From: Oscillospiraceae bacterium
Lineage (GTDB): Bacteria > Bacillota > Clostridia > Oscillospirales > CAG-272
Direction of reading: 5' to 3'
Length of the DNA stretch: 64,000 nucleotides
Assembly: GCA_015064805.1 (NCBI GenBank)
Contig: SVRN01000004.1
Span: forward strand, 24,965 to 88,964
Shown here: positions 1-64,000 of the stretch, piece after piece
Numbering within the stretch: position 1 is the first letter of the stretch
Layout: every line of letters starts with the position of its first letter
Translations under genes and position numbers: made by a program
Notes under the pieces: model-generated
The model's input: the letters and a program-made list of their open reading frames with translations, nothing else
Databases searched by the model: none
Told to the model about the DNA's origin: nothing

Positions 1-1
1 G

Positions 2-904
2 CACATCGTCCGAGCCGACGAGGCCGTGGGTGTGAGCATTGATGAAGACGAAGCCGCGGCGGGCGTGGTCGTAGGCAAATTCGCGAATCTTGGCAAGCAG
101 ATCGGTCCAGTTTTCCCAGTTCTTATCATCGCGGCCGATCAGATGGATCTGTCCCATGTGCAGGCCCTCGTAGCCAAGCAGAATGTACTGGCAGGCGCGG
201 TAGTAGAAAAACAGTCTGGTCTCCTGCTTGGTGATGTCGGGAACGGCCGTGCCGGCGCCCCATTGATCCTTAAAGGAGCCGTCGGAGTAGCACATAGCCT
301 CAAACGAGAAATTGCGCTCCTCGACGGGCAGATCGAACGCCTCGAATACCCATGCGGGAATCGGGATCTCGTTGACCTTGCCCGAGATGCACTCGAACAC
401 GCATGCCTCGAACACGACCTCGGGATCACGCTCGTGCACGGATTTGATAAACGCCGTCTGTCCACCGTAGGTGTCGTAGTCCTCGGGGCCGGGACTCCAG
501 CAGGTCGCGGCGCGGCAGATGTACTTGGCGCCCGTGTTCAAGATGAACTTGCGCACGTGGGAGCTGTTGCTGGAATTGGACACGAAGGAGCCCTCCAGCG
601 AAATGGTAACGGCGCGGGAGAGGTAATTGCAAAGCACCTCGTGGCTGATGGTGTCTTGAAAATAGTAGGTCATGTCAACCTCCGGTTCGTCTTCTGGGGG
701 CTCTTGCACGGGCGGTTCGTTCTGCGGCGGTTCGTTCTGCGGCGGTTCGTTCTGCGGCGGCTCGGTTTGAGTGCCGTCATCCGGTACAGGATCGGGCGTC
801 TGCTCGACGGGCGGTCGGTCGCAGCCAAACAGGCAACCGAACGATAGCAGCGCGCTGAGCAACAGCAGCAGAGCGCGTGTCAACATTTTTTCATTTTGCT
901 TCAC
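2..904 (-). CDS. Lipoprotein with Pro/Glu-rich linker and unknown, possibly glycoside-hydrolase-like domain; runs off the left edge
   Basis: Read manually: AGGAGG RBS then GTG at 904, MKQNEKMLTRALLLLLSALLSFGCLFGC (lipobox-like), (EPPQN)n linker, then an open frame to the window edge. Absent from the ORF track because there is no stop in the window. Confidence 0.8.
   Translation of the reverse strand, partial: MKQNEKMLTRALLLLLSALLSFGCLFGCDRPPVEQTPDPVPDDGTQTEPPQNEPPQNEPPQNEPPVQEPPEDEPEVDMTYYFQDTISHEVLCNYLSRAVTISLEGSFVSNSSNSSHVRKFILNTGAKYICRAATCWSPGPEDYDTYGGQTAFIKSVHERDPEVVFEACVFECISGKVNEIPIPAWVFEAFDLPVEERNFSFEAMCYSDGSFKDQWGAGTAVPDITKQETRLFFYYRACQYILLGYEGLHMGQIHLIGRDDKNWENWTDLLAKIREFAYDHARRGFVFINAHTHGLVGSDDV
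711..760. repeat. 15-bp tandem repeat (GGCGGTTCGTTCTGC x3+) encoding the EPPQN linker
   Basis: Direct inspection; in frame within the minus-strand lipoprotein. Confidence 0.9.
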
Positions 905-1062
905 GGGGGGTTCCTCCTTGTGGGCTTGATTGATTACAGCATACCACATTTTGCCGCGCGCGTCAAGAGAGATCGAAAACTTTTGCATGCCGCAAGCAAA
1001 AAATCAATTGGAAAAAAGTTGATAAATCCAACAAAAAAAGAATAAAAAAGCATAAAAATTAG

Positions 1063-1090
1063 TTGACATTGCGCAAATATATGATATAAT
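1063..1090 (+). promoter_or_regulatory. Sigma-A promoter of the transporter/GH2 locus
   Basis: TTGACA-16 bp-TATAAT with extended TGn. Confidence 0.8.
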
Positions 1091-1214
1091 GTTATATGTA
1101 ATTCGTTATAGCAAAAGCGCACAGTCACCAAGGACCCCCGAAAAAGAGCCCCCGATGGCTGTGTTTTTTTGCGGCGATGAAGGACATATCAACATTTTAC
1201 GAAAGAGGTACACA

Positions 1215-2714
1215 ATGAAAAAAGAACCTAAGCTTGATGCAAACGGCAAGCGCAAATTTGGTATGCGCGATTGCCTTGCGTATGCAGCCGGTGACCTTGG
1301 TTGTAACATGAGCTTCGCGCTCAAGGGCACGATGGCACTGTTCTGGACGCAGGTTATGGGTATGAGTGCCTGGTATTCTCTGCTCCTGATCATCGTTCAG
1401 ATCTGGGATGCCATCAACGATCCGCTGATCGGCTCTATGATCGACGCGGATAAGCACAAGTATAAGAGAAACAAGTTTTTGCAGTACATTTGGTTTGGCT
1501 CGATCGGCCTGATCGTCGGTGGTGCCTGCTGCTTCCTGCCGTTCCCGCAGGCTCCCGTTTGGGCGAAGTTCATCATCTTCATCGCCGGTTACGTTGTATG
1601 GGATGCCTTCTACACCGTAGCGAACGTTCCTTACGGCTCGTTGCTCAGCCTGATTTCCAAAGAACCCGCTGACCGTGCCTCTTTGTCTGCATGGCGCTCC
1701 ATCGGTAGCCTCGCAGGTAATATGGTTCCCATGGTCGTTTTGAAGTTCATCATTTACAACGAAGACCAGACCCTCAACGGCAATATGGTATTCCTATCTG
1801 CTTTCATTATGGGTATTCTTGGCTTCATCTGCTTCCAGTTCATGATCAAGAACACGACCATCCGCGAAGATACGGAAATTGCCTGCAATGAAGATCAGCC
1901 GAAGTTCAACGTATTTAAGGCGATGGGCAACTTCTTGAAGAACCGCCCTGCCGTTGGCGCAACGCTGGCTGCTATGGGTATGTTCATCGGTATGCAGGGC
2001 GCTACCACTGCCGTTGACGTTACCTTCCAGGTTTATTTTAAGAATGCTCAGATTTCCGGTTTGATCTCTGCGTTTGCTATGATCCCTATCGTTGTCTTTA
2101 CTCCCCTGGCACGCAAAATGGTCGTTAAGTACGGTAAGAAGGAACTGTCCATGGTGGGCGCGGTCTGCTACATTCTGGGCGCAGTCCTTTTGTTTGCCGC
2201 GCCTCTTGGCCTCATCCCCGTATCGGAAGGCAACACCGGTGTGGACCTGATCATTTATGTGGTCGCACAGCTGATCTGCTCTTTGGGCTTGGGTATCTAC
2301 TCGACGGTATCCTGGGCAATGATGGGCGACGCTATCGACTACAACGAGTGGAAGACGGGCACTCGCGAAGAAGGCACCGTCTACGCGCTGCATTCTTTCT
2401 TCCGTAAGCTGGCGCAGGGCATTGGTCCCGCCGTTGCCGTTGCTATCATGGGTACCATGGGTTACGTCAACAACGCGATCGACCCCGAGACCGGTGCTGA
2501 ATTTATCGACATCAACCTGATTTCTTGGGCTGACAGACTTCAGATCCGTTCTCTGGTTGCGGTTCTGTACCTGGTTGCCGGTCTCTTTATCTTTGTCGGT
2601 CTGGGTCTGGTTTACAATCTGGACAAGAAGACGCTTAACAAGATGAACGAAGAACTCGCTGCCAAGAGAGCCGGTGAGGCTGTTTTGGAAGAGCCTGTAA
2701 ATGAAGAGGCTTAA
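1215..2714 (+). CDS. GPH-family (MelB/UidB-like) MFS sugar:cation symporter
   Basis: YAAGDLG, WDAINDPLIG, NVPYGSL, DAIDYNEWKTG.REEG motifs; many TM segments; RBS before ATG 1215. Confidence 0.92.
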   Translation: MKKEPKLDANGKRKFGMRDCLAYAAGDLGCNMSFALKGTMALFWTQVMGMSAWYSLLLIIVQIWDAINDPLIGSMIDADKHKYKRNKFLQYIWFGSIGLIVGGACCFLPFPQAPVWAKFIIFIAGYVVWDAFYTVANVPYGSLLSLISKEPADRASLSAWRSIGSLAGNMVPMVVLKFIIYNEDQTLNGNMVFLSAFIMGILGFICFQFMIKNTTIREDTEIACNEDQPKFNVFKAMGNFLKNRPAVGATLAAMGMFIGMQGATTAVDVTFQVYFKNAQISGLISAFAMIPIVVFTPLARKMVVKYGKKELSMVGAVCYILGAVLLFAAPLGLIPVSEGNTGVDLIIYVVAQLICSLGLGIYSTVSWAMMGDAIDYNEWKTGTREEGTVYALHSFFRKLAQGIGPAVAVAIMGTMGYVNNAIDPETGAEFIDINLISWADRLQIRSLVAVLYLVAGLFIFVGLGLVYNLDKKTLNKMNEELAAKRAGEAVLEEPVNEEA

Positions 2715-2858
2715 GTTTCATTGATACCCCTTTGGCGTCCGACGTTTTTGGCGTCGGACGCCATTTTCACGATTTCATATTCCGTTAAAAAAATAGATAT
2801 TGCCACGTAAAAAACGTGTGATATCATATCAATAACAAACCAAGGGACGGAGGTTCTT

Positions 2859-5108
2859 ATGAGAACGATTCTGAATTTTAATGCCAAATGGGCATTTTCC
2901 AAAATGGTAAGTGACATTCCCGCTGCCATTGACAACCGCTGGGATTTCGTCAACCTGCCCCACTCATGGAACGCGCTGGACGGTCAGGACGGCGGCAACG
3001 ACTACTTCCGCGGCACGGCTTACTACGCCAAGGCCTTTGACAAGATCGATCTGCCCGCGGCGGCGCTGTACTATCTGGAGATCCGCGGTGCCAACTCGTC
3101 TGCTGACGTCTATCTGAACGGTCAGCATCTGGCGCATCACGACGGCGGTTACTCCACCTGGCGCGTCAATTTGACGAGTGCGATGGCCGACCGCGACAAT
3201 CTCCTGGTCATCGCCGTCAACAACGCGGCCAACGAAACGGTCTACCCGCAGGTTGCTGACTTTACCTTCTACGGCGGTCTGTACCGCGACGTCAACATCA
3301 TTTGCGTTGGCGAGTCGCACTTTGAGCTGGATCATTTCGGCACGCCCGGCCTGAAGATCACCCCCACCATCGACGGCACGACGGCGCACGTCGAGGTCGA
3401 GACCTGGGTGTGCGGCATGAAGGAGGGGCAGCTGCTCCGCTACACCCTCTACGACGCGCAGGAAAACGTCGTTGCGACGGTCGACAGCACCGACACCAAG
3501 GTCACGCTGGACATCGAAAACGTCCATCTGTGGCACGGCCGCAAGGATCCGTATCTCTACTGCTGCGAGATCGAGCTCTGTGAGGGCGACGACGTGATCG
3601 ACAACGTCTGCAACCGCTTCGGCTGCCGCACTTTCCGCATCGATCCCGACAACGGCTTTATCCTCAACGGCGAGGAATATCCTCTGCGCGGCGTGTCCCG
3701 CCATCAGGACCGTTGGGGCATTGGTAACGCCCTGCTGCCCGAGCACCATGCCGAGGATATCGATCTGATCATGGAGGTCGGCGCGACCACCATTCGTCTG
3801 GCGCACTATCAGCACGATCAGTATTTCTACGATCTGTGCGACGAAAAGGGTCTGGTCATCTGGGCCGAGATCCCCTATATCTCCCGTCATATGCCCGGCG
3901 GCCGTGAGAACACCATCTCCCAGATGAAGGAGCTGATCGTTCAGAACTACAACCACGCCTCCATCGTGGTCTGGGGTCTGTCCAACGAGATCACCATCAG
4001 CGGCTCGACGCCCGACCTGCTCGAGAACCACACCATCCTCAACGACATGGTCCACGAAATGGATAAGACCCGACTGACCACCATCGCGGCCGTGTCCATG
4101 TGCAAGATGGACGATCCCTATATTCAGATTCCCGACGTCGTTTCCTATAACCACTATTTCGGCTGGTACGGCGGCGAGACCGACATGAACGGCCCTTGGT
4201 TCGATAAGTTCCATGCAACACACCCGAACATTCCGATCGGCTGCTCCGAGTACGGCTGTGAGGCGCTCAACTGGCACACCTCCAACCCCGTGCAGGGCGA
4301 CTACACCGAGGAATATCAGGCGTACTACCACGAGGAGCTGATCCGTCAGTTCTTCACCCGCAAATACATGTGGGCAACGCACGTCTGGAATATGTTCGAC
4401 TTCGGTGCCGACGCGCGCGCCGAGGGCGGTGAAAACGGCCAGAACCATAAAGGTCTGATCACCATGGACCGCCGATACAAGAAGGACGCCTTCTACGCTT
4501 ACAAGGCATGGCTGCGCTCCCCCGAGGAAGCCCCCTTCGTCCACCTGTGCGGCAAGAGATATATCGACCGCGTTGAGGATGTGACCAAGGTCACCGTCTA
4601 CTCTAATTTGCCCGAGGTCGAGCTGTTTGCCAACGGTGTCAGCCTTGGCAAAAAGGCGGCTGAGGATCACTTCTTCTATTTCGACGTGCCCAACGTTGGG
4701 GAGACCCAACTGGTTGCCGTTGCGGGTGACTATCGTGACGAGAGCCTCATTCGCAAGGTCGAGGTCTTCAACGAGTCCTACCGCCTGCGCGAAAAGGGCG
4801 CGATCCTCAACTGGTTCGACATTACCGAGGTCGAAGGACACCTCTCCATCAACGACAAGATGAGCGATATCATGGCAACGCTGCAGGGCAAGATGCTCAT
4901 CGGCGGCCTGCTGCTCAAGTTCATGCCCAAGAAGGGCGAGAAGATGATGGGCGGCTTCGAGATGAACGGCGATATGATGCAGATGATGGGCGGATTTACG
5001 TTGCTTCGTCTGGCCGGTATGATCGGCATGATGGGCATCAATCTGACCAAGGAACAGCTGCTGGATATCAACGCCAAGCTCAACAAGATCAAAAAGCCCA
5101 AAAAGTAA
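2859..5108 (+). CDS. Glycoside hydrolase family 2 (beta-galactosidase/glucuronidase-like)
   Basis: NLPHSWN, DFTFYGGLYRDV, GVSRHQD, IRLAHYQH, WGLSNE (acid/base), SEYG (nucleophile), WNMFDF. Confidence 0.95.
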   Translation: MRTILNFNAKWAFSKMVSDIPAAIDNRWDFVNLPHSWNALDGQDGGNDYFRGTAYYAKAFDKIDLPAAALYYLEIRGANSSADVYLNGQHLAHHDGGYSTWRVNLTSAMADRDNLLVIAVNNAANETVYPQVADFTFYGGLYRDVNIICVGESHFELDHFGTPGLKITPTIDGTTAHVEVETWVCGMKEGQLLRYTLYDAQENVVATVDSTDTKVTLDIENVHLWHGRKDPYLYCCEIELCEGDDVIDNVCNRFGCRTFRIDPDNGFILNGEEYPLRGVSRHQDRWGIGNALLPEHHAEDIDLIMEVGATTIRLAHYQHDQYFYDLCDEKGLVIWAEIPYISRHMPGGRENTISQMKELIVQNYNHASIVVWGLSNEITISGSTPDLLENHTILNDMVHEMDKTRLTTIAAVSMCKMDDPYIQIPDVVSYNHYFGWYGGETDMNGPWFDKFHATHPNIPIGCSEYGCEALNWHTSNPVQGDYTEEYQAYYHEELIRQFFTRKYMWATHVWNMFDFGADARAEGGENGQNHKGLITMDRRYKKDAFYAYKAWLRSPEEAPFVHLCGKRYIDRVEDVTKVTVYSNLPEVELFANGVSLGKKAAEDHFFYFDVPNVGETQLVAVAGDYRDESLIRKVEVFNESYRLREKGAILNWFDITEVEGHLSINDKMSDIMATLQGKMLIGGLLLKFMPKKGEKMMGGFEMNGDMMQMMGGFTLLRLAGMIGMMGINLTKEQLLDINAKLNKIKKPKK

Positions 5109-5115
5109 ACAGAGC

Positions 5116-5147
5116 ACGGGAGGCGGACGTCAGTTCGCCTCCCGTTT
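5116..5147 (+). terminator. Intrinsic terminator after GH2
   Basis: ACGGGAGGCG..CGCCTCCCGT hairpin followed by T. Confidence 0.65.
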
Positions 5148-5341
5148 GACGTAGAAATGGGATAAATTGTGAATTATTTGATAAAAAATTCCTATCTGTC
5201 TTTACAAGTTTCAAAAATGTGGTAAAATATTGTTCGAGCGAAAATCGGTTTCGCTCCGTACGACCGTATGGGCATGCGGCCGCGCGTTCTCCGGTTGCCC
5301 CGTCCGCCGCCGAGCGGATGCCAAGCAAAGGTTTTTTATAG

Positions 5342-6160
5342 GTGATTGATATGAAATGGAACGCAATACATTGTGAAGCCGGCTTCTTCAACAGCCAGTA
5401 CGCTTCGCTGGGCCGTCGTTCGACCGTCAGCGGAAAAGCGCAGACGTGGGAGCTGTTGCTGTGCGACACGCAGGGAACGGCCTGCATTAACGAACAAAAC
5501 TACACGGTAGCGCAAGGAGATCTGATCTGTCTGCGCCCGGGGGATGAGTGGAAGCTGTCCTTGCCCGTACGCGCAAGCTACGTTCGCATCGGCGAGGAGG
5601 CAGAGGCCTTGGTTGAGCGTATGCAAGGCTGGGCGCGCGTGTTTTGCGTGCGTGACGCGCAGGCTATCAGGGCGGCGATGAGCGAAATTGCTATGTCTGA
5701 GCAAAAGCAGGACGAGCTTTCGCAGACGGCGGCACTTTTGTCCCTGATCGTGATGATCGAGCAGGATTACAGCAAGGACTCACGGCTGGACGTAAGGGCA
5801 CGCGCAAAAATGCGCGACTCCATCCGCGCGGGCATTGCGTATATCGAGGAGCATTATCGTGAAAAGTGCACGCTTAATCAGATCGCGGAGCACGCCGAGC
5901 GCTCGCCCATATACTTCCACGACGTTTTCCAGGACGTCATGGGCATGACGCCCTATGAGTACATCGCACAGCTTCGCTTGGACGAGGCCAAGCGGCTTTT
6001 GTCGCTGACCGACATGGAGCCCTGCGATATTGCCGAATATTGCGGATTCTGCTCCCAGTCCTATTTTAATTTTGTCTTTAAAAAGGCGATGGGCATGACA
6101 CCGCTGAACTACCGTCGCGGCGCTGCGATGCGTTATCTGAATGCGAAGGATGAGGCGTGA
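5342..6160 (+). CDS. AraC-family transcriptional regulator
   Basis: C-terminal double HTH (YIEEHY..TLNQIA..GMTPYEY..RLDEAKRLL..IAEYCGF.SQSYF..FKK..GMTP..YRR). Confidence 0.93.
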   Translation: MIDMKWNAIHCEAGFFNSQYASLGRRSTVSGKAQTWELLLCDTQGTACINEQNYTVAQGDLICLRPGDEWKLSLPVRASYVRIGEEAEALVERMQGWARVFCVRDAQAIRAAMSEIAMSEQKQDELSQTAALLSLIVMIEQDYSKDSRLDVRARAKMRDSIRAGIAYIEEHYREKCTLNQIAEHAERSPIYFHDVFQDVMGMTPYEYIAQLRLDEAKRLLSLTDMEPCDIAEYCGFCSQSYFNFVFKKAMGMTPLNYRRGAAMRYLNAKDEA

Positions 6161-6167
6161 AAGCAAA

Positions 6168-6202
6168 AGAAAGACCGACTGATATCATCAGTCGGTCTTT
6201 CT
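6168..6202. terminator. Bidirectional terminator between convergent genes
   Basis: AGAAAGACCGACTGAT..ATCAGTCGGTCTTTCT inverted repeat. Confidence 0.7.
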
Positions 6203-6223
6203 CCATTCATCCTTGATCCAAGA

Positions 6224-6505
6224 TCAACGGCCGGTCTTATTGCGGAAGCAATCGCTGCAATAAACGGGGCGATCATCGTGGGGCTCGAAAGGAACCTTGC
6301 AGGGGTTGCCGCACTCGGAGCAAACGGCGTCAAACATCTGACGCGCGCCGCCTTCGCCGCGCTCTGCCTTACGGTTTGCACGGCAAGCCTTACATCTCTG
6401 AGGCTCGTTGGTGAAACCCTTCTCTGCGTAAAATTCCTGCTCGCCGGCAGTAAAGGTGAATTCCTGTCCGCAATCTTTGCAGACCAAAGTTTTGTCGCTG
6501 TACAT
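6224..6505 (-). CDS. Zinc-ribbon protein (zf-trcl plus CxxC-x17-CxxC type)
   Basis: MYSDKTLVCKDCGQEFTFTAGEQEFYAEKGF.NEPQRCKAC ... CSECG..C.VPFEP...RPVYCSDC. Confidence 0.9.
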   Translation of the reverse strand: MYSDKTLVCKDCGQEFTFTAGEQEFYAEKGFTNEPQRCKACRANRKAERGEGGARQMFDAVCSECGNPCKVPFEPHDDRPVYCSDCFRNKTGR

Positions 6506-6693
6506 CGTTAACCCTCTTTTTCTCTTTGGCACATTTCCTGTGCAAGTAATTTATTTTACCATGCCTTATGACCTTTGTCAATAACTTTTTCACAAAAACC
6601 ATAAAAATTTTCATAAATTTTCAAAACTTCTGTGAAAAATATCACAAAAAGTCGAGAAAATCACCATGCGGCGCTCACGATCCCGTATCTTCC

Positions 6694-7263
6694 TTACACA
6701 CTCTGAAGCATCAGGGTAAGCAGGGCAGACCACGCCCGATCCTGCGCGCGGGCGATCTCGGCAAGGCTTTCGTTCAAAGCGCGGTCATAAAGGCTCCTCT
6801 CGTCGTGCAAAACGCACAGCGCGTGGGCGGCGCGCGTCTTGTTTTGCTCGGCGTAAAAACGGAAGGTGTCGGGCGGTGGCGGTTGCTTGCCGCGGGCGAA
6901 GCGGGGGAGAGTAGCGGTGGCTTCGTACAACAGCGTGCTCATGCGGCAAAGGCTGCGCAGCTCCTCGCGGCGATGCTGGCCCACCGAGGAGGTACGGGCG
7001 GGAAAGAGCAGAGCGGCGGCAAAGACCGTGCCCGTGAGCGTGTGCTGCGCCTCGGCAAAGCGGGCGCATCCGTCGCGGGGCAGGGGAGGCATGAACACGC
7101 GGAAGAGTCGGGCGTGAAGATCGGCCAGTGTGCTGGAGGCGCGACGGTTGCATTCCGAGATGCCGGTGATGAGGCTGCATGAGTCGTGCTCGGCGGCCTC
7201 GGTCAGTAGCGTCAGGGCGGTATGCGCCTCGTTTGCAAGATTGAGTAACGATTGAATATCCAT
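6694..7263 (-). CDS. Hypothetical helical protein, weakly DUF47/PhoU-like
   Basis: GGAGG RBS before ATG 7263; L..LHARLFRVFMPPLPR resembles the DUF47 'F.TP..RED' region (weak). Confidence 0.55.
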   Translation of the reverse strand: MDIQSLLNLANEAHTALTLLTEAAEHDSCSLITGISECNRRASSTLADLHARLFRVFMPPLPRDGCARFAEAQHTLTGTVFAAALLFPARTSSVGQHRREELRSLCRMSTLLYEATATLPRFARGKQPPPPDTFRFYAEQNKTRAAHALCVLHDERSLYDRALNESLAEIARAQDRAWSALLTLMLQSV

Positions 7264-7444
7264 GGCATCCTCCGGTTGGTGATGCTTCATTGTATGCGGC
7301 GGCGCGGGCAAATATGTCTGCTTGTCCAATCTGCCAAAAAAATTGGACAGTTCGACAAAATGTGCGCCGTCGCATTGAAATTTTATCGAGAATATGATAT
7401 ATATAGACTAACGCACTGGCCGTATGGCCGGAAAGGAGCGAATT

Positions 7445-9556
7445 ATGCGAGAATATGACAGAACACAAGAGCGCACGGGCGTACAGGAGAACCGCGATTG
7501 GGCACCTGAATACGACGTGCAGTCTGACTTTGTGATGGTATATGGCTTTCACGATCTGGAAAAGCGTGTTGCGCATTGGAAGGAGCACGGCTACGTCGTG
7601 CATTTGATGACGGGCGTTTCGTGGGGGCATTATAAGGATTATCTGTACGGCGAATTCGACGGCCGCGACCACCACGACGAAGGCCAGGTGCGAGGCGACG
7701 GCGTTGAGATCAACCACGGCGTTGACGTTCCGTACATGGTGCCCTCAATCTCCTACGCCCACTATCTGGCGGTCAATCTGAAAAAGGCCATCGACGCAGG
7801 CATTGACGCCATCCATCTGGAGGAGCCCGAATTCTGGGTCGCCGCAGGCTATTCCGAGGCCTTCAAGCGCGAGTGGCAGATCTATTACAAGGAACCCTGG
7901 CAGGCGCCCGATTCGAGTGCCGAGGCGCAGTACCGCGCGTCCAAGCTCAAGAGATATCTCTACACCCGCACGCTTGACCATCTGTGCGCCGAGCTGAAGG
8001 AGTACGCGCTGGTCAATTACGGAAGATTGCTCCGCTTCTACGTTCCTACCCACTCGCTGGTCAACTACAGCCAGTGGAGAATCGTCTCGCCCGAGTCGGC
8101 TTTGGTCGATTTGCCGACGATCGACGGTTATATTGCACAAATCTGGACGGGAACCTCCCGCACCGCCAATCGCTATCGCGGCGATCTGCGTGAGCGTACC
8201 TTCGATACTGCCTTTTTCGAGTACGGTATCATGCAGGAGCTGGTGCGCGGCTCGGGGCGCAGAATGTGGTATCTGCACGATCCCATCGAAGACGATCCCA
8301 ACCACACCTGGCGTGACTATCGCTACAACTACTATCGCACGCTGGTTGCCTCGCTGTTCCAGCCCGAGATCGCATCCTACGAGGTCTCACCCTGGCCGGC
8401 GCGCGTCATGACGGGTAAGCACAAGAGCGAGGACGGCACGCGCGACGAGGGCATCCCGCCCGAGTATAAGACCAACCTTCTGACCATCATGCACACCTTG
8501 CGCGACATGGAGGGGCAGGAGTGCCGCTGGGTGACCGATACCCGTCAGATCGGCATTTTGCTTGCCGACTCGGCCATGTATCAGCGTGCCTATCCCGAGG
8601 GCGTGCCCTATCGTCTGGAGGCCTCGACGGTGCGCTGGAATCCTTTCTACGGCTTGAGCCTGCCGCTGTTCAAGAGCGGCGCTTGCGTCCGTCCCGTTCA
8701 GCTGGACAACGTCCGCCGCTATGCGGGCTATCTGAACGATTACCGCGTACTGGTGCTGTCCTACGAATACATGAAGCCCGACGGCCCCGACCTGCACAAC
8801 GCCATTGCCGGCTGGGTGCGTGAGGGCGGCGTGCTGATGGTCGTTGGCGACGGCTCCGACGCTTTCCACAGCGTACGCGAATGGTGGAATCAGTCGGGCG
8901 CCGACTATCACGATCCCGCCCAGCATCTGTTCGAGGCGCTTGGCCTTGGCCGCGATCCCGCCGAGGGCGTCTACGGCGTGGGCAAAGGCCAGGTCGGTGT
9001 GTGCCGTTTGCATCCCATGAACATTGCCGAGAGCGGCGAGCTGTGTGACGACTACATGGCGCAAATGCACGCGTTGCTCCGTGCGGCAGACATGGACTTT
9101 GAGCCCTCCTCGCATCTGCTCATGCGCCGCGGTCCCTACACCGTGTCGGCCGTCATCAACGAAAGCGTTGACACCTCGCCCATGGTGGTTGAGGGCTTGT
9201 ATATGAATATGCTGGACGACAATCTGGCCGTCGTGCGCGATCCCGTACAGAATCCCGACGACGTCGGCTTCTGGATGGCGATCGACCCGAAATCGAGCGA
9301 GGCGGACGTTCTGGCGGCCTCGGGACGCGTGGAGAAGATCGCTCGCGCCGAGGGTGAGCTTTCTTTCAAGCTGACCGGTCCGTCCGAGATGAAGGCCTGC
9401 GTACGGTTGCAGACGCCGAGAAAGCCCGAGAGCATTTGTGTTATTTGCAAGGGCGAAGCTCTTGCATACGAAGCGCAGTACGACGAGGAGAGCTGTACGA
9501 CGTTGATCACGTTTGCATCGTCGGTAGAGGGTGTTGAGGTTGAAGTGGAGTTTTAA
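7445..9556 (+). CDS. Large hypothetical protein, probable glycoside-hydrolase-like TIM barrel plus GATase-like domain
   Basis: RBS before ATG 7445; IHLEEPEFW..GYSEAFKREW; Y.VLVLS..WVREGG.L resembles GH42-type trimerisation domain. Confidence 0.75.
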   Translation: MREYDRTQERTGVQENRDWAPEYDVQSDFVMVYGFHDLEKRVAHWKEHGYVVHLMTGVSWGHYKDYLYGEFDGRDHHDEGQVRGDGVEINHGVDVPYMVPSISYAHYLAVNLKKAIDAGIDAIHLEEPEFWVAAGYSEAFKREWQIYYKEPWQAPDSSAEAQYRASKLKRYLYTRTLDHLCAELKEYALVNYGRLLRFYVPTHSLVNYSQWRIVSPESALVDLPTIDGYIAQIWTGTSRTANRYRGDLRERTFDTAFFEYGIMQELVRGSGRRMWYLHDPIEDDPNHTWRDYRYNYYRTLVASLFQPEIASYEVSPWPARVMTGKHKSEDGTRDEGIPPEYKTNLLTIMHTLRDMEGQECRWVTDTRQIGILLADSAMYQRAYPEGVPYRLEASTVRWNPFYGLSLPLFKSGACVRPVQLDNVRRYAGYLNDYRVLVLSYEYMKPDGPDLHNAIAGWVREGGVLMVVGDGSDAFHSVREWWNQSGADYHDPAQHLFEALGLGRDPAEGVYGVGKGQVGVCRLHPMNIAESGELCDDYMAQMHALLRAADMDFEPSSHLLMRRGPYTVSAVINESVDTSPMVVEGLYMNMLDDNLAVVRDPVQNPDDVGFWMAIDPKSSEADVLAASGRVEKIARAEGELSFKLTGPSEMKACVRLQTPRKPESICVICKGEALAYEAQYDEESCTTLITFASSVEGVEVEVEF

Positions 9557-9566
9557 GTTTGTATAA

Positions 9567-10160
9567 CTTCTCCTACAGCCTCACACTGCGCGATTTCATC
9601 GCGCGCGTTCGGTGAAAGTTTATTGCCCCTTCTTTGCCTTGTCGCAAAGAAGGGGCGAAGAAAAGACACCAAGACGTTCCCTCTTGGAACTCCCTGGCAG
9701 CGCGAAAAGGTCGCGGCGCTCTCGCTCTGCTCATCTTTTCGCGAAGTTTCACGTCTTCAGCTTTTGCGTGCGCGAGTGAAAGAAACTCGCACACACCTAT
9801 TGGCAAAAGTTCTTGCTTTGGCCGCCCCCCGGCGCGCGTGATGAGTGCCGTCGGGTGATATAGAAAGAAAGCAGATATCTTTCTCTTGGTTCGCTTTGAA
9901 GCGCGGCGCGGCGTGAAGTGAAAAAAGATAGCTTGCTCGCAATAGGAGGCGGAGCTTTGGCTCCGCCGACGCAAACTTTGCAGATGCCAAAACGCCTTTT
10001 GGTAACCACCAAAAGATAGCAAAAGAAACAAGTTCTGCGGAGTTCCAAGGGGCATTAGGCCCCTTGGTCCTCTTTCTTGGTTCATTCTTTCTCGGACGAG
10101 AAAGAATGAACGCTAACGCACAGCGCGCCGCGTCGTGGCGCGCCAAAGCAAAGAACGTTA
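9567..10160. mobile_element. Family-1 structured intergenic element, copy A (two arms, long core)
   Basis: CTTCTCCTAC terminus, pseudoknot arms at 9625-9668 and 10067-10111, core shared with 14210-14560 and 59955-60365. Confidence 0.85.
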
Positions 10161-10223
10161 CATCCCCCACGCAAAAAAGGACCGCATGGATCAAATCTCC
10201 ATGCAGTCCTTTTGTTTTTACCA

Positions 10224-10661
10224 TCAAAGAAAGCTATCCGCAAAGGCCGTTGCCAGCGCGTCGCAGCGCTCGTTATACGGATGCCCCGTGTGTCCGTGTA
10301 CCCAAACGAAGCTCACTTTGTGCTTTTCCAGCAGCCCAAGCAAAACCTCCCATAGATCCACGTTGAGCGTCGGTGATTTGTCCGCCTTGCGCCAACCTTT
10401 GGCTCGCCACGACACCGCCCATCCCTTGGTAATGGCGTCAATGACGTACTTGGAGTCCGAGGTCAGCGTGACCTCGCAGGGCTCGCGAAGCGCCTGCAGC
10501 GCCGAGATGACGGCCGTCAGCTCCATGCGGTTGTTGGTGGTTTCCCGCTCACCGCCCGACAGCTCTTTTTCAATGCTTCCGTACACCAATATCGCGCCCC
10601 AACCGCCCCGTCCGGGATTGCCGCGGCAGGCACCGTCGGTATAAATATCCACGTGCTTCAT
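10224..10661 (-). CDS. rnhA: Ribonuclease HI
   Basis: [43 protein letters not shown]. Confidence 0.97.
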
Positions 10662-10674
10662 GTCCGTCCTCCCA

Positions 10675-11448
10675 TCAGCGTGCTTCACCGTAGGCGGCCA
10701 GCGCCCGCTTGTCGCGCGTGGTCAGCTTGACGGTCTCGTTGATGCCCATTGGATCGTTTTCCTCCACCGGCTCGTAGATGACGATGCTGCTGTAGGGCGT
10801 GCGGTCATACTTGACGTTGCCGATATAATAGAAATCCACCGAAATGTTGATGAGCGCCGCTGTGTCCACATCCACGTTATCAAACACGTATCTGCGGTAA
10901 TTGTACATGGCGGTCGAGTCCTCCGTCGGCTCACCCGAGGGGTGAATGCGAAGGATTTTACGGTCAGCTGTTGAGTTGTTGGTCGGATCAAGATCGATCG
11001 CAAGCGCAAGGGTGACGTCAACGACGGTATCCTCGCGGGAAGGGATCTCATCCTCTCCCAGAGAAAAGTCCTGTGCGATGTGCTTGAGCGTGCTGTTGTT
11101 ATAGCGGATCAAGACCTGCACTTGATTGGCCTCGGGGATGAAAACGGTCTGGCAGACCCAGAAGTAGCCTGCCGTTTCGCCCTCCATGACGACGGGGGCG
11201 TGAGTCTGCGTGTACATGGTCAGCTCGTCGCCGCTCTCGACGTAAGCATCGTACAGCGCGTCGTTGACCGTCAGCGTCTCCATGTTTTTGGGCACGTGCC
11301 CCGAAAACAGCACGCGCCAGAGCACCAGCGCGATGATACCAAAGATCAGGCCGCGCGCGGCGTATTTGAGGCACTTGAGCGTGATCAGCTGTCCGCGGCT
11401 CATATTTGTGTGTGAATATTGCTCGTATTCCTTTTCGTAATCCGTCAT
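10675..11448 (-). CDS. Hypothetical membrane-anchored protein
   Basis: 257-aa ORF, N-terminal TM segment, in line with ruvX and rnhA. Confidence 0.8.
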
Positions 11449-11467
11449 AGTTGACTCCTTTGAAAGA

Positions 11468-11926
11468 TCAGCAGTTTTTCAGGCGATCCAACGCATTTTG
11501 TAAAATGATCTGGGCGCTGAGCGTGTCGATGACCTGCTTGCGTTTCTGCCCACGCGTGTTGGTCTCGTTGAGAAAGCGGGAGGCGGCCATGGTCGTCATG
11601 CGCTCGTCCAGCAAAAGAATGGGCATCTCTCCCACGCGCTCGTCCAGCATCGCGGCGAACATACGCGCGTGCTCGGCGCGCTCGCCCTGCGAGCCGTTCA
11701 TGTTGACGGGCAGACCGACGATGATGCCGACCACACCGTGTGCGCGAGCGGCCTCGGCAACGGCCTCGGCCGTTTTGGTCATGCTGCCGGGCTTGATGGT
11801 CTCCAGCCCCGAGGCGAGAAACCGAGCGGCGTCGGACACGGCAAGTCCCGTGCGTACGTCACCGAAATCGACGCCAAGAAGGCGTCCCGTCGTTTGCTTT
11901 AATTCTTGAATTCGTTCAATCAGCAT
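11468..11926 (-). CDS. ruvX: YqgF/RuvX pre-16S rRNA nuclease / resolvase-like protein
   Basis: LGVDFGDVRTGLAVSD, VGLP..MNG, DERMTT, ID..SAQIILQ. Confidence 0.95.
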   Translation of the reverse strand: MLIERIQELKQTTGRLLGVDFGDVRTGLAVSDAARFLASGLETIKPGSMTKTAEAVAEAARAHGVVGIIVGLPVNMNGSQGERAEHARMFAAMLDERVGEMPILLLDERMTTMAASRFLNETNTRGQKRKQVIDTLSAQIILQNALDRLKNC

Positions 11927-11938
11927 ATGCGCTCCTTG

Positions 11939-12280
11939 TCAGCCCGGCAGCTCGCCCGCCGTCAGACGGATGAGCAGGGAAATATCGTCGGGTTGAACCT
12001 TGGCCTCGTGAGCGGCGCGGTTGCGCCCGATCTCGCCGCATTTGGTACAGCGGTGGATGATAATATAGCCGCGGCGGCGGTCAGGCTCGACCCGAATGGG
12101 TTGCATGGGCGCACCGCAGGTGTTGGCGCGATCGCCCGGGAGGATATCCACGTGGAGAGACCACAGGCAAAACGGACAGTGATTGCGCGAGGTATAGCCC
12201 AGCGGCTCCACCTGCCGCCCGCAATGCGCGCAGACAAAGCCCGCGTCGTTTTTGGTAAATCGCTTTTGCTCCAGCTCCAT
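11939..12280 (-). CDS. RNHCP-domain protein
   Basis: F.CAHCG..V....SRNHCPFCLWSLHVD..PGDRAN.CG. Confidence 0.92.
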   Translation of the reverse strand: MELEQKRFTKNDAGFVCAHCGRQVEPLGYTSRNHCPFCLWSLHVDILPGDRANTCGAPMQPIRVEPDRRRGYIIIHRCTKCGEIGRNRAAHEAKVQPDDISLLIRLTAGELPG

Positions 12281-12424
12281 GTCGTGCCTCCGTTTCAATA
12301 TATAGTTTATTGTACCATATTGCACCCTGCCTTGTCAAGATGCCTTGAACTTTTGCCATACCACTTGACGAGAAGGCGGCGGCAGAGTATAATAGATATA
12401 TCACAAAGAAAAAGGAGGGGTATC

Positions 12425-13441
12425 ATGGCAAGATCAAAGGTGGCGCGCCTTGCGTTTGCGGCAGACGTGCGTTTTGTCGCCTATCGGCGCACGACGATGC
12501 GGCTGGGCGCGGCGATGCTCATGTTTCTGGCGCTGTTTAACGGGCTGGATCTGGTGCTTTACCCCCTCTTTGCCATATTCGAGGCCACGCTGACGGACAA
12601 GGCCATGATCGTCGCGACGAGCATATACGACATGCTTATCTACGCGCTTGCGTTTATGCTGCCCGTTCTGTTTTATCGGCTGATCACTCCCAAGGGCGAG
12701 CGGATCCCGTTGCCGATGGATACGACGGCACCGCGCAAGCTGATTTTGCTTATTCCCGCCGCGCTGGCGGTGGTCTATTGCGCCGCGCTGGCCAACGGCT
12801 ATCTGCTGGATCTGGTCGGTCTGTCCGTACCTGCATCGGCCTACCCCGAGCCTAATCCCGCCTTTGCGCCGTACGAGGCGGTGCTGCTTTACGTATCCGT
12901 TTCTTTGATTCCTGCCTTCTGCGAGGAATTTTTGTTCCGCGGCCTTGTGCTGTCCCATCTGATGCCCTATGGAAAAACGGTCGCCATCATCGGCAGTGCC
13001 GTGCTGTTCGGGCTGATGCACGGCACTGGTGAGCAGATCCTTTACACGACGGTGGCAGGCATCGTGCTGGCCTACGTGACGATCGAAAGCGGCTCGATCT
13101 GGGGCGGCGTGGTCATCCATATGTTCAATAATCTGCTGTCCGTCATAGACGAGGTGATGTTCAACCGCCTTGACTATCGAGACGAAATGCTGCTCTATAG
13201 CACGCTTGAGCTTCTCGTGATCGGCGGCGGTATGATCTGCCTGACCGTTTTGCTCTTGCAGCACGACAAGCAAAGGGGACGTAAGGTGAATCCCTCGCTT
13301 TCTGCCACGGCCGATGAAGGGCTGATCGCGGGCGCACCGCTGACGGGCGGCACGCTCTTTGGCTTTTTCTCGCCCACGATGATCGCCTTTTTTGCCCTTA
13401 GCATCATCGAGATCATATCGGGCCTGTTTTGGTATATTTGA
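12425..13441 (+). CDS. CPBP (CAAX protease/Abi) intramembrane metalloprotease
   Basis: EEFLFRG, FGLMH, H..NN motifs; GGAGG RBS before ATG 12425. Confidence 0.9.
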   Translation: MARSKVARLAFAADVRFVAYRRTTMRLGAAMLMFLALFNGLDLVLYPLFAIFEATLTDKAMIVATSIYDMLIYALAFMLPVLFYRLITPKGERIPLPMDTTAPRKLILLIPAALAVVYCAALANGYLLDLVGLSVPASAYPEPNPAFAPYEAVLLYVSVSLIPAFCEEFLFRGLVLSHLMPYGKTVAIIGSAVLFGLMHGTGEQILYTTVAGIVLAYVTIESGSIWGGVVIHMFNNLLSVIDEVMFNRLDYRDEMLLYSTLELLVIGGGMICLTVLLLQHDKQRGRKVNPSLSATADEGLIAGAPLTGGTLFGFFSPTMIAFFALSIIEIISGLFWYI

Positions 13442-13461
13442 TGCAAAAAACGGAGGAAAAC

Positions 13462-13920
13462 ATGACGCTGTCACAGGATGAAATCTTTATGCGCGAGGCG
13501 CTTGCCGAGGCGAAAGTGGCCTTTGCGCTGGGCGAGGTTCCCGTGGGAGCCGTCGTCGTGCGGGAGGGGCAGATCATCGCGCGAGGTCACAATCGCCGCG
13601 AGATCGACCGTCTGGCCACGGCACACGCCGAGCTGTTGGCGATGGAGGCGGCCTGCCGCGCGCTTGGCAGCTGGCGGCTGAGCGACTGCACGCTGTACGT
13701 GACGCTGGAGCCCTGCCCGATGTGCGCGGGAACGGTAGTCAACGCCCGCATGGGGCGGGTGGTGTACGGCGCCAAGGATGCCAAGGCAGGGGCGATGGGA
13801 AGCGTGCTGTCGGTCAATGCCTATCCGCTCAATCACAAGGCGCAGGTCACTGCCGGGGTATTAGAGCAGGAATGTGTGGGGATATTGAGGGAGTTTTTTG
13901 AGAGCAAGAGAAAGAAATAA
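13462..13920 (+). CDS. tadA: tRNA adenosine(34) deaminase
   Basis: GEVPVGAV, HAE, LYVTLEPCPMCAG. Confidence 0.95.
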   Translation: MTLSQDEIFMREALAEAKVAFALGEVPVGAVVVREGQIIARGHNRREIDRLATAHAELLAMEAACRALGSWRLSDCTLYVTLEPCPMCAGTVVNARMGRVVYGAKDAKAGAMGSVLSVNAYPLNHKAQVTAGVLEQECVGILREFFESKRKK

Positions 13921-13976
13921 AAAAGCAAGGCGAGGATGTGAAGAACATTCTCGCCTTTTTTGACGGGGGAGGGGGG

Positions 13977-14694
13977 TAGCTGAATTTCAGGCGTCTTCTC
14001 CTCTTGACGCGCACAACGCGGGAACGAAAATATGTGCTTGTGGGGTGTTCAGTTACCCGCTCCCGAAGAATTTTGCTTGCAAAATTCTTCCCTTAGAAGC
14101 GCAATCTCTGCTTCGCGAGGGCGCTGTGTCGGTTTTGGTGTTCATTCTTTCTCGTCCGAGAAAGAACGAACCAAGAAAGCGGACTAAGGGGTCTAATACC
14201 CCTTAGAACCCCCGAGCGCGAAAAGGTCGCGGCGCTCGCGCTCTGCTCATCTTTTCGCGAAGTTATAAAAATTCAGCTTTTGCGTGCGCGAGTTAAAGAA
14301 ACTCGCACACACCTCAGGGCAGAAATTTTGAGTTTTTCGCCCGCCGCGCGTGTTGGCTTATAGCGAGAGATGCAGAAAAAACGTATATGTTTTTCTCCTC
14401 TATTTGCTATGAAACGCGGCGCGGAATGAAGTAGAAAACGATAGCCTGCTCGCAATAGCAACGGAATCTTTGGATTTCGTTGCGCAAAAATTGCAGACGC
14501 GATAACGCCTTTTGGTAACCACCAAAAGATAGCGAAAGCAAAAAATCTTGCGGGTTTCTTAAGGGCATTAGGCCCTTAAGTTCCCTTTCTTTCGCCATTT
14601 CTTTGTGGAACAACAAAGAAATGGCATCTTGGCAACACACCGAGCGCGCGAAGCTGGGCGGGGCTATAGGAGAAGATGCTGAAAAACTCAGCGA
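13977..14694. mobile_element. Family-1 element, copy B
   Basis: Termini TAGCTGAATTTCAGGCGTCTTCTCC / GGAGAAGATGCTGAAAAACTCAGCGA; pseudoknot arms 14140-14184 and 14580-14625. Confidence 0.85.
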
Positions 14695-14702
14695 TCTCCC
14701 CT

Positions 14703-15374
14703 CTACCTCCTCCTCACCACACTCCCATCCCCCTTCATCACACACCGCTCTCCGACGAATCCCCGCACCGAAACCGACGGATAAATCCTGCTCTCCCGCC
14801 CGATCACACAACCCGGATTGAGCACGCTGTTGCATCCGACCTCGACCAGATCTCCGATCATCGCCCCCAGCTTGTGCCGCCCTGACGGTATGCGGGCTTG
14901 CTCGACGCGAACGACGACGTCCGAGCGGTCGCCTTTGACGTTGGAGGTAATCGCCCCCGCCCCCAAATGCGCCCGATAGCCTAAGATCGAGTCGCCGACG
15001 TAGTTGAAATGCGGCACCTGAACGCCGTCAAATAAGACGCAGTTTTTCAGTTCGGTCGAGTTGCCGATGACGGCGCCGTCTCCAACCAGCGCCGCGCCGC
15101 GGATAAAGGCACAATGCCGCACCTCCGTGTCGTGCCCGATGATGCAGGGCGCACCGACGTGGGCGCTCGGGGCAATATGCGCCGTGCGCGCCGCCCAGAC
15201 GCCGTCTGCCAACTGCTCGTATTCGTCGCGGGGCAGCCGTTGCCCGACGGCACGGATGAAATCGGAAAGCAGGGGAAGAATTTCCCAAGGATACGAAGCC
15301 TTTTGCAAGAGGGGAAAGCCGAGCGTGTATTGCTCTGCATCGTGCCAGAGCGCCGCATAAGGAAATACTGCCAT
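14703..15374 (-). CDS. GlmU C-terminal-like hexapeptide (LbH) acetyltransferase
   Basis: EVRHCAFIRG, GNSTELKN, QVPHFNYVGDSILG, GAMIGD.VEVGCNSVLNPG. Confidence 0.88.
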   Translation of the reverse strand: MAVFPYAALWHDAEQYTLGFPLLQKASYPWEILPLLSDFIRAVGQRLPRDEYEQLADGVWAARTAHIAPSAHVGAPCIIGHDTEVRHCAFIRGAALVGDGAVIGNSTELKNCVLFDGVQVPHFNYVGDSILGYRAHLGAGAITSNVKGDRSDVVVRVEQARIPSGRHKLGAMIGDLVEVGCNSVLNPGCVIGRESRIYPSVSVRGFVGERCVMKGDGSVVRRR

Positions 15375-15377
15375 CAC

Positions 15378-16745
15378 TCACCCTCCCGTTCGCTCTGCCA
15401 AGCCTTGCTCGCGCACGACCGCCATCAGTTCCTCGATCGTCCGGCGGCAGAGGTCCTCGTCCTGCGCTTCTACCATCAGCCGAACGACGGGCTCGGTGCC
15501 GCTTGGCCGCATCAGCACCCGCCCGCGCTCGCCAAGCGACTGCTTTGCCGCTTCCAACGCATTCAAAAGCGTGGTATTGGCGGTGAAGGCGGCCTTGTTT
15601 TTCGTTCTTACGTTGCGATGCTCTTGCGGATACAATCGCATATCGGCGCTCAGGCGGGAGAGCGGGAGCTTACGCTCCATCATGACCTCCATGAGTGAAA
15701 TGGCGGTCAGGATCCCGTCGCCCGTGGAGGCGTAGGGGCGCAGGATGATATGCCCCGATTGCTCGCCCCCGAGGCTGTAGCCCTCGCGGTTCATGGCCTC
15801 GTAAACATATTTATCCCCGACGGCCGTCTGAATATGAGCAATGCCCTTGTCCCCCAGCGCGCGGTAGAGCCCCATGTTGGACATGACGGTCGTGACGACG
15901 GTGTTGCCTGCCAGCATCCCACGCCGAAGCCATTCGCAAGCGAGTATGTAGAGAATGTGATCGCCCGTCAGCACGCGTCCCTGCTCGTCGACGGCCAGAC
16001 AGCGATCGGCGTCGCCGTCAAAGGCAAAGCCTGCGTCCAGGTGATTGCTCTGTACGAAGGCGGCAAGACGCTCGATGTGCGTAGAGCCGACGCCCTCGTT
16101 GACGTTCAGACCGTTTGGGGTGTTGCCGATGCAATAGACCTTAGCACCCAGTGCAGCGAACACGCTCTCACCGATCATCCAGGCGCTCCCGTTGGCGCAG
16201 TCCAGCCCCAGACGCAGACCCTTGTAGGAATTGCGGGCGATCGAGATCAGATAGGCAAGATAGCGATTGCGCCCCGCGCTGTGGTCGATGACCTGACCAA
16301 TGTCAGCGCCCTTGGCGCGCGGCAGTAGGGCGTCGTGCGGGTCGGGCGTGTCGAGAAAGGCTTCGATCTCGTCGAGCAGCTCACTTTCCATTTTCTCGCC
16401 ATTGCGATTGACCAGCTTGATGCCGTTGTCGGAAAAGGGATTGTGCGAGGCCGAGATCATCACGCCGCAGTCCATGTCGTCCTTGCGGGTGATGAAGGAT
16501 ACGCTGGGGGTCGTGGTGACGTGCAGCATGAAGGCGTCCGCGCCCGAGGCGGTCAGCCCCGCTGCCAGCGCGTATTCGAGCATATAAGACGAGCGCCGCG
16601 TGTCCTTGCCGACGGCAATGCGGGGGCGGTGAGCGTCTGCTTGATAATAATGACCGAGAAAACGGCCGATGCGATAGGCGTGGTGTGCCGTCAGCGCGCC
16701 GCCCGCCTCACCGCGAAAGCCGTCCGTTCCGAAATAATGGGACAT
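15378..16745 (-). CDS. glmM: Phosphoglucosamine mutase
   Basis: YFGTDGFRG, MISASHNP..DNGIK, FDGDADR, GGEQSGH, RPSGTEP. Confidence 0.95.
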   Translation of the reverse strand: MSHYFGTDGFRGEAGGALTAHHAYRIGRFLGHYYQADAHRPRIAVGKDTRRSSYMLEYALAAGLTASGADAFMLHVTTTPSVSFITRKDDMDCGVMISASHNPFSDNGIKLVNRNGEKMESELLDEIEAFLDTPDPHDALLPRAKGADIGQVIDHSAGRNRYLAYLISIARNSYKGLRLGLDCANGSAWMIGESVFAALGAKVYCIGNTPNGLNVNEGVGSTHIERLAAFVQSNHLDAGFAFDGDADRCLAVDEQGRVLTGDHILYILACEWLRRGMLAGNTVVTTVMSNMGLYRALGDKGIAHIQTAVGDKYVYEAMNREGYSLGGEQSGHIILRPYASTGDGILTAISLMEVMMERKLPLSRLSADMRLYPQEHRNVRTKNKAAFTANTTLLNALEAAKQSLGERGRVLMRPSGTEPVVRLMVEAQDEDLCRRTIEELMAVVREQGLAERTGG

Positions 16746-16893
16746 AATGGTACCTCCCGAGTTTTTTTCACTACAAAGTATAGCGATCCTGCGTCGTTTG
16801 GTTCCAAACGTTTTGCGCCAAGATTGCGGCGGACGAACAAAAAGCCCCTGCATGTGATTTGACACGCGCAGGGGCACGTTTATTTCATTGAGA

Positions 16894-17733
16894 TCAGTCG
16901 ATCAGCTGGGCTTGCAGCTCGCAAAGCGCCTGCTCGCACTGTGCGTCCTTGGGAGCAGCACCGTGCCACTCGACGCGGTTTTCCATGAAGGAAACGCCTT
17001 TACCCTTGACCGTCTTTGCGATGATGGCGGTGGGCTTGCCTACGACCGTGCGCGCCTCGTCAAAGGCGGCGGACAGAGCGGCGATGTCGTGGCCGTCGAC
17101 CACGATGGTGTGAAGACCGAACGCCTGCAGCTTTTCGGGGTAGGGGGTGGGGTTGAGCACCTGCTCGATCTCACCGTCGATCTGCAGACCGTTCCAGTCG
17201 AAAACGACGCACAGGTTGTCCAGCTTTCTGTGAGCGGCCAGCATGAGCGCCTCCCAGATCTGACCCTCCTGCGACTCACCGTCACCGACGATGGCGTAGG
17301 TGCGATAGGACTTGCCCTGCATCTTGGCGGAAATGGCCATACCGCAAGCGGCGGACAGACCCTGACCCAGCGAGCCGGTGGTCATATCAACGCCGGGGAC
17401 GTGGCCAAGGCTGGGGTGACCCTGCAGATGGGAATCGGCACGGCGCAGCGTGGTCAGCTCCTCGCGGGGGAAGAAGCCGCGCTCGGCAAGAGCGGCGTAC
17501 AGCGCGGGAGCGGCGTGACCCTTGGACAGCACCAGACGGTCGCGATCGGCGTCGTCGGGCTTTTGGGGATCGATATTCATTTCTTCAAAATACAGATACG
17601 CCATGATATCGGCGATGGACAGCGAGCCGCCGGGGTGACCGGACTTGGCGCTGTGAGTTTCCTTGATGATGTCCATGCGGATGGTCGTGGCGATGTTTTT
17701 GAGTTCTTTTTCGGTGTGATTGCGCAATGCCAT
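16894..17733 (-). CDS. Transketolase N-terminal (ThDP-binding) subunit
   Basis: SGHPGGSLS, LSKGHAAP, LQGHP, GSLGQG, GDGESQEGQIWEA. Confidence 0.95.
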   Translation of the reverse strand: MALRNHTEKELKNIATTIRMDIIKETHSAKSGHPGGSLSIADIMAYLYFEEMNIDPQKPDDADRDRLVLSKGHAAPALYAALAERGFFPREELTTLRRADSHLQGHPSLGHVPGVDMTTGSLGQGLSAACGMAISAKMQGKSYRTYAIVGDGESQEGQIWEALMLAAHRKLDNLCVVFDWNGLQIDGEIEQVLNPTPYPEKLQAFGLHTIVVDGHDIAALSAAFDEARTVVGKPTAIIAKTVKGKGVSFMENRVEWHGAAPKDAQCEQALCELQAQLID

Positions 17734-17771
17734 GGGGCAGCCTCCTCGTATTAGAGAGTTTCTATAGATAT

Positions 17772-17800
17772 ATTATAATGGGAAAGGGGGAGAAAGTCAA
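17772..17800 (-). promoter_or_regulatory. Sigma-A promoter of the transketolase subunit
   Basis: Minus strand TTGACT-17 bp-TATAAT. Confidence 0.7.
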
Positions 17801-17826
17801 GGGGTAAGGCGGGGAAAAGGGGGGAT

Positions 17827-18399
17827 TAGCTAAACTTTTCACAACTTCGTAGCCGGGCTCACACTGCTTCGCGCGTTCGCTGTACCGGCTTTGGTTGTCA
17901 CTTCTTGTCTCGTGACAAGAAGTAACCAAGAAACACGCCCAGGCGTTCCCCCTGGGAACCCCCTCCATCCCTCCGGCCTTTCATGGCCGTCGGGGATTTT
18001 TGTTCAGCAAACCTTCTCCATCTGCGGGGCATATATCCCACCCCGCAGATGGGTTGGCTTGGCAAAAGCTTTTGCTTTTCCGTTCTGTTTGAGATTCCGT
18101 CTATCACAGGGAACGAGGCAAAAATTATCGTCCTTTGCAAAAGCGGAGTCCGAGCAACTCCCGTGAGTGCGACTTTCTTTAAGTCGCGCTCGCAAAAGCT
18201 GAAGATGCTCACTTTTGCGTCGTGCTGCGCGCTTGCGCGCCCGCAAAGACGCACTGCGGGAATCCAAAGGGCATTAAGCCCTTTGGCGCGTTTCTTCCGC
18301 CACTTCTTGCCGCGCAGCAAGAAGTGGCATCAAAACTGCACAGCGCACGCGCACGAAGTGCAGTGTGAGCGTCAAAAGAAGAAGTTGCCGAAAATTTAG
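17827..18399. mobile_element. Family-1 element, copy C (different core)
   Basis: GCTCACACTG / CAGTGTGAGC inverted ends; pseudoknot arms 17897-17937 and 18286-18328; inverted core module at 18163-18210. Confidence 0.8.
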
Positions 18400-18403
18400 A
18401 AAA

Positions 18404-19216
18404 TCAAAGCTCCTTCGCCCATCTCACCGCCAGATCAAACCATCCGGCCGCTATGGGATTCAACATCCCGGGACTGTTTACCCAAGTCCGCTCATCACAC
18501 AGCGACAGCCCGTGCGCGCCGTGCGGATAAACGTGCAGCTCAAACGGAATATGATGCTTGGATAGCGCCGCGGCAAGCAACAGCGAGTTCTCGACCGGCA
18601 CGCAGTTGTCGTCCGAGGTGTGCCACAAAAACGCGGGCGGCGTGGTCTCGTTGACGAAATTCTCCAGCGAGAAGGCCATCTGCTCCTCAAGCGTTGAATC
18701 CGCGCCCGCCAAGGCGAGGAAGGATCCTCTGTGCGCGTGCTCGCCCGCAGAAATGACGGGATAGCAGGGAAGCATGCCGTCGGGGCGCCCCATGCGGGCA
18801 GGAACGTCGCCAAAGGCGGCCTTGACCGCTTCGTGATCCCAAAGAACGCCCGCCGCGGCGGCCGCATGACCGCCGGCTGAAAAGCCGGTGATAAAGATAT
18901 GGTCGGGATCGACGTTGTATTCGCTTGCGTGCTCGCGGATGTGACGAATTGCCAGGCAGGCCTCGATCAGCGGCTCGTAATTTTTGGCGTGCTCGCCAAC
19001 ACCGTAGTGAAGGACGAAGGCCTGAAAGCCCTCAGCCAGCCAAGCAAGCGCGACGACCTCGTCCTCGCGATCGGACAAAAAGCCGTAGCCGCCGCCGGGG
19101 CAGACGATCATGGCGCGACGGGGCGTCGGGGGCACGCGCTCGATCTCGGTGTGCAGATAGACCGTCAGATCGGCGTTCGGATATTCGGGGAAAATGTGCA
19201 GCGTTTCAACCTTCAT
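18404..19216 (-). CDS. Alpha/beta hydrolase (acetyl esterase/lipase-like)
   Basis: PGGGY, GFSAGGH, DDNCVPV, HGAHG. Confidence 0.93.
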   Translation of the reverse strand: MKVETLHIFPEYPNADLTVYLHTEIERVPPTPRRAMIVCPGGGYGFLSDREDEVVALAWLAEGFQAFVLHYGVGEHAKNYEPLIEACLAIRHIREHASEYNVDPDHIFITGFSAGGHAAAAAGVLWDHEAVKAAFGDVPARMGRPDGMLPCYPVISAGEHAHRGSFLALAGADSTLEEQMAFSLENFVNETTPPAFLWHTSDDNCVPVENSLLLAAALSKHHIPFELHVYPHGAHGLSLCDERTWVNSPGMLNPIAAGWFDLAVRWAKEL

Positions 19217-19239
19217 TTTTTGATTCCTCCGCAAAAGCG

Positions 19240-20277
19240 TTATTTTTCAAAGGACAGACGGATGATCTCCTCGCACAGCGCGCCGTAGTCAAGACCGATC
19301 TCGTCGGCCATCTGGGGGAGCAGGCTGGTGGGGGTCATGCCGGGCAGGGCGTTGGCCTCCAGACACCACATGACGTCCTCCTCATCCATGATGTAGTCGA
19401 TGCGGGCGTAGCAGTCCAGATGCAATGCCTCAAACGCGCGAACGGTCGCCCTTTGTACCTTGATCGTCTGATCCTCGCGCAAGGGCGCGGGGCAAAGCTC
19501 AAGCGTCAAGCCGCCCTGATATTTGTTTTTGTAATCGTAAAAACCCTCTTTGGGGATGATCTCAATGGGGGGCAGTGCGCGGCCGCCGAGAATGCCGACG
19601 GTCAGCTCGCGTCCGACGATCTTTTTTTCAACGATCAATCGATCCTCCCACGCTGCACCCAGCGCAAGAGCGGCGTCCAGCTCGCTCTCGGTGTGCACGA
19701 TGGAGACGCCCACGCTCGAGCCGCAGCTGCAAGGCTTGATCACGCAGGGGAGTCCGATCTCACGTAGCACGCGCGCCTTGGCATCCGTCTCATAGGCGGG
19801 GCGAACGATGATCCAATCGGGCGTGGCAACGCCTGCGGCACGAAGCAGGATCTTGGAGATCTCCTTGTCCATGGACAGCGCGGCCCCCAGCGAGCCCGTG
19901 CCCGTGTAGCGGATGCCGTTGCAATCCAAAAAGGCCTGCAGGCGACCGTCCTCGCCCATGCCGCCGTGAAGCGCGAGGAAAACGACGTCGGCGGCGCGGC
20001 AGATGGTCAACACGTTTTTGCCGACCAGCGCGTCACCGTTGCCGCTCTGCACCTTGAGGGCTACCAGATCGGGCACCTCGGTGCTGACGGCGTGGTGATA
20101 GTCGCCCTCGCTGCGGAAAGCGGAAAGAGGATCGCCCTCAAGATCCATGCCGAGATAGACGTCAAGCAAGAGAACGCGGTGTCCGTTTTTCATCAGGGCG
20201 TTGGCAATCAAAGAGCCCGAGGTCAGCGAAACCTCGCGCTCGGGCGAAAGTCCGCCCGCTAAAACTACGATATTCAT
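19240..20277 (-). CDS. ddl: D-alanine--D-alanine ligase
   Basis: GG.S.EREVS, LHGG.GEDG, SMDK, GSSVGV, YDYKNKY, LEAN.LPG.TPTSL.P. Confidence 0.95.
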   Translation of the reverse strand: MNIVVLAGGLSPEREVSLTSGSLIANALMKNGHRVLLLDVYLGMDLEGDPLSAFRSEGDYHHAVSTEVPDLVALKVQSGNGDALVGKNVLTICRAADVVFLALHGGMGEDGRLQAFLDCNGIRYTGTGSLGAALSMDKEISKILLRAAGVATPDWIIVRPAYETDAKARVLREIGLPCVIKPCSCGSSVGVSIVHTESELDAALALGAAWEDRLIVEKKIVGRELTVGILGGRALPPIEIIPKEGFYDYKNKYQGGLTLELCPAPLREDQTIKVQRATVRAFEALHLDCYARIDYIMDEEDVMWCLEANALPGMTPTSLLPQMADEIGLDYGALCEEIIRLSFEK

Positions 20278-20303
20278 AAAAGCTCCTTTGGTCAGTGAGA
20301 TTA

Positions 20304-21149
20304 TTACAGTGTATGCGGCGGCGTGAGAACGGCCATCCGCTCCTGCCCGCCAAGGTCGCGGTGGACGGTGCAGGCATCACCCGCCTCGGCCGCCAACGCG
20401 CGCAGGGCGTCGCCCTGGTCGTAGCCCATCTCGAAGATGAAGCAGCCGCCTGCCTTCAGCGCGGCTCGATAGTCAGAACCTAAAATCATGCGGCGGTAAA
20501 AGATCAGCCCGTCCTCGCCGCCGTCCAGCGCGGCGCGGGGCTCAAAGGCCAGCTCGGGCGCGAGCGTGTCGATCACGGCAGGGGTGATGTAGGGCGGATT
20601 GGAAAGGATGGCGTCAAACGAGCCAAGCTCGGCCATGAAATCGCCGCGCAACACGTCTCCTCGGATCAGCGTCAGCCGATCTTCGCCAACACCGTTGCGG
20701 CGGGCGTTGCGCTCGGCCAGCGATAGTGTGGCGTCAAACAGATCGACCGCCACGGCAGATAGATCGGGACGCTCGCAAAGCAGGGAAATGGCAATACAGC
20801 CGCTGCCCGTGCAAAGGTCGATGAAACGGCCGCCTTGGGGCAGTTTCCGCGCGGCGTAGTCGACGAGCAGCTCGGTGTCGGGGCGGGGAATCAGGCAATC
20901 GGGCGACACCTCGTATTCCTGCCGCCAAAAACCCCACGTTCCTAAGATATACTGTAACGGGAATCGCGCGGCGCGCTGCTCGACCGCGCGCGAGAGCGCG
21001 CCTTCGGGGTCGGGAAGGGGAGCGTCTGCCATCTGCCGCAGGGCGAGCGGTGAAAGGGCGCAAAAATGCTCGGCCAGAAGCTGTGCCTCTCGGCGCGCGT
21101 CTTCAATGCCTGCCGCGGCAAGCCGCGCAGTAATATCCTGCAATGTCAT
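20304..21149 (-). CDS. prmC: Release factor glutamine methyltransferase
   Basis: PLQYILG, LIPRPDTE, DLCTGSGCI, SNPPYI, EP..ALDGG.DGL. Confidence 0.96.
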   Translation of the reverse strand: MTLQDITARLAAAGIEDARREAQLLAEHFCALSPLALRQMADAPLPDPEGALSRAVEQRAARFPLQYILGTWGFWRQEYEVSPDCLIPRPDTELLVDYAARKLPQGGRFIDLCTGSGCIAISLLCERPDLSAVAVDLFDATLSLAERNARRNGVGEDRLTLIRGDVLRGDFMAELGSFDAILSNPPYITPAVIDTLAPELAFEPRAALDGGEDGLIFYRRMILGSDYRAALKAGGCFIFEMGYDQGDALRALAAEAGDACTVHRDLGGQERMAVLTPPHTL

Positions 21150-21393
21150 ACCTTTTCTCCCTTCTTGTGTGAATCTTTCCTTATTATAACAGATTTCGCG
21201 GCGAATATCAATAAATATGTTGGATTTTCGCGTCGATCGACCTTGATATTTTGAAATGAAAGTATTGACTTTTTGTCGAATATCCCGTATAATGAAAAAA
21301 AGTAATACTTATGTAATACTTTGTTCACGAAGTCTGCCAAGACTTCCCCCTGGCAAAGAATTTTGCCGGCCACTATGAAAGGAGTACACCCCT

Positions 21394-22350
21394 ATGAACG
21401 ACACCCAAACCACGGCAGTCGAGACGCCTGCAGAGCAGGAGTCCGCAATGCCTGCGACGGCCAAAGAGCGTTACGTTGCTCCCAAGCGTCGCCGCAGATG
21501 GGGCGACCGTAAGGATGGCCGCCGCCTGCGCACCATCCAGCCCATGTCCCGTCTGATGCCCTTCATCATGCCCAAGAGAAGTGATGCCTGTAACATGTTT
21601 ACCGACTCCTTCGACGTCACCGAGGCGGACAAGTATTGCCGCCGCATGATCCGTGACGGCTACACCAATTTCAACTTCATGCACCTGCTCATCGCCGCCT
21701 ACGTACGCGCCGTATCGCAGTATCCCGCCATCAACCGTTACGTCAGCGGCCAGCGCATCTTTGCGAGAACGGAGATCACGGTGGTCATGACCATCAAAAA
21801 GAGCATGAAGATCGACGAGCCCGACACCTGCATCAAGGTCACCTTCGCCCCCGACGATACGGCGGCCGAGATCTACGAGAAGTTCAATCAGATCGTGCAG
21901 GCAAATCAGGAGGACGCCGAGTCCAAGAGCGACTTTGATAAGATCATGGACTTCTTCACCAAGTTCCCCCGTCTCATTCTTCGCGGCGTGGTGGGGCTGG
22001 TCAAATGGTTTGACTACCACAGCGTGGTTCTCTTGCCCGATCTGCCTTTCTACGGCTCTATGATCATCACCAGCATGGGATCGCTCGGTATCCCCGCCAT
22101 CTACCACCACATCTACGACTTTGGTAACCTGCCCGTTTTCCTGGCCTTCGGTAAGAAATATTACAAGCTGGTCATGGACCGTGAGGGCAACGTCTTCAAG
22201 CGCCGCCACGTCGACCTCAAGGTCGTCACCGACGAGCGTATCTGCGACGGCTTCTATTACGCCAGCGCATTCAAGTACATCAAAAAGCTCATCGAGCACC
22301 CCGAGGCACTGGACGAGCGCCCCGAAAAGGTCGTCGAGGACGTCGATTGA
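21394..22350 (+). CDS. Stand-alone 2-oxoacid dehydrogenase E2 catalytic-domain-like / CAT-fold acyltransferase
   Basis: R.DGR, YPAINRY, ITSMGSLG, D(E)RICDG; no lipoyl domain. Confidence 0.8.
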   Translation: MNDTQTTAVETPAEQESAMPATAKERYVAPKRRRRWGDRKDGRRLRTIQPMSRLMPFIMPKRSDACNMFTDSFDVTEADKYCRRMIRDGYTNFNFMHLLIAAYVRAVSQYPAINRYVSGQRIFARTEITVVMTIKKSMKIDEPDTCIKVTFAPDDTAAEIYEKFNQIVQANQEDAESKSDFDKIMDFFTKFPRLILRGVVGLVKWFDYHSVVLLPDLPFYGSMIITSMGSLGIPAIYHHIYDFGNLPVFLAFGKKYYKLVMDREGNVFKRRHVDLKVVTDERICDGFYYASAFKYIKKLIEHPEALDERPEKVVEDVD

Positions 22351-22511
22351 CCTATATAAAAAGGAAGTCTTTTCGAGGGAAAAGGCTTCTTTTTTTATTT
22401 GGATTTAATTTCTACAAAAAAAGTATAATTATTTTTCAAAAACCTCTTGACAAATGCGCAAAAGTATACTATAATGGTAGTGTAATGAGGAACAGGACAG
22501 GAGGGAAGGCC

Positions 22512-22958
22512 ATGATCGGATTGACCAGAGAAGCAGACGGCGCGTTGCGTATCGTTTGGCTGCTGGGCAAAACGGGCAAAGTGACCGATGCGGGTAGCAT
22601 CGCCGAGCGCGTGGCAGTATCCCCAAAATTCACGCTGAAGATCTTGCGTCGGCTTTTGCAGGACGGCGTTGTCCGTGCACAGCGAGGCAAAAGCGGCGGC
22701 TACGCGCTGGCTCTGTCGCCGAGCGACATCACGGTGCGCCGCATCGTGGAGCTGATCGACGGGCCCATTGCCATCAACCGCTGCCAGGAGGAGGATTTCT
22801 TCTGTTCCCGTATGGGCTATGACAAAGGCTCTTGCCGTTTTCATTGCCTGTTTGCCGCCGTCAGCGCGCGTCTTGCTCGTGACCTTGAGGCGGTAACGCT
22901 GGAGATGATGCTCTCAGAGGAGCATTGTCCGAGTGAATTTCTGATACCCAAAAAATAA
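22512..22958 (+). CDS. Rrf2-family regulator
   Basis: [28 protein letters not shown], three C-terminal Cys; TTGACA-17-TATAAT upstream. Confidence 0.92.
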
Positions 22959-22995
22959 AAATATATTTCATTTTATACTTAGGAGGATTTTGATC

Positions 22996-23583
22996 ATGAA
23001 AAAGTTTGTATGTCCCGTTTGCGGTTACGTCCATGAGGGTGAGAGCGCACCCGAGAAGTGCCCCGTTTGCAAGGTTCCCGGTTCCAAGTTCACCGAGGTC
23101 AAGGGTGAGATGAAGCTGGCCGCTGAGCACGAGTACGGCGTATACGCCAAGACCGTCAAGAACAACCCCGACATCTCCGAGGAAGACAAGAAGTACATCT
23201 TCGAGCAGCTGATGGCGAACTTCCAGGGCGAGTGCTCCGAGGTTGGTATGTATCTGTGCATGGCTCGCATCGCACACCGCGAGGGCTATCCCGAGATCGG
23301 TCTGTACTGGGAAAAGGCCGCTTGGGAGGAAGCAGAGCACGCAGCAAAGTTTGCAGAGCTCCTCGGTGAGGATCTCGAGCCCAACATGAAGGCGACCACC
23401 AAGGATAACCTGAAGTGGAGAGTTGACTGCGAGTACGGCGCAACCCAGGGTAAGTTCGACCTGGCCGCTTGCGCCAAGAAGAACGGTCTGGACGCCATCC
23501 ACGACACCGTTCACGAAATGGCCAGAGACGAGGCTCGCCACGGCCGCGGTCTGGAAGGTCTGCTCAACAGATATTTCAAGTAA
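22996..23583 (+). CDS. Reverse rubrerythrin / NADH peroxidase
   Basis: N-terminal CPVCGY..CPVC rubredoxin; [19 protein letters not shown] diiron ligands. Confidence 0.95.
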
Positions 23584-23598
23584 TATAAACGTGCCTCC

Positions 23599-23631
23599 AA
23601 GGGGAGCAGATTTCGGTCTGCTCCCTTTTTT
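23599..23631 (+). terminator. Intrinsic terminator after rubrerythrin
   Basis: GGGAGCAGA..TCTGCTCCC plus T-tract. Confidence 0.8.
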
Positions 23632-23766
23632 GGTTGGCTTTTTAAGCGAAGCATTGACAGAGCTTCCGTATCATGCTATAATTAATAAAAGATGATAAGC
23701 TTTTCATTATGAAGATTGTGCTGATATATGGAATCCGGTTTTTATTCTATCATAGGGAGATGAAAA

Positions 23767-24834
23767 ATGCAAACGGATAGCTTCAAATCTGAACGACTCC
23801 ACGGAATAGATGTGCTGCGCGTTATTCTGTCTTTTTGCGTCATTACTCTTCATATTTTGTATTATGGCGGTTTTTGGGAGCAGGCAGATCCTTCTGATCC
23901 CACATTCTATTTTTTATGGTTTGTGGGCATAGCAATTGATGGCACGGTAAACTGCTTTGCAATTATCACCGGCTTTGTGCTGTACAATAAACCCACCAAA
24001 TATTCCGGTGTTCTGTATCGTTTCTTAACGGTGTTGTATCACGGCCTGCTGATTACGGCTCTGTTTTGGATTTTTTGCTCGGAGATCGTACACAAAGCAA
24101 ATTGGATTCAGGCGTTGTTTCCAATTGCTTATGAGGAGTTTTGGTATTTTACTGCATATTTGGGTGCGTTTTTCTTCGCTCCGCTTGTTTCAAAAGGAAT
24201 GCAGGCGTTATCCAGGAAGCAGGCAAATGTGCTGATTTTGGCCTTGATTCTTGTTTTTAGCCTGTTTCCTACGGCAACAGGCAAGGATCCGTTCCATTTG
24301 AAGTACGGATATAGTGCTTTTTGGCTTTTGATACTATTTACTATTGGTGCCTATCTGAGAAAATACCATATGGAATTTCGGTTCAGACCTCGTTTTTATG
24401 CGTGCCTCTTTGCCGGATGCATTCTGGTCACTTGTCTTGGCGTAGTTTTATCGATGGTCTATCCTTCCTTTTATGGTATGCGATTGATAGAGTATACGTC
24501 CCCTACCATTGTTTTGGCCGCCATTGCGCTAGTCTTGCTTTTCGCGTCCGTGCATGTTTCCCCGGGGCTCCAAAAGATATGTGTTTTCTGTACAAGTTTC
24601 ACGTTCAGCATATACTTATTACACGAACAGCCTTTGGTCCGTCAGAGCCTTATAAATGACAGATTTGTTCCAGTGCTGTCCCTTCCCGGTGTTCTTCAAC
24701 TTGCGATCATTCTGGCAAGCACAGTTGTTATATGGGTCGTTTGTTTCTGCCTCGATTTGATCCGACAGCTCGTATTTCGAATTTTGAAGATCGATTCGTT
24801 GCTCCACAAGCTAGACAAGCGGCTGCAATCTTAG
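23767..24834 (+). CDS. Acyltransferase family 3 (OafA-like) membrane protein
   Basis: R..GID.LR, H, VNCF..ITG, WYF.AY, TF.IYLLH; AT-richer codon usage than neighbours. Confidence 0.9.
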   Translation: MQTDSFKSERLHGIDVLRVILSFCVITLHILYYGGFWEQADPSDPTFYFLWFVGIAIDGTVNCFAIITGFVLYNKPTKYSGVLYRFLTVLYHGLLITALFWIFCSEIVHKANWIQALFPIAYEEFWYFTAYLGAFFFAPLVSKGMQALSRKQANVLILALILVFSLFPTATGKDPFHLKYGYSAFWLLILFTIGAYLRKYHMEFRFRPRFYACLFAGCILVTCLGVVLSMVYPSFYGMRLIEYTSPTIVLAAIALVLLFASVHVSPGLQKICVFCTSFTFSIYLLHEQPLVRQSLINDRFVPVLSLPGVLQLAIILASTVVIWVVCFCLDLIRQLVFRILKIDSLLHKLDKRLQS

Positions 24835-24951
24835 AGCGAGGATTCCAAAATACATAACGCAAGCCCACCGTTCACGAAATGGCCAGAGACGAGGCTCGCC
24901 ACGGCCGCGGTCTGGAAGGTCTGCTTAACAGATATTTTAAGTAATCAATAA

Positions 24952-25200
24952 ATGCGAGGGGAAAACTTTTTTGAAAAAAAGCTTTCCCCTCGCGCTCCCT
25001 TTTCAAAAAACCGAAAAAAGGAACAACGCTTATATAAAATTTTCGGTCAAGCCTTTTTTAAAAGGCTTGCAGGTCGAGGACGGCGTCCTCGTCGCTCTCC
25101 GCAGAGAGCGAAATCTTTTATGATCTCCAAGCGCCCGAAAGGGTGAATTTTCCGCGCTCGCGCGGAAAAGAGGGGAAACCACAAGTGGGGTTTTCCTTTT
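24952..25200. repeat. Family-2 REP-like palindrome cluster
   Basis: GGGGAAAACTTTTTTGAAAAAAAGCTTTCCCC plus a hairpin series shared with 52627-52800 and 31210-31290. Confidence 0.85.
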
Positions 25201-25211
25201 TTTATTTCTGA

Positions 25212-25565
25212 TCATATAGTGACGATATGTAATTCTTTGCCGTGCTTTTGGGCATAAGAAATCAAGGATTTTGTTCCGCGGGACGCACCGTCCCAAAAAG
25301 CAACGACGCAGTCCGCCTGTATCACCATCTCCTCGTTGCGGATGGGACCTGCCGCGCGGCCGTAGCGTTTCCAGTTGGCCGGGTATATTTCGACTGCCAG
25401 CGCGTGCTCCTTGGCATAACGCTCGGCAAGTAAATCCACACCGGTACAATGGCCGGATAGAAAAACGATGCCTGAATGATCGTACGGTGCTAAAAGCCGA
25501 TCCAAGTGCCTCTCTATTAACTCGTAATCATGAAAGTTTCTACAACCACCGATCACAATGCGCAT
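25212..25565 (-). CDS. SLOG superfamily protein (DUF2493/YspA-like)
   Basis: MRIVIGGCRNF.DY, SG.C.GVD.LAE.YA, YPANW..YGRAAGPIRN, AFWDG.SRGT. Confidence 0.88.
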   Translation of the reverse strand: MRIVIGGCRNFHDYELIERHLDRLLAPYDHSGIVFLSGHCTGVDLLAERYAKEHALAVEIYPANWKRYGRAAGPIRNEEMVIQADCVVAFWDGASRGTKSLISYAQKHGKELHIVTI

Positions 25566-25685
25566 AACCAACACCTCGCTTTCAAGAATATTGTATCATA
25601 CTTTCGCGTCAAAAATGCAATACATTTGCGATGCATACAACAAGCACAAATTGTAATACAATGATATTGCAAGAGGTGATGGTAC

Positions 25686-25868
25686 GTGAAACAATTTAAG
25701 GTTCCTTCTATTCCGCCCACGACCAGCAAATGTATTCGTATTCCCAACGACGTGATCGAGCAGGTGGAAAAGGAAATTCAGGGCAAGAATTGCACGTTCT
25801 CGGCGTTCGTCGTCGAGGCGGTCAGAGTCGCACTTGCAAATTTAGAAGAAGAAAAGAAGGCTGACTAA
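25686..25868 (+). CDS. Small ribbon-helix-helix-like DNA-binding protein
   Basis: GAGGTG RBS; KCIRIPND..E.VE.......FS.FVVEAVR.AL pattern. Confidence 0.75.
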   Translation: MKQFKVPSIPPTTSKCIRIPNDVIEQVEKEIQGKNCTFSAFVVEAVRVALANLEEEKKAD

Positions 25869-25943
25869 AAAAGGACAGAGAAGGGTATATTCTCTGTCCT
25901 CTTTTCTTGGTAAGCGGTGCATCAGGAGCACGAATGCTATTTT

Positions 25944-26177
25944 AGTTATGAGTGATAAGGCTCGCTACTTGCTATGCAAGCGGCGCTCGCCGTTATGAGT
26001 TTGCCTTTGGCTTCGCCAAAATGCAAACGTTATGATATGATCGCCAACTAACTTCAAACTGTGCCGCAGGCACATCATAACTTGGCGTAGCCAATCATAA
26101 CTGCTTTGCGCCGGTGGCGCAAAGCTTAAACTCGCTGCAGGCGATCATAACTGCCTTGTGCCCTTTGGGCACAAGGC
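25944..26177. repeat. Family-3 hairpin array with GTTATGA / TCATAAC linkers
   Basis: 3x GTTATGA in the left half, 3x TCATAACT plus variants in the right half, alternating with different hairpins. Confidence 0.8.
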
Positions 26178-27029
26178 TCACACGATTCCACTGACCTGCA
26201 AAACGGCCGCGCCGGGGACGAGCGTCCACTCGCCCGTGCCGGGGTCCTGGGTGTAGGTGGCGGCGGGGACGGTGATGACGCTGGGGGCGGTGGAAAATTC
26301 ACCCGTCGCCTCGTCGTAGGTGTAGCTGCCTTCGGGCAGTGTCACACCGTTCAGCGTCACGACGAGATCCGAGAGAACGGGATCAAAGACGTCGGTCACG
26401 ACCAGATCGTCGGTCGCGACGGCTGCCTCGTTGCCGCCGTTCTCGACCACGAAGGTGTAGGTCAGGCGCTCACCGTCCGAGACGGTGGTGGGGCTGAGCG
26501 ACTTGGTGATCGAAAGGGCGGTGCCGCTCTGAACGGTGACCGTCTCGCTTGCACGAACGGGGGTGGGAACACCGGGGCCTGTGATGGTCGCGGTGTTGGT
26601 GATGGTCGAGCCGACTGCCAGCGGTGCGAACGCATTGGGCAGGGCGCGATACAAAAGCAGGGCGTTACTGCCTGCGGGAACGCTCAATCCGCTGACGATC
26701 AGAGGATCACGCGAGGTGACGGTCGGTGCGCTCTGGGGCACGCCGTCGACAAAATACAGCGCCGAGCCCTCGACGTAAGTCAGAGGCGTCTGCGTGCCCG
26801 TGCCGACGGGGTAGGCGCCGAGGTCGTCGGTGACGGAAAGAGCCGTCAGGGTACTCGTGCCTGTGTTGATGATATTGACCAGATAGGTCAGCTCCTCGCC
26901 CAGGGCGTAGTTCTCGGTCGTCGCCACCTTATTGGCCGACAGTACCTCGCGAAATTCGCCCGTGACGATATTGGAATTGGTGGCGCCGCCGCGATACGTC
27001 AGCGTCGCCTGGTTATAAAACGTTGCCAT
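26178..27029 (-). CDS. DUF11-like (conserved repeat domain) beta-rich protein
   Basis: FYNQATLTY..SN.V.G, LTY.V.I.NTG, V.DDL, ITNTATI, LSITKS. Confidence 0.8.
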   Translation of the reverse strand: MATFYNQATLTYRGGATNSNIVTGEFREVLSANKVATTENYALGEELTYLVNIINTGTSTLTALSVTDDLGAYPVGTGTQTPLTYVEGSALYFVDGVPQSAPTVTSRDPLIVSGLSVPAGSNALLLYRALPNAFAPLAVGSTITNTATITGPGVPTPVRASETVTVQSGTALSITKSLSPTTVSDGERLTYTFVVENGGNEAAVATDDLVVTDVFDPVLSDLVVTLNGVTLPEGSYTYDEATGEFSTAPSVITVPAATYTQDPGTGEWTLVPGAAVLQVSGIV

Positions 27030-27235
27030 AAATTCATACCTTTCTTGAAAAAATCCGACGCGCGTGCGTGTCGGGAAGGGCAGTTGCCCTCCTTTATCAG
27101 TGTATGCGGCGTGTCGCATCCCGTCACTTTGCGGCGCTTTTGAGGGAAAGTGACCGAAAAGTAGCCCCTTTTGCCTGCAAAATCAAGAAATTTTCCTGAA
27201 AAGTAAGAAAAAATATGAGAAATTTCATAAAATTC

Positions 27236-27264
27236 TTGACAAAACGGTTGTTTTTGTATATAAT
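27236..27264 (+). promoter_or_regulatory. Sigma-A promoter of the rpmH operon
   Basis: TTGACA-17 bp-TATAAT. Confidence 0.85.
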
Positions 27265-27339
27265 ATAGGTTGTCATTGTATAAAAGCGATAAGCATAGGG
27301 CTTGTTCGCTTCCGATCAACGAACAAGGAGGAAACAAAA

Positions 27340-27474
27340 ATGCTCAGAACCTACCAGCCTAAGAAGCGTCAGAGAAAAAAGGAGCATGGCTTCCGCAAGA
27401 GAATGAAGACCGCTGACGGCAGAAACGTTCTCAAGAGAAGACGTGCAAAGGGCAGAAAGAGACTGACTCACTAA
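27340..27474 (+). CDS. rpmH: 50S ribosomal protein L34 (missed by the ORF track)
   Basis: Manual translation [44 protein letters not shown]; AGGAGG RBS. Confidence 0.98.
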
Positions 27475-27672
27475 TCTCGCCCGCTTTTGTACTCACATAA
27501 AACCTCCGGTGCTCCGCGATTCACGTACGTCGTATCCGTGGCATCGGGGTTTTTGCTGTGTACCCCCCAAGCGTCCCAACATCTTTTATTTATTACCCAT
27601 CTGCGGCCGCGTCCGCACGACGGAAGCTGACAATGACCAACGCTAAAGTCCAAACGGAACAAAGGAAACAAC

Positions 27673-28056
27673 ATGAAGTTCGTTGCGATCAAGGAGCATC
27701 ATCTGTATAACAAGGCCTATCGGCAGGGCAATCGCTTCGTCGGGCGCTACGTGGCCGTCTACGTGCTGCGTGACTATATGGCCAAAAAGCTGATGATCGC
27801 TCATCCCCAAAAGCGGTTCGTTAACAGAATCGGGCTGTCCGTGACCAAGAAGGTAGGCGGGGCCTGTGTTCGCACGCGCGCCAAGCGCATCATTCGCGAG
27901 GCTTACCGCGCCATTGAAAAAGAGGGCAACCTCAAAACGGGCTATTTGATCGTCATGGCCGCCAGAAGCGAGATCGTGGGCAAAAAAACGCAGGATATTG
28001 AAAAAGAGCTGCGGCTGGCCTTCGACAAGCTCGGCTTTTTCCAAACGAGAGCATGA
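27673..28056 (+). CDS. rnpA: RNase P protein component
   Basis: [24 protein letters not shown]; position after rpmH. Confidence 0.95.
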
Positions 28057-28424
28057 AGTGGCTTTGTATCTGGCTGATCCGCTTTTATCAGCGTTTTATC
28101 TCCCCGCTAAAGGGGCGTCCGACCTGCCGATTTACCCCCAGCTGCTCCGCTTACGGCCTTGAGGCCTTTCGCAAGCGCGGTTTTTTCGTGGGGGCGTTTC
28201 TGACGGTGCGACGTATCCTTCGATGTAATCCATTTAATCCGGGCGGGTACGATCCTGTTCCCGAAAAGGGACAGCCCATTCGATCGAAAAAACGCAAAGA
28301 CACGAAAGAGGAGGAGCCCAAGCTCATTTGCGAGGACTACCTTGCACGCCGCGAGCGGCACGGGCAACCATCCGAGACGGATGAGGCCGAGTCGCAAACG
28401 CAAAACGACGATTCAAGAGACTGA
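28053..28424 (+). CDS. yidD: Membrane protein insertion efficiency factor
   Basis: [34 protein letters not shown]. Confidence 0.95.
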
Positions 28425-28520
28425 CCTTTGCCGCAACACCGCGCGGCCGGAAAATAAGTGGGCGGTGTATTTCCCAAAATACAGAAGGGAGCTTTTGTAG
28501 TTTCTACAAAACGTAAACAA

Positions 28521-30227
28521 ATGAAAACTAACAAAAAAACTTTCGTAAAACGCTTAGCATCTCTGGTGCTGGTCGCTCTGCTGTTGATGACGGCACTCAG
28601 CGCTTGCTCTGGTAAACAAAAGGTCATCAAGCCTACCGTCAACACCGACGTATTTTTGTCAATTGACGAAAAATGCGCGCTGACGGCCTCCGAGCTCAGC
28701 GCCATTGCTAAGATGCTGTCCGCCACCTACGACACCGATTTCAAGACGCAGGAGATCCTGATCGCGGCCTACCGCGGCTACGATATGCTGGCCGAAGGCT
28801 TTGACGCAAGCAAGATCGATCCTTCCGTGACGAACGAGCCCAATCTGGAGGCGGCTGTGAATTTGATCCGCAAGGCAAATCTCAAGGCCGACAGCGACAC
28901 GCAGATCTTCTTTGAAAACTACACGACGATGAACGCCACCGACCTTTTGACGCTGATCAAGTCCATGCAGACGACGGTCGATCTGGATGCGTCCAAGGGC
29001 TTCTGGGATACGCTGTTCGGATGGATCGGTGCGTTTATCGGCTGGATGACCAGAACGCTGTGCTTTGGCAGCTATATCGGCGGTATCTGCCTGTTTGCCG
29101 TGATCGTTGAGCTGCTCATGCTGCCGTTGTCTATCAAGCAGCAGAAGAACTCCATCAAGCAGGCCAAGCTTCGCCCCAAGGAAATGGCCATCAAGAAGAA
29201 GTACGCCGGTCGCGACGACCAGGTGACCAAGCAAAAGCAGAGCCAGGAGCTTCAGGAGCTGTATCAGAAGGAGAACGTCAACGCGGCCTCGGGCTGTCTG
29301 CCGTTGCTTATTCAAATGCCCATCATTCTGGCGCTGTACCGCATCGTCGTTGATCCGCTGCGCTACGTGCTGGGTCAGGTTCCCGCGCTGTCAAGCGCCC
29401 TCAACGCTTACTTTACGGCATCTCCCGCAGCAGGTGGTCTGGGCAAGAACATCGTCAGCAATGGCGGTACCATTACCATGCTGTCCGAGCTGACGCCTGA
29501 CAATCTGGCAGGGCTGAAGAACTTTTTGTTCTATGGCAACGGTGAGGAGCTGGTTTCGACAATTGAGGGCATTATGCCCAAGATGCCCGACTTCACGCTG
29601 GGCAACATCAACCTGGGTCTGAGCCCCAGCTTCGAGCGCTTTGACTGGTTGCTGCTCGTTCCCGTGCTGACCTTTGTTATTTATTTCTTCTCGATGAGAC
29701 TGACCAAGAAGTTCACCTACCAGTCTCAGGCAATGCAGGATCAGCAGACCGCTTGCTCGGGCTGGCTGATGGATATCTATATGCCCGGTATGAGTACCTT
29801 CTTTGCATTCATGGTACCCGCACTGGTCGGCATTTACTGGATGTTCAAGAGCGTGATCTCTACGCTGCGTCAGTTCATCGTTTGCAAGATCATGCCCTAT
29901 CCGCAGTTTACCGAGGATGACTACCGTGCCGCCGAGCGTGAGTATGCCGGTAAGGCGCCCAAGAAGGGCGAGACCCGTCCCGACACCCGCACCTACGGCC
30001 GTGACGTCCAGATGATTGGCGGTAAGCCCAAGTCGCTGTTCCACATGGACGACGACGATTACGTCGCCAAGATCGAGGCGGAAGCCAAGCGCGAGGCCGA
30101 GGAACAGGGCGAGGAGAAGATCGAGGGCGTGGCGCTCAAGCAGTACGATCGCCCCGAGCGCAAAAAGAAAAACAAAAACGAGAGCAAGTCGGACGGCAAC
30201 GATGCCCCCACCGACAGCGAACAGTAA
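28521..30227 (+). CDS. yidC: YidC/Oxa1 insertase with N-terminal lipoprotein extension
   Basis: LLMLPL.IKQQK, I.KKY, GCLPLLIQMPI..ALY, YW; LSAC lipobox. Confidence 0.92.
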   Translation: MKTNKKTFVKRLASLVLVALLLMTALSACSGKQKVIKPTVNTDVFLSIDEKCALTASELSAIAKMLSATYDTDFKTQEILIAAYRGYDMLAEGFDASKIDPSVTNEPNLEAAVNLIRKANLKADSDTQIFFENYTTMNATDLLTLIKSMQTTVDLDASKGFWDTLFGWIGAFIGWMTRTLCFGSYIGGICLFAVIVELLMLPLSIKQQKNSIKQAKLRPKEMAIKKKYAGRDDQVTKQKQSQELQELYQKENVNAASGCLPLLIQMPIILALYRIVVDPLRYVLGQVPALSSALNAYFTASPAAGGLGKNIVSNGGTITMLSELTPDNLAGLKNFLFYGNGEELVSTIEGIMPKMPDFTLGNINLGLSPSFERFDWLLLVPVLTFVIYFFSMRLTKKFTYQSQAMQDQQTACSGWLMDIYMPGMSTFFAFMVPALVGIYWMFKSVISTLRQFIVCKIMPYPQFTEDDYRAAEREYAGKAPKKGETRPDTRTYGRDVQMIGGKPKSLFHMDDDDYVAKIEAEAKREAEEQGEEKIEGVALKQYDRPERKKKNKNESKSDGNDAPTDSEQ

Positions 30228-30250
30228 TATTAGACGATTGGAGAATCATT

Positions 30251-30967
30251 GTGAAAAAGCAAGTTACGATTACCGCAAAAACGATCGACGAGGCAATCGC
30301 CAAGGCTGTAGAGGAGCTGGGCGCGCCCGACGCATCGGACATTGAATATACCGTCATTGAGGAGCCTAAGAAGGGTCTGTTTGGCATCGGCGCAACGCCT
30401 GCCGTCATCGAGGCCACCTACCAGAAGAACGGTGTTGCCCTGGCGCTGGAGTTTTTGACCCGCCTGACCAAGGACATGGGCCTGAACGTTACCATGACCG
30501 TCCGCGACGGCAGCAACGGTGACAAGGTCATCGCCATTGACGGCGACCACGCAGGCGTGCTGATCGGTCACCACGGTGACACGCTGGACGCGCTGCAGTA
30601 TCTGTCCAACCTCGCCGCAAACAAGAAGAGCGAGGGTGAAAAGCGCGAGTACGTCAAGATCACCATCGACGTTGAGAACTACCGTGCAAAGCGTGAGGAA
30701 ACGCTGCGTGCGCTGGCTCGCCGCATGGCACACCGCGTCCTGCGCTACAAGAAGAGCGTGATGCTTGAGCCCATGAATCCTTATGAGCGTCGCATCATCC
30801 ACTCCGAGATCCAGACCATCGACGGTGTTTCCACCAACTCCATCGGCTCGGAGGACAACCGTAAGGTCGTTATCTTCCTGGACGAAAAGTCTGCGGCCGC
30901 ACACCGCACGCCCGCCGAGGAGGAAGCCGCTGAGATCCTGCGCGATTTCGGTGAGGAGCTGTATTAA
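30251..30967 (+). CDS. jag: Jag/EloR (KhpB) RNA-binding protein
   Basis: AKTIDEAI..A, KKGLFG, LIGHHG.TLDALQ (KH), LEPMNPYERRIIH (R3H). Confidence 0.95.
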   Translation: MKKQVTITAKTIDEAIAKAVEELGAPDASDIEYTVIEEPKKGLFGIGATPAVIEATYQKNGVALALEFLTRLTKDMGLNVTMTVRDGSNGDKVIAIDGDHAGVLIGHHGDTLDALQYLSNLAANKKSEGEKREYVKITIDVENYRAKREETLRALARRMAHRVLRYKKSVMLEPMNPYERRIIHSEIQTIDGVSTNSIGSEDNRKVVIFLDEKSAAAHRTPAEEEAAEILRDFGEELY

Positions 30968-30980
30968 TAGGTAAAAAGAT

Positions 30981-31620
30981 GCGGGGGAAAAACTTTTTGA
31001 AAAAAGTTTTTCCCCCGCGCCCCCTTTTCAAAAACTTTGAAAAAAGATATATGGCAAAAAGGGAAGTGCCTGCGCGAACTTTGGCCATAGCTGTCGCAAG
31101 CTTCCGGGGCCCCAACCCCATCCGCTCTGCCGAATAGCACTTGCACAAAAAGCCCCGCGCCCCCTTTTCTAAAACTTTGAAGAAAAAAGTTTTAGTTTTC
31201 TAAATACGAAAAAGTTTTCGCCCGCCTTTTTCAAAAGGCGGCGCGGTGGAGGGCGCGTAGCCCTCCTCGTGCTCCGCAGAGCGCGAAACACTCTTTTGGC
31301 GTTTCTTTTTGAAAGCTTTTTCTTTGCGCCTGCGCAACCAAAGAAAAAGCGGCTAACGAGTTTTGCTTTGTTATACCTTTTTCCAAAAAGTTTTTAGGCG
31401 GGGTTTGGGGCGGAGCCCCACATCGTCCCCCTTTGCAAACAAATGGGGCAGGGGCCCCATGGAGAGTTTTGCAGAACGCAGGAACAGCGTACAAGGCCCC
31501 CCATTTATTTTCCTTCGAAAGTTTTTGAAATTCCTAAAAACTTTTTTCCAAAAAGTTTTTAGGCGGGGTTTGGGGCGGAGCCCCATATCGTCCCCCGCCA
31601 ATGGGGGCAGAGCCCCAAAT
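30981..31620. repeat. Dense composite cluster of family-2 palindromes with an internal ~50-bp direct repeat and one pseudoknot unit
   Basis: TTTTCCAAAAAGTTTTTAGGCGGGGTTTGGGGCGGAGCCCCA twice (about 31379 and 31545); pseudoknot unit at 31298-31350. Confidence 0.85.
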
Positions 31621-31644
31621 AATCCACCCCTACAGGAGTCAGAT

Positions 31645-33060
31645 ATGGAACTGTTAGATACCATTGCTGCCATCAGCACGCCGCACGGAAAGGGCGGTGT
31701 GGCCCTTTTGCGCGTCAGCGGCGAGGATGCTTTGTCTGTGGCGGCGCGTGTATTCGTGCCGAAAAATGGAAAAGCACTGCAGGATATCGCATCCCGCATG
31801 GCCACCTACGGCGCGATCCTTGCCCCCGAGGGGGAGGAATGGCTGCCCGTCGATGACGGTGTAGCGACCGTCTTCCGCGCGCCCGCTTCGTTTACGGGCG
31901 AGAATACGGTCGAAATCACCTGCCACGGCGGCATTCTGCTGACCCAGACGGTGCTGTCGGCACTGCTGAGCGCAGGCGCGCGTATGGCACGCCCGGGCGA
32001 ATTCACCCGCCGCGCGTTTCTCAACGGCAAGCTCGGTCTTGGCGCCGCTGAAGCACTTGGCTCGCTTTTGGAGGCGCAGAGCCGCGGACAGATGACGCTG
32101 GCGTTGGGCGGACTTCACGGCAAGCTGGAGGCGCGTAGTCGCGCCTGCTATGAACGATTGCGTACCGTGCTGACCTCGGTGCTGGCCTGCATCGATTTCC
32201 CCGACGAGGACTTGAGCGAAATGAGCCGCGAGGATATGATCGCCACGCTGAGCGACGTGCAAAGTGAATTGCGCGCCCTGGGTAAGACCTATCGCACGGG
32301 CCACGCCATCGCAGAGGGCATTCCGACGGTCATCTGCGGCCGCACCAACGTAGGTAAAAGCTCGCTTTATAATCGCCTGCTCGGTAGAGAAGCCGCCATT
32401 GTGACCGATATTGAGGGAACGACGCGAGACGTTTTGAGCGAGACGACGACGCTGGGACAGGTAACCTTGCGTTTGTTTGATACGGCGGGTCTGCGTGACA
32501 CCGACGACACCGTCGAGCGCATCGGCATTGACCGTGCCCGCCGCGCGATGGACGAAGCCGAGCTGATCCTGGCGCTGTTTGACCTCACTCGCCCCTTGAC
32601 GGACGAGGAGCACGCCCTGCTCGACGAGCTCGCGGCTCGCGATATGCCAAGAGGCACCGTAATCGCTCTGCTGAATAAATTCGATGCGGTCTGCGATACA
32701 CACATCTCCTCCGAGGTGTGTGCCGCCGTCACGGCTAAGATCGCGCATTCGATGACCATCTCAGCCAAGAGCGGCGCGGGCATTGAGGCACTTGCCGACT
32801 TGGTCGATACGCTGTTCGTCGACGGCTCGATTTCCTTGCGCGACGACGCCGTGGTCGTCAACGCTCGCCAGATGGCAACGGTGACGCAGGCGAGCGAGGC
32901 ACTCGCACGCGCGCTGGACGCGCTGAACGCGGGGTTGCCGATGGACCTTTGCTGTGTTGATCTGACGGCGGCCATGTCGGCGCTGTCGGAGCTGGACGGT
33001 CGAGAGATCGGCGAGGACGTGGTGAATGAAATTTTCTCGCATTTTTGCGTGGGGAAATGA
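31645..33060 (+). CDS. mnmE: tRNA modification GTPase
   Basis: DTIAAISTP.G.GGVA..RVSG, SFTGE, CHGG, GEFTRRAFLNGK, NVGKSSL, GTTRD, DTAGLR, FCVGK. Confidence 0.97.
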   Translation: MELLDTIAAISTPHGKGGVALLRVSGEDALSVAARVFVPKNGKALQDIASRMATYGAILAPEGEEWLPVDDGVATVFRAPASFTGENTVEITCHGGILLTQTVLSALLSAGARMARPGEFTRRAFLNGKLGLGAAEALGSLLEAQSRGQMTLALGGLHGKLEARSRACYERLRTVLTSVLACIDFPDEDLSEMSREDMIATLSDVQSELRALGKTYRTGHAIAEGIPTVICGRTNVGKSSLYNRLLGREAAIVTDIEGTTRDVLSETTTLGQVTLRLFDTAGLRDTDDTVERIGIDRARRAMDEAELILALFDLTRPLTDEEHALLDELAARDMPRGTVIALLNKFDAVCDTHISSEVCAAVTAKIAHSMTISAKSGAGIEALADLVDTLFVDGSISLRDDAVVVNARQMATVTQASEALARALDALNAGLPMDLCCVDLTAAMSALSELDGREIGEDVVNEIFSHFCVGK

Positions 33061-33076
33061 CGGGGGAGAGGGAGTT

Positions 33077-33445
33077 TAGCTGAAATTCAAGCACCTTCTC
33101 CTTTTGACGTGCGTACAGCTAGTTTTGTGTTCATGCTTGCATGACGCCCGTGTTTAGCGGGCGAGCAAAACTTGTTATTTCGCTTGCGAAATATGGCTTC
33201 GCGCCGCGCTGTGCTGTATTTGATGTACTTTCTTTGTCGCTGAACAAAGAAAGTACCAAAGAAAGTCAGCTCGGACGTTCCCTCCGAGGCCTCCCTTGGC
33301 ATTGCCGCTCTACAAAGAGGATCAAGAGATAGACATAACGGTCTATTGTGCTTTGCTTCAAGGTAGCCATCACGAGCGGCAGATATGCCAAAGCAAGAAA
33401 TTTTGCGGGGTGCCAAGGGCATTCGCTTTCACCGGGCGCGCGCCA
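33077..33445. mobile_element. Family-1 element, copy D (left arm, short core, degenerate right arm)
   Basis: TAGCTGAAATTCAAGCACCTTCTCC terminus; pseudoknot 33225-33270. Confidence 0.8.
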
Positions 33446-33505
33446 ATCTTAATACTATCTAAAAAACCAAGGGAGATTTCCATTCGGAAATCTCCCTTGT
33501 GTGCT

Positions 33506-34165
33506 TTAATAATTTTCTGCGTGTACTTCGAAATAGCTCTGCGGATGATCGCAGGTGGGGCAAATCTCGGGCGCCTTGGTGCCAACGACGATATGTCCGC
33601 AGTTGCGGCATTCCCAAACCTTGACCTCGCTCTTTTCAAATACCTGCGCGGTTTCGACGTTGCGCAGCAGTGCGCGGTAGCGCTCCTCGTGGTGCTTTTC
33701 GATAGCGGCAACCAGACGGAACTTGCGAGCCAGATCGTGGAAGCCCTCGGCCTCGGCCGTCTCGGCAAAGCCCGCGTACATATCCGTCCATTCGTAGTTC
33801 TCACCGTCAGCAGCGTCGGAGAGATTCTGGGCGGTGTCGCCGATGCCGGCGAGCTCCTTGAACCACATCTTTGCGTGTTCCTTTTCGTTCTCGGCCGTCT
33901 TGAGGAACAGAGCCGCGATCTGCTCGTAGCCCTCCTTCTTGGCCTTGGATGCGTAGTAGGTGTACTTGTTTCTTGCCTGGGACTCGCCGGCAAAGGCCGC
34001 CTGCAGATTCTTCTCGGTCTGGGTGCCTGCGTACTTGGTCTTCTTGTCGTTTGCGATGATCTCCTCCAGCTTGTCACCGCTTACACGGCAACGGGGGCAT
34101 ACGGCGGTCTCGCCTTCGGGGACCTGAAAGATTTCGCCGCAAACTTTGCACTTGTAGGTTTTCAT
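33506..34165 (-). CDS. rbr: Rubrerythrin with an additional N-terminal rubredoxin-like domain
   Basis: CKVCG..CPRC; [27 protein letters not shown]; [12 protein letters not shown]. Confidence 0.92.
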
Positions 34166-34227
34166 ATTGGTTTTCCTCCTGCGTTTTTTATTATTTTAAT
34201 GCGAATTCTGTATGCGGAATACAAAAT

Positions 34228-35442
34228 TCAAAAATTTCGATTCAAAAATTGATCCTGCGCCTCGCCCGAGGTGCGGATAAAGAAACGAACCGCGTCGGTG
34301 TATTCCTTGCGTGCGGCCTCCATGGCGGCTTTGCTCGGGTTTCTCTTACGAATGGCGCGGAGCATGACGTTTTTGGGCGTCTCCTCGGGATCGATCAGCT
34401 CCAGCGCGGCCGTCGTGTAGCCGTGTGCTTCGAGAAGAAGCAGACGCATGGCGTCGGTCGCGGCGTCGCACAGCTTCTGACGCAACATGGAATGCTCGGC
34501 AATGCAGGACAGCTCGGGGCAGTCCAGCGTGTGATTGAGCTCGTGATGACAGCAGGGCGTGGACAAAATGACCTCGCTTTGCCATTCCATCGCTTTATGA
34601 AGCACCAGATCGGTGGCGGTGTCGCAGGCGTGAAGGGATACGACCAGGTGGACGTGCGCGCCTTCCTCTACCTGATAATTTGCCACGTCGCCGCAGAGAA
34701 ATTCAAGTCCTTCAAAATTCAGTTGCTTGGCAATGCACGCGCAATTTTCGATCACGTCGGCCTTGAGGTCGACACAGCTCATGCGGACCTCTCTTCCCTT
34801 GACCACCGTCAGATAGTGATAAACGGCAAAGGAAAGATAGCTTTTTCCACAGCACAGATCGCACACGCGGAGCGTGCCTTCGGTGGGCAGATGATCCTCC
34901 ACATCACGAAGCAACTCTAAAAAGCGGTTGATCTGGCGGAATTTGGATTGCTTTTTGTCGTACACACGCCCGTTTTTGTCGCTGACCTCCAACGCTTGCA
35001 AAAAAGGCTCGTTCCCCGAGAGAATATACTGCTTCTGTCGGTCGTTGGCCGCGGTGGGCGGATCGACTTGCTTGGCGGATTGCAAAAGGGCTTGCAGCTT
35101 TCCGCCGCGCAACAGCGTCTGCTTGCCGTCTTTACTGCATTTCAATTCACAGTCGCCGCCGGGGAGCGTCGTTAACAGATTGATCTGACCGTAGAGCGAC
35201 AGCTCGCTCGCCAGCGTTTCGGCGTCATCCATTTCGATATTGAGATGCTTTGCTTTGTTGTCGGTGTGAAAGGTCTCTATCTGAAGCATCAGACGTCCCC
35301 CGATGCGGCGGGGCGTCAGCGTCGCGCGGATGCGGTCGGCGGCGCGGGATTTGGACAAGACCACACGGCGCAGCACTCCCTTTTGAACGGCTTGCGCGAT
35401 CAGGGCGCACAGCTGTGCCATCGGCGTTGCGCTTGCGCTCAT
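34228..35442 (-). CDS. SAM-dependent methyltransferase (Methyltransf_32-like)
   Basis: KFRQINRFLE, DLCCGKSYL, SLHACDTATD, PCC, TPKN; true start MSASAT overlaps the plsY stop. Confidence 0.9.
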   Translation of the reverse strand: MSASATPMAQLCALIAQAVQKGVLRRVVLSKSRAADRIRATLTPRRIGGRLMLQIETFHTDNKAKHLNIEMDDAETLASELSLYGQINLLTTLPGGDCELKCSKDGKQTLLRGGKLQALLQSAKQVDPPTAANDRQKQYILSGNEPFLQALEVSDKNGRVYDKKQSKFRQINRFLELLRDVEDHLPTEGTLRVCDLCCGKSYLSFAVYHYLTVVKGREVRMSCVDLKADVIENCACIAKQLNFEGLEFLCGDVANYQVEEGAHVHLVVSLHACDTATDLVLHKAMEWQSEVILSTPCCHHELNHTLDCPELSCIAEHSMLRQKLCDAATDAMRLLLLEAHGYTTAALELIDPEETPKNVMLRAIRKRNPSKAAMEAARKEYTDAVRFFIRTSGEAQDQFLNRNF

Positions 35443-36173
35443 GACTTTCCTCCTTCGCTCTCGGCCGCGTCGGTGCTCTCGTCCGTCTTTTTCTTGCGCG
35501 AGAAGGAGATCTTGGATTCCTTGCCGTTCCATAGGCGCTTGATGTTCTCGCGGTGCATGAAAATGACGAACGCGGTGGTCAGAATCCCCATGAGGATAAC
35601 CCAGCCGCCGGGGAAAAAGGCGCGCAGCAGAAGCGGATACAAAAAGCCGCACATGATGGAGGCGAGGGAGACATAGCGCGTACCTGCCGTGATAACGACG
35701 AAGCAGATCAGCATAATGAGGAAGGTCCAGGGGTCCAGCATAAGCGCGACGATGCCCGTGCAGGCCACGCCCTTGCCGCCTTTGAAGCGGTAAAACACAG
35801 GGAACATATGCCCGAAGATGCAGAAAAACCCTGCAATGGGCGCGCCGATAAAGACGGAGCCGATCACGTAGCCCAGCGTAGTCGCGATGGCGGCCTTGAG
35901 CATGTCGCAGGCCAGTGTCATTACGGCGTATTTGGTGCCGTAGGTGCGGAGCATGTTGGTCGCGCCTGCGTTTTTGGAGCCGTGCGCGCGGATGTCGCGG
36001 TGCAGAAACAGTCGCGAGATGATGATGGCTGAGTTCAGACTTCCGAGCAGGTAGCCCACCGCGATACAAAGCAGGATGCCCGCTACTGAAACGATCAGCG
36101 TGGCATCGCCCGTCAGATGGAGCGCATCACAAATCAGATCCACCAGATTCCATTGTGGTAAAAAGCGTAGCAT
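35439..36173 (-). CDS. plsY: Glycerol-3-phosphate acyltransferase
   Basis: YLLGS, DIR.HGS.NAGATN..R, GHMFP.F..FKGGKGVA, HRENIKRL..G.E. Confidence 0.96.
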   Translation of the reverse strand: MLRFLPQWNLVDLICDALHLTGDATLIVSVAGILLCIAVGYLLGSLNSAIIISRLFLHRDIRAHGSKNAGATNMLRTYGTKYAVMTLACDMLKAAIATTLGYVIGSVFIGAPIAGFFCIFGHMFPVFYRFKGGKGVACTGIVALMLDPWTFLIMLICFVVITAGTRYVSLASIMCGFLYPLLLRAFFPGGWVILMGILTTAFVIFMHRENIKRLWNGKESKISFSRKKKTDESTDAAESEGGKS

Positions 36174-36176
36174 ATA

Positions 36177-36449
36177 TCAGTTATCTCCGTTCTTTTTCTT
36201 GCGGGAGGCCAAGGCGTGAAGACGCGCTCTGGCCGCGGCCAGACGCTGCTCGGCTTCGCTTGCCTTGGCGACGATATCGGTCAGCACGCCGTTCTCGCCA
36301 AGCGTTGCCTCGAATAGCATACCCTCGGGAAAGCTGCGCAGATCGGGGTTTTTCTCCAAGGAAAAATCGTATTTTTTGTTGTTAGCCCCCTCGTCCTCGC
36401 AAAGGCAGACGGCAAACTGACCCTCAAAACGGTCCAGACAAAATTTCAT
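36177..36449 (-). CDS. DUF3006-like protein
   Basis: LDRFEG.FAV motif, EG..L. Confidence 0.75.
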   Translation of the reverse strand: MKFCLDRFEGQFAVCLCEDEGANNKKYDFSLEKNPDLRSFPEGMLFEATLGENGVLTDIVAKASEAEQRLAAARARLHALASRKKKNGDN

Positions 36450-36459
36450 GGTTTACCTC

Positions 36460-37548
36460 TTAAAGCTCGATCAGGCTCTTATCGCTGTGGGTGAAATTGT
36501 GAACGCGGCCGTCGGGCGTAATGGCGACCATGTCCTCGATACGGCAGCCGTACTTGCCGGGCAGATAGATACCGGGCTCGAAGGTCACGACGTGACCGCG
36601 CTGAAGAACGCTGTCCTCGGCAGCTCCCTGCGACAGACGGGGATTTTCGTGGATATACATGCCGACACCGTGGCCCAGCGAGTGTCCAAAGGCACCCTTG
36701 TAGCCGGCGTTATCGATAATATCGCGCGCGATGGTATCCAGCTGCTTACAGCCTGCGCCTTCGGCGCAAGCGGCCAAGGATGCCAGCTGTGCTTCCAGAA
36801 CGGTGTTGTATAGGCGGCGCATATCGTCGTCCGCCTTGCCGATGACGACGGTTCTGGTCATATCGGAGCAATATCCCTTGACGCGTGCGCCGAAATCCAT
36901 GGTCAAAAAGCCCTTTTCGAGCTTGACGGGACGGGGAACGCCGTGGGGCTGGGAGGACGCCGTGCCCGAGACGGCGATGGTTTCAAAGGACACGCACTCG
37001 GCACCGTGGGCGCGCATGAAAAATTCCAGCTCAAGCGCCACGTCGATCTCGGTGCGGTCGGGGTTGATATAGGAAAGAATGTGGGTGAAGGCCGCGTCGG
37101 CGATGTCCTGTGCCTGTTGCATCAGCGCGATCTCGCCCTCGTCCTTATAAAGACGCAGACCGTCGATAAGAGCCGATGCTTCGGGACGGAAGGTCGTGAT
37201 GCCCGCGTCGGTCAGCACCTTTTCGATGCGCTCGCAGTCGCGGATGGACAGCGTTTCCTCCTCAAGCGCGACGGATTTGACGCCCTCGCCGCTGAGCAGC
37301 TCGGCAATGGTATTGAGCATACCGCGAGGGGTTATAACCTCAAACTCGGCACCGTCCACGGCCGCCTCGGCCGCCTCAACGTAACGGAAGTCGGTGACCA
37401 GCCACGACTTCTTGGGGGTGACGACGACGTAGCCGTCGGTAAAGGCAAAGCCGGTCAGATAACGCTGATTGATCTCGCTGGTAACGATAACGGCCTCCAT
37501 GTCGGCGCGCTTCATCGCGTCGATCATTCTTGACAAATGTGACATCAT
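36460..37548 (-). CDS. Xaa-Pro aminopeptidase (M24)
   Basis: DFGA..GYCSDMTRT, HSLGHGVG..IHE.P, TFEPGIY, RIED. Confidence 0.95.
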   Translation of the reverse strand: MMSHLSRMIDAMKRADMEAVIVTSEINQRYLTGFAFTDGYVVVTPKKSWLVTDFRYVEAAEAAVDGAEFEVITPRGMLNTIAELLSGEGVKSVALEEETLSIRDCERIEKVLTDAGITTFRPEASALIDGLRLYKDEGEIALMQQAQDIADAAFTHILSYINPDRTEIDVALELEFFMRAHGAECVSFETIAVSGTASSQPHGVPRPVKLEKGFLTMDFGARVKGYCSDMTRTVVIGKADDDMRRLYNTVLEAQLASLAACAEGAGCKQLDTIARDIIDNAGYKGAFGHSLGHGVGMYIHENPRLSQGAAEDSVLQRGHVVTFEPGIYLPGKYGCRIEDMVAITPDGRVHNFTHSDKSLIEL

Positions 37549-37569
37549 GATAACCTCTTTCTTTTCGTA

Positions 37570-38466
37570 TTATTCGTTTTGCGCGCCGCCACGGATGCTT
37601 CCGCCCGCGTCGCGTACGCAATGCTTCATCCAAAGCGCGTCCTCGGCCTGCGTGCCGTCCGACTCGCAGATGATGCGGGGTGCGAGATTTTCCTTGACGA
37701 TGGCCTCGGCCAGCGGCTCAAAGCGAGGACCGAAGACGGTGTCCTCGAAGGTCAGATGGCGTTTTTCGCCCGCGTCGGTGTATTCGATCTTGGAAAAATG
37801 GCAATGGAGCGATCTCGCCACGGCGTCACCGCAGGCGTTGCCGATGCGGTCAAACACGCGGCGGTAGCTGTCAACGTCAGGGAAGGCCAGACCGCGCTCG
37901 CGGCAATTCAAGTGGCCAAAGTCCACGACGGGAACGAAGCGCGGGCTGACGCGACATTGCTCGATGACCTCGTCCAGCGTACCGAGCTGATTGAGCTTGC
38001 CCATGGTCTCAATGCCCAGACGGATATGCTCGTAGCGACCGTCAAGCGCCTTCAGCAGATGCTCGAGCGTGTCGCAGGACAAGCGCATAGCCTCCTCGCG
38101 CGAGATCTTGCCAGCGCTGCCCGAATGGATGACGATGGTATCGGCACCCATCAAATCGGCCGCCCAAAGCGACTTTTCGATATAGTCGATGCTCTTGAGT
38201 CGCTTTTCGGGATCGACGCCCGAGAGCGAAATAAAATACTGGGTGTGAAGCGAGAGGCGGATGCCATGCTCCTTGGCCTTTTGACCAAAGGCGAGCAGAT
38301 TTTCCTCGCCTGCGCTGACGCCACGGGTGGCCTCGTATTCAAACGCGTCAAGACCAACGCGATCAAGCCAGCCTGGCGTTTGCAGCATGGACTTCATGCC
38401 GTCGCGGCGAAACCAATCGCCGTTGCCGCCGGGGCCGAAGGTGGGATAGGACGGGAACTGTATCAT
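37570..38466 (-). CDS. Endonuclease IV-like (AP endonuclease 2) TIM barrel protein
   Basis: SLH..Y.I.L, VIHSG, ETMGK..QLG, DFGH, HCHFS.IEY, E.RH, ICES. Confidence 0.85.
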   Translation of the reverse strand: MIQFPSYPTFGPGGNGDWFRRDGMKSMLQTPGWLDRVGLDAFEYEATRGVSAGEENLLAFGQKAKEHGIRLSLHTQYFISLSGVDPEKRLKSIDYIEKSLWAADLMGADTIVIHSGSAGKISREEAMRLSCDTLEHLLKALDGRYEHIRLGIETMGKLNQLGTLDEVIEQCRVSPRFVPVVDFGHLNCRERGLAFPDVDSYRRVFDRIGNACGDAVARSLHCHFSKIEYTDAGEKRHLTFEDTVFGPRFEPLAEAIVKENLAPRIICESDGTQAEDALWMKHCVRDAGGSIRGGAQNE

Positions 38467-38981
38467 GTCTGTTCCTCCTTGAGATGTTTTTTGTGATAGG
38501 CACGGATATAGGGTCGCTCCAGATAGCGTTTGAAGCGGACGAAGGCCGTTTTTTTGTCGCGGATGGGCGGGACGATCAGAACGGTCAGCCCCAGCGCCTT
38601 GCCTGCCAGCGCGTCGGTGAGCAGTTGGTCGCCCAGCACCGCTACCTGTGCGCGCTCCAGCCCCCAGCCTCGCATGACCTTTTTAAAAGTCTTGCCAAAG
38701 GGCTTGGCACTGTGCCAATAGGCCTCGCGGCCGAGCGTTTCGTTGAACTCCTCGACGCGCTCGCGGTGATTGTTAGAAATGAGCGCGGTGCGAATGCCCG
38801 CGGCGTCAAGGGACGCAAACCATGCGCGGTGGGTGTCGTCGGGGGTGGGCTGCTCGTAGGGAGCCAGCGTGTTATCTATATCAATGAGCAGCGCGCGCAC
38901 GCCGATGGATGCAAGAAACTCGGGCGTGACGTCGTAATAGTGCTCGAACATATAATCGGGAATGAGATAGCGGGAAAGCAC
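38463..38981 (-). CDS. yqeG: YqeG-family HAD IIIA phosphatase
   Basis: DIDNTL, ISNN, AKP, GDQLLTD. Confidence 0.92.
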   Translation of the reverse strand: MLSRYLIPDYMFEHYYDVTPEFLASIGVRALLIDIDNTLAPYEQPTPDDTHRAWFASLDAAGIRTALISNNHRERVEEFNETLGREAYWHSAKPFGKTFKKVMRGWGLERAQVAVLGDQLLTDALAGKALGLTVLIVPPIRDKKTAFVRFKRYLERPYIRAYHKKHLKEEQT

Positions 38982-39163
38982 GATGCGCCTCCTCTCCTTA
39001 TGGGATCTGCATTTTAATACATCTTATATTGTACCACACAAGGGCGGTCCGCGCAAGAGGATTTTTTTAAAAGTCGTGACAGAAAAGTAAATTTATTTCA
39101 AAAAATCTCTTGACAAGCGGTTAAAATTGTGCTATCATATACGGGCGGTTTAGAGCAATACAC

Positions 39164-39237
<74 letters not shown>

Positions 39238-39242
39238 AGCGT

Positions 39243-39319
39243 GTGCCTTTAGCTCAGTCGGATAGAGCAACTGCCTTCTAAGCAGTAGGTCGGGGGTTCG
39301 AATCCCTCAAGGCACGCCA
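39243..39319 (+). tRNA. tRNA-Arg(TCT)
   Basis: GTGCCTT/AAGGCAC acceptor, CTTCTAA loop, GGTTCGAATCC, CCA. Confidence 0.97.
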
Positions 39320-39327
39320 TTGTTTAC

Positions 39328-39405
39328 GGTGGGTATAGCTAAGTTGGTTATAGCGCCAGGTTGTGGCCCTGGAGGCCGTGGGTTCGAGTCCCATTACTCA
39401 CCCCA
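39328..39405 (+). tRNA. tRNA-His(GTG)
   Basis: G-1, GTGGGTA/TACTCAC acceptor, TTGTGGC loop, GGTTCGAGTCC, CCA. Confidence 0.96.
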
Positions 39406-39447
39406 GAATAAGAAAAGCACGGAGTTTACTCCGTGCTTTTCTTATTC
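39406..39447 (+). terminator. Terminator after the tRNA operon
   Basis: GAATAAGAAAAGCACGGAGT..ACTCCGTGCTTTTCTTATTC inverted repeat. Confidence 0.8.
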
Positions 39448-39461
39448 CGAGCGAGCTAACC

Positions 39462-39610
39462 GATTCAGAACCCCGCCATTTGCTTTGCAAATGGCAAGTT
39501 TGCGTAAAGCTGTACTTTGATTTATGCTAAACTGTGGCGCAAACATGGGTTCTGAGTCCCATTACTCACCCCAGAAAAAACACCCGAGCCATCCGACTCG
39601 GGTGTTTTTT
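39462..39610. repeat. tRNA-linked repeat: duplicated tRNA-His 3' end (39546-39576) with inverted partner and second terminator
   Basis: TGGGTTC(T)GAGTCCCATTACTCACCCCAGAA matches 39379-39408. Confidence 0.85.
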
Positions 39611-40205
39611 ATTTGTTTTCTCCAATACTGCTGCTTCTCAGCTTGTTTCGGATGCGATAGATGGCGTTGTGGATGGATCGGACGTCGCGACCGAGCTGCT
39701 CGGCGATCTGCGCGGCCGTCATGCCGGCGATGTAGCGCTGCCAGATGGCGTTCTCGTAGGGCGAAAGAACGCGGGCGATGCGGCGGCAAAGTGCTTCGTA
39801 GTCTTCCTGCTCGCGCAGGCGCTGTGAGGGGTCCTCTTCGCTTCCCGCGGGGAGAGTGATCATGGTGTCGTAGTCCAACAGCTCGCTTGACGGATGTATT
39901 TTACGCAGGGCTGAGACGAGCGCGTTTTCAATGCAGATCTTCGCGTAAAGACCAAAGCTGACGTCATGCTGCTCGACGTTATAGCCCAGCAGGGCGCGGT
40001 AAAAGGCCAGATGCGCCTCCTGCCGCAGGTCTTTTTCGTCCTCGGGGAGAATGTCGGGGCGGCGGGCGCGTACGGTCTGAAGGCGATGCTCGATCAAAGG
40101 AGTGTACTGTGTCAGGAGAGCGTCAAAGGCGGTTTGGTCGCCGGATTTGGCAAGGGAGAGAAGGGTGATGGTTTCGGGGGTATCGAGGATCTTCTCGTCT
40201 GACAT
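39609..40205 (-). CDS. Sigma-70 family factor, SigH-like
   Basis: GD..AF..L..QY.PLI, DL.QE, SF..YA.ICI.N, LS.YE, IAEQL....SIHNAIYRIR.KL. Confidence 0.88.
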   Translation of the reverse strand: MSDEKILDTPETITLLSLAKSGDQTAFDALLTQYTPLIEHRLQTVRARRPDILPEDEKDLRQEAHLAFYRALLGYNVEQHDVSFGLYAKICIENALVSALRKIHPSSELLDYDTMITLPAGSEEDPSQRLREQEDYEALCRRIARVLSPYENAIWQRYIAGMTAAQIAEQLGRDVRSIHNAIYRIRNKLRSSSIGENK

Positions 40206-40244
40206 GGGGAGCTCCTTTCATTTTATTTTGGTGGGGTTGGATGG

Positions 40245-40620
40245 AGTTTTCAACGACTACTCCTTTTGACGCGCGTACAGCTGCGCGCCGCGCTGTGCGA
40301 TATTTGATGTACTTTCTTTGTCGCTGAACAAAGAAAGTACCAAAGAAAATCAGCCAAGACGTTCCCTCTTGGATCTCCCCTGTCCGTGCCGCTCTTCATA
40401 GAGTAGCAGGAGAAAGACATAAGGACTTATTCTGCATCGCTCGCCACATAGCCACCACGAGCGGCAGATATGGGGAGCAAAATTTGTTAAAGCAAGTCTA
40501 TTTTGATGGAGCGAGAGGGGGAGGGGCCCCCTGAGCTAGCGGTAGCCGATTTCGCCGCAGGCGAAATCTCTATGGAACAGAGCACGTTCTTCCCCCCTAC
40601 AGGGTCAGGAGAAGTTGTTC
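40245..40620. mobile_element. Family-1 element, copy E
   Basis: CTACTCCTTTTGACGCGCGTACAGC left end; pseudoknot 40309-40354; AGGAGAAGTTG right-terminus motif near 40607. Confidence 0.75.
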
Positions 40621-40644
40621 CGGCTGCGCTCCTGCTTTTTCTTG

Positions 40645-40695
40645 TAAAGTTTTTTGAGGGGGCAGGGGAACTTTTTTTCAAAAAAGTTCCCCTCG
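40645..40695. repeat. Family-2 palindrome
   Basis: AGGGGAACTTTTTTTCAAAAAAGTTCCCCT. Confidence 0.75.
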
Positions 40696-40718
40696 TACTT
40701 CTCGTACTCCTCGTTCTC

Positions 40719-41300
40719 TCAACTAAACAAATAATTCACGTTGCCCGACAAGAGAGACCACATACCCTTATAGATCGCCTCGGGGCGAGCGCGGAAGTTT
40801 TCTTCCATTTGATTGGCGCGGATCATGGAGTCAACGCTTACCCGCGTTTCAAACAGCACCTTGCCGTCCTGCTCCACCGAGCAGAAAAATTCAGCCGTGC
40901 CGTCAGGACACTGGGTGACAGTACACCGCGTTTTGATGCCGCGGCGTCGGAAATCCAGATAGCGCAGCGCGCAACGCAGGCTTTCATCCAGAATGGTGGG
41001 CAAAAGCTCGCTATGCAGCTGCTCTGCAACGATACGGCCCTTGGGCGTGACGACGTAGCGCGGCTCGTCTGCGGGAGCGCCACCCTCGGTGCTGTCGTCA
41101 ATGGGCTCGTCTGACATTTCGATGAGCGCGTCGTCGAGCAGCTCGTGGAACGCCTCGGCCATGTCCAGGTACATGACGTAGTCGGTCTGCATGACCATAT
41201 CGTTGAGCGTCGCGAAATCCAGAGGAATGCGGACGTTCTGCATTAAATATAAAAGGAAAATTTTTACGTTGCGTTTGCCGCCAAGAGCACTGCTTGCCAT
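40719..41300 (-). CDS. DUF4364-family protein
   Basis: KIFLLY.M, Y.VT.KG, F...PE.IY pattern. Confidence 0.75.
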   Translation of the reverse strand: MASSALGGKRNVKIFLLYLMQNVRIPLDFATLNDMVMQTDYVMYLDMAEAFHELLDDALIEMSDEPIDDSTEGGAPADEPRYVVTPKGRIVAEQLHSELLPTILDESLRCALRYLDFRRRGIKTRCTVTQCPDGTAEFFCSVEQDGKVLFETRVSVDSMIRANQMEENFRARPEAIYKGMWSLLSGNVNYLFS

Positions 41301-41465
41301 GCGTCGACCTCCTTCTCACCGTTCAAAAAGCGTGCGGTGAACCTTCTTTTATTATCATACCACACTTTTTGGATTTTTTCAAGAAAAATTGTTTACAAGA
41401 GGTAGGAAAATATGATATACTATATCTAATACCTATTATTTCGCATCTCTTGGGAGGAACACCCT

Positions 41466-42683
41466 ATGGCAAACAAAAATCTGACGGTCGCTCTGCTGGG
41501 CTTTGGCGTTGTTGGTAGCGGCACCGCACAGGTCATCACCGAAAATCAGGATCGCATCTGCCGCGCCACCGGCCGCGGCATCGATATTCGTTATATACTC
41601 GATCTGCGTGAATTTCCCGACAGCCCCTTTGCTGATCGCATCGTGCACGACTACAACGTCATCATCAACGACCCCGAGGTCGACGTCGTCGTCGAGATGA
41701 TGGGCGGCTCGCACCCCGCGTACGAGTTTTCCCGCGCCGCGCTTGAGGCAGGCAAGTCTGTCGTCACCTCCAACAAGGAGGTCGTGGCCAACTTCGGTAC
41801 CGAGCTGCTCGCGCTGGCGGCAGAGAAGGGCGTTCGCTATCTGTTTGAGGCGAGCGTCGGCGGCGGCATTCCCGTTCTGCGCCCCCTTGCGCAGGATATG
41901 GCGGCCAACCGCGTCCGTTCCATCAACGGCATTCTTAACGGCACGACCAACTATATCCTGACCCGTATGTTTGCCGACGGCGCTTCCTTTGACGCGGCGC
42001 TTGCCGAGGCGCAGCAAAAGGGCTATGCCGAGCGTGACCCCTCTGCCGACGTCGACGGCCTTGACGCCGCCCGTAAGATCGTGATTCTTGCGGCTATGGC
42101 AACGGGCCTGCGCGTCGATCCCAACGCCATTTCGGTCGAGGGTATTCGCAAGATCACGGCGGCCGACGTTGCGATCGCGACCAAGATGGATTGCGCGATC
42201 AAGCTCATCGGTCATATGAGCTATGCCGATGACAAGCTGGCCGTTTGGGTCGCCCCCTGCTTCGTGCCCCGCCAGAATCCCATTTTCAACATTGACGACG
42301 TCTTCAACGGTGTCCTGATCGATACCGATATGCTGGGTCAGACGCTGTTCTACGGCCGCGGCGCAGGCAAGCTGCCCACGGCGGGCGCGGTCGTCTCCGA
42401 CCTGGTCGATATTGCCAGCCATCCCTTCGACGCCAAAACGGCACCCACCTGGACGGATGCCGAGGCGGCAGACCTTCTGCCCGCAGGCGCGGAAAAGCTG
42501 CCCGTCTGCCTGATCTACGAAGGTGCACCTGACGCCACGTCTGCGGTCGGAGCAGAGCGCGTCGTGACCACGGATACGCATACGGCGCTTCTTTTGCCGG
42601 CCATGACGGCCGACGAGCTTGACGCGCATATTCAGGCCAAGCCTGCACGTCCCGTCGCTTGCTACCGCGTACTGCCGCAGTGA
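41466..42683 (+). CDS. hom: Homoserine dehydrogenase
   Basis: LGFGVVG.G, VVTSNK, FEASVGGGIP, GILNGTTNYIL, GYAE.DPS.DVDG.D..RK, G.GAG..PTA.AV. Confidence 0.96.
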   Translation: MANKNLTVALLGFGVVGSGTAQVITENQDRICRATGRGIDIRYILDLREFPDSPFADRIVHDYNVIINDPEVDVVVEMMGGSHPAYEFSRAALEAGKSVVTSNKEVVANFGTELLALAAEKGVRYLFEASVGGGIPVLRPLAQDMAANRVRSINGILNGTTNYILTRMFADGASFDAALAEAQQKGYAERDPSADVDGLDAARKIVILAAMATGLRVDPNAISVEGIRKITAADVAIATKMDCAIKLIGHMSYADDKLAVWVAPCFVPRQNPIFNIDDVFNGVLIDTDMLGQTLFYGRGAGKLPTAGAVVSDLVDIASHPFDAKTAPTWTDAEAADLLPAGAEKLPVCLIYEGAPDATSAVGAERVVTTDTHTALLLPAMTADELDAHIQAKPARPVACYRVLPQ

Positions 42684-42773
42684 CGCGCGCTTTTGGGTGA
42701 CATATACTGTTAGTAGTTTCTCGACGTTTGACTTTTTTGTTCGTGTGAGTTTGATACTTGCGAGGTTTACTCT

Positions 42774-44039
42774 ATGAAAAAAATCAAGATCCGGGGCGGT
42801 CATGCGCTCAAAGGACAAATAGAAATCAGCGGAATGAAAAACGCGGCGTTGCCCATTTTGTTTGCGACCATCGTCACGGGCGACGTTTGCGTGATCGAAA
42901 ATTTGCCTCCCGTGGGCGATATTGAGGTTACGCTGGAAATTTTGCATATGATGGGCGCCAAGGTAACCCGCCACAGCCCCACGGTGGTCGAGATCGACAC
43001 GCGTGATATCAAGCAGGGAACCTCTCCCGCGGGCATGGTGCGCCGCTTGCGCGGCTCCAACTACCTCATCGGTGCCGAGCTTGCCCGCTTTGGCCGCGCC
43101 AAGGTGGGAACGACGGGCGGCTGTAATTTTGGTGAGCGCCCCATCGACCTGCACGTCAAGGGCTTCACCGCACTGGGCGCAACGGTGACGGACGGTGACG
43201 GCTTTGTTTCCGCGCACGTCAGCGGATGCCTCAAGGGCACTAAGATCGTCATGGATAAGATTTCTGTCGGCGCGACGGCCAACATTCTGATCGCCGCCAC
43301 GACGGCGCAGGGCATGACGATCATCGAAAACGCGGCACACGAGCCGCATATCGTTGACCTGGCCAGTTTTTTGAACAGCTGTGGCGCTCATATTTCGGGC
43401 GCGGGCACGTCAGTCATCAAGGTGCGCGGCGTGGAAAAGCTGCACGGCTGTCACTATACCATCATCCCCGATATGATCGAGGCGGGCACCTATATGGTAG
43501 CCGCCGCCGCTACGCACGGAGAGTTGGTTTTGAACAACGTCATCTCGCGTCACCTGGATGCCGTCAGCGCCAAGATGCGCGAGATGGGCATCATCGTGAT
43601 TGACGAGGGTGATTGCATCACGGTCAGAACGACGGGATCGTTCAACAGCGCCAAAATTCAGGCGGTGCCCTATCCCGGCTTCGCAACGGATATGCAGCCT
43701 CAGATCACGGCGCTGCTGTCGCTCGCGAGCGGTATCAGCACGGTGACGGAAAACGTGTTCAAAAAGCGTTTCCAGTACGTAGAAGAGCTGCAACGCATGG
43801 GCGCGGCCATCAGCGTGGACGATCAAGGCTCGACGGCGACCGTTCTGGGCGTTCATAAGCTGCACGGCGCGACCGTGACGGCGCTGGACCTGCGGGCGGG
43901 TGCGGCTATGGTGATTGCGGGACTCGCCGCTGAGGGCGAGACCTGTGTTCTCGACGTGGAGACCATCGAGCGCGGCTACTACGATATCGTTGGCAAATTG
44001 CGTTCCGTCGGCGCGGATATTGAGCTGGTGGAAGAATAA
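42774..44039 (+). CDS. murA: UDP-N-acetylglucosamine 1-carboxyvinyltransferase
   Basis: SG.KNAALP, GGC.FG.RPIDLH, SVGAT, ENAA.EP.I.D, YPGFATDMQ, DLRAGAA. Confidence 0.96.
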   Translation: MKKIKIRGGHALKGQIEISGMKNAALPILFATIVTGDVCVIENLPPVGDIEVTLEILHMMGAKVTRHSPTVVEIDTRDIKQGTSPAGMVRRLRGSNYLIGAELARFGRAKVGTTGGCNFGERPIDLHVKGFTALGATVTDGDGFVSAHVSGCLKGTKIVMDKISVGATANILIAATTAQGMTIIENAAHEPHIVDLASFLNSCGAHISGAGTSVIKVRGVEKLHGCHYTIIPDMIEAGTYMVAAAATHGELVLNNVISRHLDAVSAKMREMGIIVIDEGDCITVRTTGSFNSAKIQAVPYPGFATDMQPQITALLSLASGISTVTENVFKKRFQYVEELQRMGAAISVDDQGSTATVLGVHKLHGATVTALDLRAGAAMVIAGLAAEGETCVLDVETIERGYYDIVGKLRSVGADIELVEE

Positions 44040-44043
44040 AATC

Positions 44044-44085
44044 AAAATTCCCACGAACCGAAAGGGTTGGTTCGTGGGAATTTTT
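44044..44085. terminator. Bidirectional terminator
   Basis: AAAATTCCCACGAACC..GGTTCGTGGGAATTTT. Confidence 0.8.
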
Positions 44086-44097
44086 ATATTTGCGAGA

Positions 44098-45222
44098 TTA
44101 TTCTGCCGGCTTGGCAAGATCGCTCTTGGTCAGGGTTCCGTCGGAGCAGACCACGGAGTAGTCTGCCGTTCCGCTGTCCCAATCGTCGCCAAAGGTGATG
44201 CTTTGCCATTGTTCCATCGTGCCGCCGAAGCGAATCGAGGTCAGGGCGCTACAGCCGGAAAAGGCCAGCATATCAATTTCCTCGATGGTGGCGGGTAGGG
44301 TGATCTCCCAAAGGGACGAGCAATCCAGGAACGCTCTGTCGTCGATGACCTTGAGGGTATCGGGCAGAACGAGACGCTCCAGGGAAGTGCATTGCCCAAA
44401 GGCAGTCTGGCCGATGAGCCATACGCCGTCGCCGAAATCTACGGTTTTTAAGCTCGTGCAACCGTAAAACGTCGAGACACCGACGTCAGACACGGGGTCG
44501 GGAAGGGTGATGCTCTCAAGTGCGGTGCATTCAAAGAATGCGCCGTGGTCGAGCATCTCCACGTCCTTTCCGAGCGCCACCTCCGAAAGGGCAGTGCAAA
44601 AGGCAAACGCATTGTTGCTGATACGGTAGACGCCGTCGGGAATGATAATGCTCTTCAGCGCAGTACAGCCCAAGAAGGCGCTGTCGCCGACGTATATGCC
44701 CATTTGGTTGTTCGACACGTCATATACGACGCCCTCGGGAAAGGTCACTTGCTCAAGAGCAGTACAGCCCTGGAAGGAGGCGGCACCGACCGTCTCGATG
44801 CCCTTACCGAGCGTCACGCTCGTAAGAGAGGTGCATTCGTGAAAGGACCAGTTACCGATTTCGGTGACGCTGTCAGGAATGACGATGCCTTCCAAAGAGG
44901 TGCATTCCTCAAACGCCCCTTCTCCAATATACGTTAAGGTGTCGGGAAGATCGATCTCGGGCAGATTTTTACAGCCTGCAAATGCATGGGAAGCAATGCC
45001 GATAACCGTATGACCGAGTATTGTACGAGAGATATGAATCCGGTTGATGTTTTTGTCGGAGACGCTTGCGAGCTCACAGGCTTTTTCCGAAACGTCCGAA
45101 TCTTCAACGAGAAGATACGTTATTTGACCGTGGTTGACGGGGAAACTGCACGATGAGAGGAAAATCGCACAAAAAACCGATAAAAGGCAAGCAAGGCTCA
45201 GAATTCTGATACTCTTTTTCAT
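44098..45222 (-). CDS. BspA-like LRR_5 surface lipoprotein
   Basis: LSSC lipobox; repeated I.IPDSVT.IG..AF..CT.L. Confidence 0.93.
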   Translation of the reverse strand: MKKSIRILSLACLLSVFCAIFLSSCSFPVNHGQITYLLVEDSDVSEKACELASVSDKNINRIHISRTILGHTVIGIASHAFAGCKNLPEIDLPDTLTYIGEGAFEECTSLEGIVIPDSVTEIGNWSFHECTSLTSVTLGKGIETVGAASFQGCTALEQVTFPEGVVYDVSNNQMGIYVGDSAFLGCTALKSIIIPDGVYRISNNAFAFCTALSEVALGKDVEMLDHGAFFECTALESITLPDPVSDVGVSTFYGCTSLKTVDFGDGVWLIGQTAFGQCTSLERLVLPDTLKVIDDRAFLDCSSLWEITLPATIEEIDMLAFSGCSALTSIRFGGTMEQWQSITFGDDWDSGTADYSVVCSDGTLTKSDLAKPAE

Positions 45223-45242
45223 AATGATCCCCCTGTCATCGA

Positions 45243-46409
45243 TTATCGGATGCGGATCAGCGAGGAAACGCCCTCGTGCAAAGCTTCAATCAGCTTGTCA
45301 ACGTCCTCTTCGGTATTGTCCGGACATAAGCTGACGCGCAGAGAGCAGTCTGCCTCGCGCTCGGTCGCGCCGAAGGCGAGCAGGGCAGAGCTGATATGGC
45401 GCGAGCGGGTGGAGCAGGCCGAGCCTGCCGACACGCAAATGCCGCGTGCGTCAAGAAAATGAAGCATGACCTCGCTTTTGATGTTGGGCAGTGTCAGATT
45501 GAGAATGTGAGGCGCGTATGCTCCTGTGGGCTGCTTGACTTCAATATCGAAGGCATGCAGGCCCTTGACCAGACGCTCGTGCAAATACTCAAAGTGAGCA
45601 ATATAATCGTCCATCTTGGGATAAAGCGCGTCGACAGCCGCACCGAAGGCGGCAATGCCGGGGATGTTTTCCGTTCCCGAACGCAGCCCGTTCTCCTGGC
45701 CGCCGCCGTGCAGCCAAGGAACGATCTGCTTGGCCTTGAGCAGCGTGGGATTGATGTACAGCGCACCGACGCCCTTGGGACCGTGGACCTTATGGGCGCT
45801 GATCGTAACGAGATCGGCACCGATCGACGCGGGGGTGAAGCGGCGGCACTTGAGATAGCCCTGCACTGCGTCGGTGTGGGTGATGACCTGAGGCGAGCGG
45901 ACCCGCGCCAGGGAAAATGCAGTTTTGAGATCGTACAGCGCGCCGGTTTCGTTGTTGACCAACATCATGCTGATCATGAAAACGCGGTCGTTGAGGGCGG
46001 CGTCCAGCTGTGCCATATCAAGCGCGCCGCCTCGCGTTGAGATGCGAACGACCTCAAAGCCCTCACGCTCCAGCTCGCGCATGACGTTCTCGACGGCGGG
46101 ATGCTCCGAGTCGGTCGTGACGATACGGTTGGCCGTGCGGCGAGCCTTGGCGTGTGCCGTGCCGAAGAGAGCCAGCGTATTGGCCTCGCTTCCGCAGGAG
46201 GTGAAAACGATCTCACCGGGGGTCAATCGACGCAGACCCAATGAGCGGGCGATGGCCTCGCGCGCCTCGGTCAACATGGCTGCCGACTTGCGTCCGAGCT
46301 GATGATATGATGAGGGATTGCCGTAGCAGTCGATCGCCTCCAGCATTTTTTGGCGCGCCTCGGGCAAAAGAGCGGTGGTCGCGCTGTTGTCAAAATAAAT
46401 GGGTTGCAT
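45243..46409 (-). CDS. Cysteine desulfurase (NifS/IscS family)
   Basis: YFDNSATT, GNPSS, VNNETG, HTDAVQ, SAHK.HGPKG, RSGTEN, SAGSACS. Confidence 0.95.
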   Translation of the reverse strand: MQPIYFDNSATTALLPEARQKMLEAIDCYGNPSSYHQLGRKSAAMLTEAREAIARSLGLRRLTPGEIVFTSCGSEANTLALFGTAHAKARRTANRIVTTDSEHPAVENVMRELEREGFEVVRISTRGGALDMAQLDAALNDRVFMISMMLVNNETGALYDLKTAFSLARVRSPQVITHTDAVQGYLKCRRFTPASIGADLVTISAHKVHGPKGVGALYINPTLLKAKQIVPWLHGGGQENGLRSGTENIPGIAAFGAAVDALYPKMDDYIAHFEYLHERLVKGLHAFDIEVKQPTGAYAPHILNLTLPNIKSEVMLHFLDARGICVSAGSACSTRSRHISSALLAFGATEREADCSLRVSLCPDNTEEDVDKLIEALHEGVSSLIRIR

Positions 46410-46412
46410 GTG

Positions 46413-47462
46413 TCAGTTTCCTCTGAAATCAAAAGCCGCGAGAATGTCCGAGTAGGCATCTCGGTGGGCTTCGTAATTGTCGATCGACGCGGTATAGGTG
46501 ATGGTATAGATCATACCGCGATAGGAGGTGATGGTCTGGGCGAAACGGAAGAGATGCCCCTCGATGTTGGCGGTGTACTCGTAGGTCTTTGCCTTGCAGC
46601 CGTCGACGGTCGTTTCGCTGTCATTGATCAGGCCTGCGATGCTCATGCCCTTCTTCAGCTCCTCAAGACAAGTTGCCCAGTAATCGTCGACAGATTCAAT
46701 ATGATCCACCTCGGGCATATAGACGGTCACGTTAACGTTCGAGCGATCCGTCTCGGACACGTAGGCCGACGAGGTGGGCAGGTTTTTGTCCAATACCCAA
46801 CTATCGGGCACGTAGAAACGATAAGCCACGTCGTTATTGGAGGCCAGCTGCATGCCCTCGGGCGCCTCGGCGTTGGGATCGACCGTGTTGATGGGATCCT
46901 TAGGTTCAAAGGGGACGTCACTGAATTTGAAATTCTCCTTGACGGTATTCAGCACGTCCAGATAGCCTTCGTAAAGATCCGTACGGGCGCAATAGGACAG
47001 AACGTAAATGCGGCCGTTTCTTGCGCACAGCGTTTCGATGCCCTTATAGGTTACAAGGTCGCGCGTTCCCTCGTAGGAGGAGGCAATGGCGTCAAGCCCG
47101 CCGAGCGTGGTGTCAATGGGGGCAGAGTATTGAATACCGTCGCTCTCGGGGAAAACGTTGGCAAGCCTTTGCGTGTACTCGGCTTCCCAATAGTCCTTGA
47201 CCGGCAGTCCCGCGGGATTGTCGTACACCTTGACGTAAATGGTAGCCTTGTTTTGCATTGAGGCGTAGCCGCCCGATACGCCCGTGTCGGTCAGCAAATT
47301 CCAGTCAATGGGCAAAAAGAGGCGATAATCGCTGCCTGCGATGGTCGCGTATTGCATATTTTCGGGGATCTCGTCGCCGCCGGGTTTACAGCCGTAGAGC
47401 GCCACGCTCATAAGCAAGAGCGCCAGCATCAGCGCGACAAGACGTGTTACTTTCAGTTTCAT
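46413..47462 (-). CDS. Lipoprotein with tandem PsbP/DcrB-like domains
   Basis: LYGC lipobox; two repeats of YR.F.P..W ... Y..TY.A. Confidence 0.75.
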   Translation of the reverse strand: MKLKVTRLVALMLALLLMSVALYGCKPGGDEIPENMQYATIAGSDYRLFLPIDWNLLTDTGVSGGYASMQNKATIYVKVYDNPAGLPVKDYWEAEYTQRLANVFPESDGIQYSAPIDTTLGGLDAIASSYEGTRDLVTYKGIETLCARNGRIYVLSYCARTDLYEGYLDVLNTVKENFKFSDVPFEPKDPINTVDPNAEAPEGMQLASNNDVAYRFYVPDSWVLDKNLPTSSAYVSETDRSNVNVTVYMPEVDHIESVDDYWATCLEELKKGMSIAGLINDSETTVDGCKAKTYEYTANIEGHLFRFAQTITSYRGMIYTITYTASIDNYEAHRDAYSDILAAFDFRGN

Positions 47463-47562
47463 GGAGTTTCATTCCTTCCATTTTGATCATTCTGCTATCA
47501 GCATAGCATAAAGACATGGCTAAACAAAGGAAAAAGCGTAAATTTTTCGTGTCTTTTGTTGT

Positions 47563-48822
47563 TTACGCTTTGTTTTGCAGCATGCGGTCTGCAGCGGCGA
47601 GAATGCCGATCTTGGCGCTCTCGTAGGTCAAACCGCCCTGGAAATAGGCGATGTAAGGGGGGCGGAGCGGACCGTCGGCGCTCATCTCAATGGACGAGCC
47701 CTGAGTGAACGCGCCTGCCGCCATGATGACCTCGCTGGTATATCCGGGCATAGCCCAGGGCTCGGGCGTGACGAACGAATCGACGGGCGAGCCTGCCTGA
47801 ATGCCGCGGCAAAAGGCGCAAAGTCCCTCGGGCGAGCCCGTGATGACGGTCTGGATGATATCCGAGCGAACCTCATCCCAACGGGGGGCGACGCGACAGC
47901 CCAGCGCCTCGAAAAGGTACGCGACCAGATGGGCGCTCTTGAGCGCCTGCGCGACGGTGTGGGGGGCGTAGAACAAGCCCTTATACATCATCTTATTCTG
48001 TCCCAGTGTAGCACCGACCTCGGTGCCACAGCCAACGGAGGTCAGACGGTAAGAAGCCAGCTCGACCGCGCGGCGCGTGCCAGCAATGTAGCCGCCCGTT
48101 TCGGCCATACCGCCGCCGGGATTTTTGATGAGCGAGCCGATAATCATATCGGCGCCGACGGCCGTGGGCTCGCGATCCTCGACGAACTCGCCGTAGCAGT
48201 TGTCGACGACGACGTAGGACTCGGGCGAGATGCCCTTGACGAATTTGACCAGCTCGCCGATCTCGTCGACGGTCAGCGTGCGGCGGTCAAGATAGCCCTT
48301 GGAGCGCTGAACGAACACCATTTTGACGCGGCCTGCGTTTTCCTCAAGAGCGGCACGGATGGCGGGGAAGTCGAATTGGCCCTCGCTCGTCAGATCGATC
48401 TGGGCGTAGTCTACGCCAAAATCGCGCAACGAACCGTCGCCGGGAGTGCCGACGATGCCGATGACCTCCTCAAGCGTGTCGTAGGGCTTGCCTGCGACGG
48501 ACAGCATGAGGTCGCCCGGGCGGAGCAGGCCGAACAATCCGATGGTCAGCGCCTGCGTGCCGCTGACGATCTGCTGGCGGACGAAGGCGGCCTCGGCGCC
48601 AAACACGTTGGCCCAGATCTGGTCGAGCGTGTCACGGCCGCGATCGTCGTAGCCGTAGCCCGAGGTGGAGCCGAACATGGTGTCGGACACGCGGAATTCG
48701 CGGAAGGCGTCCATGACGCGCTGGGTATTTTCAAAGGAGATGCGATCAATGCGCTCAAAGTGGGGAGCGAGGTCTTTTTCCGCCTTGGCGGCGAGCTGTA
48801 GGATTTCGTTGGAATATTGCAT
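47563..48822 (-). CDS. Methionine gamma-lyase family (YnbB/aluminium-resistance) PLP enzyme
   Basis: GYGYDD.GRD, SGT.A, PYDTLEE, VDNCYGEF.E, GSLIKNPGGG, MAAG.F.QG.SIE.SADGP. Confidence 0.93.
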   Translation of the reverse strand: MQYSNEILQLAAKAEKDLAPHFERIDRISFENTQRVMDAFREFRVSDTMFGSTSGYGYDDRGRDTLDQIWANVFGAEAAFVRQQIVSGTQALTIGLFGLLRPGDLMLSVAGKPYDTLEEVIGIVGTPGDGSLRDFGVDYAQIDLTSEGQFDFPAIRAALEENAGRVKMVFVQRSKGYLDRRTLTVDEIGELVKFVKGISPESYVVVDNCYGEFVEDREPTAVGADMIIGSLIKNPGGGMAETGGYIAGTRRAVELASYRLTSVGCGTEVGATLGQNKMMYKGLFYAPHTVAQALKSAHLVAYLFEALGCRVAPRWDEVRSDIIQTVITGSPEGLCAFCRGIQAGSPVDSFVTPEPWAMPGYTSEVIMAAGAFTQGSSIEMSADGPLRPPYIAYFQGGLTYESAKIGILAAADRMLQNKA

Positions 48823-48857
48823 GGTGTATCCTTTCGGGGGAGTTTTTATGATTTATC

Positions 48858-49112
48858 TGGAATTTTAACAACTTTTTCTACGGGACGGCGCGCCACAACG
48901 CGGCGCGCGTGCGGTTGTGTTACTTCTTTCTCATTCAAGAAAGAAGTAACCAAGAAAGTGAACCAAGACGTTCCCTCTTGGAACTCCTTTCCCGTGCCGC
49001 GCTACAAAGCAGAAAAGGAGAAAGACATATAGTTTTATTATACATCTCTCGCCGTTTTATCACCACGTGCGGCAGATATAGAAAGCGAAAAGTCTTGCGG
49101 GGTGTCAAGGAG
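48858..49112. mobile_element. Family-1 element, copy F (short)
   Basis: Pseudoknot 48919-48962, CCAAGACGTTCCCTCTTGG hairpin, GCCGC..GCGGC module. Confidence 0.8.
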
Positions 49113-49130
49113 CAGTAGTGAGAAATTTAA

Positions 49131-49940
49131 TCACAACCCCTCGCTGATCTCTGCCAACCCTTCCACCATCTCTCTCACCGCCGCACGGCCGGATACGTGG
49201 TGGTAAAACGCCGCGACGGCTTGTCCGACGTAGGGGGCAAGGAACAGTTGCCCTACGCCAAAGGTGAAAATGGAGAGAATGTGCCAGCCGATGAAGCTCA
49301 GCTCCAGGCAAAACAGCTTCCATTTGTTGCCTTGCATCATGCGGCTCGACTCGCGCAGAGCGTCACGCACCCCCATCTCGGGGTTCTCGCACAGCGCGTA
49401 ATCGGCCATCGCGTAACGGTAAGCGGCGATCAGACCGGGAATGATGAACAAAAGCGACCAAAGGAAAATAAACAGCGAGCGCAGAACATGCAGTGCCAGC
49501 GCCTTGAAAAACAGGCGGTTGAAGCCAAAGAACAGCGTGCCGACGGTGGGCTGCTCTCCGTCGATCAGTAACAAGCGGAAGCGTGCCAGACCCAGGCGGA
49601 TGCATCCGCCGAGCAAAAAGTGCAGCAGCGAAAGGGCGCTTGCGACGCTGATTACGAAGACGAGCATCGGCCATGCCGCGCGAAGGTAGGTCTCGACGGC
49701 AGCGGGCAAATTCTCGAATACAGTCGTCAGCCATTGATACATCTCATCCGGCAAGGAAACGCTCGCGTCGGGAAGCTCAATTTCAATATCAATACCCGGA
49801 AAGGCGGGCGTCGTTACCTGACCGCCCAGCAGCGTGGCAAGAAAGGTGACGAGAACGGAGAGCCACACCTGCCCTTGCAGGGCGCTGCGGGCCTCGGCGC
49901 GCAAGAGCTTGGCGCGCGGAACGGAAATATTGGGATTCAT
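49131..49940 (-). CDS. DUF975-family membrane protein
   Basis: LWSLLFIIPGLIAAYRY, S..MM.GNKWKLF.LELSFIGW. Confidence 0.92.
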   Translation of the reverse strand: MNPNISVPRAKLLRAEARSALQGQVWLSVLVTFLATLLGGQVTTPAFPGIDIEIELPDASVSLPDEMYQWLTTVFENLPAAVETYLRAAWPMLVFVISVASALSLLHFLLGGCIRLGLARFRLLLIDGEQPTVGTLFFGFNRLFFKALALHVLRSLFIFLWSLLFIIPGLIAAYRYAMADYALCENPEMGVRDALRESSRMMQGNKWKLFCLELSFIGWHILSIFTFGVGQLFLAPYVGQAVAAFYHHVSGRAAVREMVEGLAEISEGL

Positions 49941-49958
49941 ATAAACCTCCTTGATCTT

Positions 49959-51419
49959 TTACTCTTGCATCGCCATGACGATGCGCTTGAAGGTTCGTCC
50001 GCGCACCTCAAAGTTGGGGAATGCGTCAAAGCTGGCGCAGGCAGGGGAGAGCAGTAGGGCGTCACCCGCATTGGCCAGCGAAGCGGCCGCGTAGACGGCG
50101 GCTTCAAACTCGCGCTCGACGCGAACGGTCAGGCGCTCGGGATCGTAATCGGGGCAGGCGTGGATGGCGGCCAGGATCTTGTCGGCCGTCGCGCCCGTCA
50201 GAACGACGGCGTGCACACGGGCACACAGCGCGTCGGCAAGCGGTGCAAAGTCGACGTGCTTGTCATAGCCGCCGCAGATGGCCACGATGGGGATCTCGGG
50301 GGCAAAGGCAGACAGCGCCGCACCCGTTCGGGTGGGAGTCGAGTCGATCGAGCTGTTATAGTAGGTCACGCCGCCAAGCGTGCGCACGATCTCGAGTCGA
50401 TGCTCCACGCCGCCAAACGTCGTAGCGACCGAACGGATGGCCTCGGGGGTGACGAGATCGTGGACAAGGCCGAGGGCGGCCATGTAGTTTTCAATGTTGT
50501 GCTGACCGGGCAGCAAAATGTCCTTCGTTGCCAAAAGGGGGGTGTCCTTGTCGCCTTGACGGTGGGTGATGACGCCGTCCAATAAAAACATCGCGTCCGC
50601 ATCGGGCGAGAAGATGGCAGGATCGGTTTGCGACGAGGAAAACAGCACGAGCGCGCGCTTGCCTGCTTGTTCGCTTGCCAGCGCGGCGGTCACGGCGTTG
50701 TCGGCGTTGGTGACCAGTCGCTCGCAACGCGCACCGTTATAGATATGTGTTTTCGCCTGCGTGTACTCCTCCATATCGGGGTGCCAGTTGAGATGATTGG
50801 GCGTCAGGTTGGTGACGATGGCACGGTGGGGAACGCAAGCATCGGGCAGATCAAACAGCTGAAAGCTGGATAGCTCAACTACGGCAAAATCGTCCGCCTT
50901 CATGCTCGTTGCCAAGGGGAGCAACGGCTGGCCGATGTTGCCGCCCAGATAGACGCGCTTGCCCGCGGCCTCCAACATTTTTGCGGTCAGGGTGGAGGTG
51001 GTGGTCTTACCGTCCGAGCCCGTGATGCCAAGCACCGTTGCGGGGGTGATCTCAAGGAACCATGCCATTTCGCTCGTCAGCTCCGCGCCGTTCTTGACAG
51101 CCTCGACAATAGCAGGTACGTCGGGGCGGATGCCGGGGGTGCGGAAGATCAACGTGGGCGTGGGCGTAAGAGCATCCGCCATATCGGTCGTAAAGCGAAC
51201 GCCGCACTCGGATGCAGAGCACGCAGCTTCGCCCAGCTCCTCGGCAGAACGCTGGTCGTATACGGTTACGTGCGCGCCAAGACGGCACAGCACGGTGACC
51301 AGGGGGCGGTTGGAAATGCCAAAACCCAACACGCTCACGTCGTTTCCTTTTGCCAGATCGGCGATGCGTCCCGTAGGCAGAGGCGCGGTATTGATATCGA
51401 ACAGAGTAGGTATGGACAT
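49959..51419 (-). CDS. murD: UDP-N-acetylmuramoyl-L-alanine--D-glutamate ligase
   Basis: ITGSDGKTTT, GGNIG, VELSSFQL, N.TPNHL, GVEHRLE, LLSPACASFD.F.NFE.RG. Confidence 0.96.
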   Translation of the reverse strand: MSIPTLFDINTAPLPTGRIADLAKGNDVSVLGFGISNRPLVTVLCRLGAHVTVYDQRSAEELGEAACSASECGVRFTTDMADALTPTPTLIFRTPGIRPDVPAIVEAVKNGAELTSEMAWFLEITPATVLGITGSDGKTTTSTLTAKMLEAAGKRVYLGGNIGQPLLPLATSMKADDFAVVELSSFQLFDLPDACVPHRAIVTNLTPNHLNWHPDMEEYTQAKTHIYNGARCERLVTNADNAVTAALASEQAGKRALVLFSSSQTDPAIFSPDADAMFLLDGVITHRQGDKDTPLLATKDILLPGQHNIENYMAALGLVHDLVTPEAIRSVATTFGGVEHRLEIVRTLGGVTYYNSSIDSTPTRTGAALSAFAPEIPIVAICGGYDKHVDFAPLADALCARVHAVVLTGATADKILAAIHACPDYDPERLTVRVEREFEAAVYAAASLANAGDALLLSPACASFDAFPNFEVRGRTFKRIVMAMQE

Positions 51420-51554
51420 GGTGCGCCTCCTTGAAAAACATACTTATTATATTATATACGAAAAGGGCGACGGATGCAAGAGAGTGAGTGAAAAAAGTAC
51501 GTATCTGAGTGAAAAAATCCCTTTATTTCGTATTTGCTTCTTGAAAATAACCAA

Positions 51555-51616
51555 TTTCGTTATTTTATAACAAATTCATGCGATAATACTCATATTTTGT
51601 TAGAATGTAACAAAAT
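51555..51616. promoter_or_regulatory. Two palindromic GTTA-N5-TAAC candidate operators
   Basis: ATTTTGTTA-GAATG-TAACAAAAT (51594-51616) and TTCGTTA-TTTTA-TAACAAA. Confidence 0.6.
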
Positions 51617-51627
51617 GGAGGTGCGAC

Positions 51628-51891
51628 ATGGTACGAATTTTGCTTTCTAAAAAATTAGGCGAGCTGCGTTGGACGCAAGCGGATCTTGCGCGTGCGACGG
51701 GGATTCGCCCTTCAACGATCAATGAATATTATCACGAATTTGCCGAGCGCATCAATCTTGAGCACTTGGATCTCATCTGCGAGGCGTTGCAATGCGACTT
51801 GGGTGAAATCTTGGTACGGGTTCCAAATGCCGAGCCAAAAGTGAAATCGCGCAGTACGGCTCGTGAGCGCAAAAAAGAGGAAAACGCATGA
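51628..51891 (+). CDS. Cro/C1-type HTH (XRE) regulator
   Basis: TQADLARATGIRPSTIN, L..ICEAL.C..GEIL. Confidence 0.9.
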   Translation: MVRILLSKKLGELRWTQADLARATGIRPSTINEYYHEFAERINLEHLDLICEALQCDLGEILVRVPNAEPKVKSRSTARERKKEENA

Positions 51892-52610
51892 AACGGCTGA
51901 TATTGTCATTGATTCTGCTGCTTCCTCTTGTTCTGGTTGCATGCAAGCCACAATCGACACTGCCGGACGACGCGGTTGAGCCCGACGTCCATGCGATATC
52001 CGTCGAGCGGCTGTGCGAGGCGATGGATATGGATCAGACCCACGCGGCGGCGCTGCTTGATCTGCTCGCCCAGATAGATTTTGAGGGCGAGGTGCTGTTT
52101 GCTTATCATGCGACCGACGACAACGACGAGGCGTACTATCATATCTGGATCGGGGAGCGGACGGTCGACGTATATATGAAGGAGGACGGCACCGTCGCGG
52201 CGGTGCAAAGCGGGGGCATTCTGCTGTATGGAACGGTGCCTCATCCGAGTGAGCCACCCGCTAAGGGAGACGATCCGCCTTTCGAGGACGACCCGAACGA
52301 GCCGCCCGTTACTCTGACGCTGACGCTTGAGAGCCACACGGCGAGCGTAGAAGCAGGATGCGACGGACGCGTCAGCGTGTTCGGCCAAGCAGGCGTGGAA
52401 TATAAGATCAAGGTTTATTACGCCAGCGGCGTGTCGACGGCCAAGGCGCTCTCGCCCAAGGTCGCGGCCGAGGACGGCAGTCTCGTGTGGGAATGGACGG
52501 TCAGTAGCCGCACCAAGCCCGGCACGTATAAGATCATCGTCGTCCGCGCAGACGACGAAAGAGATATGATCACCTTGCCCTTTGAGGTGACCGCACCGAG
52601 CGGGGATTGA
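51888..52610 (+). CDS. Hypothetical lipoprotein
   Basis: LVAC lipobox; Ig-like C-terminal domain (V.W.W.V...T.PG.Y); ATGA overlap with the HTH gene. Confidence 0.8.
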   Translation: MKRLILSLILLLPLVLVACKPQSTLPDDAVEPDVHAISVERLCEAMDMDQTHAAALLDLLAQIDFEGEVLFAYHATDDNDEAYYHIWIGERTVDVYMKEDGTVAAVQSGGILLYGTVPHPSEPPAKGDDPPFEDDPNEPPVTLTLTLESHTASVEAGCDGRVSVFGQAGVEYKIKVYYASGVSTAKALSPKVAAEDGSLVWEWTVSSRTKPGTYKIIVVRADDERDMITLPFEVTAPSGD

Positions 52611-52626
52611 CGATTCCTACTCTTTG

Positions 52627-52800
52627 AAAGTTTTTAGTCAAGTTTTTTTCAAAAAACTTGCAGAGTCCAGAGACAGCGTCTCTGGTCGCCCTCCGCAGAG
52701 GGCGAAATTCTTTATCCTTACCAAGCGCCCGAAGGGGTGAATTGTCAATCGCTTGCGATTGACAAGAGGGGAAACCACAAGTGGGGTTTCCCCTTTTTTT
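52627..52800. repeat. Family-2 element
   Basis: Colinear with 25040-25200 (CAAGCGCCCGAA.GGGTGAATT, AAGAGGGGAAACCACAAGTGGGGTTT). Confidence 0.85.
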
Positions 52801-52803
52801 ATA

Positions 52804-53418
52804 TCACATTCCCCCATTTTGCGGTCGAAGCAAGACGCCGTCGGCAGCGCAGGTCAGCGGGCGAAAGGCCGATCCCGAGAGCAGCTGGCGATAGCAGAGG
52901 TCGTTTTCAAGCAGCAAACGCGTACCGCGGATATGCAAAAAACGGGCGGTCGCGTAGCGGTAGGTGGACAACGGGCGGTTGCGGGCGTCGTCCGTGTGGG
53001 CGCTGACCAGAAAATCATCGCCCTCCCGGCCCGTGATCATGAGCGTGTGATAGTACGTCCCCTGCTCGTTGGCCAGCTGTACCACGTCGCCCGGCTCGAT
53101 CATGGTCGTTGGCACCTCTGCGCCAAAGGGGCCCTCGCCTCCGTTTTCACGCAGATACTCGGGATTTCCCGTGATGAAATTATAGAAAAACTGCACTCCC
53201 GTCCAGGCAGGCGCGCGGTTTTCGGGCGAAAAATAGTACCAGCCGAAATCCAGCGTGTCGTTCATGACACAGCTCCCCGCCAGGATCGCTTGCGAGACGA
53301 AGTTGGTGCAGTCGCCCCCAATGCCGGCAAAATCGGGGAACAGCGGATTGCGCGACAGCGCCCAGCGAAGCGCGTATTCGACCGCCCGCTCTCTTACGTA
53401 AGGTATCTCGATCAACAT
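52804..53418 (-). CDS. Amidase_6 domain protein
   Basis: Y.R..AV.YA..WA..RNP, GGDCTNFVSQ, PGDVVQL, YH, AHT. Confidence 0.88.
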   Translation of the reverse strand: MLIEIPYVRERAVEYALRWALSRNPLFPDFAGIGGDCTNFVSQAILAGSCVMNDTLDFGWYYFSPENRAPAWTGVQFFYNFITGNPEYLRENGGEGPFGAEVPTTMIEPGDVVQLANEQGTYYHTLMITGREGDDFLVSAHTDDARNRPLSTYRYATARFLHIRGTRLLLENDLCYRQLLSGSAFRPLTCAADGVLLRPQNGGM

Positions 53419-53495
53419 ATGCATCCCTCCTCCCGCCAGTATATGCGGACAACATGTGCCCCGTTTTCCAAAAAATCAATAATTTTCTCAAAAGA

Positions 53496-53557
53496 TGTTG
53501 ACAAGTCAACAAATGTCATGTATAATGGGCGACGGCGGGATGTTGAGCAGTCAACAT
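53496..53557 (+). promoter_or_regulatory. Sigma-A promoter with two palindromic operators upstream of degV
   Basis: TTGACA(53498)-17-TATAAT; TGTTGACAAGTCAACA and ATGTTGAGCAGTCAACAT. Confidence 0.7.
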
Positions 53558-53612
53558 TTTTCTGCAAACAGCCTCCTAACAAAAAGCATCCCGCCCTTCA
53601 AAGGAGAACGAT

Positions 53613-54470
53613 ATGAGTAAGGTAAGACCGGTCCGCATCATCGTGGACTCGAGCTGCGATGCCGCGCCCGAGGTGCGCGCGCGATTGCGCGTGGTGCCCT
53701 TGAGAGTGCGCTTTGGCAACGACGAATATATCGACGGTGTGACCATCACGCACCACGAGTTTTATTATATGCTGACCACAAGGCAAGATCTTCCCACGAC
53801 CAGCCAGGCCAATCCCGCCGCCTTTGCGAGCGTGTACGACGAGGTGCTGGCGGCGGATGAGGATGCCGTCGTGCTGACCATTTCCTCGGCGCTGTCGGGT
53901 ACGTATCAAAGTGCCGTTATCGCCGCTTCGGACGTTAGCGACCGCATCCACGTGGTCAATAGCAAGACGGTGGCCATCGGTACGGGCATTTTGGCGGAGC
54001 ACGCGCTGTCGCTGGCTGATGCGGGCCGGAGCGCGGCTGATATTGCCGCCGAGTTGAATCGCTTGCGCGATCGGGTACGCCTTTTGGCCGTGGTCGATAC
54101 GCTGGAATACCTCAAGCGCGGCGGGCGCCTTTCACGCACGGCCGCCTTGGCGGGAACGGTGCTGGGCATCAAGCCGCTGTTGACCTTGCGCGACGGCGCG
54201 GTTGATATGCTGGGCAAGGCGCGGGGGAGTCGGCAGGGATATGCGGCCATTCAAAAAATAGCGACGGACATGGGCGGCGTCAATTTCGACCTGCCCGTGA
54301 TGCTGGGCTACACGGGGCAGAGCGACGAGGCGCTGTGGCAGTTCGTTTCTTGCACCAGGGCGCTGTGGGGCGAGCATCGGGATGAGTTGCGGGCGTCGCC
54401 CATCGGCAGCGTCGTCGGCACGCACGCGGGCCCCGGCGCGGTCGCCGTGGCGTATATTGAGAGGGAATAA
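53613..54470 (+). CDS. DegV/FakB fatty-acid-binding protein
   Basis: IIVDSSCD, PTTSQ, ISS.LSGTYQSA, LEYL.RGGR, IKPLL, GTH.GPG. Confidence 0.95.
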   Translation: MSKVRPVRIIVDSSCDAAPEVRARLRVVPLRVRFGNDEYIDGVTITHHEFYYMLTTRQDLPTTSQANPAAFASVYDEVLAADEDAVVLTISSALSGTYQSAVIAASDVSDRIHVVNSKTVAIGTGILAEHALSLADAGRSAADIAAELNRLRDRVRLLAVVDTLEYLKRGGRLSRTAALAGTVLGIKPLLTLRDGAVDMLGKARGSRQGYAAIQKIATDMGGVNFDLPVMLGYTGQSDEALWQFVSCTRALWGEHRDELRASPIGSVVGTHAGPGAVAVAYIERE

Positions 54471-54471
54471 A

Positions 54472-54514
54472 GAGTGAGGGGAAAACTTCTTGGAAGAAGT
54501 TTTCCCCTCACTCT
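54472..54514. repeat. Family-2 palindrome, possibly acting as bidirectional terminator
   Basis: GAGTGAGGGGAAAACTTCTT-GG-AAGAAGTTTTCCCCTCACTC between convergent genes. Confidence 0.75.
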
Positions 54515-54524
54515 CTTGTTATCA

Positions 54525-55349
54525 TCATTCCTCCCCGCCCTCATAGCCCGGCAGGATGCCGTCGAGGCGATTGTTCCAAAGGCGCAATCTGCCGCCCTCC
54601 ATTTTGAAGACGCGGTCGGCGCGGGCGGCGATGGACAGGTCGTGTGTGACCATGACCAGCGCGCATCCCATTTCGGCGCGGGTGTCCAATAGCAGCTGCA
54701 GCACGTCCTCGGCGTTGGCACGGTCCAAATTGCCCGTCGGCTCGTCGGCAAACAGGACTTGGGGGCGATTGATCAGCGCGCGGGCGATGGCAACTCTTTG
54801 CTGCTGTCCGCCCGACAATTCGCTGGGCAGATGGTGCAGTCGATCGGCCAGATCGAGCGAGGCGACCAGCAGCTTGAGGTGCTGATCGTAGGAGATTTCA
54901 TCCCGCCCGCACATCAGCGTCGGCACGAGAATGTTTTCCAGCGCGGTCAGATGGGGGATGAGATGGTGGCTCTGAAAGATCATGCCGAGAAAGCTGCCGC
55001 GGAACTTGCCAAGCTCGTCCTCGTTCATGTTCTCCAGCTTGTGACCGCGTACCACGATACTGCCCGCCTGAGGGCGATCCAGTCCCGCGCACAGGTGGAG
55101 CAGGGTGCTTTTGCCCGAGCCCGACGCGCCCACGATGGCGACGAACTCGCCCATGAACACGCGGAAGCTGGCGCGGTTGACGGCGGTGACCACCTCGTCG
55201 TACTGGTTGTACTGACGAATGACGTCGGTCGCCTCCAAAATGACCTTGCGCCCGTCGACGACGGGGGCGAGATCGGCGGTGTGATTGTCAATGGCCTCTT
55301 GCATGGCGCGGCGCGCCGCCTCGGCCTTTTTATCTTTTTTCGGATACAT
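54525..55349 (-). CDS. ABC transporter ATP-binding protein (LolD/MacB-like)
   Basis: GASGSGKST, LSGGQQQRVAIARAL, FADEPTGNLD, VTHD. Confidence 0.95.
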   Translation of the reverse strand: MYPKKDKKAEAARRAMQEAIDNHTADLAPVVDGRKVILEATDVIRQYNQYDEVVTAVNRASFRVFMGEFVAIVGASGSGKSTLLHLCAGLDRPQAGSIVVRGHKLENMNEDELGKFRGSFLGMIFQSHHLIPHLTALENILVPTLMCGRDEISYDQHLKLLVASLDLADRLHHLPSELSGGQQQRVAIARALINRPQVLFADEPTGNLDRANAEDVLQLLLDTRAEMGCALVMVTHDLSIAARADRVFKMEGGRLRLWNNRLDGILPGYEGGEE

Positions 55350-55367
55350 GCGTTGCTCCTTTCGTGG

Positions 55368-57641
55368 TTATTCGCCTGCCATAAGCGAAACGGTGCGGGT
55401 GCGACAACGGGCGCGGTAACGAAGTCCTGCCAGCACGGGCGGCAAAAATCCGCAGATCAGGGACAGCACGGAAGCGATAGCGAGCGAGATCCAGGGGAAT
55501 TCGTAGCGCAACACCACCGTGGTGATAAATCCGCCCGCAGGCAGATAGCGATTGAACAGCGAGAACAGCAGCCGATCGCAGATCAGCACACAGGGAACGG
55601 TCAGGGTGAGCGCCGCCAGGGCGGTAACCAGACCTGAGATGAGGTTACTTTGCAGGATCTCGGTGCGTGTTGCGCCAAGCGCGCGTAGCATATCCCATTC
55701 CTTTTCCCGCTTGCGGTAAAAGACGCGCTGGGAGAAGAACAGAATCAGCGGCATCATGAGCAGAAAGCTGACGGCCAGCACGCGCAGGCGTCCTTGCAGA
55801 TTGGACAGCGAGGTCGTGTAGCGGTCGAAAAAGACGTCGTTGTTTTTGACGTTGCAATGATAATAGCCGTAAGCGGCGGCGTAAACGGCGTCGCCTACGC
55901 GCTCCCACGTATCAAAATCGGCGTCCTTTTGCAGATAGACGTCCAGAGAAAAGCGAACGGGGGGCTGCAGCGTCAACGCTTCGTATTCCTTGAAATTGAC
56001 ACCGACGAGCAAACGGTCGTTGGCCGTTACGTCGTGAATGACGGCGCCTACGGTGTATTCCTCGTAGCCGAACGAGCCGCAATCGAGCTGTTGCATCAAA
56101 ATCTGCTTCAGATCCACAAGGCCAACGGCTTCGATTCCCTCAATCGCCGCCGTGGTGGCGATCAGAATTTTGTCCCCGGGGGCGAAGCTGAACATTTTGG
56201 TGCTGCTGACCGACTCGGTGATGACGACGGTTTTATCGTCGCGCAGTACGGAGGAAAGATCGCCCTCGATATCGGTGTACTGCCGCTGCAACGCGGTGAT
56301 GGCGGCCTCGTCAAGTGCCGTGTAGCTGTAATGGTTGGTGGCGGCCTGCCACAGATCAGCGTCGGCGCGGTTGAGGGGGCGGTCGTAATACACCGTCACG
56401 CTTGCCGCACCGTGCGTGTGATCCTCTTGAAGCAGCATATGGCTGCCAAGCATGGTAACGGGACAAAGAAGCTGTTCGGGCAGGCACATGGACACGCCTT
56501 CAACGGATAAGATCTCCTCTGAAAGCGCGGCGGTGTTTTGATTGAGCGTGTCAGCGTCGACCACCTCGGGAGAAAAGGTCACGGTGAAGTCGGGGGCAGG
56601 GGAGGCCTGCCGCTTTTCGTAAATATCGGACAGCGTCATGGCCGTGGTAAACAGCGTGGGTAAAAGAACTGCCGAGACCATCAGCCCGATCAGGTAGCGG
56701 CGGTAACGCCACAGGCTGATCAGCTCCAGATCGCGGGGAAAGCTTGCCCCGAAAATGCGAAGGGAGCGGCGGGGAGAGGTGGCGTGATTGCTGTTATCCC
56801 GCGCCCGCAAAAGCGCGACGGGCGGCTTTTTGGAGAGTCGGTGCATGGGAATGCGGACGGCCGCCAGCACGGTCAGAAGCGTGAACAGCAAAACCAGCAA
56901 CAGCGCTGCGGTGGAATAGTGCAACGCAACGCCGCGCGCGGCGTACAGCGCGATCGTAATACTGCTGCCGAGCAGGAGGGCGGGTAGAAGCGTCAGAAGC
57001 GAGAGAGCAAGCAGCTCACGGCAGCTGCGCCAATACAGACGGCGATAGGTCGCGCCGCAGGTCATGTAAATGGCGTAGTCAAACGTGTCGCGGTCGAGCC
57101 GCATGCGATAGAGCTGCATGAGTAAAAACAGCGAAAGGGCAAACACGGCCAGCGTCGCGACCGCCAAAAAAGCGAAAATATCTGGCAGATATTCCGCGCG
57201 GTAATCGTACAGCGGCGAGTATCCGGGCGCGAGATCGTAAAGGCCGTGCTCCTCCAAAAAATAGGCGGCGGCGCGGCGGGGGGAGGCACCCTTGAGAGTA
57301 ATATAAGCGTTGTAGCTGCCGTCCGGCATTTTTTCGTAGCGGATGGTACGGTAGGTCTCGGTCTCGGGAGCGGCGGTGGGCTCGGTGCCGCATTCGTTGT
57401 ACAGCTCAACGTACTGCGGCTGTGTCATGCCGCGGTACTCCAGCTCGTAATCGTAGCTTTGCGTGACGGTCTGCCTCGTCAGATACAGATCGTGCGCCGC
57501 CGAGAAGAACAATACGGTGTAAAGCGTCTGGATGATGGCCAGCGCGATCAGAAAAGCAATATGCGAGGGCAGATTGCGCAACAGCGTGCCAAGCAGAGAC
57601 CGCTTGGCCTTTCGTTGGTTTTTGGCTTGCTTCGATTGCAT
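55368..57641 (-). CDS. ABC transporter permease (FtsX/MacB-like, two TM blocks)
   Basis: Likely start MQSKQ after AAAGGGG; R.KE..MLRALGA motif; adjacent ATPase. Confidence 0.85.
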   Translation of the reverse strand: MQSKQAKNQRKAKRSLLGTLLRNLPSHIAFLIALAIIQTLYTVLFFSAAHDLYLTRQTVTQSYDYELEYRGMTQPQYVELYNECGTEPTAAPETETYRTIRYEKMPDGSYNAYITLKGASPRRAAAYFLEEHGLYDLAPGYSPLYDYRAEYLPDIFAFLAVATLAVFALSLFLLMQLYRMRLDRDTFDYAIYMTCGATYRRLYWRSCRELLALSLLTLLPALLLGSSITIALYAARGVALHYSTAALLLVLLFTLLTVLAAVRIPMHRLSKKPPVALLRARDNSNHATSPRRSLRIFGASFPRDLELISLWRYRRYLIGLMVSAVLLPTLFTTAMTLSDIYEKRQASPAPDFTVTFSPEVVDADTLNQNTAALSEEILSVEGVSMCLPEQLLCPVTMLGSHMLLQEDHTHGAASVTVYYDRPLNRADADLWQAATNHYSYTALDEAAITALQRQYTDIEGDLSSVLRDDKTVVITESVSSTKMFSFAPGDKILIATTAAIEGIEAVGLVDLKQILMQQLDCGSFGYEEYTVGAVIHDVTANDRLLVGVNFKEYEALTLQPPVRFSLDVYLQKDADFDTWERVGDAVYAAAYGYYHCNVKNNDVFFDRYTTSLSNLQGRLRVLAVSFLLMMPLILFFSQRVFYRKREKEWDMLRALGATRTEILQSNLISGLVTALAALTLTVPCVLICDRLLFSLFNRYLPAGGFITTVVLRYEFPWISLAIASVLSLICGFLPPVLAGLRYRARCRTRTVSLMAGE

Positions 57642-57976
57642 GTCGATGCCCCCTTTGCTACGTACTGATTTTATTATATCAAAAGATCTTTTCTCTTGCA
57701 AGGGGTTTTGAACGATGCTAAAAAGTTTACAACTTATGCAGAATGCACAATCAAAGCGCATGCCGTCTTGCAACCGACGGAGGATGAACTTTCAAAAAAC
57801 AAGCGAGAGTAACGCTTCGCATGGGCGAGAATGTGAACAGTTTGTAACCTTTTTGAAAGATGCTTGAAAAAAAGCGCGAAATGTAGTATTATATATACTG
57901 GGGAACGATGGGGGCATTGACACCTCGTTCCGTGTAAGCGTAAACAAAAAATACATATAGAAAAGAGGAAATTTCT

Positions 57977-59764
57977 ATGACGAAGAATCAGTACGTTCTG
58001 TCTTGGATCGATGAGATGGCTGCGATGACACAGCCCGACCAAATCGTCTGGATCGACGGCTCCGAGGAGCAGGCAGAGGCTCTGCGCGCCGAGGCATGCT
58101 CGACGGGCGAGATGATCAAGCTCAATCAGGAAAAGCTGCCCGGCTGCTATCTGCACCGCACCGCCGTCAACGACGTTGCTCGCGTTGAGGGCAGAACCTT
58201 CATCTGTACCTCCAAAAAAGAGGACGCAGGTAATATCAACAACTGGATGGATCCCGCCGAGTGCAAGGAGAAGCTCTCCAAGCTGTACCGCGGCTCCATG
58301 AAGGGTCGTACCATGTACGTCATTCCTTACTCCATGTCCGTCGTTGGCTCTCCCTTTGCCAAGTACGGCATCGAGCTGACCGACTCCATCTACGTCGTTC
58401 TGAACATGCTGATCATGACCCGCGTGGGTACGGACGTTCTTGAGGCTCTGGGCGACAGCGCCGACTACATCAAGGGTCTGCACGCACGCGCTGATATCGA
58501 CGAGGAGAACCGTTACATCGTTCATTTCCCCGAGGAGAACACCATCTGGTCGGTCAACTCCGGCTACGGCGGAAACGTTCTGCTGGGTAAGAAGTGCTTC
58601 GCGCTGCGTATTGCGTCCTATCTGGGCCGCAAGGAGGGCTGGATGGCCGAGCATATGCTCATTCTGGGCGTTGAGTTCCCCAATGGCGAGACCAAGTACG
58701 TCACCGCAGCGTTTCCCTCTGCTTGCGGTAAGACCAACCTGGCAATGCTCATTCCGCCCGAAATTTACGCAAAGCAGGGCTATAAGGTCTGGTGCGTCGG
58801 CGACGATATCGCATGGCTGCGTGTCGGCGAGGACGGCAGACTCTGGGCCGTTAACCCCGAGAACGGCTTCTTTGGCGTTGCTCCCGGTACCAATCTGCAG
58901 TCTAACCCCAACGCTCTGCACACCTGCATGAAGAACACCATCTTCACCAACGTCGTTCACAACACGGCTGACAACACCGTTTGGTGGGAAGGCCTTGACA
59001 AGAATCCTCCCAAGCCTGGCTCCGCCATCGACTGGAAGGGCAATCCTTGGGACTGCACCAAGTACGACAAGAAGGATAAGTCCACCTGCGGCGCACATCC
59101 CAACTCCCGCTTCACTGCAATGGCTACCAACTGCCCCTGCATCTCGAGCGAGTTTGCAAATCCCGCCGGCGTTCCCATTTCTGCGATCGTCTTCGGTGGT
59201 CGTCGCGCCAAGACTGCTCCGCTGGTTTACCAGTCGACCTCTTGGCAGAACGGTGCCTTTGTCGGTTCCATCATGGCGTCCGAGACGACGGCTGCGGCAG
59301 CAGGTGCTGTCGGTGTCGTCCGCCGCGACCCCATGGCCATGCGTCCCTTCGTCGGCTACGACATGGGTGACTACTGGGCACATTGGCTGTCTATGGGTAC
59401 CCGCATCCCCAATCCTCCTAAGATCTTCCACGTCAACTGGTTCCGCACCGACGACGAGGGCAACTTCATCTGGCCCGGCTTTGGCGACAACATGCGCGTG
59501 CTGATGTGGATCCTGGCTCGTTGCGAGGGCAAGGTTGATGCTGATATCACCCCCATCGGTTACGTACCCAAGGCAGAGGATATCAACATTGAGGGCCTGT
59601 CCGACGTGACGCTGGACACCATCCGCGAGCTCTTGACGGTTGACACCAAGTCCTGGCTGGAGGATATCGACAACATCAAGGCGTTCTACGCACAGGTTGG
59701 CGAGAGAGTTCCTCAGGCGATGTATGACGAGCTTGCTGCTCTGGAAGCAAGATTGTCGAAGTAA
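57977..59764 (+). CDS. pckG: GTP-dependent phosphoenolpyruvate carboxykinase
   Basis: DVARVE.RTFIC, SGYGGN.LLGKKCFALR, AFPSACGKTNLAM, VGDDIAW, NPE.GFFGVAPGT, HPNSRF. Confidence 0.97.
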   Translation: MTKNQYVLSWIDEMAAMTQPDQIVWIDGSEEQAEALRAEACSTGEMIKLNQEKLPGCYLHRTAVNDVARVEGRTFICTSKKEDAGNINNWMDPAECKEKLSKLYRGSMKGRTMYVIPYSMSVVGSPFAKYGIELTDSIYVVLNMLIMTRVGTDVLEALGDSADYIKGLHARADIDEENRYIVHFPEENTIWSVNSGYGGNVLLGKKCFALRIASYLGRKEGWMAEHMLILGVEFPNGETKYVTAAFPSACGKTNLAMLIPPEIYAKQGYKVWCVGDDIAWLRVGEDGRLWAVNPENGFFGVAPGTNLQSNPNALHTCMKNTIFTNVVHNTADNTVWWEGLDKNPPKPGSAIDWKGNPWDCTKYDKKDKSTCGAHPNSRFTAMATNCPCISSEFANPAGVPISAIVFGGRRAKTAPLVYQSTSWQNGAFVGSIMASETTAAAAGAVGVVRRDPMAMRPFVGYDMGDYWAHWLSMGTRIPNPPKIFHVNWFRTDDEGNFIWPGFGDNMRVLMWILARCEGKVDADITPIGYVPKAEDINIEGLSDVTLDTIRELLTVDTKSWLEDIDNIKAFYAQVGERVPQAMYDELAALEARLSK

Positions 59765-59829
59765 GAGAATATTTTCGAGGCGAGTTTCAGGATGAAACTC
59801 GCCTCGGTTTTTTGAATTGTTCTTTGCCG

Positions 59830-60492
59830 CTTCTCCTACGGACGCGCGTACAGCTACGCGCCGCGCTGTATCGGGTTGGATGCCCTTTCTTTGTCGCTGA
59901 ACAAAGAAAGGGCCAAAGAAAATCAGCCAAGGGGCCTAATACCCCTTGGGACCCCCGAGCGCGAAAAGTCGTTCCGCTGGCGCTCCACTCATTTTTTCGC
60001 GAAAGCAAGCATCTTCAGCTTTTGCGTTTGCAAGTTAAAGAAACTTGCAAACACGAAAGACGCACGCAAGCGAAGAAGCAAACGTTTTTGCTATTTGCGA
60101 CGCGCCCCAGTTCAGCTAATCTTCTGACAAAAACGATTTTGCATCCCCTGCCCGCCGCGCGTGGAAGCTATACGGCGAGAGATGCAGAATAAACTTTTAT
60201 GTTTTTCTCGTGAAGCACTTTGAAGCGCGGCACGGAATAAAGCGGAAAATGATCGCCTGCTTACAGCAGGAGGCAAATCTTTGGATTTGCCGACGCAAAG
60301 ATTGCAGATGCGATAACGCCTTTTGGTAACCACCAAAAGATAGCGAAAGAAACAAGTCTTGCGGGCTTCTTAAGGGCATTAGGCCCTTAAGTGTCTTTTC
60401 TTCGCCTATTCTTTGCGACAAGGCAAAGAATAGGCATAAATATGAACAGCGAACGCGCGCCGAAGGCACAGGGTGAGCGTCCGTAGGAGAAA
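59830..60492. mobile_element. Family-1 element, copy G, with perfect 15-bp terminal inverted repeat
   Basis: TTCTCCTACGGACGC (59831-59845) / GCGTCCGTAGGAGAA (60477-60491); pseudoknots 59882-59927 and 60392-60435. Confidence 0.9.
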
Positions 60493-60558
60493 CAGCATAT
60501 ACTTTAGCAAAACACAACCCCGCTGTGACGACAGATCGCCACAGCGGGGTGCTTATCG

Positions 60559-62676
60559 TTAAATATCGGCATCCTTAATATAAAGATTACCGTACTGTGC
60601 AATAAATTCCTTTCTCGCTGGCAGATTGTTACCAAGCAACGTATCAAAAATCTCCTCCGTTGCCTGCTCGTCTGCAGGAGAAACCAAAACGAGTCTGCGC
60701 GTTTCGGGATTCATGGTCGTCTGCCACATCATCTCCGAGGTGTTCTCACCAAGACCCTTGGAGCGCTGCAACGTGTACTTCTTACCCTCCAGCTTCTTGA
60801 GGATCTGGGTACGCTCGAACTCGTCGTAGGCAAAATACGTCTTGTCCTTGCAGGTGATCTCAAACAGCGGCGTTTCCGCAATGTAGATCTTCTCCTCCCG
60901 AATCAGCGTGGGGAGCAAGCGATAGAACAGCGTCAGCAGCAGCGTGCGGATCTGGAAACCGTCCTCGTCTGCATCGGTACAGATGATGATCTTGGACCAG
61001 CGCAGTGCGGACAGATCAAACGAAACCATGTCTGTTTTGACCTTTTTGTGGCCCGTCAGCTCAACGCCACAGCCAATGACGCGAAGCAGGTCGGTGATGA
61101 CCTCACTCTTGAAGATCTGCTCGTAATCGGCCTTCATACAGTTGAGCGTCTTACCGCGCACGGGGATGATGGCCTGGAATTCGGCCGCGCGTCCCAGCTT
61201 GACCGAGGTCAGAGCCGAGTCACCCTCAACGATGTACAGCTCGCGGACGGCGGGGTCCTTGGAGCGGCAGTTGACGAACTTCTCCACGCGGTTGGTCACG
61301 TCGATGGTCGCACTGAGCTTCTTCTTGATGTTGATGCGGGCGCTCTCCGCCTCTTCACGGCTGCGCTTGTTGAGCAGGACCTGGGTGGCGAATATATCGG
61401 CGGCGCTGGGGTTTTCGATGAAATAGACCTCCAGCTGCTTTTTGAGGAAGTCGGTCATGGCCTCGTAGATGAAGCGGTTGTTGATGGCCTTTTTGGTCTG
61501 GTTTTCGTACGAGGTCAGCGTGGACACCGAGTTGATGACCAGCACGAGGCAGTCGGCGACGTCCTGGAAGGTGATCTTGGATTCGTTTTTGGTGTACTTA
61601 CCTGCGTTCTTGATGTAATTGTCGAGCGCACCCACAAAAGCAACCTTGACCGCGCGGTCGGGAGAGCCGCCGTGCTCCAGGTAGCTGGCGCAGTGGTAGT
61701 ACTCCAGCATCTTTACCGTGTTGGACACGCAGAAGGTGAAATCTGCCTTGAGCTTGTACATGGGCTTGTCCTCGCGGTCGCGGCCCTGCGCCTCCAGATG
61801 CCAAAGCACGGGGGCGGTCAGCGCGGCGCTGCCCACCTGCTCGGTGATATAGTCGACGATGCCGTTTTCGTACAGATAAGAGGACTCGGCAAACGTGCCG
61901 TCCTCCTGCTCCAGGCGCAGATCGAAGCGAACGCCGGGGGTGACGATGGACTGACGACGCATGGTCTCAATGAAGAACTCGTGCGGAATGGCCACGTCGT
62001 TGAAGACCTCCAGGTCGGGCAACCAATGCTGGACCGTACCCGTGCGCTTTTCGCTTGCCTTGAGCTTGCGGGTGGTCAGCGAGCCTTGTACCTCGCCTTT
62101 GGCGAAGTGGATGGAATACTCGTTGGTCCCGTCGTAGGAATAAACGTGCATGAACTCGGAGGAATACTGCGTCGCGCAAGCGCCAAGGCCGTTCAAACCC
62201 AGCGAGTACTCGTACGCACCGCCCTCGTCGTTGTTTTCATATTTACCGCCTGCGTACAGCTCACAGTAAATCAAATCCCAGTTCCAGCGATTTTCGCGCT
62301 TGTTGAAGCCCAGCGGAACGCCGCGTCCGTGGTCGTCGACCGTGATGGAATGATCCTTCCATGCCGTGACGGTGATGACGTTACCGTTGCCCTCACGCGC
62401 CTCGTCGACGGAGTTGGAGAGAATTTCGAAGAAGGCGTGCTCGCAGCCCTCCAGACCGTCCGAGCCGAAAATGACGGCGGGACGCTTGCGCACGCGGTCG
62501 GCGCCCTTGAGCGATTTGATGCTGCTGTTGTCGTATTTGGCCGAGTCTGCCGCTGCAGGCTCGACGACGGGAGCCTCCGTCTTCGGAGCTGCCTTGGGCG
62601 CGGCCTTTTTTGGCTTTGCGGGAGGCGTTTCGATCTCCAGCTGTACGATATCAATGTCTGCTTTCTTTTTTGCCAT
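60559..62676 (-). CDS. Type IIA topoisomerase B subunit (divergent GyrB/ParE-like)
   Basis: VRKRP, EIL.NSVDE, DHGRG.P, GL.GLG, YIVEGDSA, P.RGK.LN, TDADEDG, SKGLGE, TTMNPE.R. Confidence 0.93.
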   Translation of the reverse strand: MAKKKADIDIVQLEIETPPAKPKKAAPKAAPKTEAPVVEPAAADSAKYDNSSIKSLKGADRVRKRPAVIFGSDGLEGCEHAFFEILSNSVDEAREGNGNVITVTAWKDHSITVDDHGRGVPLGFNKRENRWNWDLIYCELYAGGKYENNDEGGAYEYSLGLNGLGACATQYSSEFMHVYSYDGTNEYSIHFAKGEVQGSLTTRKLKASEKRTGTVQHWLPDLEVFNDVAIPHEFFIETMRRQSIVTPGVRFDLRLEQEDGTFAESSYLYENGIVDYITEQVGSAALTAPVLWHLEAQGRDREDKPMYKLKADFTFCVSNTVKMLEYYHCASYLEHGGSPDRAVKVAFVGALDNYIKNAGKYTKNESKITFQDVADCLVLVINSVSTLTSYENQTKKAINNRFIYEAMTDFLKKQLEVYFIENPSAADIFATQVLLNKRSREEAESARINIKKKLSATIDVTNRVEKFVNCRSKDPAVRELYIVEGDSALTSVKLGRAAEFQAIIPVRGKTLNCMKADYEQIFKSEVITDLLRVIGCGVELTGHKKVKTDMVSFDLSALRWSKIIICTDADEDGFQIRTLLLTLFYRLLPTLIREEKIYIAETPLFEITCKDKTYFAYDEFERTQILKKLEGKKYTLQRSKGLGENTSEMMWQTTMNPETRRLVLVSPADEQATEEIFDTLLGNNLPARKEFIAQYGNLYIKDADI

Positions 62677-62719
62677 AGTGGTTATATATATTCCTTTTCT
62701 TTATTTTCGTAGTCAGGGG

Positions 62720-63721
62720 TCACAGTACCTCGCTTGCATAGACGAGGTGTGTTTGAATGTTGTCAGTTGCCTGCTCGCAGATCTCAAACACGCGGGCGCA
62801 GCGGCGTTCGTCCTCCTTGGTGCCGCGGAAGCCGATGGCACCGTCAAAGCACAGCTTGATGCCGCAATACTCGGCGGCAAAGTTATCGTCGTGCATATGG
62901 CCGCTGACGATGGCGCGGACGTCACCGCGCTGAAGGACGGTCGAGAACAAGCCCGAGTTGAGTGAGCCGGAAAACAGCGTTTCGAGCGCGTTGCCCTCAA
63001 GAGAGGTGCGCTCGGGATTTTTCATGCAGATGCCAAACTCCAGAATGGGGGCGTGCATGAGCATCAGCGCGTCGACGGGCGCGCCGTTATAGGCTTCGAG
63101 GGCTTCGGAGGTGTCGTAATACCAGCGGAGCTGATTAAAATGGACGAAATCCCAATGCGAGGTGCCGTAGGGAAGGTCAGGCGCCGTGTGCGCCGCGCGC
63201 AGATTGACGCCGTTTCTCAGCTTCAGGCGGTCGGAGAGATTATGGGTATCAAGCCCCCAGACGGCAAAGGCCACGCGGCTGTCGTCCGACGAGCGGATGG
63301 GCAAGAGAAAATTGGATACGCCGTCCACGCCCGCCTCGGTATGAGCCGAGACGCAATGGGGGTAGGATTCAAATATCGACTGCATCAGATAACGGTCCAT
63401 AAGAACGTCGTGGTCGTGGTTGCCGTAGACGTGGGCCCACGGAATGCCGCGGGATTCCATCGGCGCGGAGAATATGTCCAGAAATTCGCGCAGCTGCTCG
63501 ACTGTTGCCTCGGGTATCTCGTTCCAGATGTCACCGCCGAGCAGGACCAGATCGGGTTGCTCGCGTTCGATGATACCGTGCATGGCGGCGAGGGTGCGGG
63601 GATCGTAGTTGGCGGTTTGATGCAGGTCGGAAAAGCAGCAGATTTTGAAGCTGCCGTTCGGGCGGAATTTCAGAGGTTTCTTGGGGGAGATATAAGGTTT
63701 TAGCAAATCGGGTGTGGTCAT
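62720..63721 (-). CDS. Calcineurin-like metallophosphoesterase
   Basis: SDLH, GGD, GNHD, H.P, GH.H.DN, R..RVFE. Confidence 0.9.
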   Translation of the reverse strand: MTTPDLLKPYISPKKPLKFRPNGSFKICCFSDLHQTANYDPRTLAAMHGIIEREQPDLVLLGGDIWNEIPEATVEQLREFLDIFSAPMESRGIPWAHVYGNHDHDVLMDRYLMQSIFESYPHCVSAHTEAGVDGVSNFLLPIRSSDDSRVAFAVWGLDTHNLSDRLKLRNGVNLRAAHTAPDLPYGTSHWDFVHFNQLRWYYDTSEALEAYNGAPVDALMLMHAPILEFGICMKNPERTSLEGNALETLFSGSLNSGLFSTVLQRGDVRAIVSGHMHDDNFAAEYCGIKLCFDGAIGFRGTKEDERRCARVFEICEQATDNIQTHLVYASEVL

Positions 63722-63751
63722 GGGGCACCTCAGGGGGGAGATTTTGGGGGG

Positions 63752-64000
63752 TGGCTAAATCTTTTACTGCTTACTCCTACGGACGCTCACACTGTGCTTC
63801 GCACGCGCTCGCGGCTTGTTTTTTTATGTTCATTCTTTGCCGCGCGGCAAAGAACGAACCAAGAAAGCGCGCCAAAGGCTGCCGCCTTTGGAAACTGCTT
63901 CCGTGCCGCTCTTCAAAGCGGGTTAGGGAGAAAGACATATAGTTATTAAGTGCATCGCTCGCCGCGCAGCTACCACGAGCGGCAAATATGGTGGGGCAAG
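63752..64000. mobile_element. Family-1 element, copy H (truncated by the window end)
   Basis: CTCCTACGGACGCTCACACTG terminus; pseudoknot 63828-63872; short core. Confidence 0.8.

Follow-up and report, generated by a model that had tools for sequence, protein, structure and literature searches.

The eight repeats dispersed over the window (the whole 64,000-nt stretch of DNA analysed) belong to a large family, which we consider fairly likely to consist of REP/BIME/MITE-kind intergenic elements, non-coding and non-autonomous, that have spread in one uncultured genus of gut Clostridia and are structurally constrained. When the eight copies were compared by blastn with the whole source genome, the self-comparison by which the earlier note had proposed to count copies, 1530 HSPs were obtained, which merged into 160 regions covering 60,213 bases. 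After addition of the arm hairpins and merging, the family total came to 140 blocks, or 62,798 bases (2.8% of the 2.2-Mb genome), of which eight blocks with 12 arm hairpins lie in the window. A regular expression for the arm hairpin matched the source genome (G000) 213 times, as against one match for the reversed control pattern, an abundance far above chance. By a crude gene call, 131 of the 140 blocks are located in intergenic gaps, the other nine being without assignment, and about 1 in 11 gaps is occupied genome-wide, rising to approximately 78% on one contig. The spread of the blocks over contigs is very uneven, with 32 in contig C76 (80.6 kb) and none in several contigs of 40-60 kb, an unevenness that is not predicted by a REP/BIME/MITE-type explanation. 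None of the elements was found to contain a coding partner.

The basic element is about 400 nt long and is made up of two back-to-back structured units of ~190 nt each. Read outward, each unit ends in an L hairpin, hairpin H, a GC-rich hairpin T and the terminal inverted repeat (TIR). Between the L hairpin and H lie a 4-7-nt strand that pairs with the H loop and then a U-rich linker (UUUCUU), while H itself is a 12-bp hairpin whose stem contains UUCUUU/AAAGAA. The earlier picture of one element whose arms are interchangeable is better replaced by that of two such units, each ending outward in the same series of modules. Longer elements contain additional core modules, and shorter ones would arise by deletion between palindromic modules of the two arms. 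In the source genome, the 79 arm pairs in '+ then -' arrangement fall into discrete spacing classes, namely 175-179 nt (16 pairs), 254-271 nt (8), 335-365 nt (25) and 398-566 nt (30). The order of the modules is fixed across elements, giving a regular mosaic with alternating palindromic units as in BIMEs. Most variants of T carry a GTAG beside the GC-rich hairpin, on either the outward strand (..CGTAGGAGAAG) or the inward strand (CTTCGTAGCC..), whereas the CTTCTTCTTTTGACG variant is without GTAG.

All eight copies noticed earlier were recovered where they had been placed, and all are members of one family, being joined by repeat families D1-D7, D10, D13, D18 and I1-I12. Their ends had been set too short, the true ends lying ~25-45 nt farther out, with a TTTAGCTAAA-type palindrome and a G-run. 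No strand is assigned to any copy as a whole. Copy A (9567-10167) has two arms, with hairpins H at 9630-9663 (+) and 10073-10106 (-), a long core (d, e, g and h modules) and a degenerate right terminus; a 170-aa frame at 9573-10085 is a spurious ORF produced by the repeat family. Copy B (13964-14694) also has two arms (H at 14145-14178 (+) and 14586-14620 (-)), and its boundaries include an outer G-run and TAGCTGAATTTCA motif at 13964-13994 that lay outside the terminus first described. The two arms of copy C (17827-18399; H at 17902-17933 (+) and 18291-18323 (-)) enclose another core (c2), with module d inverted (I4, I7, I8). Copy D (33062-33445; H at 33230-33264 (+)) retains one complete arm and an f and h core, its right arm being truncated, and copy E (40245-40620; H at 40314-40348 (+)) has a left arm, an f core and a differing right part (Ex). 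Copy F (48858-49112; H at 48924-48957 (+)), inserted between two co-directional genes, consists of a left arm and an f and h core with a truncated right side. Copy H (63752-64000; hairpin at 63833-63866 (+)) has a left arm and an f core and continues beyond the window end, to ~64324 in window numbering. The hairpins of these seven copies were located by the regular expression.

Copy G (59825-60492) is a full element situated between the convergent terminators of the PEPCK gene and gyrB. Its 15-nt TIR (TTCTCCTACGGACGC, at 59831-59845 and 60478-60492) is perfect, as had been claimed. Its hairpins H, identified by the regular expression and by covariation, lie at 59887-59921 (+) in the left arm and 60397-60430 (-) in the right arm when read inward, the strand thought to be functional being - and +, respectively. 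Both L hairpins are of the La type. The left one (59927-59949, - strand, loop ATTAG) was flagged as terminator-like and is followed downstream on the - strand by the pseudoknot strand and then the U-rich tract; the right one is at 60369-60391 (+, the outward strand). Core module f of copy G (60136-60236, no strand assigned) has its own closing pair, TGCCGCTC..GAGCGGCA (D5, I1, I2), occurs in opposite orientation at 40383-40483, 48992-49090 and 63902-64000, and gives 124 nhmmer matches in the genome. The relationships reported among the arms also hold: the left arm of copy A resembles the reverse complement of the right arm of copy G over 46 nt (91%; I5), its right arm resembles that of the left arm of copy B over 78 nt (88%; I3), and the cores of A, B and G run in the same direction (D1, D4). 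Between copies, inverted similarity over the arm length is 78-91%. An outward promoter-like site at 40225-40253 (-), a consensus match only (TTGAAA, 17 nt, CAAAAT), spans the left end of copy E, with the neighbouring sigma-factor-like gene downstream of it.

Evidence for structural constraint comes from covariation. Across 119 sequences, 99.4% of cells in the H stem are paired and both-side changes occur at nine of the 12 pairs. The pseudoknot between the H loop and the strand just before H is 76.9% paired in a fixed register, and all four of its pairs covary. The whole structure is 94.4% paired in these sequences, compared with 72.7% in shuffles, none of 500 of which reached the value observed, and 44-54% with slid partners. 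Loop-to-flank complementarity of at least 4 nt was found in 176 of the 213 source-genome arms versus ~47 of 213 with shuffled partners. In the L hairpin (48 sequences), six of nine pairs have undergone compensatory changes and none is broken. The earlier statement that stems covary while loops stay fixed thus applies to the stems and to the L loop (ATTAG), but not to the H loop, whose changes are matched by those of the neighbouring strand in the pseudoknot. The H-type pseudoknot layout was seen by eye in five phyla.

The inward strand of the outer stem of H carries 58 A·C but only 2 G·T pairs, which corresponds to G·U on the outward strand. Since departures from Watson-Crick pairing consist almost entirely of G·U when the outward strand is read, selection seems to act on a single strand, which is probably RNA. 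However, 47 of the 58 A·C cases come from the GTTCA/CGAAC stem of one inherited subtype, on which the bias largely rests, and G·T wobble would favour the outward strand as single-stranded DNA too. In 180 of 212 arms the outward strand is the one with the more stable fold (mean -5.6 kcal/mol), and both halves of the element are more stable when folded on their outward strand, with a switch near the centre. The active form would be an outward-read single strand, in all likelihood RNA produced by read-through from a neighbouring gene. By analogy with REPs, it might act as a highly stable structure at 3′ ends or between cistrons, either blocking exonucleases or insulating transcripts. The element ends could supply an outward -35 box besides.

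The linker, pyrimidine strand and purine strand of H change together, as TTTCTT/TTCTTT/AAAGAA in 74 of the 119 sequences and as TTCTTT/TTTCTT/AAGAAA in 17, with 12 sequences off the fixed register. Given a stem with UUCUUU/AAAGAA, the UUUCUU linker could occupy its major groove, forming a U·A-U / C·G-C triple helix. Such a structure in H is possible, but an alternative, antiparallel Watson-Crick pairing would account for the three-way covariation equally well. Triple-helix H-type pseudoknots occur in telomerase RNA, the SAM-II riboswitch and the ENE elements of viruses and transposons. As in those structures, a U-rich loop could sit in the major groove of an A-rich stem, beside the pseudoknot helix and near the RNA 3′ end; unlike them, H is a dispersed repeat, and it has neither sequence similarity to them nor an Rfam match.

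A comparable three-block layout has been described for DNA. In the available text of Holder et al. 2015 (PMC4666352), PIT/TM motifs consist of a pyrimidine block, loop, purine block, loop and mirror purine block; they are intergenic and multi-copy, vary strongly in number among close relatives and are linked to locus variability. The 213 arms show this layout on one strand of H (TTCTTT .. AAAGAA .. AAGAAA), and orthologous sites are unusually variable here (see below). H might therefore be a PIT/TM-kind intrastrand-triplex or cruciform motif that affects supercoiling, replication or recombination and promotes local rearrangement, the rest of the element hitch-hiking. We judge this quite improbable, because the loop-to-flank pairing, the covariation of the outer stem and the bias towards G·U indicate a folded single strand rather than duplex DNA. 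Moreover, as far as the available text of that study goes, 6 nt was the shortest stem searched, the shortest stems (7 nt) were regarded as likely to be due to chance, only stems of 8-15 nt, the length judged significant, were compared, and no stable triplex was found in vivo. The blocks of H are 6 nt long, below that range, and TTCTT or AAGAA is nowhere printed in the same text. TMECO as given there is G/C-rich, with 9-nt stems, and stands alone, whereas H has A/T-rich blocks within a 12-bp covarying hairpin, possesses a loop pseudoknot and belongs to a much larger element.

Occupancy of orthologous sites was compared among relatives. The 13 genomes of the genus contain 225 (G008), 213 (G000), 188 (G010), 132, 97 (G002), 73, 55 (G005), 44, 25, 23, 1, 0 and 0 arms, G007 being copy-free, and only one of 300 other sampled genomes of the phylum was clearly above control. 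A given orthologous site may be empty or full, may have been re-filled with a different core, or may retain a remnant of 35-150 nt. Site A has an orthologous copy in G010 within one continuous 89% HSP, and a different, H-less element in G012. At site B, G010 retains only a ~85-nt remnant consisting of the two termini; site C has a shorter version in G012. Site D is reduced to the two termini in G002 (~34 nt) and occupied by a 606-nt element with a C-type core in G010. Site E is empty in G007 and G011, with a T-only remnant in G003, and site F, which is 96% identical in G010, is empty in G007 and G001, again with a remnant in G003. Site G has four contents in four species: the full element in the source, a 150-nt single-hairpin form in G003, a C-type core in G010 and a different right half in G012. 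Judged by HSP extent, the copy at site H is present in G010 and G008. The comparison of filled and empty sites proposed in the earlier note thus revealed differing occupancy, and empty orthologous sites combined with terminal inverted repeats point to insertion events, although the differences could partly reflect loss. No target-site duplication was visible at 10 elements with both outer motifs, nor in the filled/empty comparisons, in which the empty-site genomes are too divergent for the junction to be located.

The arm hairpin also occurs outside the source genome, as a cross-phylum motif. H follows the same pseudoknot rule in multiple copies in the cultured and harmless Propionigenium maris DSM 9537 (68), Phascolarctobacterium (32), Mariprofundus PV-1 (10), Fusicatenibacter (6) and Motiliproteus (5), with controls of 0-2 for all carriers, and the module is near base-for-base common to marine iron-oxidisers, a fusobacterium and gut Negativicutes. 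In P. maris the units occur singly, and their boundaries coincide with structural elements rather than inverted repeats. A contiguous 10-12-bp closing helix adjoins H in nine of 17 units, in at least six sequence variants, and no conserved sequence was found upstream of the P. maris units.

Full-length paralogues are 69.9-86.9% alike (median 77.5%, 44 pairs), with lengths constant to within a few bases. As none exceeds 86.9%, recent transposition is not supported, and the conservation of length in copies this old (at most 87% identity) suggests selection on each copy. Lengths strictly held despite 20-30% divergence, the more stable outward strand of each half with its switch near the centre, and the single P. 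maris units with structure-matched boundaries and closing helices would also suit independent small-RNA genes. These would be multi-copy trans-acting or cis-antisense RNAs transcribed outward from promoters in the AT-rich core centre, with H and T protecting the 3′ end, and they would have multiplied by duplication and recombination instead of transposing. We find this explanation rather unlikely, as the signs of insertion described above speak against it; moreover, no promoter-like site was found inside copy G (shuffles average 0.8), the P. maris units lack a conserved upstream sequence, and we know of no precedent for at least 200 copies of one sRNA in a 2.2-Mb genome.

As to an enzyme that could have mobilised the family, the absence of a transposase from the window agrees with the searches made: no Y1_Tnp, RVT_1 or TnpB match was found on the contig, and no transposase among the 15 window ORFs scanned. 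The source genome encodes at least four RAYT-like genes with a HUH motif (three intact, one broken). This, together with the GTAG termini next to GC-rich hairpins and terminus-only doublets of ~35-85 nt that resemble REPIN doublets, could suggest oversized REPINs, in which the T hairpins would be REPs cut and moved as single-stranded DNA by a RAYT-like Y1 (HUH) protein, with the H units as cargo. The protein from G000 matched in seven of the 13 genus genomes, six of them carriers and including the four most arm-rich, although related genomes are non-independent samples in such a tally. However, the RAYT-like genes carry and are flanked by other GTAG repeats, of GTAGGGACCGGCGTCC type (18 copies) and GTAGGGGCGG.. 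type (12 copies), those within and around the genes being of GTAGGGACC or GTAGGGGCGG type. No T or H module flanks the RAYT-like genes of G000, the nearest element being at least 1.4 kb off or none lying within 3 kb. Furthermore, the carriers G002 and G005 gave no match to the protein, Phascolarctobacterium G041 (32 arms) has no Y1_Tnp match, and no Y1_Tnp adjoins an arm in the other-phylum carriers G042-G045. An origin as REPINs is thus unlikely.

A further possibility is retro-mobility, in which the units would be SINE-like or retrozyme-like RNAs and a reverse transcriptase would copy them in trans. The P. maris unit boundaries, which coincide with those of the RNA structure, would agree with this. 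So would a type III hammerhead, matched weakly (E 0.0076) in one Microgenomates contig at ~60 nt upstream of H, a single case under the Rfam gathering score. RVT_1, however, was found in only two of the 13 genus genomes, G000 and the copy-free G007, and not in the arm-rich G008 and G010, and the ends show neither A-tails nor duplications, making this origin very improbable. An IS200/IS605 derivative (PATE) with an omega RNA is not supported: TnpB exceeded the family cut-off in none of five carriers, and the arm hairpins are inverted rather than direct.

No autonomous copy was found either, as no arm pair encloses more than 566 nt in the draft source genome, and the wider pairs examined in the P. 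maris and Phascolarctobacterium drafts enclose RsmB, HAD, rubrerythrin and DUF4274 genes. Looking for mobility genes beside the copies, as suggested earlier, revealed no link to RAYT, RT or TnpB. A match of the family to Rfam (ribozymes, riboswitches, OLE, ROOL, GOLLD, HEARO and others) was likewise not obtained: its covariance models detected only tRNAs in the window at gathering score, nothing better than E 0.14 in the eight copies, and nothing for the H motif at eight other-phylum loci. The idea of a structure-selected mobile element stands insofar as the elements are non-coding, structure-constrained, dispersed and have clearly moved, but mobilisation in trans by a HUH, RT or other enzyme is not supported by these searches. 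The enzyme that moves the family probably comes from the host or acts in trans, and it may have been active only in the past.

The distribution of H also admits a broader reading, to which we give some, distinctly minor, credence. The H-units may represent an unrecognised cross-phylum class of self-propagating structured RNA modules of ~200 nt, with a triple-helix-pseudoknot end, spread and retained by host machinery and without a protein of their own. Such modules would have settled between the genes of bacteria as unrelated as Clostridia, Negativicutes, Fusobacteriota, Zetaproteobacteria, Gammaproteobacteria and Patescibacteria, and would, by analogy, be a bacterial counterpart of the 3′-end-stabilising ENE elements of eukaryotic transposon and viral RNAs.

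Among known systems, REPs and BIMEs are familiar from enterobacteria and pseudomonads. BIMEs are described in the available text of PMC2817692 as regular mosaics of intergenic palindromic units and other short motifs. The present elements share with REPs and BIMEs the high-copy intergenic palindromic units, alternating orientation and mosaic with short motifs. They differ from REPs in that the unit is ~190 nt instead of ~35 nt, combining a pseudoknotted hairpin with several further helices, that one of their modules shows cross-phylum conservation, REPs being species-specific, and that no cognate RAYT was found beside them. As in REPIN/RAYT systems, the mobile unit comprises two inverted hairpin repeats, which in most T variants have GTAG beside a GC-rich hairpin, and RAYT-like Y1 proteins are encoded, but the RAYT-like genes are tied to another GTAG repeat and the element is 400-700 nt long with structured cargo. 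Bacterial MITEs include Correia elements, RUP and Nezha. Like these, the family is non-coding, has terminal inverted repeats and outward promoter-like ends, runs to tens or hundreds of copies and is polymorphic for insertion between relatives. Unlike them, it has two structured units instead of two TIRs around a spacer, no visible target-site duplication, no parent IS found with the same ends, and copies that are old yet length-conserved.

The novel aspect among REP/BIME/MITE-like repeats is the unusual cross-phylum module H; near base-for-base conservation across distant phyla is, to our knowledge, normally found only in functional RNAs. The family accounts for many contig breaks in the metagenome-assembled genomes of the genus. 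If our interpretation is correct, a compact 2.2-Mb gut genome gives ~3% of its DNA to one structured non-coding family, and H is a candidate natural bacterial triple-helix pseudoknot, open to testing. It would also link the long-unexplained 'intrastrand triplex' repeats with RNA-level or single-strand structure, and the family would offer a new system for how protein-less repeats spread and persist.

The eight window copies (A-H) of the intergenic, non-coding repeat family are linked to one another by many direct and inverted repeat families, as the earlier note had proposed. Sequence comparison confirmed that copy G has a perfect 15-nt terminal inverted repeat, and the repeat scan recovered the interchangeable arms already described there, that is, the inverted matches of the left arm of copy A with the right arm of copy G and of the right arm of copy A with the left arm of copy B. 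The family is dispersed over the genome: a blastn search of the whole assembly (2,208,331 bases in 88 contigs, the window being C72:24965-88964) with the eight copies gave 1530 HSPs that merged into 160 regions covering 60,213 bases, and when arm hairpins were added and neighbouring pieces merged, 140 blocks were obtained, eight of them in the window, which make up 62,798 bases or 2.8% of the genome. Arms, i.e. the ends carrying a 12-bp hairpin termed H, were counted with the pattern TTCTTK, 2-14 nt, MAAGAA, 4-8 nt, AAGAA, which matched 213 times in this genome versus once for the control pattern read backwards.

Plus-strand arm matches followed by a minus-strand match defined 79 pairs, whose inner distances fall into sharp classes of 175-179 nt (16 pairs), 254-271 nt (8), 335-365 nt (25) and 398-566 nt (30). 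The basic element is about 400 nt long. From the outside in, it consists of a G-run with a TTTAGCTAAA-type palindrome, then ..TTTTnACAA; a terminus reading CTTCTCCTAC.., CTTCTTCTTTTGAC.. or CTTCGTAGCC.., with a GC-rich hairpin T; the hairpin H; 4-7 nt complementary to the H loop; an inner hairpin L, the loop of which is ATTAG in the 'La' type and GACGTTCCCTC or GGCTGCC in other types; and a central core with modules f and h. Because the L types differ between the two ends, the element is polar, and the best description of it is a pair of ~190-nt units placed back to back. Extra modules (d, e, g, c2, Bx, Dx and Ex), each present in 18-150 copies according to nhmmer, occupy the longer spacing classes, and adjoining elements have one TTTAGCTAAA centre in common. 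Full-length paralogues are 69.9-86.9% identical (median 77.5%, 44 pairs) while their lengths agree to within a few bases, which argues for constraint on each copy. Short stretches reach 96% identity between paralogues, which points to sequence exchange between copies.

Stop-free frames of 111-170 aa occur inside the elements (window 9573-10085(-), 17898-18320(-), 33087-33422(-) and similar), and a gene caller would report them as ORFs. Blocks lie in 87 tandem, 29 convergent and 15 divergent gaps, versus 860, 296 and 276 such gaps genome-wide; that is, placement roughly follows gap frequency, with at most a mild depletion of divergent gaps. Over contigs of at least 20 kb the distribution is very uneven (chi-square 225, 35 contigs, p about 4e-30): C76, with 41 intergenic gaps, carries 32 blocks and C88 carries 16, and none is found on C5, C8, C23, C29, C33 and others, several of which are 40-60 kb long. 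Block-free contigs tend to be lower in GC, with exceptions. Many element ends abut the ribosome-binding site of the adjoining gene: in a crude scan, about 40 of 209 arms had a start codon in a cluster at 99-127 nt from H. The end of copy E supplies a promoter-like TTGAAA-17-CAAAAT site.

The earlier note had taken the elements to be mobile, and occupancy of orthologous sites does differ between relatives. By BLAST, the family is present in 7 of the 12 other genomes of the genus (G001-G012) and in none of 28 genomes from other genera of the family and order. Arm counts in the 13 genus genomes were 225, 213, 188, 132, 97, 73, 55, 44, 25, 23, 1, 0 and 0 (controls 0-2), the two arm-free genomes being 87% and 58% complete. 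A further sample of 300 genomes from the phylum, each at least 90% complete, gave counts at control level with the exception of G241; this genome, from another family of the same phylum, had 20 arm-pattern matches versus 1 for the control, and possibly represents a further carrier lineage.

Site E is filled in the source genome (G000), empty in G007 and G011, and reduced to a T-only remnant in G003; at site F, the element is 96% conserved in G010, absent from G007 and G001, which have empty sites, and present as a remnant in G003. Site A is conserved in G010 and holds a different element without H in G012. At site B, which is full in G000, G010 has a piece of ~85 nt made of two termini joined within their GC-rich parts, and at site D a terminus doublet of ~34 nt is found in G002 and G010 has a 606-nt element whose core differs. 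Site G, between the PEPCK and gyrB terminators, has one form in G000, a 150-nt 'T, single H, T' arrangement in G003, a C-type core in G010 and a different right half in G012. Such empty, filled and reshaped sites indicate that insertion of the elements postdates the divergence from the copy-free lineages. Deletion between palindromic modules of the two arms and core replacement then reshaped them. No target-site duplication was visible when filled and empty orthologous sites and element ends were compared. The repeats also break the contigs of two metatranscriptome and two DNA sequencing runs compared with window positions 44001-64000. One contig of DNA run X1 joins position 60003 directly to 60149, pointing to a strain variant in which 145 nt of the copy G core are missing or replaced.

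Regarding the enzyme that would move the elements, searches of the carriers lent no support to the HUH and RT classes put forward earlier. The searches covered Y1_Tnp, a RAYT-like protein, RVT_1 and TnpB, and none of these four candidates adjoins the elements or tracks the arms convincingly. G000 encodes at least four RAYT-like Y1 genes with the HUH motif, one of them broken, all outside the window (C69:1175-1585(-), C76:72066-72377(-), C24:25913-26209(+) and C88:17840-17977(+)). No T or H modules flank these genes in G000; instead, their own GTAG hairpin repeats lie inside and ahead of them. A conserved hairpin upstream and a TATAAT box are common to the four, and each coding region contains an inverted pair of the GTAG repeats, which are dispersed in G000 in 18 and 12 copies; a stop interrupts the C69 gene, and in the C88 gene the repeat has undergone a tandem in-frame expansion. 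The RAYT-like protein was matched in the four arm-richest genomes of the genus, with no match in carriers G002 and G005. Furthermore, no Y1 gene was found beside an arm in the carriers from other phyla, and the Phascolarctobacterium genome G041 has no Y1 gene at all. Among the genus genomes, RT (RVT_1) was found only in G000 and in the copy-free G007, and TnpB was above the family cut-off in none of five carriers. No autonomous copy was found either: what lies between the arm pairs examined that are separated by more than 800 nt is ordinary housekeeping genes.

Several other repeats are present in the window. An 80-nt stretch that covers the 3' end of a rubrerythrin gene (23505-23584) recurs at 24866-24945 with 98% identity, and the two copies flank the next gene, an Acyl_transf_3 acyltransferase (23767-24834), within a region (22000-26000) whose GC content of 46-50% is the lowest in the window; the acyltransferase gene looks like an insertion with target duplication. 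A second, unrelated family of short intergenic palindromes (GGGG(A)AC, T-run, CAAAAAAGTT, CCCC and relatives) lies at 24958-25022, 30983-31047, 31013-31045, 31153-31185, 31375-31431, 31540-31596 and 40640-40690, and a similar palindrome is found at site F in G005. The third type is a 65-nt direct repeat with two small GC hairpins (25088-25152 and 52682-52746, 83% identical). Three tRNA genes are clustered at 39164-39402 on the plus strand, and a BspA-type leucine-rich-repeat protein (44098-45222(-)) is encoded with internal 63-nt DNA repeats (family D8 of the repeat scan).

When the 213 arms are read on the inward strand, i.e. from the end of the element towards its centre, the five outer stem pairs of H comprise 1001 Watson-Crick cells, 58 A·C, 2 G·T and 4 others. 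The exceptions being mostly A·C inward, they are therefore nearly all G·U on the outward strand; one subtype is the source of 47 of the 58 A·C cells, and in other subtypes C-G, U-A or A-U takes the G·U position. The H loop is complementary to the adjoining strand over at least 4 nt in 176 of the 213 arms, versus about 47 with shuffled partners. Moreover, the outward strand gives the more stable fold in 180 of 212 whole arms (mean difference -5.6 kcal/mol), and T, H and L, each taken separately, also fold more stably on this strand. The strand preference flips at the element centre, as inverted symmetry requires, and from this comparison the arm result alone was used, core orientations being left out.

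When 119 H motifs taken from several taxa were aligned with MAFFT, 94.4% of the cells paired on the outward strand, versus 72.7% in shuffles (none of 500 reaching the observed value) and 44-54% with slid partners, and both sides have changed at 9 of the 12 stem pairs and at all four pseudoknot pairs. The 119 motifs are what remained of 123 chosen sequences after removal of L161:1494, L159:404, L162:1492 and L160:1334 as evident false or overlapping matches; they were sampled with 60 drawn at random from 164 distinct 'genus' sequences, a pool in which loci L099-L126 were counted as 'genus', wrongly so for at least one (L126 looks Zeta-like). For the L hairpin, 6 of 9 pairs are compensatory and none is broken (48 sequences), and a simple scan called it, with the U-rich tract after it, terminator-like on the outward strand. 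In outward order, H reads pseudoknot strand, UUUCUU(G), stem strand UUCUUU(G), loop, and stem strand (C)AAAGAA. The linker UUUCUU exactly fits the parallel U·A-U / C·G-C third strand of a candidate triple helix. The linker also tracks the stem tract, AAAGAA occurring with UUUCUU in 74 of the 119 motifs and AAGAAA with UUCUUU in 17, with 12 off register and 16 having a shorter CAAGAA tract. This tracking is suggestive; an antiparallel alternative duplex would predict the same pattern as the triple helix.

A scan for exact matches to a 19-mer of H, with each GTDB species represented by one genome, hit more than 108 stretches. Among the matches listed, most are uncultured 'Clostridia / Eubacteriales / Oscillospiraceae' gut MAGs from ruminants and other animals, which are the genus of the window, and the others include Phascolarctobacterium, Acidaminococcaceae, Propionigenium maris DSM 9537, Zetaproteobacteria including Mariprofundus ferrooxydans PV-1, Motiliproteus, Fusicatenibacter and a Microgenomates MAG. 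All these non-genus taxa also have the other stem half, the A·C/G·U position and a loop complementary to its flank. Whole-genome arm counts were 68 in P. maris, 32 in Phascolarctobacterium, 10 in Mariprofundus, 6 in Fusicatenibacter and 5 in Motiliproteus (controls 0-2), and elements with two arms, 350-550 nt long, are present in Phascolarctobacterium, Fusicatenibacter, Zetaproteobacteria and P. maris, their termini and cores being quite different. Many P. maris units are solitary. The unit is about 235 nt long and is bounded on one side by H and an adjoining long-range helix, CCTCTTTCAA .. TTGAAAGAGG, with compensatory variants; a contiguous helix of at least 10 bp with consensus strands is found in 9 of 17 units, in at least six sequence versions, and a sequence-by-sequence check of the closing helix gave a mean of 9.8 versus 8.2 for the control, a weak separation. 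RNAalifold returned a partial structure for these units because MAFFT mis-registers the helices, and no conserved sequence was found upstream of the unit. An 86-nt arm query had no match in plasmid and phage collections, and the 19-mer matched one short contig among viral contigs. The Microgenomates MAG also contains, ~60 nt upstream of H and on the same strand, a sequence like a type III hammerhead (L082:4627-4691(-), core CUGAUGA .. GAAA), with 31.5 bits and E 0.0076, below the Rfam gathering score.

The element copies match no Rfam family: the whole window at the gathering threshold gave three tRNAs only, copies A-C and G in E-value mode gave noise only (best E 0.14), and no family fell on H at eight loci from other phyla. 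Literature searches by sequence strings returned primers or unrelated matter only, and those by keywords general REP, MITE and triplex work, with no description of the family. The family is like BIMEs in its mosaic of palindromic units and like MITEs in its terminal inverted repeats, copy number and polymorphism, and its terminus doublets resemble REPINs. H has a three-block layout in common with the PIT/TM motifs, which Holder et al. (2015, PMC4666352) describe as intergenic, multi-copy, linked to unstable loci, without an assigned function and very variable in number between close relatives. H differs from the motifs of that paper in its shorter A/T-rich blocks, its covarying 12-bp hairpin, its pseudoknot and its membership in a larger element; its sequence is not printed there, and the supplementary per-genome motif lists might contain it.

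The finding is real, and it is not an ordinary one. The earlier reading stands in its core, a structure-selected, non-autonomous mobile family, and the mobiliser classes attached to it do not have the support of the searches. We file the family as a new variety of REP/BIME/MITE-like repeats, the point of most interest being whether the H unit, shared across phyla, is a functional RNA that contains a triple-helix pseudoknot.

What the first reader, a model, noticed from the sequence alone, without database searches (positions are those of the whole stretch)
10067..10111. Covarying pseudoknot plus triple-helix unit in the element arms (13 instances)
Seen: on the pyrimidine-linker strand the unit is S1-L1-S2-S1'-S2', e.g. 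GTCC TCTTTCTTG GTTCATTCTTTCTC GGAC GAGAAAGAATGAAC. The S1 pair changes between copies yet stays complementary: GTCC/GGAC (10067, 14140), GTTCC/GGAAC (14580), GCGCG/CGCGC (18286, 63828), CGT(G)/(C)ACG (17897), GCTGA/TCAGC (33225, 40309, 59882), TTCA/TGAA (48919), TGTC/GACA (9625, 60392), GGCG/CGCC (31298). The linker matches the purine strand of S2 in parallel and changes with it: TTTCTT with AAAGAA, TTTCTTT with AAAGAAA, TTTCTTTTT with AAAGAAAAA. Established: this is the geometry of H-type pseudoknots with U.A-U and C.G-C major-groove triples (as in telomerase RNA), and of intrastrand pyrimidine-motif DNA triplexes. Inference: a conserved tertiary fold near the 3' end of the element on each strand, acting as an enzyme recognition site or a 3'-end protector.
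Basis: partly seen in the sequence, partly recalled or inferred. Interest (0 to 1): 0.88.

Follow-up and report, generated by a model that had tools for sequence, protein, structure and literature searches.

The report
Covarying pseudoknot in abundant intergenic repeat
A short hairpin whose loop always matches a nearby stretch of sequence recurs hundreds of times between the genes of an uncultured gut Clostridia bacterium and its relatives, which points to a folded knot-like structure that is under selection but whose job is still unknown.

Summary
The loop/flank complementarity is real. 12 of the 13 listed instances belong to one family; 31298 does not. The unit is a 12-14 bp hairpin, a 7-9 nt purine linker, then 4-5 nt (S1) complementary to the loop, abutting a second hairpin (hp2).

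It is a module in the inverted arms of a mosaic intergenic repeat: 215 arms in this 2.2 Mb genome, 168 of them in 84 inverted pairs.

In 150 aligned arms all four core loop:S1 pairs are Watson-Crick in 133. Dealing S1 blocks to other arms gives a mean of 17. There are 14 complementary types, and 11 type pairs differ by one compensated pair. A covariance model found the same architecture, with further types, in seven genomes of at least five other genera (36 of 42 units).

The triple-helix claim is not established. Linker composition tracks the purine arm, but parallel and antiparallel matches score alike. On the pyrimidine-linker strand only 1-2 nt remain for the third connector.

At orthologous sites in sister species a ~96-nt block holding the unit is swapped. 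No Rfam family, cognate transposase or published description was found.

Best reading: an H-type pseudoknot in single-stranded nucleic acid, probably RNA. Its function is inferred, not shown.

The parts
10067..10111 (-). The finding's unit (right arm of element 1). On the + strand: S1 10067-10070, pyrimidine linker 10071-10079, hairpin 10080-10111 (loop GGAC 10094-10097). The purine-linker form is on the - strand.
10045..10067 (.). Second hairpin (hp2) of the right arm. It shares base 10067 with S1. With the following pyrimidine tract it scores as terminator-like on the + strand.
   Evidence: hp2 helix 97.2% paired, 5 of 5 pairs with compensated changes
9625..9669 (+). Left arm of element 1: hairpin 9625-9656 (loop CTTGTC 9638-9643), purine linker 9657-9664, S1 GACAC 9665-9669. 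hp2 is 9669-9687.
9557..10170 (.). Whole mosaic element 1. It lies between the stop of the + strand ORF at 9556 and a bidirectional terminator-like hairpin at about 10175-10215. It has outer modules, two inverted arms and interior hairpins.
10020..10115 (.). ~96-nt block (spacer + hp2 + S1 + linker + hairpin) that is replaced by another type in sister genome G010, while the rest of the element is about 96% identical.
   Evidence: alignment; best other copy in this genome is 90% over 89 nt
14140..14184 (+). Unit, left arm of element 2 (loop GTCC / S1 CGGAC).
14580..14625 (-). Unit, right arm of element 2 (form A loop TGTTCC / S1 GGAAC).
17897..17938 (+). Unit, left arm of element 3 (loop TCGT+G / S1 CACG).
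18286..18328 (-). Unit, right arm of element 3 (form A loop TGCGCG / S1 CGCGC).
33225..33270 (+). Unit, unpaired arm (loop CGCTGA / S1 TCAGC).
40309..40354 (+). Unit, unpaired arm (loop CGCTGA / S1 TCAGC).
48919..48963 (+). Unit, unpaired arm (loop CATTCA / S1 TGAAC).
59882..59927 (+). Unit, left arm of the element at 59.8-60.5 kb (loop CGCTGA / S1 TCAGC).
60391..60435 (-). Unit, right arm of the same element (form A loop CTTGTC / S1 GACAC).
63828..63872 (+). Unit, arm near the window end (loop GCGC / S1 CGCGC).
31298..31360 (.). It is a different hairpin with a 12-nt loop, in another local repeat.
   Evidence: nhmmer E = 0.79; families D14-D16 nearby

Best explanation
The unit is one module of an abundant, order-wide family of mosaic intergenic repeats.

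In single-stranded form it folds into a 12-14 bp hairpin. The 3'-most 4-5 loop bases pair with the segment (S1) that follows a 7-9 nt purine linker. This is an H-type pseudoknot, packed directly against a second hairpin.

I think the fold most likely forms in RNA when the repeat is transcribed as part of a 3' UTR or an intercistronic region. On the purine-linker strand the loop lengths are ordinary: a 1-2 nt connector, and an 8-9 nt A-rich linker running along the long stem. Because the arms are inverted, any read-through transcript carries one arm in that orientation.

The likely role is a compact structure that stalls nucleases or helicases, or binds a protein. That would set or protect RNA ends, as REP/BIME and BOX repeats are thought to do.

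Shown: the family, its abundance, both hairpins and the loop:S1 pairing by covariation, block-wise exchange at orthologous sites, and conservation across genera.

Inferred: that the molecule is RNA, which strand folds, and the function.

A Hoogsteen triple helix is neither required nor shown.
For: Abundance and layout
- nhmmer gave 389 hits, 242 non-overlapping loci, and 215 at E<1e-5 in 2.2 Mb.
- 84 adjacent arm pairs lie in inverted orientation, 181-612 nt apart, with no gene between them.

Covariation
- Whole structure 94.5% paired against 72.6% shuffled and 39-50% slid. The pseudoknot helix has 4 of 5 pairs with compensated changes.
- 133 of 150 arms are fully paired against a mean of 17.3 after dealing; 14 complementary types.
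- 11 pairs of types share the same 5' arm and differ by one compensated pair. Half-changed intermediates are seen in 0-3 arms each.
- The MI scan picks the predicted partners. There is no nested alternative.

Independent lineages
- Covariance model R1 matched 8 of 121 genomes of the order, including this one.
- In the seven others, 36 of 42 units have a loop:tail complement of 4 bp or more. With tails taken from another genome the mean is 3.7 and the maximum 10. Further types include TTGAC, CCGG, CAGAC, CACA, CACG, GTCGC and GAAA.

Selection on each copy
- No element is 90% or more identical to another over 90% or more of its length (0 of 84; median best HSP 81%). Yet the stems are 97% Watson-Crick.

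Transcribed context, two sites inspected
- Element 1 lies between a stop codon (9556) and a bidirectional terminator-like hairpin (about 10175-10215).
- Element 2 lies between the terminator-like hairpin after 13920 and the stop of the - strand ORF at 14703.

No orientation bias to flanking genes: 101 same strand, 98 opposite. This fits a symmetric inverted-arm design.
Against: - No expression data. Only contigs of two metatranscriptome runs could be laid, and the element-to-gene depth ratio was the same in RNA and DNA runs.
- On the purine-linker strand the commonest stem family carries an A.C mismatch. In 392 arms there are 97 A.C and 13 C.A against 3 T.G. Pseudoknot mismatches lean the same way: 19 C.A/A.C against 3 T.G. 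Both favour the other strand, where they would be G.U. hp2 leans the opposite way: 97.2% against 95.7% standard pairs. These counts trace to few independent events.
- 8-9 nt spanning a 13-bp stem is tight.
- About 20 arms carry another module in place of S1.
- Block exchange and near-identical copies in G061 would also fit a DNA-level mobile element.
- No terminator, promoter or protein partner has been tied to the unit.
Confidence: 0.5

Rival explanations
1. The fold is a single-stranded DNA structure read by a recombination or transposition enzyme, on the logic of REPIN/RAYT or IS200/IS605. The hairpin plus a base-paired 'guide' marks the block that is copied or exchanged at fixed palindromic docking sites.
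For: - A ~96-nt block holding exactly hp2 + S1 + linker + hairpin is swapped between G000 and G010 inside an otherwise about 96% identical element.
- In 11 orthologous-arm comparisons at 5 sites, 8 carry a different type. Six of those 8 are still complementary.
- G010 has only the outer palindromic modules where G000 has element 2. G012 has outer modules without the unit at site 1.
- G061 holds many near-identical units, several at contig ends: 7 of 15 are identical over the first 62 nt.
- There is no orientation bias to genes.
- The mismatch asymmetry could reflect one strand being exposed.
Against: - No cognate enzyme was found. The four RAYT-like Y1 ORFs (best NCBIfam hit REP_Tyr_transpos, 71.6 bits, under its cut-off of 80) sit in their own ~0.9-kb units with different end hairpins. 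No repeat arm lies within about 2 kb of them.
- No IS110 or TnpB was found.
- No target-site duplication was seen.
- In this genome no full element has a near-identical copy, and the swapped block's best other copy is 90%.
- Stems are far better kept than neutral decay of old copies would allow.
Confidence: 0.25
2. On the pyrimidine-linker strand the unit forms a telomerase-like H-type pseudoknot. The pyrimidine linker lies in the major groove of the long stem as U.A-U / C+.G-C triples (or the DNA equivalent) and protects a 3' end.
For: - In the finding's copy, 8 consecutive linker bases are triplex-compatible in register from the junction (register delta = 1 in 154 of 217 combinations).
- Linker composition and length follow the stem in several lineages.
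- Two asymmetric cases favour the mirror relation. Stem AAAGAA goes with linker AAGAAA in this genus, and stem AAGAAAG with linker AAAGAAG in G043 and G061.
- Stem and pseudoknot mismatches would be G.U on this strand.
Against: - Parallel is not better than antiparallel overall. In G047, G017, G018 and one class here the linker is a direct repeat of the 3' arm by a wider margin: antiparallel 7-9 against parallel 5-6.
- Only 1-2 nt are available to cross the shallow groove of the 4-5 bp S1:loop helix. By the classical rule (recalled) that is too short.
- C+.G-C triples need protonation.
- hp2 wobbles point to the other strand.
Confidence: 0.1
3. No tertiary fold forms in cis. The complementarity serves pairing in trans (between transcripts or copies of the same type), or is a by-product of how the block is generated.
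For: - Types are shared by many copies, so a loop could find S1 of another copy.
- The helix is short. Duplex energies of 4-5 bp range from -0.4 to -7.5 kcal/mol.
- One G043 copy has its loop inverted and has lost the match.
Against: - The partner always sits at a fixed 7-9 nt distance in the same unit.
- Linker length follows stem length.
- I could find no replication or repair mechanism that writes the loop's complement beyond a linker.
- The architecture is conserved across genera whose GC content ranges from 0.31 to 0.67.
Confidence: 0.1
4. Artefact of shared ancestry or chance.
For: Copies fall into subfamilies, so raw counts overstate the number of independent events.
Against: - There are 14 distinct complementary types in this genus and about 9 more elsewhere.
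- There are 11 single compensated steps within identical stems.
- Slid and dealt controls collapse.
Confidence: 0.02

Closest known systems
REP / BIME / REPIN repeats with RAYT transposases (Proteobacteria)
   Same: - Hundreds of intergenic copies.
- Hairpin-forming units arranged in inverted pairs, with mosaic make-up.
- Compensated stem changes.
- Location in transcribed intergenic regions.
(Abstracts of PMC3116915, PMC2817692 and PMC3337134 seen in the listing; the rest is recalled.)
   Different: - The units are larger: arms of about 100 nt and elements of 0.3-0.8 kb.
- No GTAG/CGTC tag.
- A loop:flank pseudoknot.
- The Y1 transposase-like genes here have their own distinct end hairpins and are not flanked by these arms.
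Pneumococcal BOX / RUP / SPRITE and neisserial Correia elements
   Same: Modular, Firmicutes-type interspersed repeats that are predicted to fold and are found in transcripts. (Abstract of PMC3049150 seen in the listing; details recalled.)
   Different: - No sequence relation.
- I am not aware of a covarying pseudoknot described in them. Searches found none.
Classical H-type pseudoknots with a long first stem (coronavirus IBV-type frameshift stimulators)
   Same: On the purine-linker strand: an 11-13 bp stem, a 1-2 nt first loop, a 4-6 bp second helix, and a last loop of about 8 nt that is A-rich. (IBV dimensions are recalled.)
   Different: - Not in a coding region; no slippery site.
- Hundreds of copies per genome.
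- The second helix is short, with a 4 bp core.
Triple-helix pseudoknots (telomerase RNA, SAM-II / preQ1-II riboswitches) and ENE/MALAT1 3'-end triple helices
   Same: On the pyrimidine-linker strand the order S1 - pyrimidine loop - stem 2 is the same. The linker is triplex-compatible with the purine arm.
   Different: - The third connector is only 1-2 nt.
- No parallel-specific covariation.
- No ligand or poly(A) partner.
IS200/IS605 subterminal hairpins with guide/cleavage-site pairing
   Same: A hairpin plus a short covarying base-paired tetranucleotide near an element end, read as single-stranded DNA (recalled; abstract of PMC6006769 seen).
   Different: - There the guide lies at the foot of the hairpin, not in the loop.
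- Those elements have no inverted arms.
- No linked TnpA was found here.

Membership tests
H-type pseudoknot (structural class) | Two helices in which loop bases of the first pair with a segment outside it, each supported by covariation | tested here: met
   Hairpin 97% paired with 6 compensated pairs. Loop:S1 has 4 compensated pairs. 133 of 150 arms are fully paired against a mean of 17.3 after dealing.
H-type pseudoknot (structural class) | Connector lengths that can span the grooves | tested here: inconclusive
   Lengths were read from A1. On the purine-linker strand they are 1-2 nt and 8-9 nt. On the other strand they are 8-9 nt and 1-2 nt. Judged only by the classical rule (recalled). My coordinate scripts rested on recalled fibre values of uncertain polarity and are discarded.
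Telomerase-type triple-helix pseudoknot | Pyrimidine loop pairing in parallel with the purine strand of stem 2, shown by covariation specific to that polarity | tested here: not met
   Parallel 5.81 against antiparallel 5.91. Counts are 79/64/74 of 217, and 3/6/6 of 15 in other genera.
Telomerase-type triple-helix pseudoknot | A third loop long enough to cross stem 1's shallow groove | tested here: not met
   Only 1-2 nt lie between the loop core and the 3' arm on that strand.
REP/REPIN-RAYT system | Repeats flank a single-copy RAYT gene and share its end sequences | tested here: not met
   Four RAYT-like ORFs were found. Each has different end hairpins, which themselves recur about 12 times. 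No repeat arm lies within about 2 kb of them.
REP/REPIN-RAYT system | Inverted pairs of hairpin-forming repeats at high copy number | tested here: met
   84 inverted pairs among 215 arms.
MITE (non-autonomous DDE-transposon derivative) | Terminal inverted repeats plus target-site duplication and a related autonomous element | tested here: inconclusive
   Inverted arms are present. No duplication was visible at the two sites compared. No pair of arms enclosing a transposase was seen: the one pair with genes between is 8.6 kb apart and was not examined.
Any Rfam family | Match at the family's gathering score | tested here: not met
   Only three tRNAs were found in the window. On 9500-10250 nothing came near a gathering score at E up to 10.
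Intrinsic terminator | G+C-rich hairpin directly followed by a U tract, at an RNA 3' end | tested here: inconclusive
   hp2 plus S1 and the pyrimidine linker match the consensus scan on the pyrimidine-linker strand at 10045, 9687 and 40372. No 3'-end data are available.

The most novel reading that the evidence does not exclude
The pseudoknot, together with the mirror-like purine/pyrimidine linker, is the recognition structure of an undescribed machinery. That machinery would swap ~96-nt structured cassettes at fixed palindromic docking sites across an order of gut Clostridia. Alternatively the unit is a bacterial triple-helix knot that caps RNA 3' ends. Either would be a new class of structured mobile or regulatory nucleic acid.
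Probability: 0.12. Interest if true: 0.9.

Novelty: new variant of a known kind. Interest (0 to 1): 0.68.

Why it matters
Interspersed bacterial repeats are usually described as simple hairpins. Here a repeat family carries a pseudoknot with unusually rich covariation: over 20 complementary types, seen in this genus and at least five others. That is strong evidence that a tertiary fold, not just a palindrome, is what selection sees.

The family is abundant in uncultured gut Clostridia and is absent from Rfam. It shows block-wise exchange at orthologous sites.

It offers a natural set of compensatory mutants for testing what such repeats do. It also gives a handle for finding the protein that reads them.

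Tried and rejected
1. RAYT/IS200 link. PF01797 gave one weak hit (24.7 bits). A protein search found four paralogues. Their flanks carry other hairpins, and they look like their own IS200-like units. Rejected as the cognate enzyme on present evidence. The phyletic pattern is only suggestive: a match in 5 of the 7 repeat-rich congeners and in 1 of 5 repeat-poor ones.

2. IS110, TnpB and reverse transcriptase. None was found for the first two. The single RT is retron-like.

3. Expression. Only Logan contigs of two metatranscriptome runs were available. Summed depth over the elements rises about as much in the DNA runs as in the RNA runs. No conclusion on transcription, strand or ends.

4. Groove-spanning distances from a fibre model. 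The coordinates were recalled, the polarity assignment turned out uncertain, and the second script's sign change gave an unphysical helix. Both are discarded. Only the textbook rule, marked as recalled, is used.

5. Strand from wobble pairs. The stem and pseudoknot favour the pyrimidine-linker strand and hp2 favours the other. There are few independent events. Left unresolved.

6. Nested alternatives for S1 (upstream flank, or the segment after hp2). Single-sequence folds suggested some. Neither the MI scan nor RNAalifold supports them.

7. A first loop-complement count was contaminated by hits to both strands of the palindrome. It was redone after de-duplication. The position-only parse mis-places S1 in some arms: 252 of 364 are complementary. 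A1 is therefore the cleaner count.

8. Sigma-70-like promoter scan. 0 found in element 1. One weak match in 40100-40800, at 40253-40225 on the - strand, just outside the arm.

9. Literature. No paper holds the three element strings. Topic searches and passages of the Minerva preprint ('find' passages only) describe nothing like it. Supplements were not opened.

Full report
WHAT IS THERE

At 10067-10111 the + strand reads S1 (GTCC), a pyrimidine linker (TCTTTCTTG), then a 14-bp hairpin whose 4-nt loop (GGAC) is the complement of S1. A second hairpin, hp2 (10045-10067), abuts S1 and shares one base with it.

I call the reverse-complement orientation 'form A'. In form A the order is hairpin, purine linker, S1, hp2. 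The finding's own orientation is 'form B'.

A profile built from twelve of them recovers those twelve at E<1e-5. The thirteenth (31298) scores only E=0.79. It is a different hairpin with a 12-nt loop, and it sits in another local repeat.

THE FAMILY

The window lies in a 2.2-Mb, 54% G+C draft genome. Contig titles of related MAGs label them Eubacteriales, Clostridia or Oscillospiraceae bacteria from animal gut.

nhmmer gives 389 hits. These collapse to 242 non-overlapping loci, 215 of them at E<1e-5. That is about one arm per 10 kb.

Of the 215 arms, 168 form 84 adjacent inverted pairs. In each pair form A comes first and form B second. The pairs are 181-612 nt apart, fall into discrete size classes, and have no gene between them. 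Ten arms fall inside my crude ORF calls.

The outer flanking gene is on the same strand as form A in 101 cases and on the opposite strand in 98.

Beyond the hairpin each arm continues outward for roughly 45-110 nt. This stretch holds a G+C-rich module and a terminal module. The interior is a mosaic of further hairpin modules.

Two elements were inspected for context. Both lie between a stop codon and a bidirectional terminator-like hairpin. They would therefore be co-transcribed with a flanking gene.

THE COVARIATION

On an alignment of 150 distinct arms (12 from the window, 138 from relatives' loci) I named three helices and counted pairs.

- Hairpin: 97.0% paired.
- hp2: 97.2% paired, with 5 of 5 pairs compensated.
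- Loop:S1 helix: four core pairs are standard in 148, 146, 145 and 139 of 150 arms, each with at least three pair types.
- Fifth pair (29:62): forms in only 64 of 150. Its 3' base is a near-invariant C that also opens hp2.
- Whole structure: 94.5% paired, against 72.6% in column shuffles and 39-50% when partners are slid.

Further controls for the loop:S1 helix:

- All four core pairs are Watson-Crick in 133 of 150 arms. Dealing S1 blocks to other arms gives a mean of 17.3 and a maximum of 35.
- Sliding the partner gives 10-31% Watson-Crick against 95.2% in register.
- There are 14 distinct fully complementary 4-mer types.
- An unguided mutual-information scan names, for each S1 column, exactly the predicted loop column.
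- RNAalifold finds no nested partner for either segment.
- Eleven pairs of types share an identical 5' arm and differ by one compensated pair. Half-changed intermediates occur in 0-3 arms each.

In arms with a '4-nt loop', S1 also pairs with the first base of the 3' arm (33:58 is G-C in 57 rows). All arms therefore reduce to one architecture: a stem of 12-13 bp, a 6-nt loop with 1-2 spare bases on its 5' side in form A, and a 4-5 bp second helix.

INDEPENDENT LINEAGES

A covariance model of the two nested hairpins only matched 8 of 121 genomes drawn from the order, counting this one. I fetched 40 such loci from the seven others. Their G+C content ranges from 0.31 to 0.67.

The same order of parts is present. 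In 36 of 42 units the loop has a complement of 4 bp or more at the same place. With the tail taken from another genome the mean is 3.7 and the maximum 10. New types appear.

One G043 copy has its loop inverted and has lost the match.

Within the genus, 7 of 12 other genomes gave 9-33 matches to a 2-kb query holding element 1. Four gave only the flanking gene, and one gave none.

THE LINKER AND THE TRIPLE HELIX

The linker is always a purine tract in form A, and its composition follows the purine arm.

- Stems with an uninterrupted T/A run have all-A linkers in G047, G017 and G018.
- The one-base deletion in the stem of one class goes with a one-base shorter, shifted linker.
- G at linker column 55 occurs in 23 of 23 arms whose stem has C at column 26, against 34 of 126 whose stem has G there.

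The claim that the match is parallel, as a triplex needs, is not borne out.

- Over 217 distinct combinations the longest parallel run averages 5.81 and the longest antiparallel run 5.91. Parallel is longer in 79, equal in 64 and shorter in 74.
- A unit's own linker beats dealt linkers by about 0.4 nt in both polarities.
- In the other genera the split is 3 parallel, 6 equal and 6 antiparallel of 15.
- Some asymmetric cases favour the mirror relation by one base. Others show a 7-9 nt direct repeat of the 3' arm.

The data say the linker co-evolves with the stem. They do not say how.

WHICH STRAND, WHICH MOLECULE

In form A, stem mismatches are 97 A.C and 13 C.A against 3 T.G in 392 arms. Pseudoknot mismatches are 19 C.A/A.C against 3 T.G. 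These would be wobble pairs on form B.

hp2 shows the reverse: 97.2% standard pairs on form A against 95.7% on form B. Most of these counts come from a few columns, so few events. I leave the strand open.

By the textbook rule for H-type pseudoknots (recalled, not computed here), form A has ordinary connectors: 1-2 nt across the deep groove of a 4-5 bp helix, and 8-9 nt along the shallow groove of the long stem. Form B needs 1-2 nt to cross the shallow groove of the S1:loop helix, which is too short.

My attempt to compute these distances is discarded.

TURNOVER

No element in this genome is 90% or more identical to another over 90% or more of its length (0 of 84; median best HSP 81%). Yet the stems are almost free of mismatches. 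This argues for selection on each copy.

At orthologous sites the unit is nevertheless unstable. In 11 arm comparisons at 5 sites, 3 keep the type and two of these show a compensated stem change. The other 8 carry a different type: 6 are still complementary, 1 is broken, and 1 has another module in place of S1.

The G000/G010 alignment of element 1 has about 16 differences in about 460 positions by my count. The exception is a sharply bounded block, roughly 10020-10115, that holds hp2, S1, the linker and the hairpin and is of another type in G010. The block's best other copy in this genome is 90% identical.

G010 keeps only the outer modules where G000 has element 2. G012 has outer modules without the unit at site 1. 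G061 has many near-identical units.

WHAT IT IS NOT

- No Rfam family matches.
- The Y1 transposase-like ORFs have their own ends.
- No IS110 or TnpB was found. The only RT is retron-like.
- No publication holds the element's sequences, and topic searches found no description.
- Expression could not be judged.

VERDICT

The observation of a covarying loop:flank helix is confirmed and extends across genera. The pseudoknot reading is well supported. The triple helix and the telomerase analogy are not.

The most likely mechanism is a compact RNA fold acting in 3' UTRs and intercistronic regions (about 0.5). A single-stranded DNA recognition structure for block exchange is the main rival (about 0.25).

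Noticed in passing
G000 contigs C76:71700-72640, C88:17320-18060, C24:25580-26800, C69:1170-1760 (outside the window): Four RAYT/IS200-like Y1 transposase ORFs. Each is bracketed by two other conserved hairpins that recur about 12 times in the genome. They look like a separate small IS200-like family. The C24 copy lacks the expected tyrosine in the WQ..Y.DH region, and C69 is N-terminally short.
   Followed up: partly
about 20 arms genome-wide, e.g. G000 C76:56149-56281, C88:23870-24006: An ~85-nt module with its own small hairpin is inserted exactly between the purine linker and hp2. A constant GCGCG sits where S1 would be, whatever the loop. Other arms end in a third module right after the linker.
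   Followed up: partly
window 10175-10215 and 13925-13965: Strong bidirectional terminator-like hairpins flanked by A and T runs. The repeat elements sit between a stop codon and these hairpins, not beyond them.
   Followed up: partly
window 10045-10080 (+), 9687-9660 (-), 40372-40345 (-): hp2 followed by S1 and the pyrimidine linker scores as an intrinsic-terminator-like site reading outward through each arm.
   Followed up: no
window 24958-25203, 30983-31600, 52682-52799: A second family of intergenic repeats, with G/C-clamped A/T-rich palindromes (families D13-D18).
   Followed up: no
window 23505-23584 and 24866-24945: Two 80-nt direct repeats, 98% identical, bracket the ORF at 23767-24834.
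   Followed up: no
window 44491-44928: Four copies of a 63-nt repeat at 138/99/138 spacing inside the - strand ORF 44098-45222. Probably a repeated protein motif.
   Followed up: no
window 39164-39402: Cluster of three tRNA genes (Rfam).
   Followed up: no
G000 C66:3820-5004 (L129:1120-2304): Single retron-type reverse transcriptase (best NCBIfam hit retron St85 family, 218 bits, under the cut-off of 235).
   Followed up: partly
L152:36-116 (G043): One unit has its hairpin loop as the reverse complement of its neighbours' loop (ACAA against TTGT). It looks as if the palindrome had flipped, and the S1 match is lost.
   Followed up: no
G061, many contig ends: Near-identical units sit at the ends of many contigs. 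This suggests a recent expansion that breaks the assembly.
   Followed up: partly
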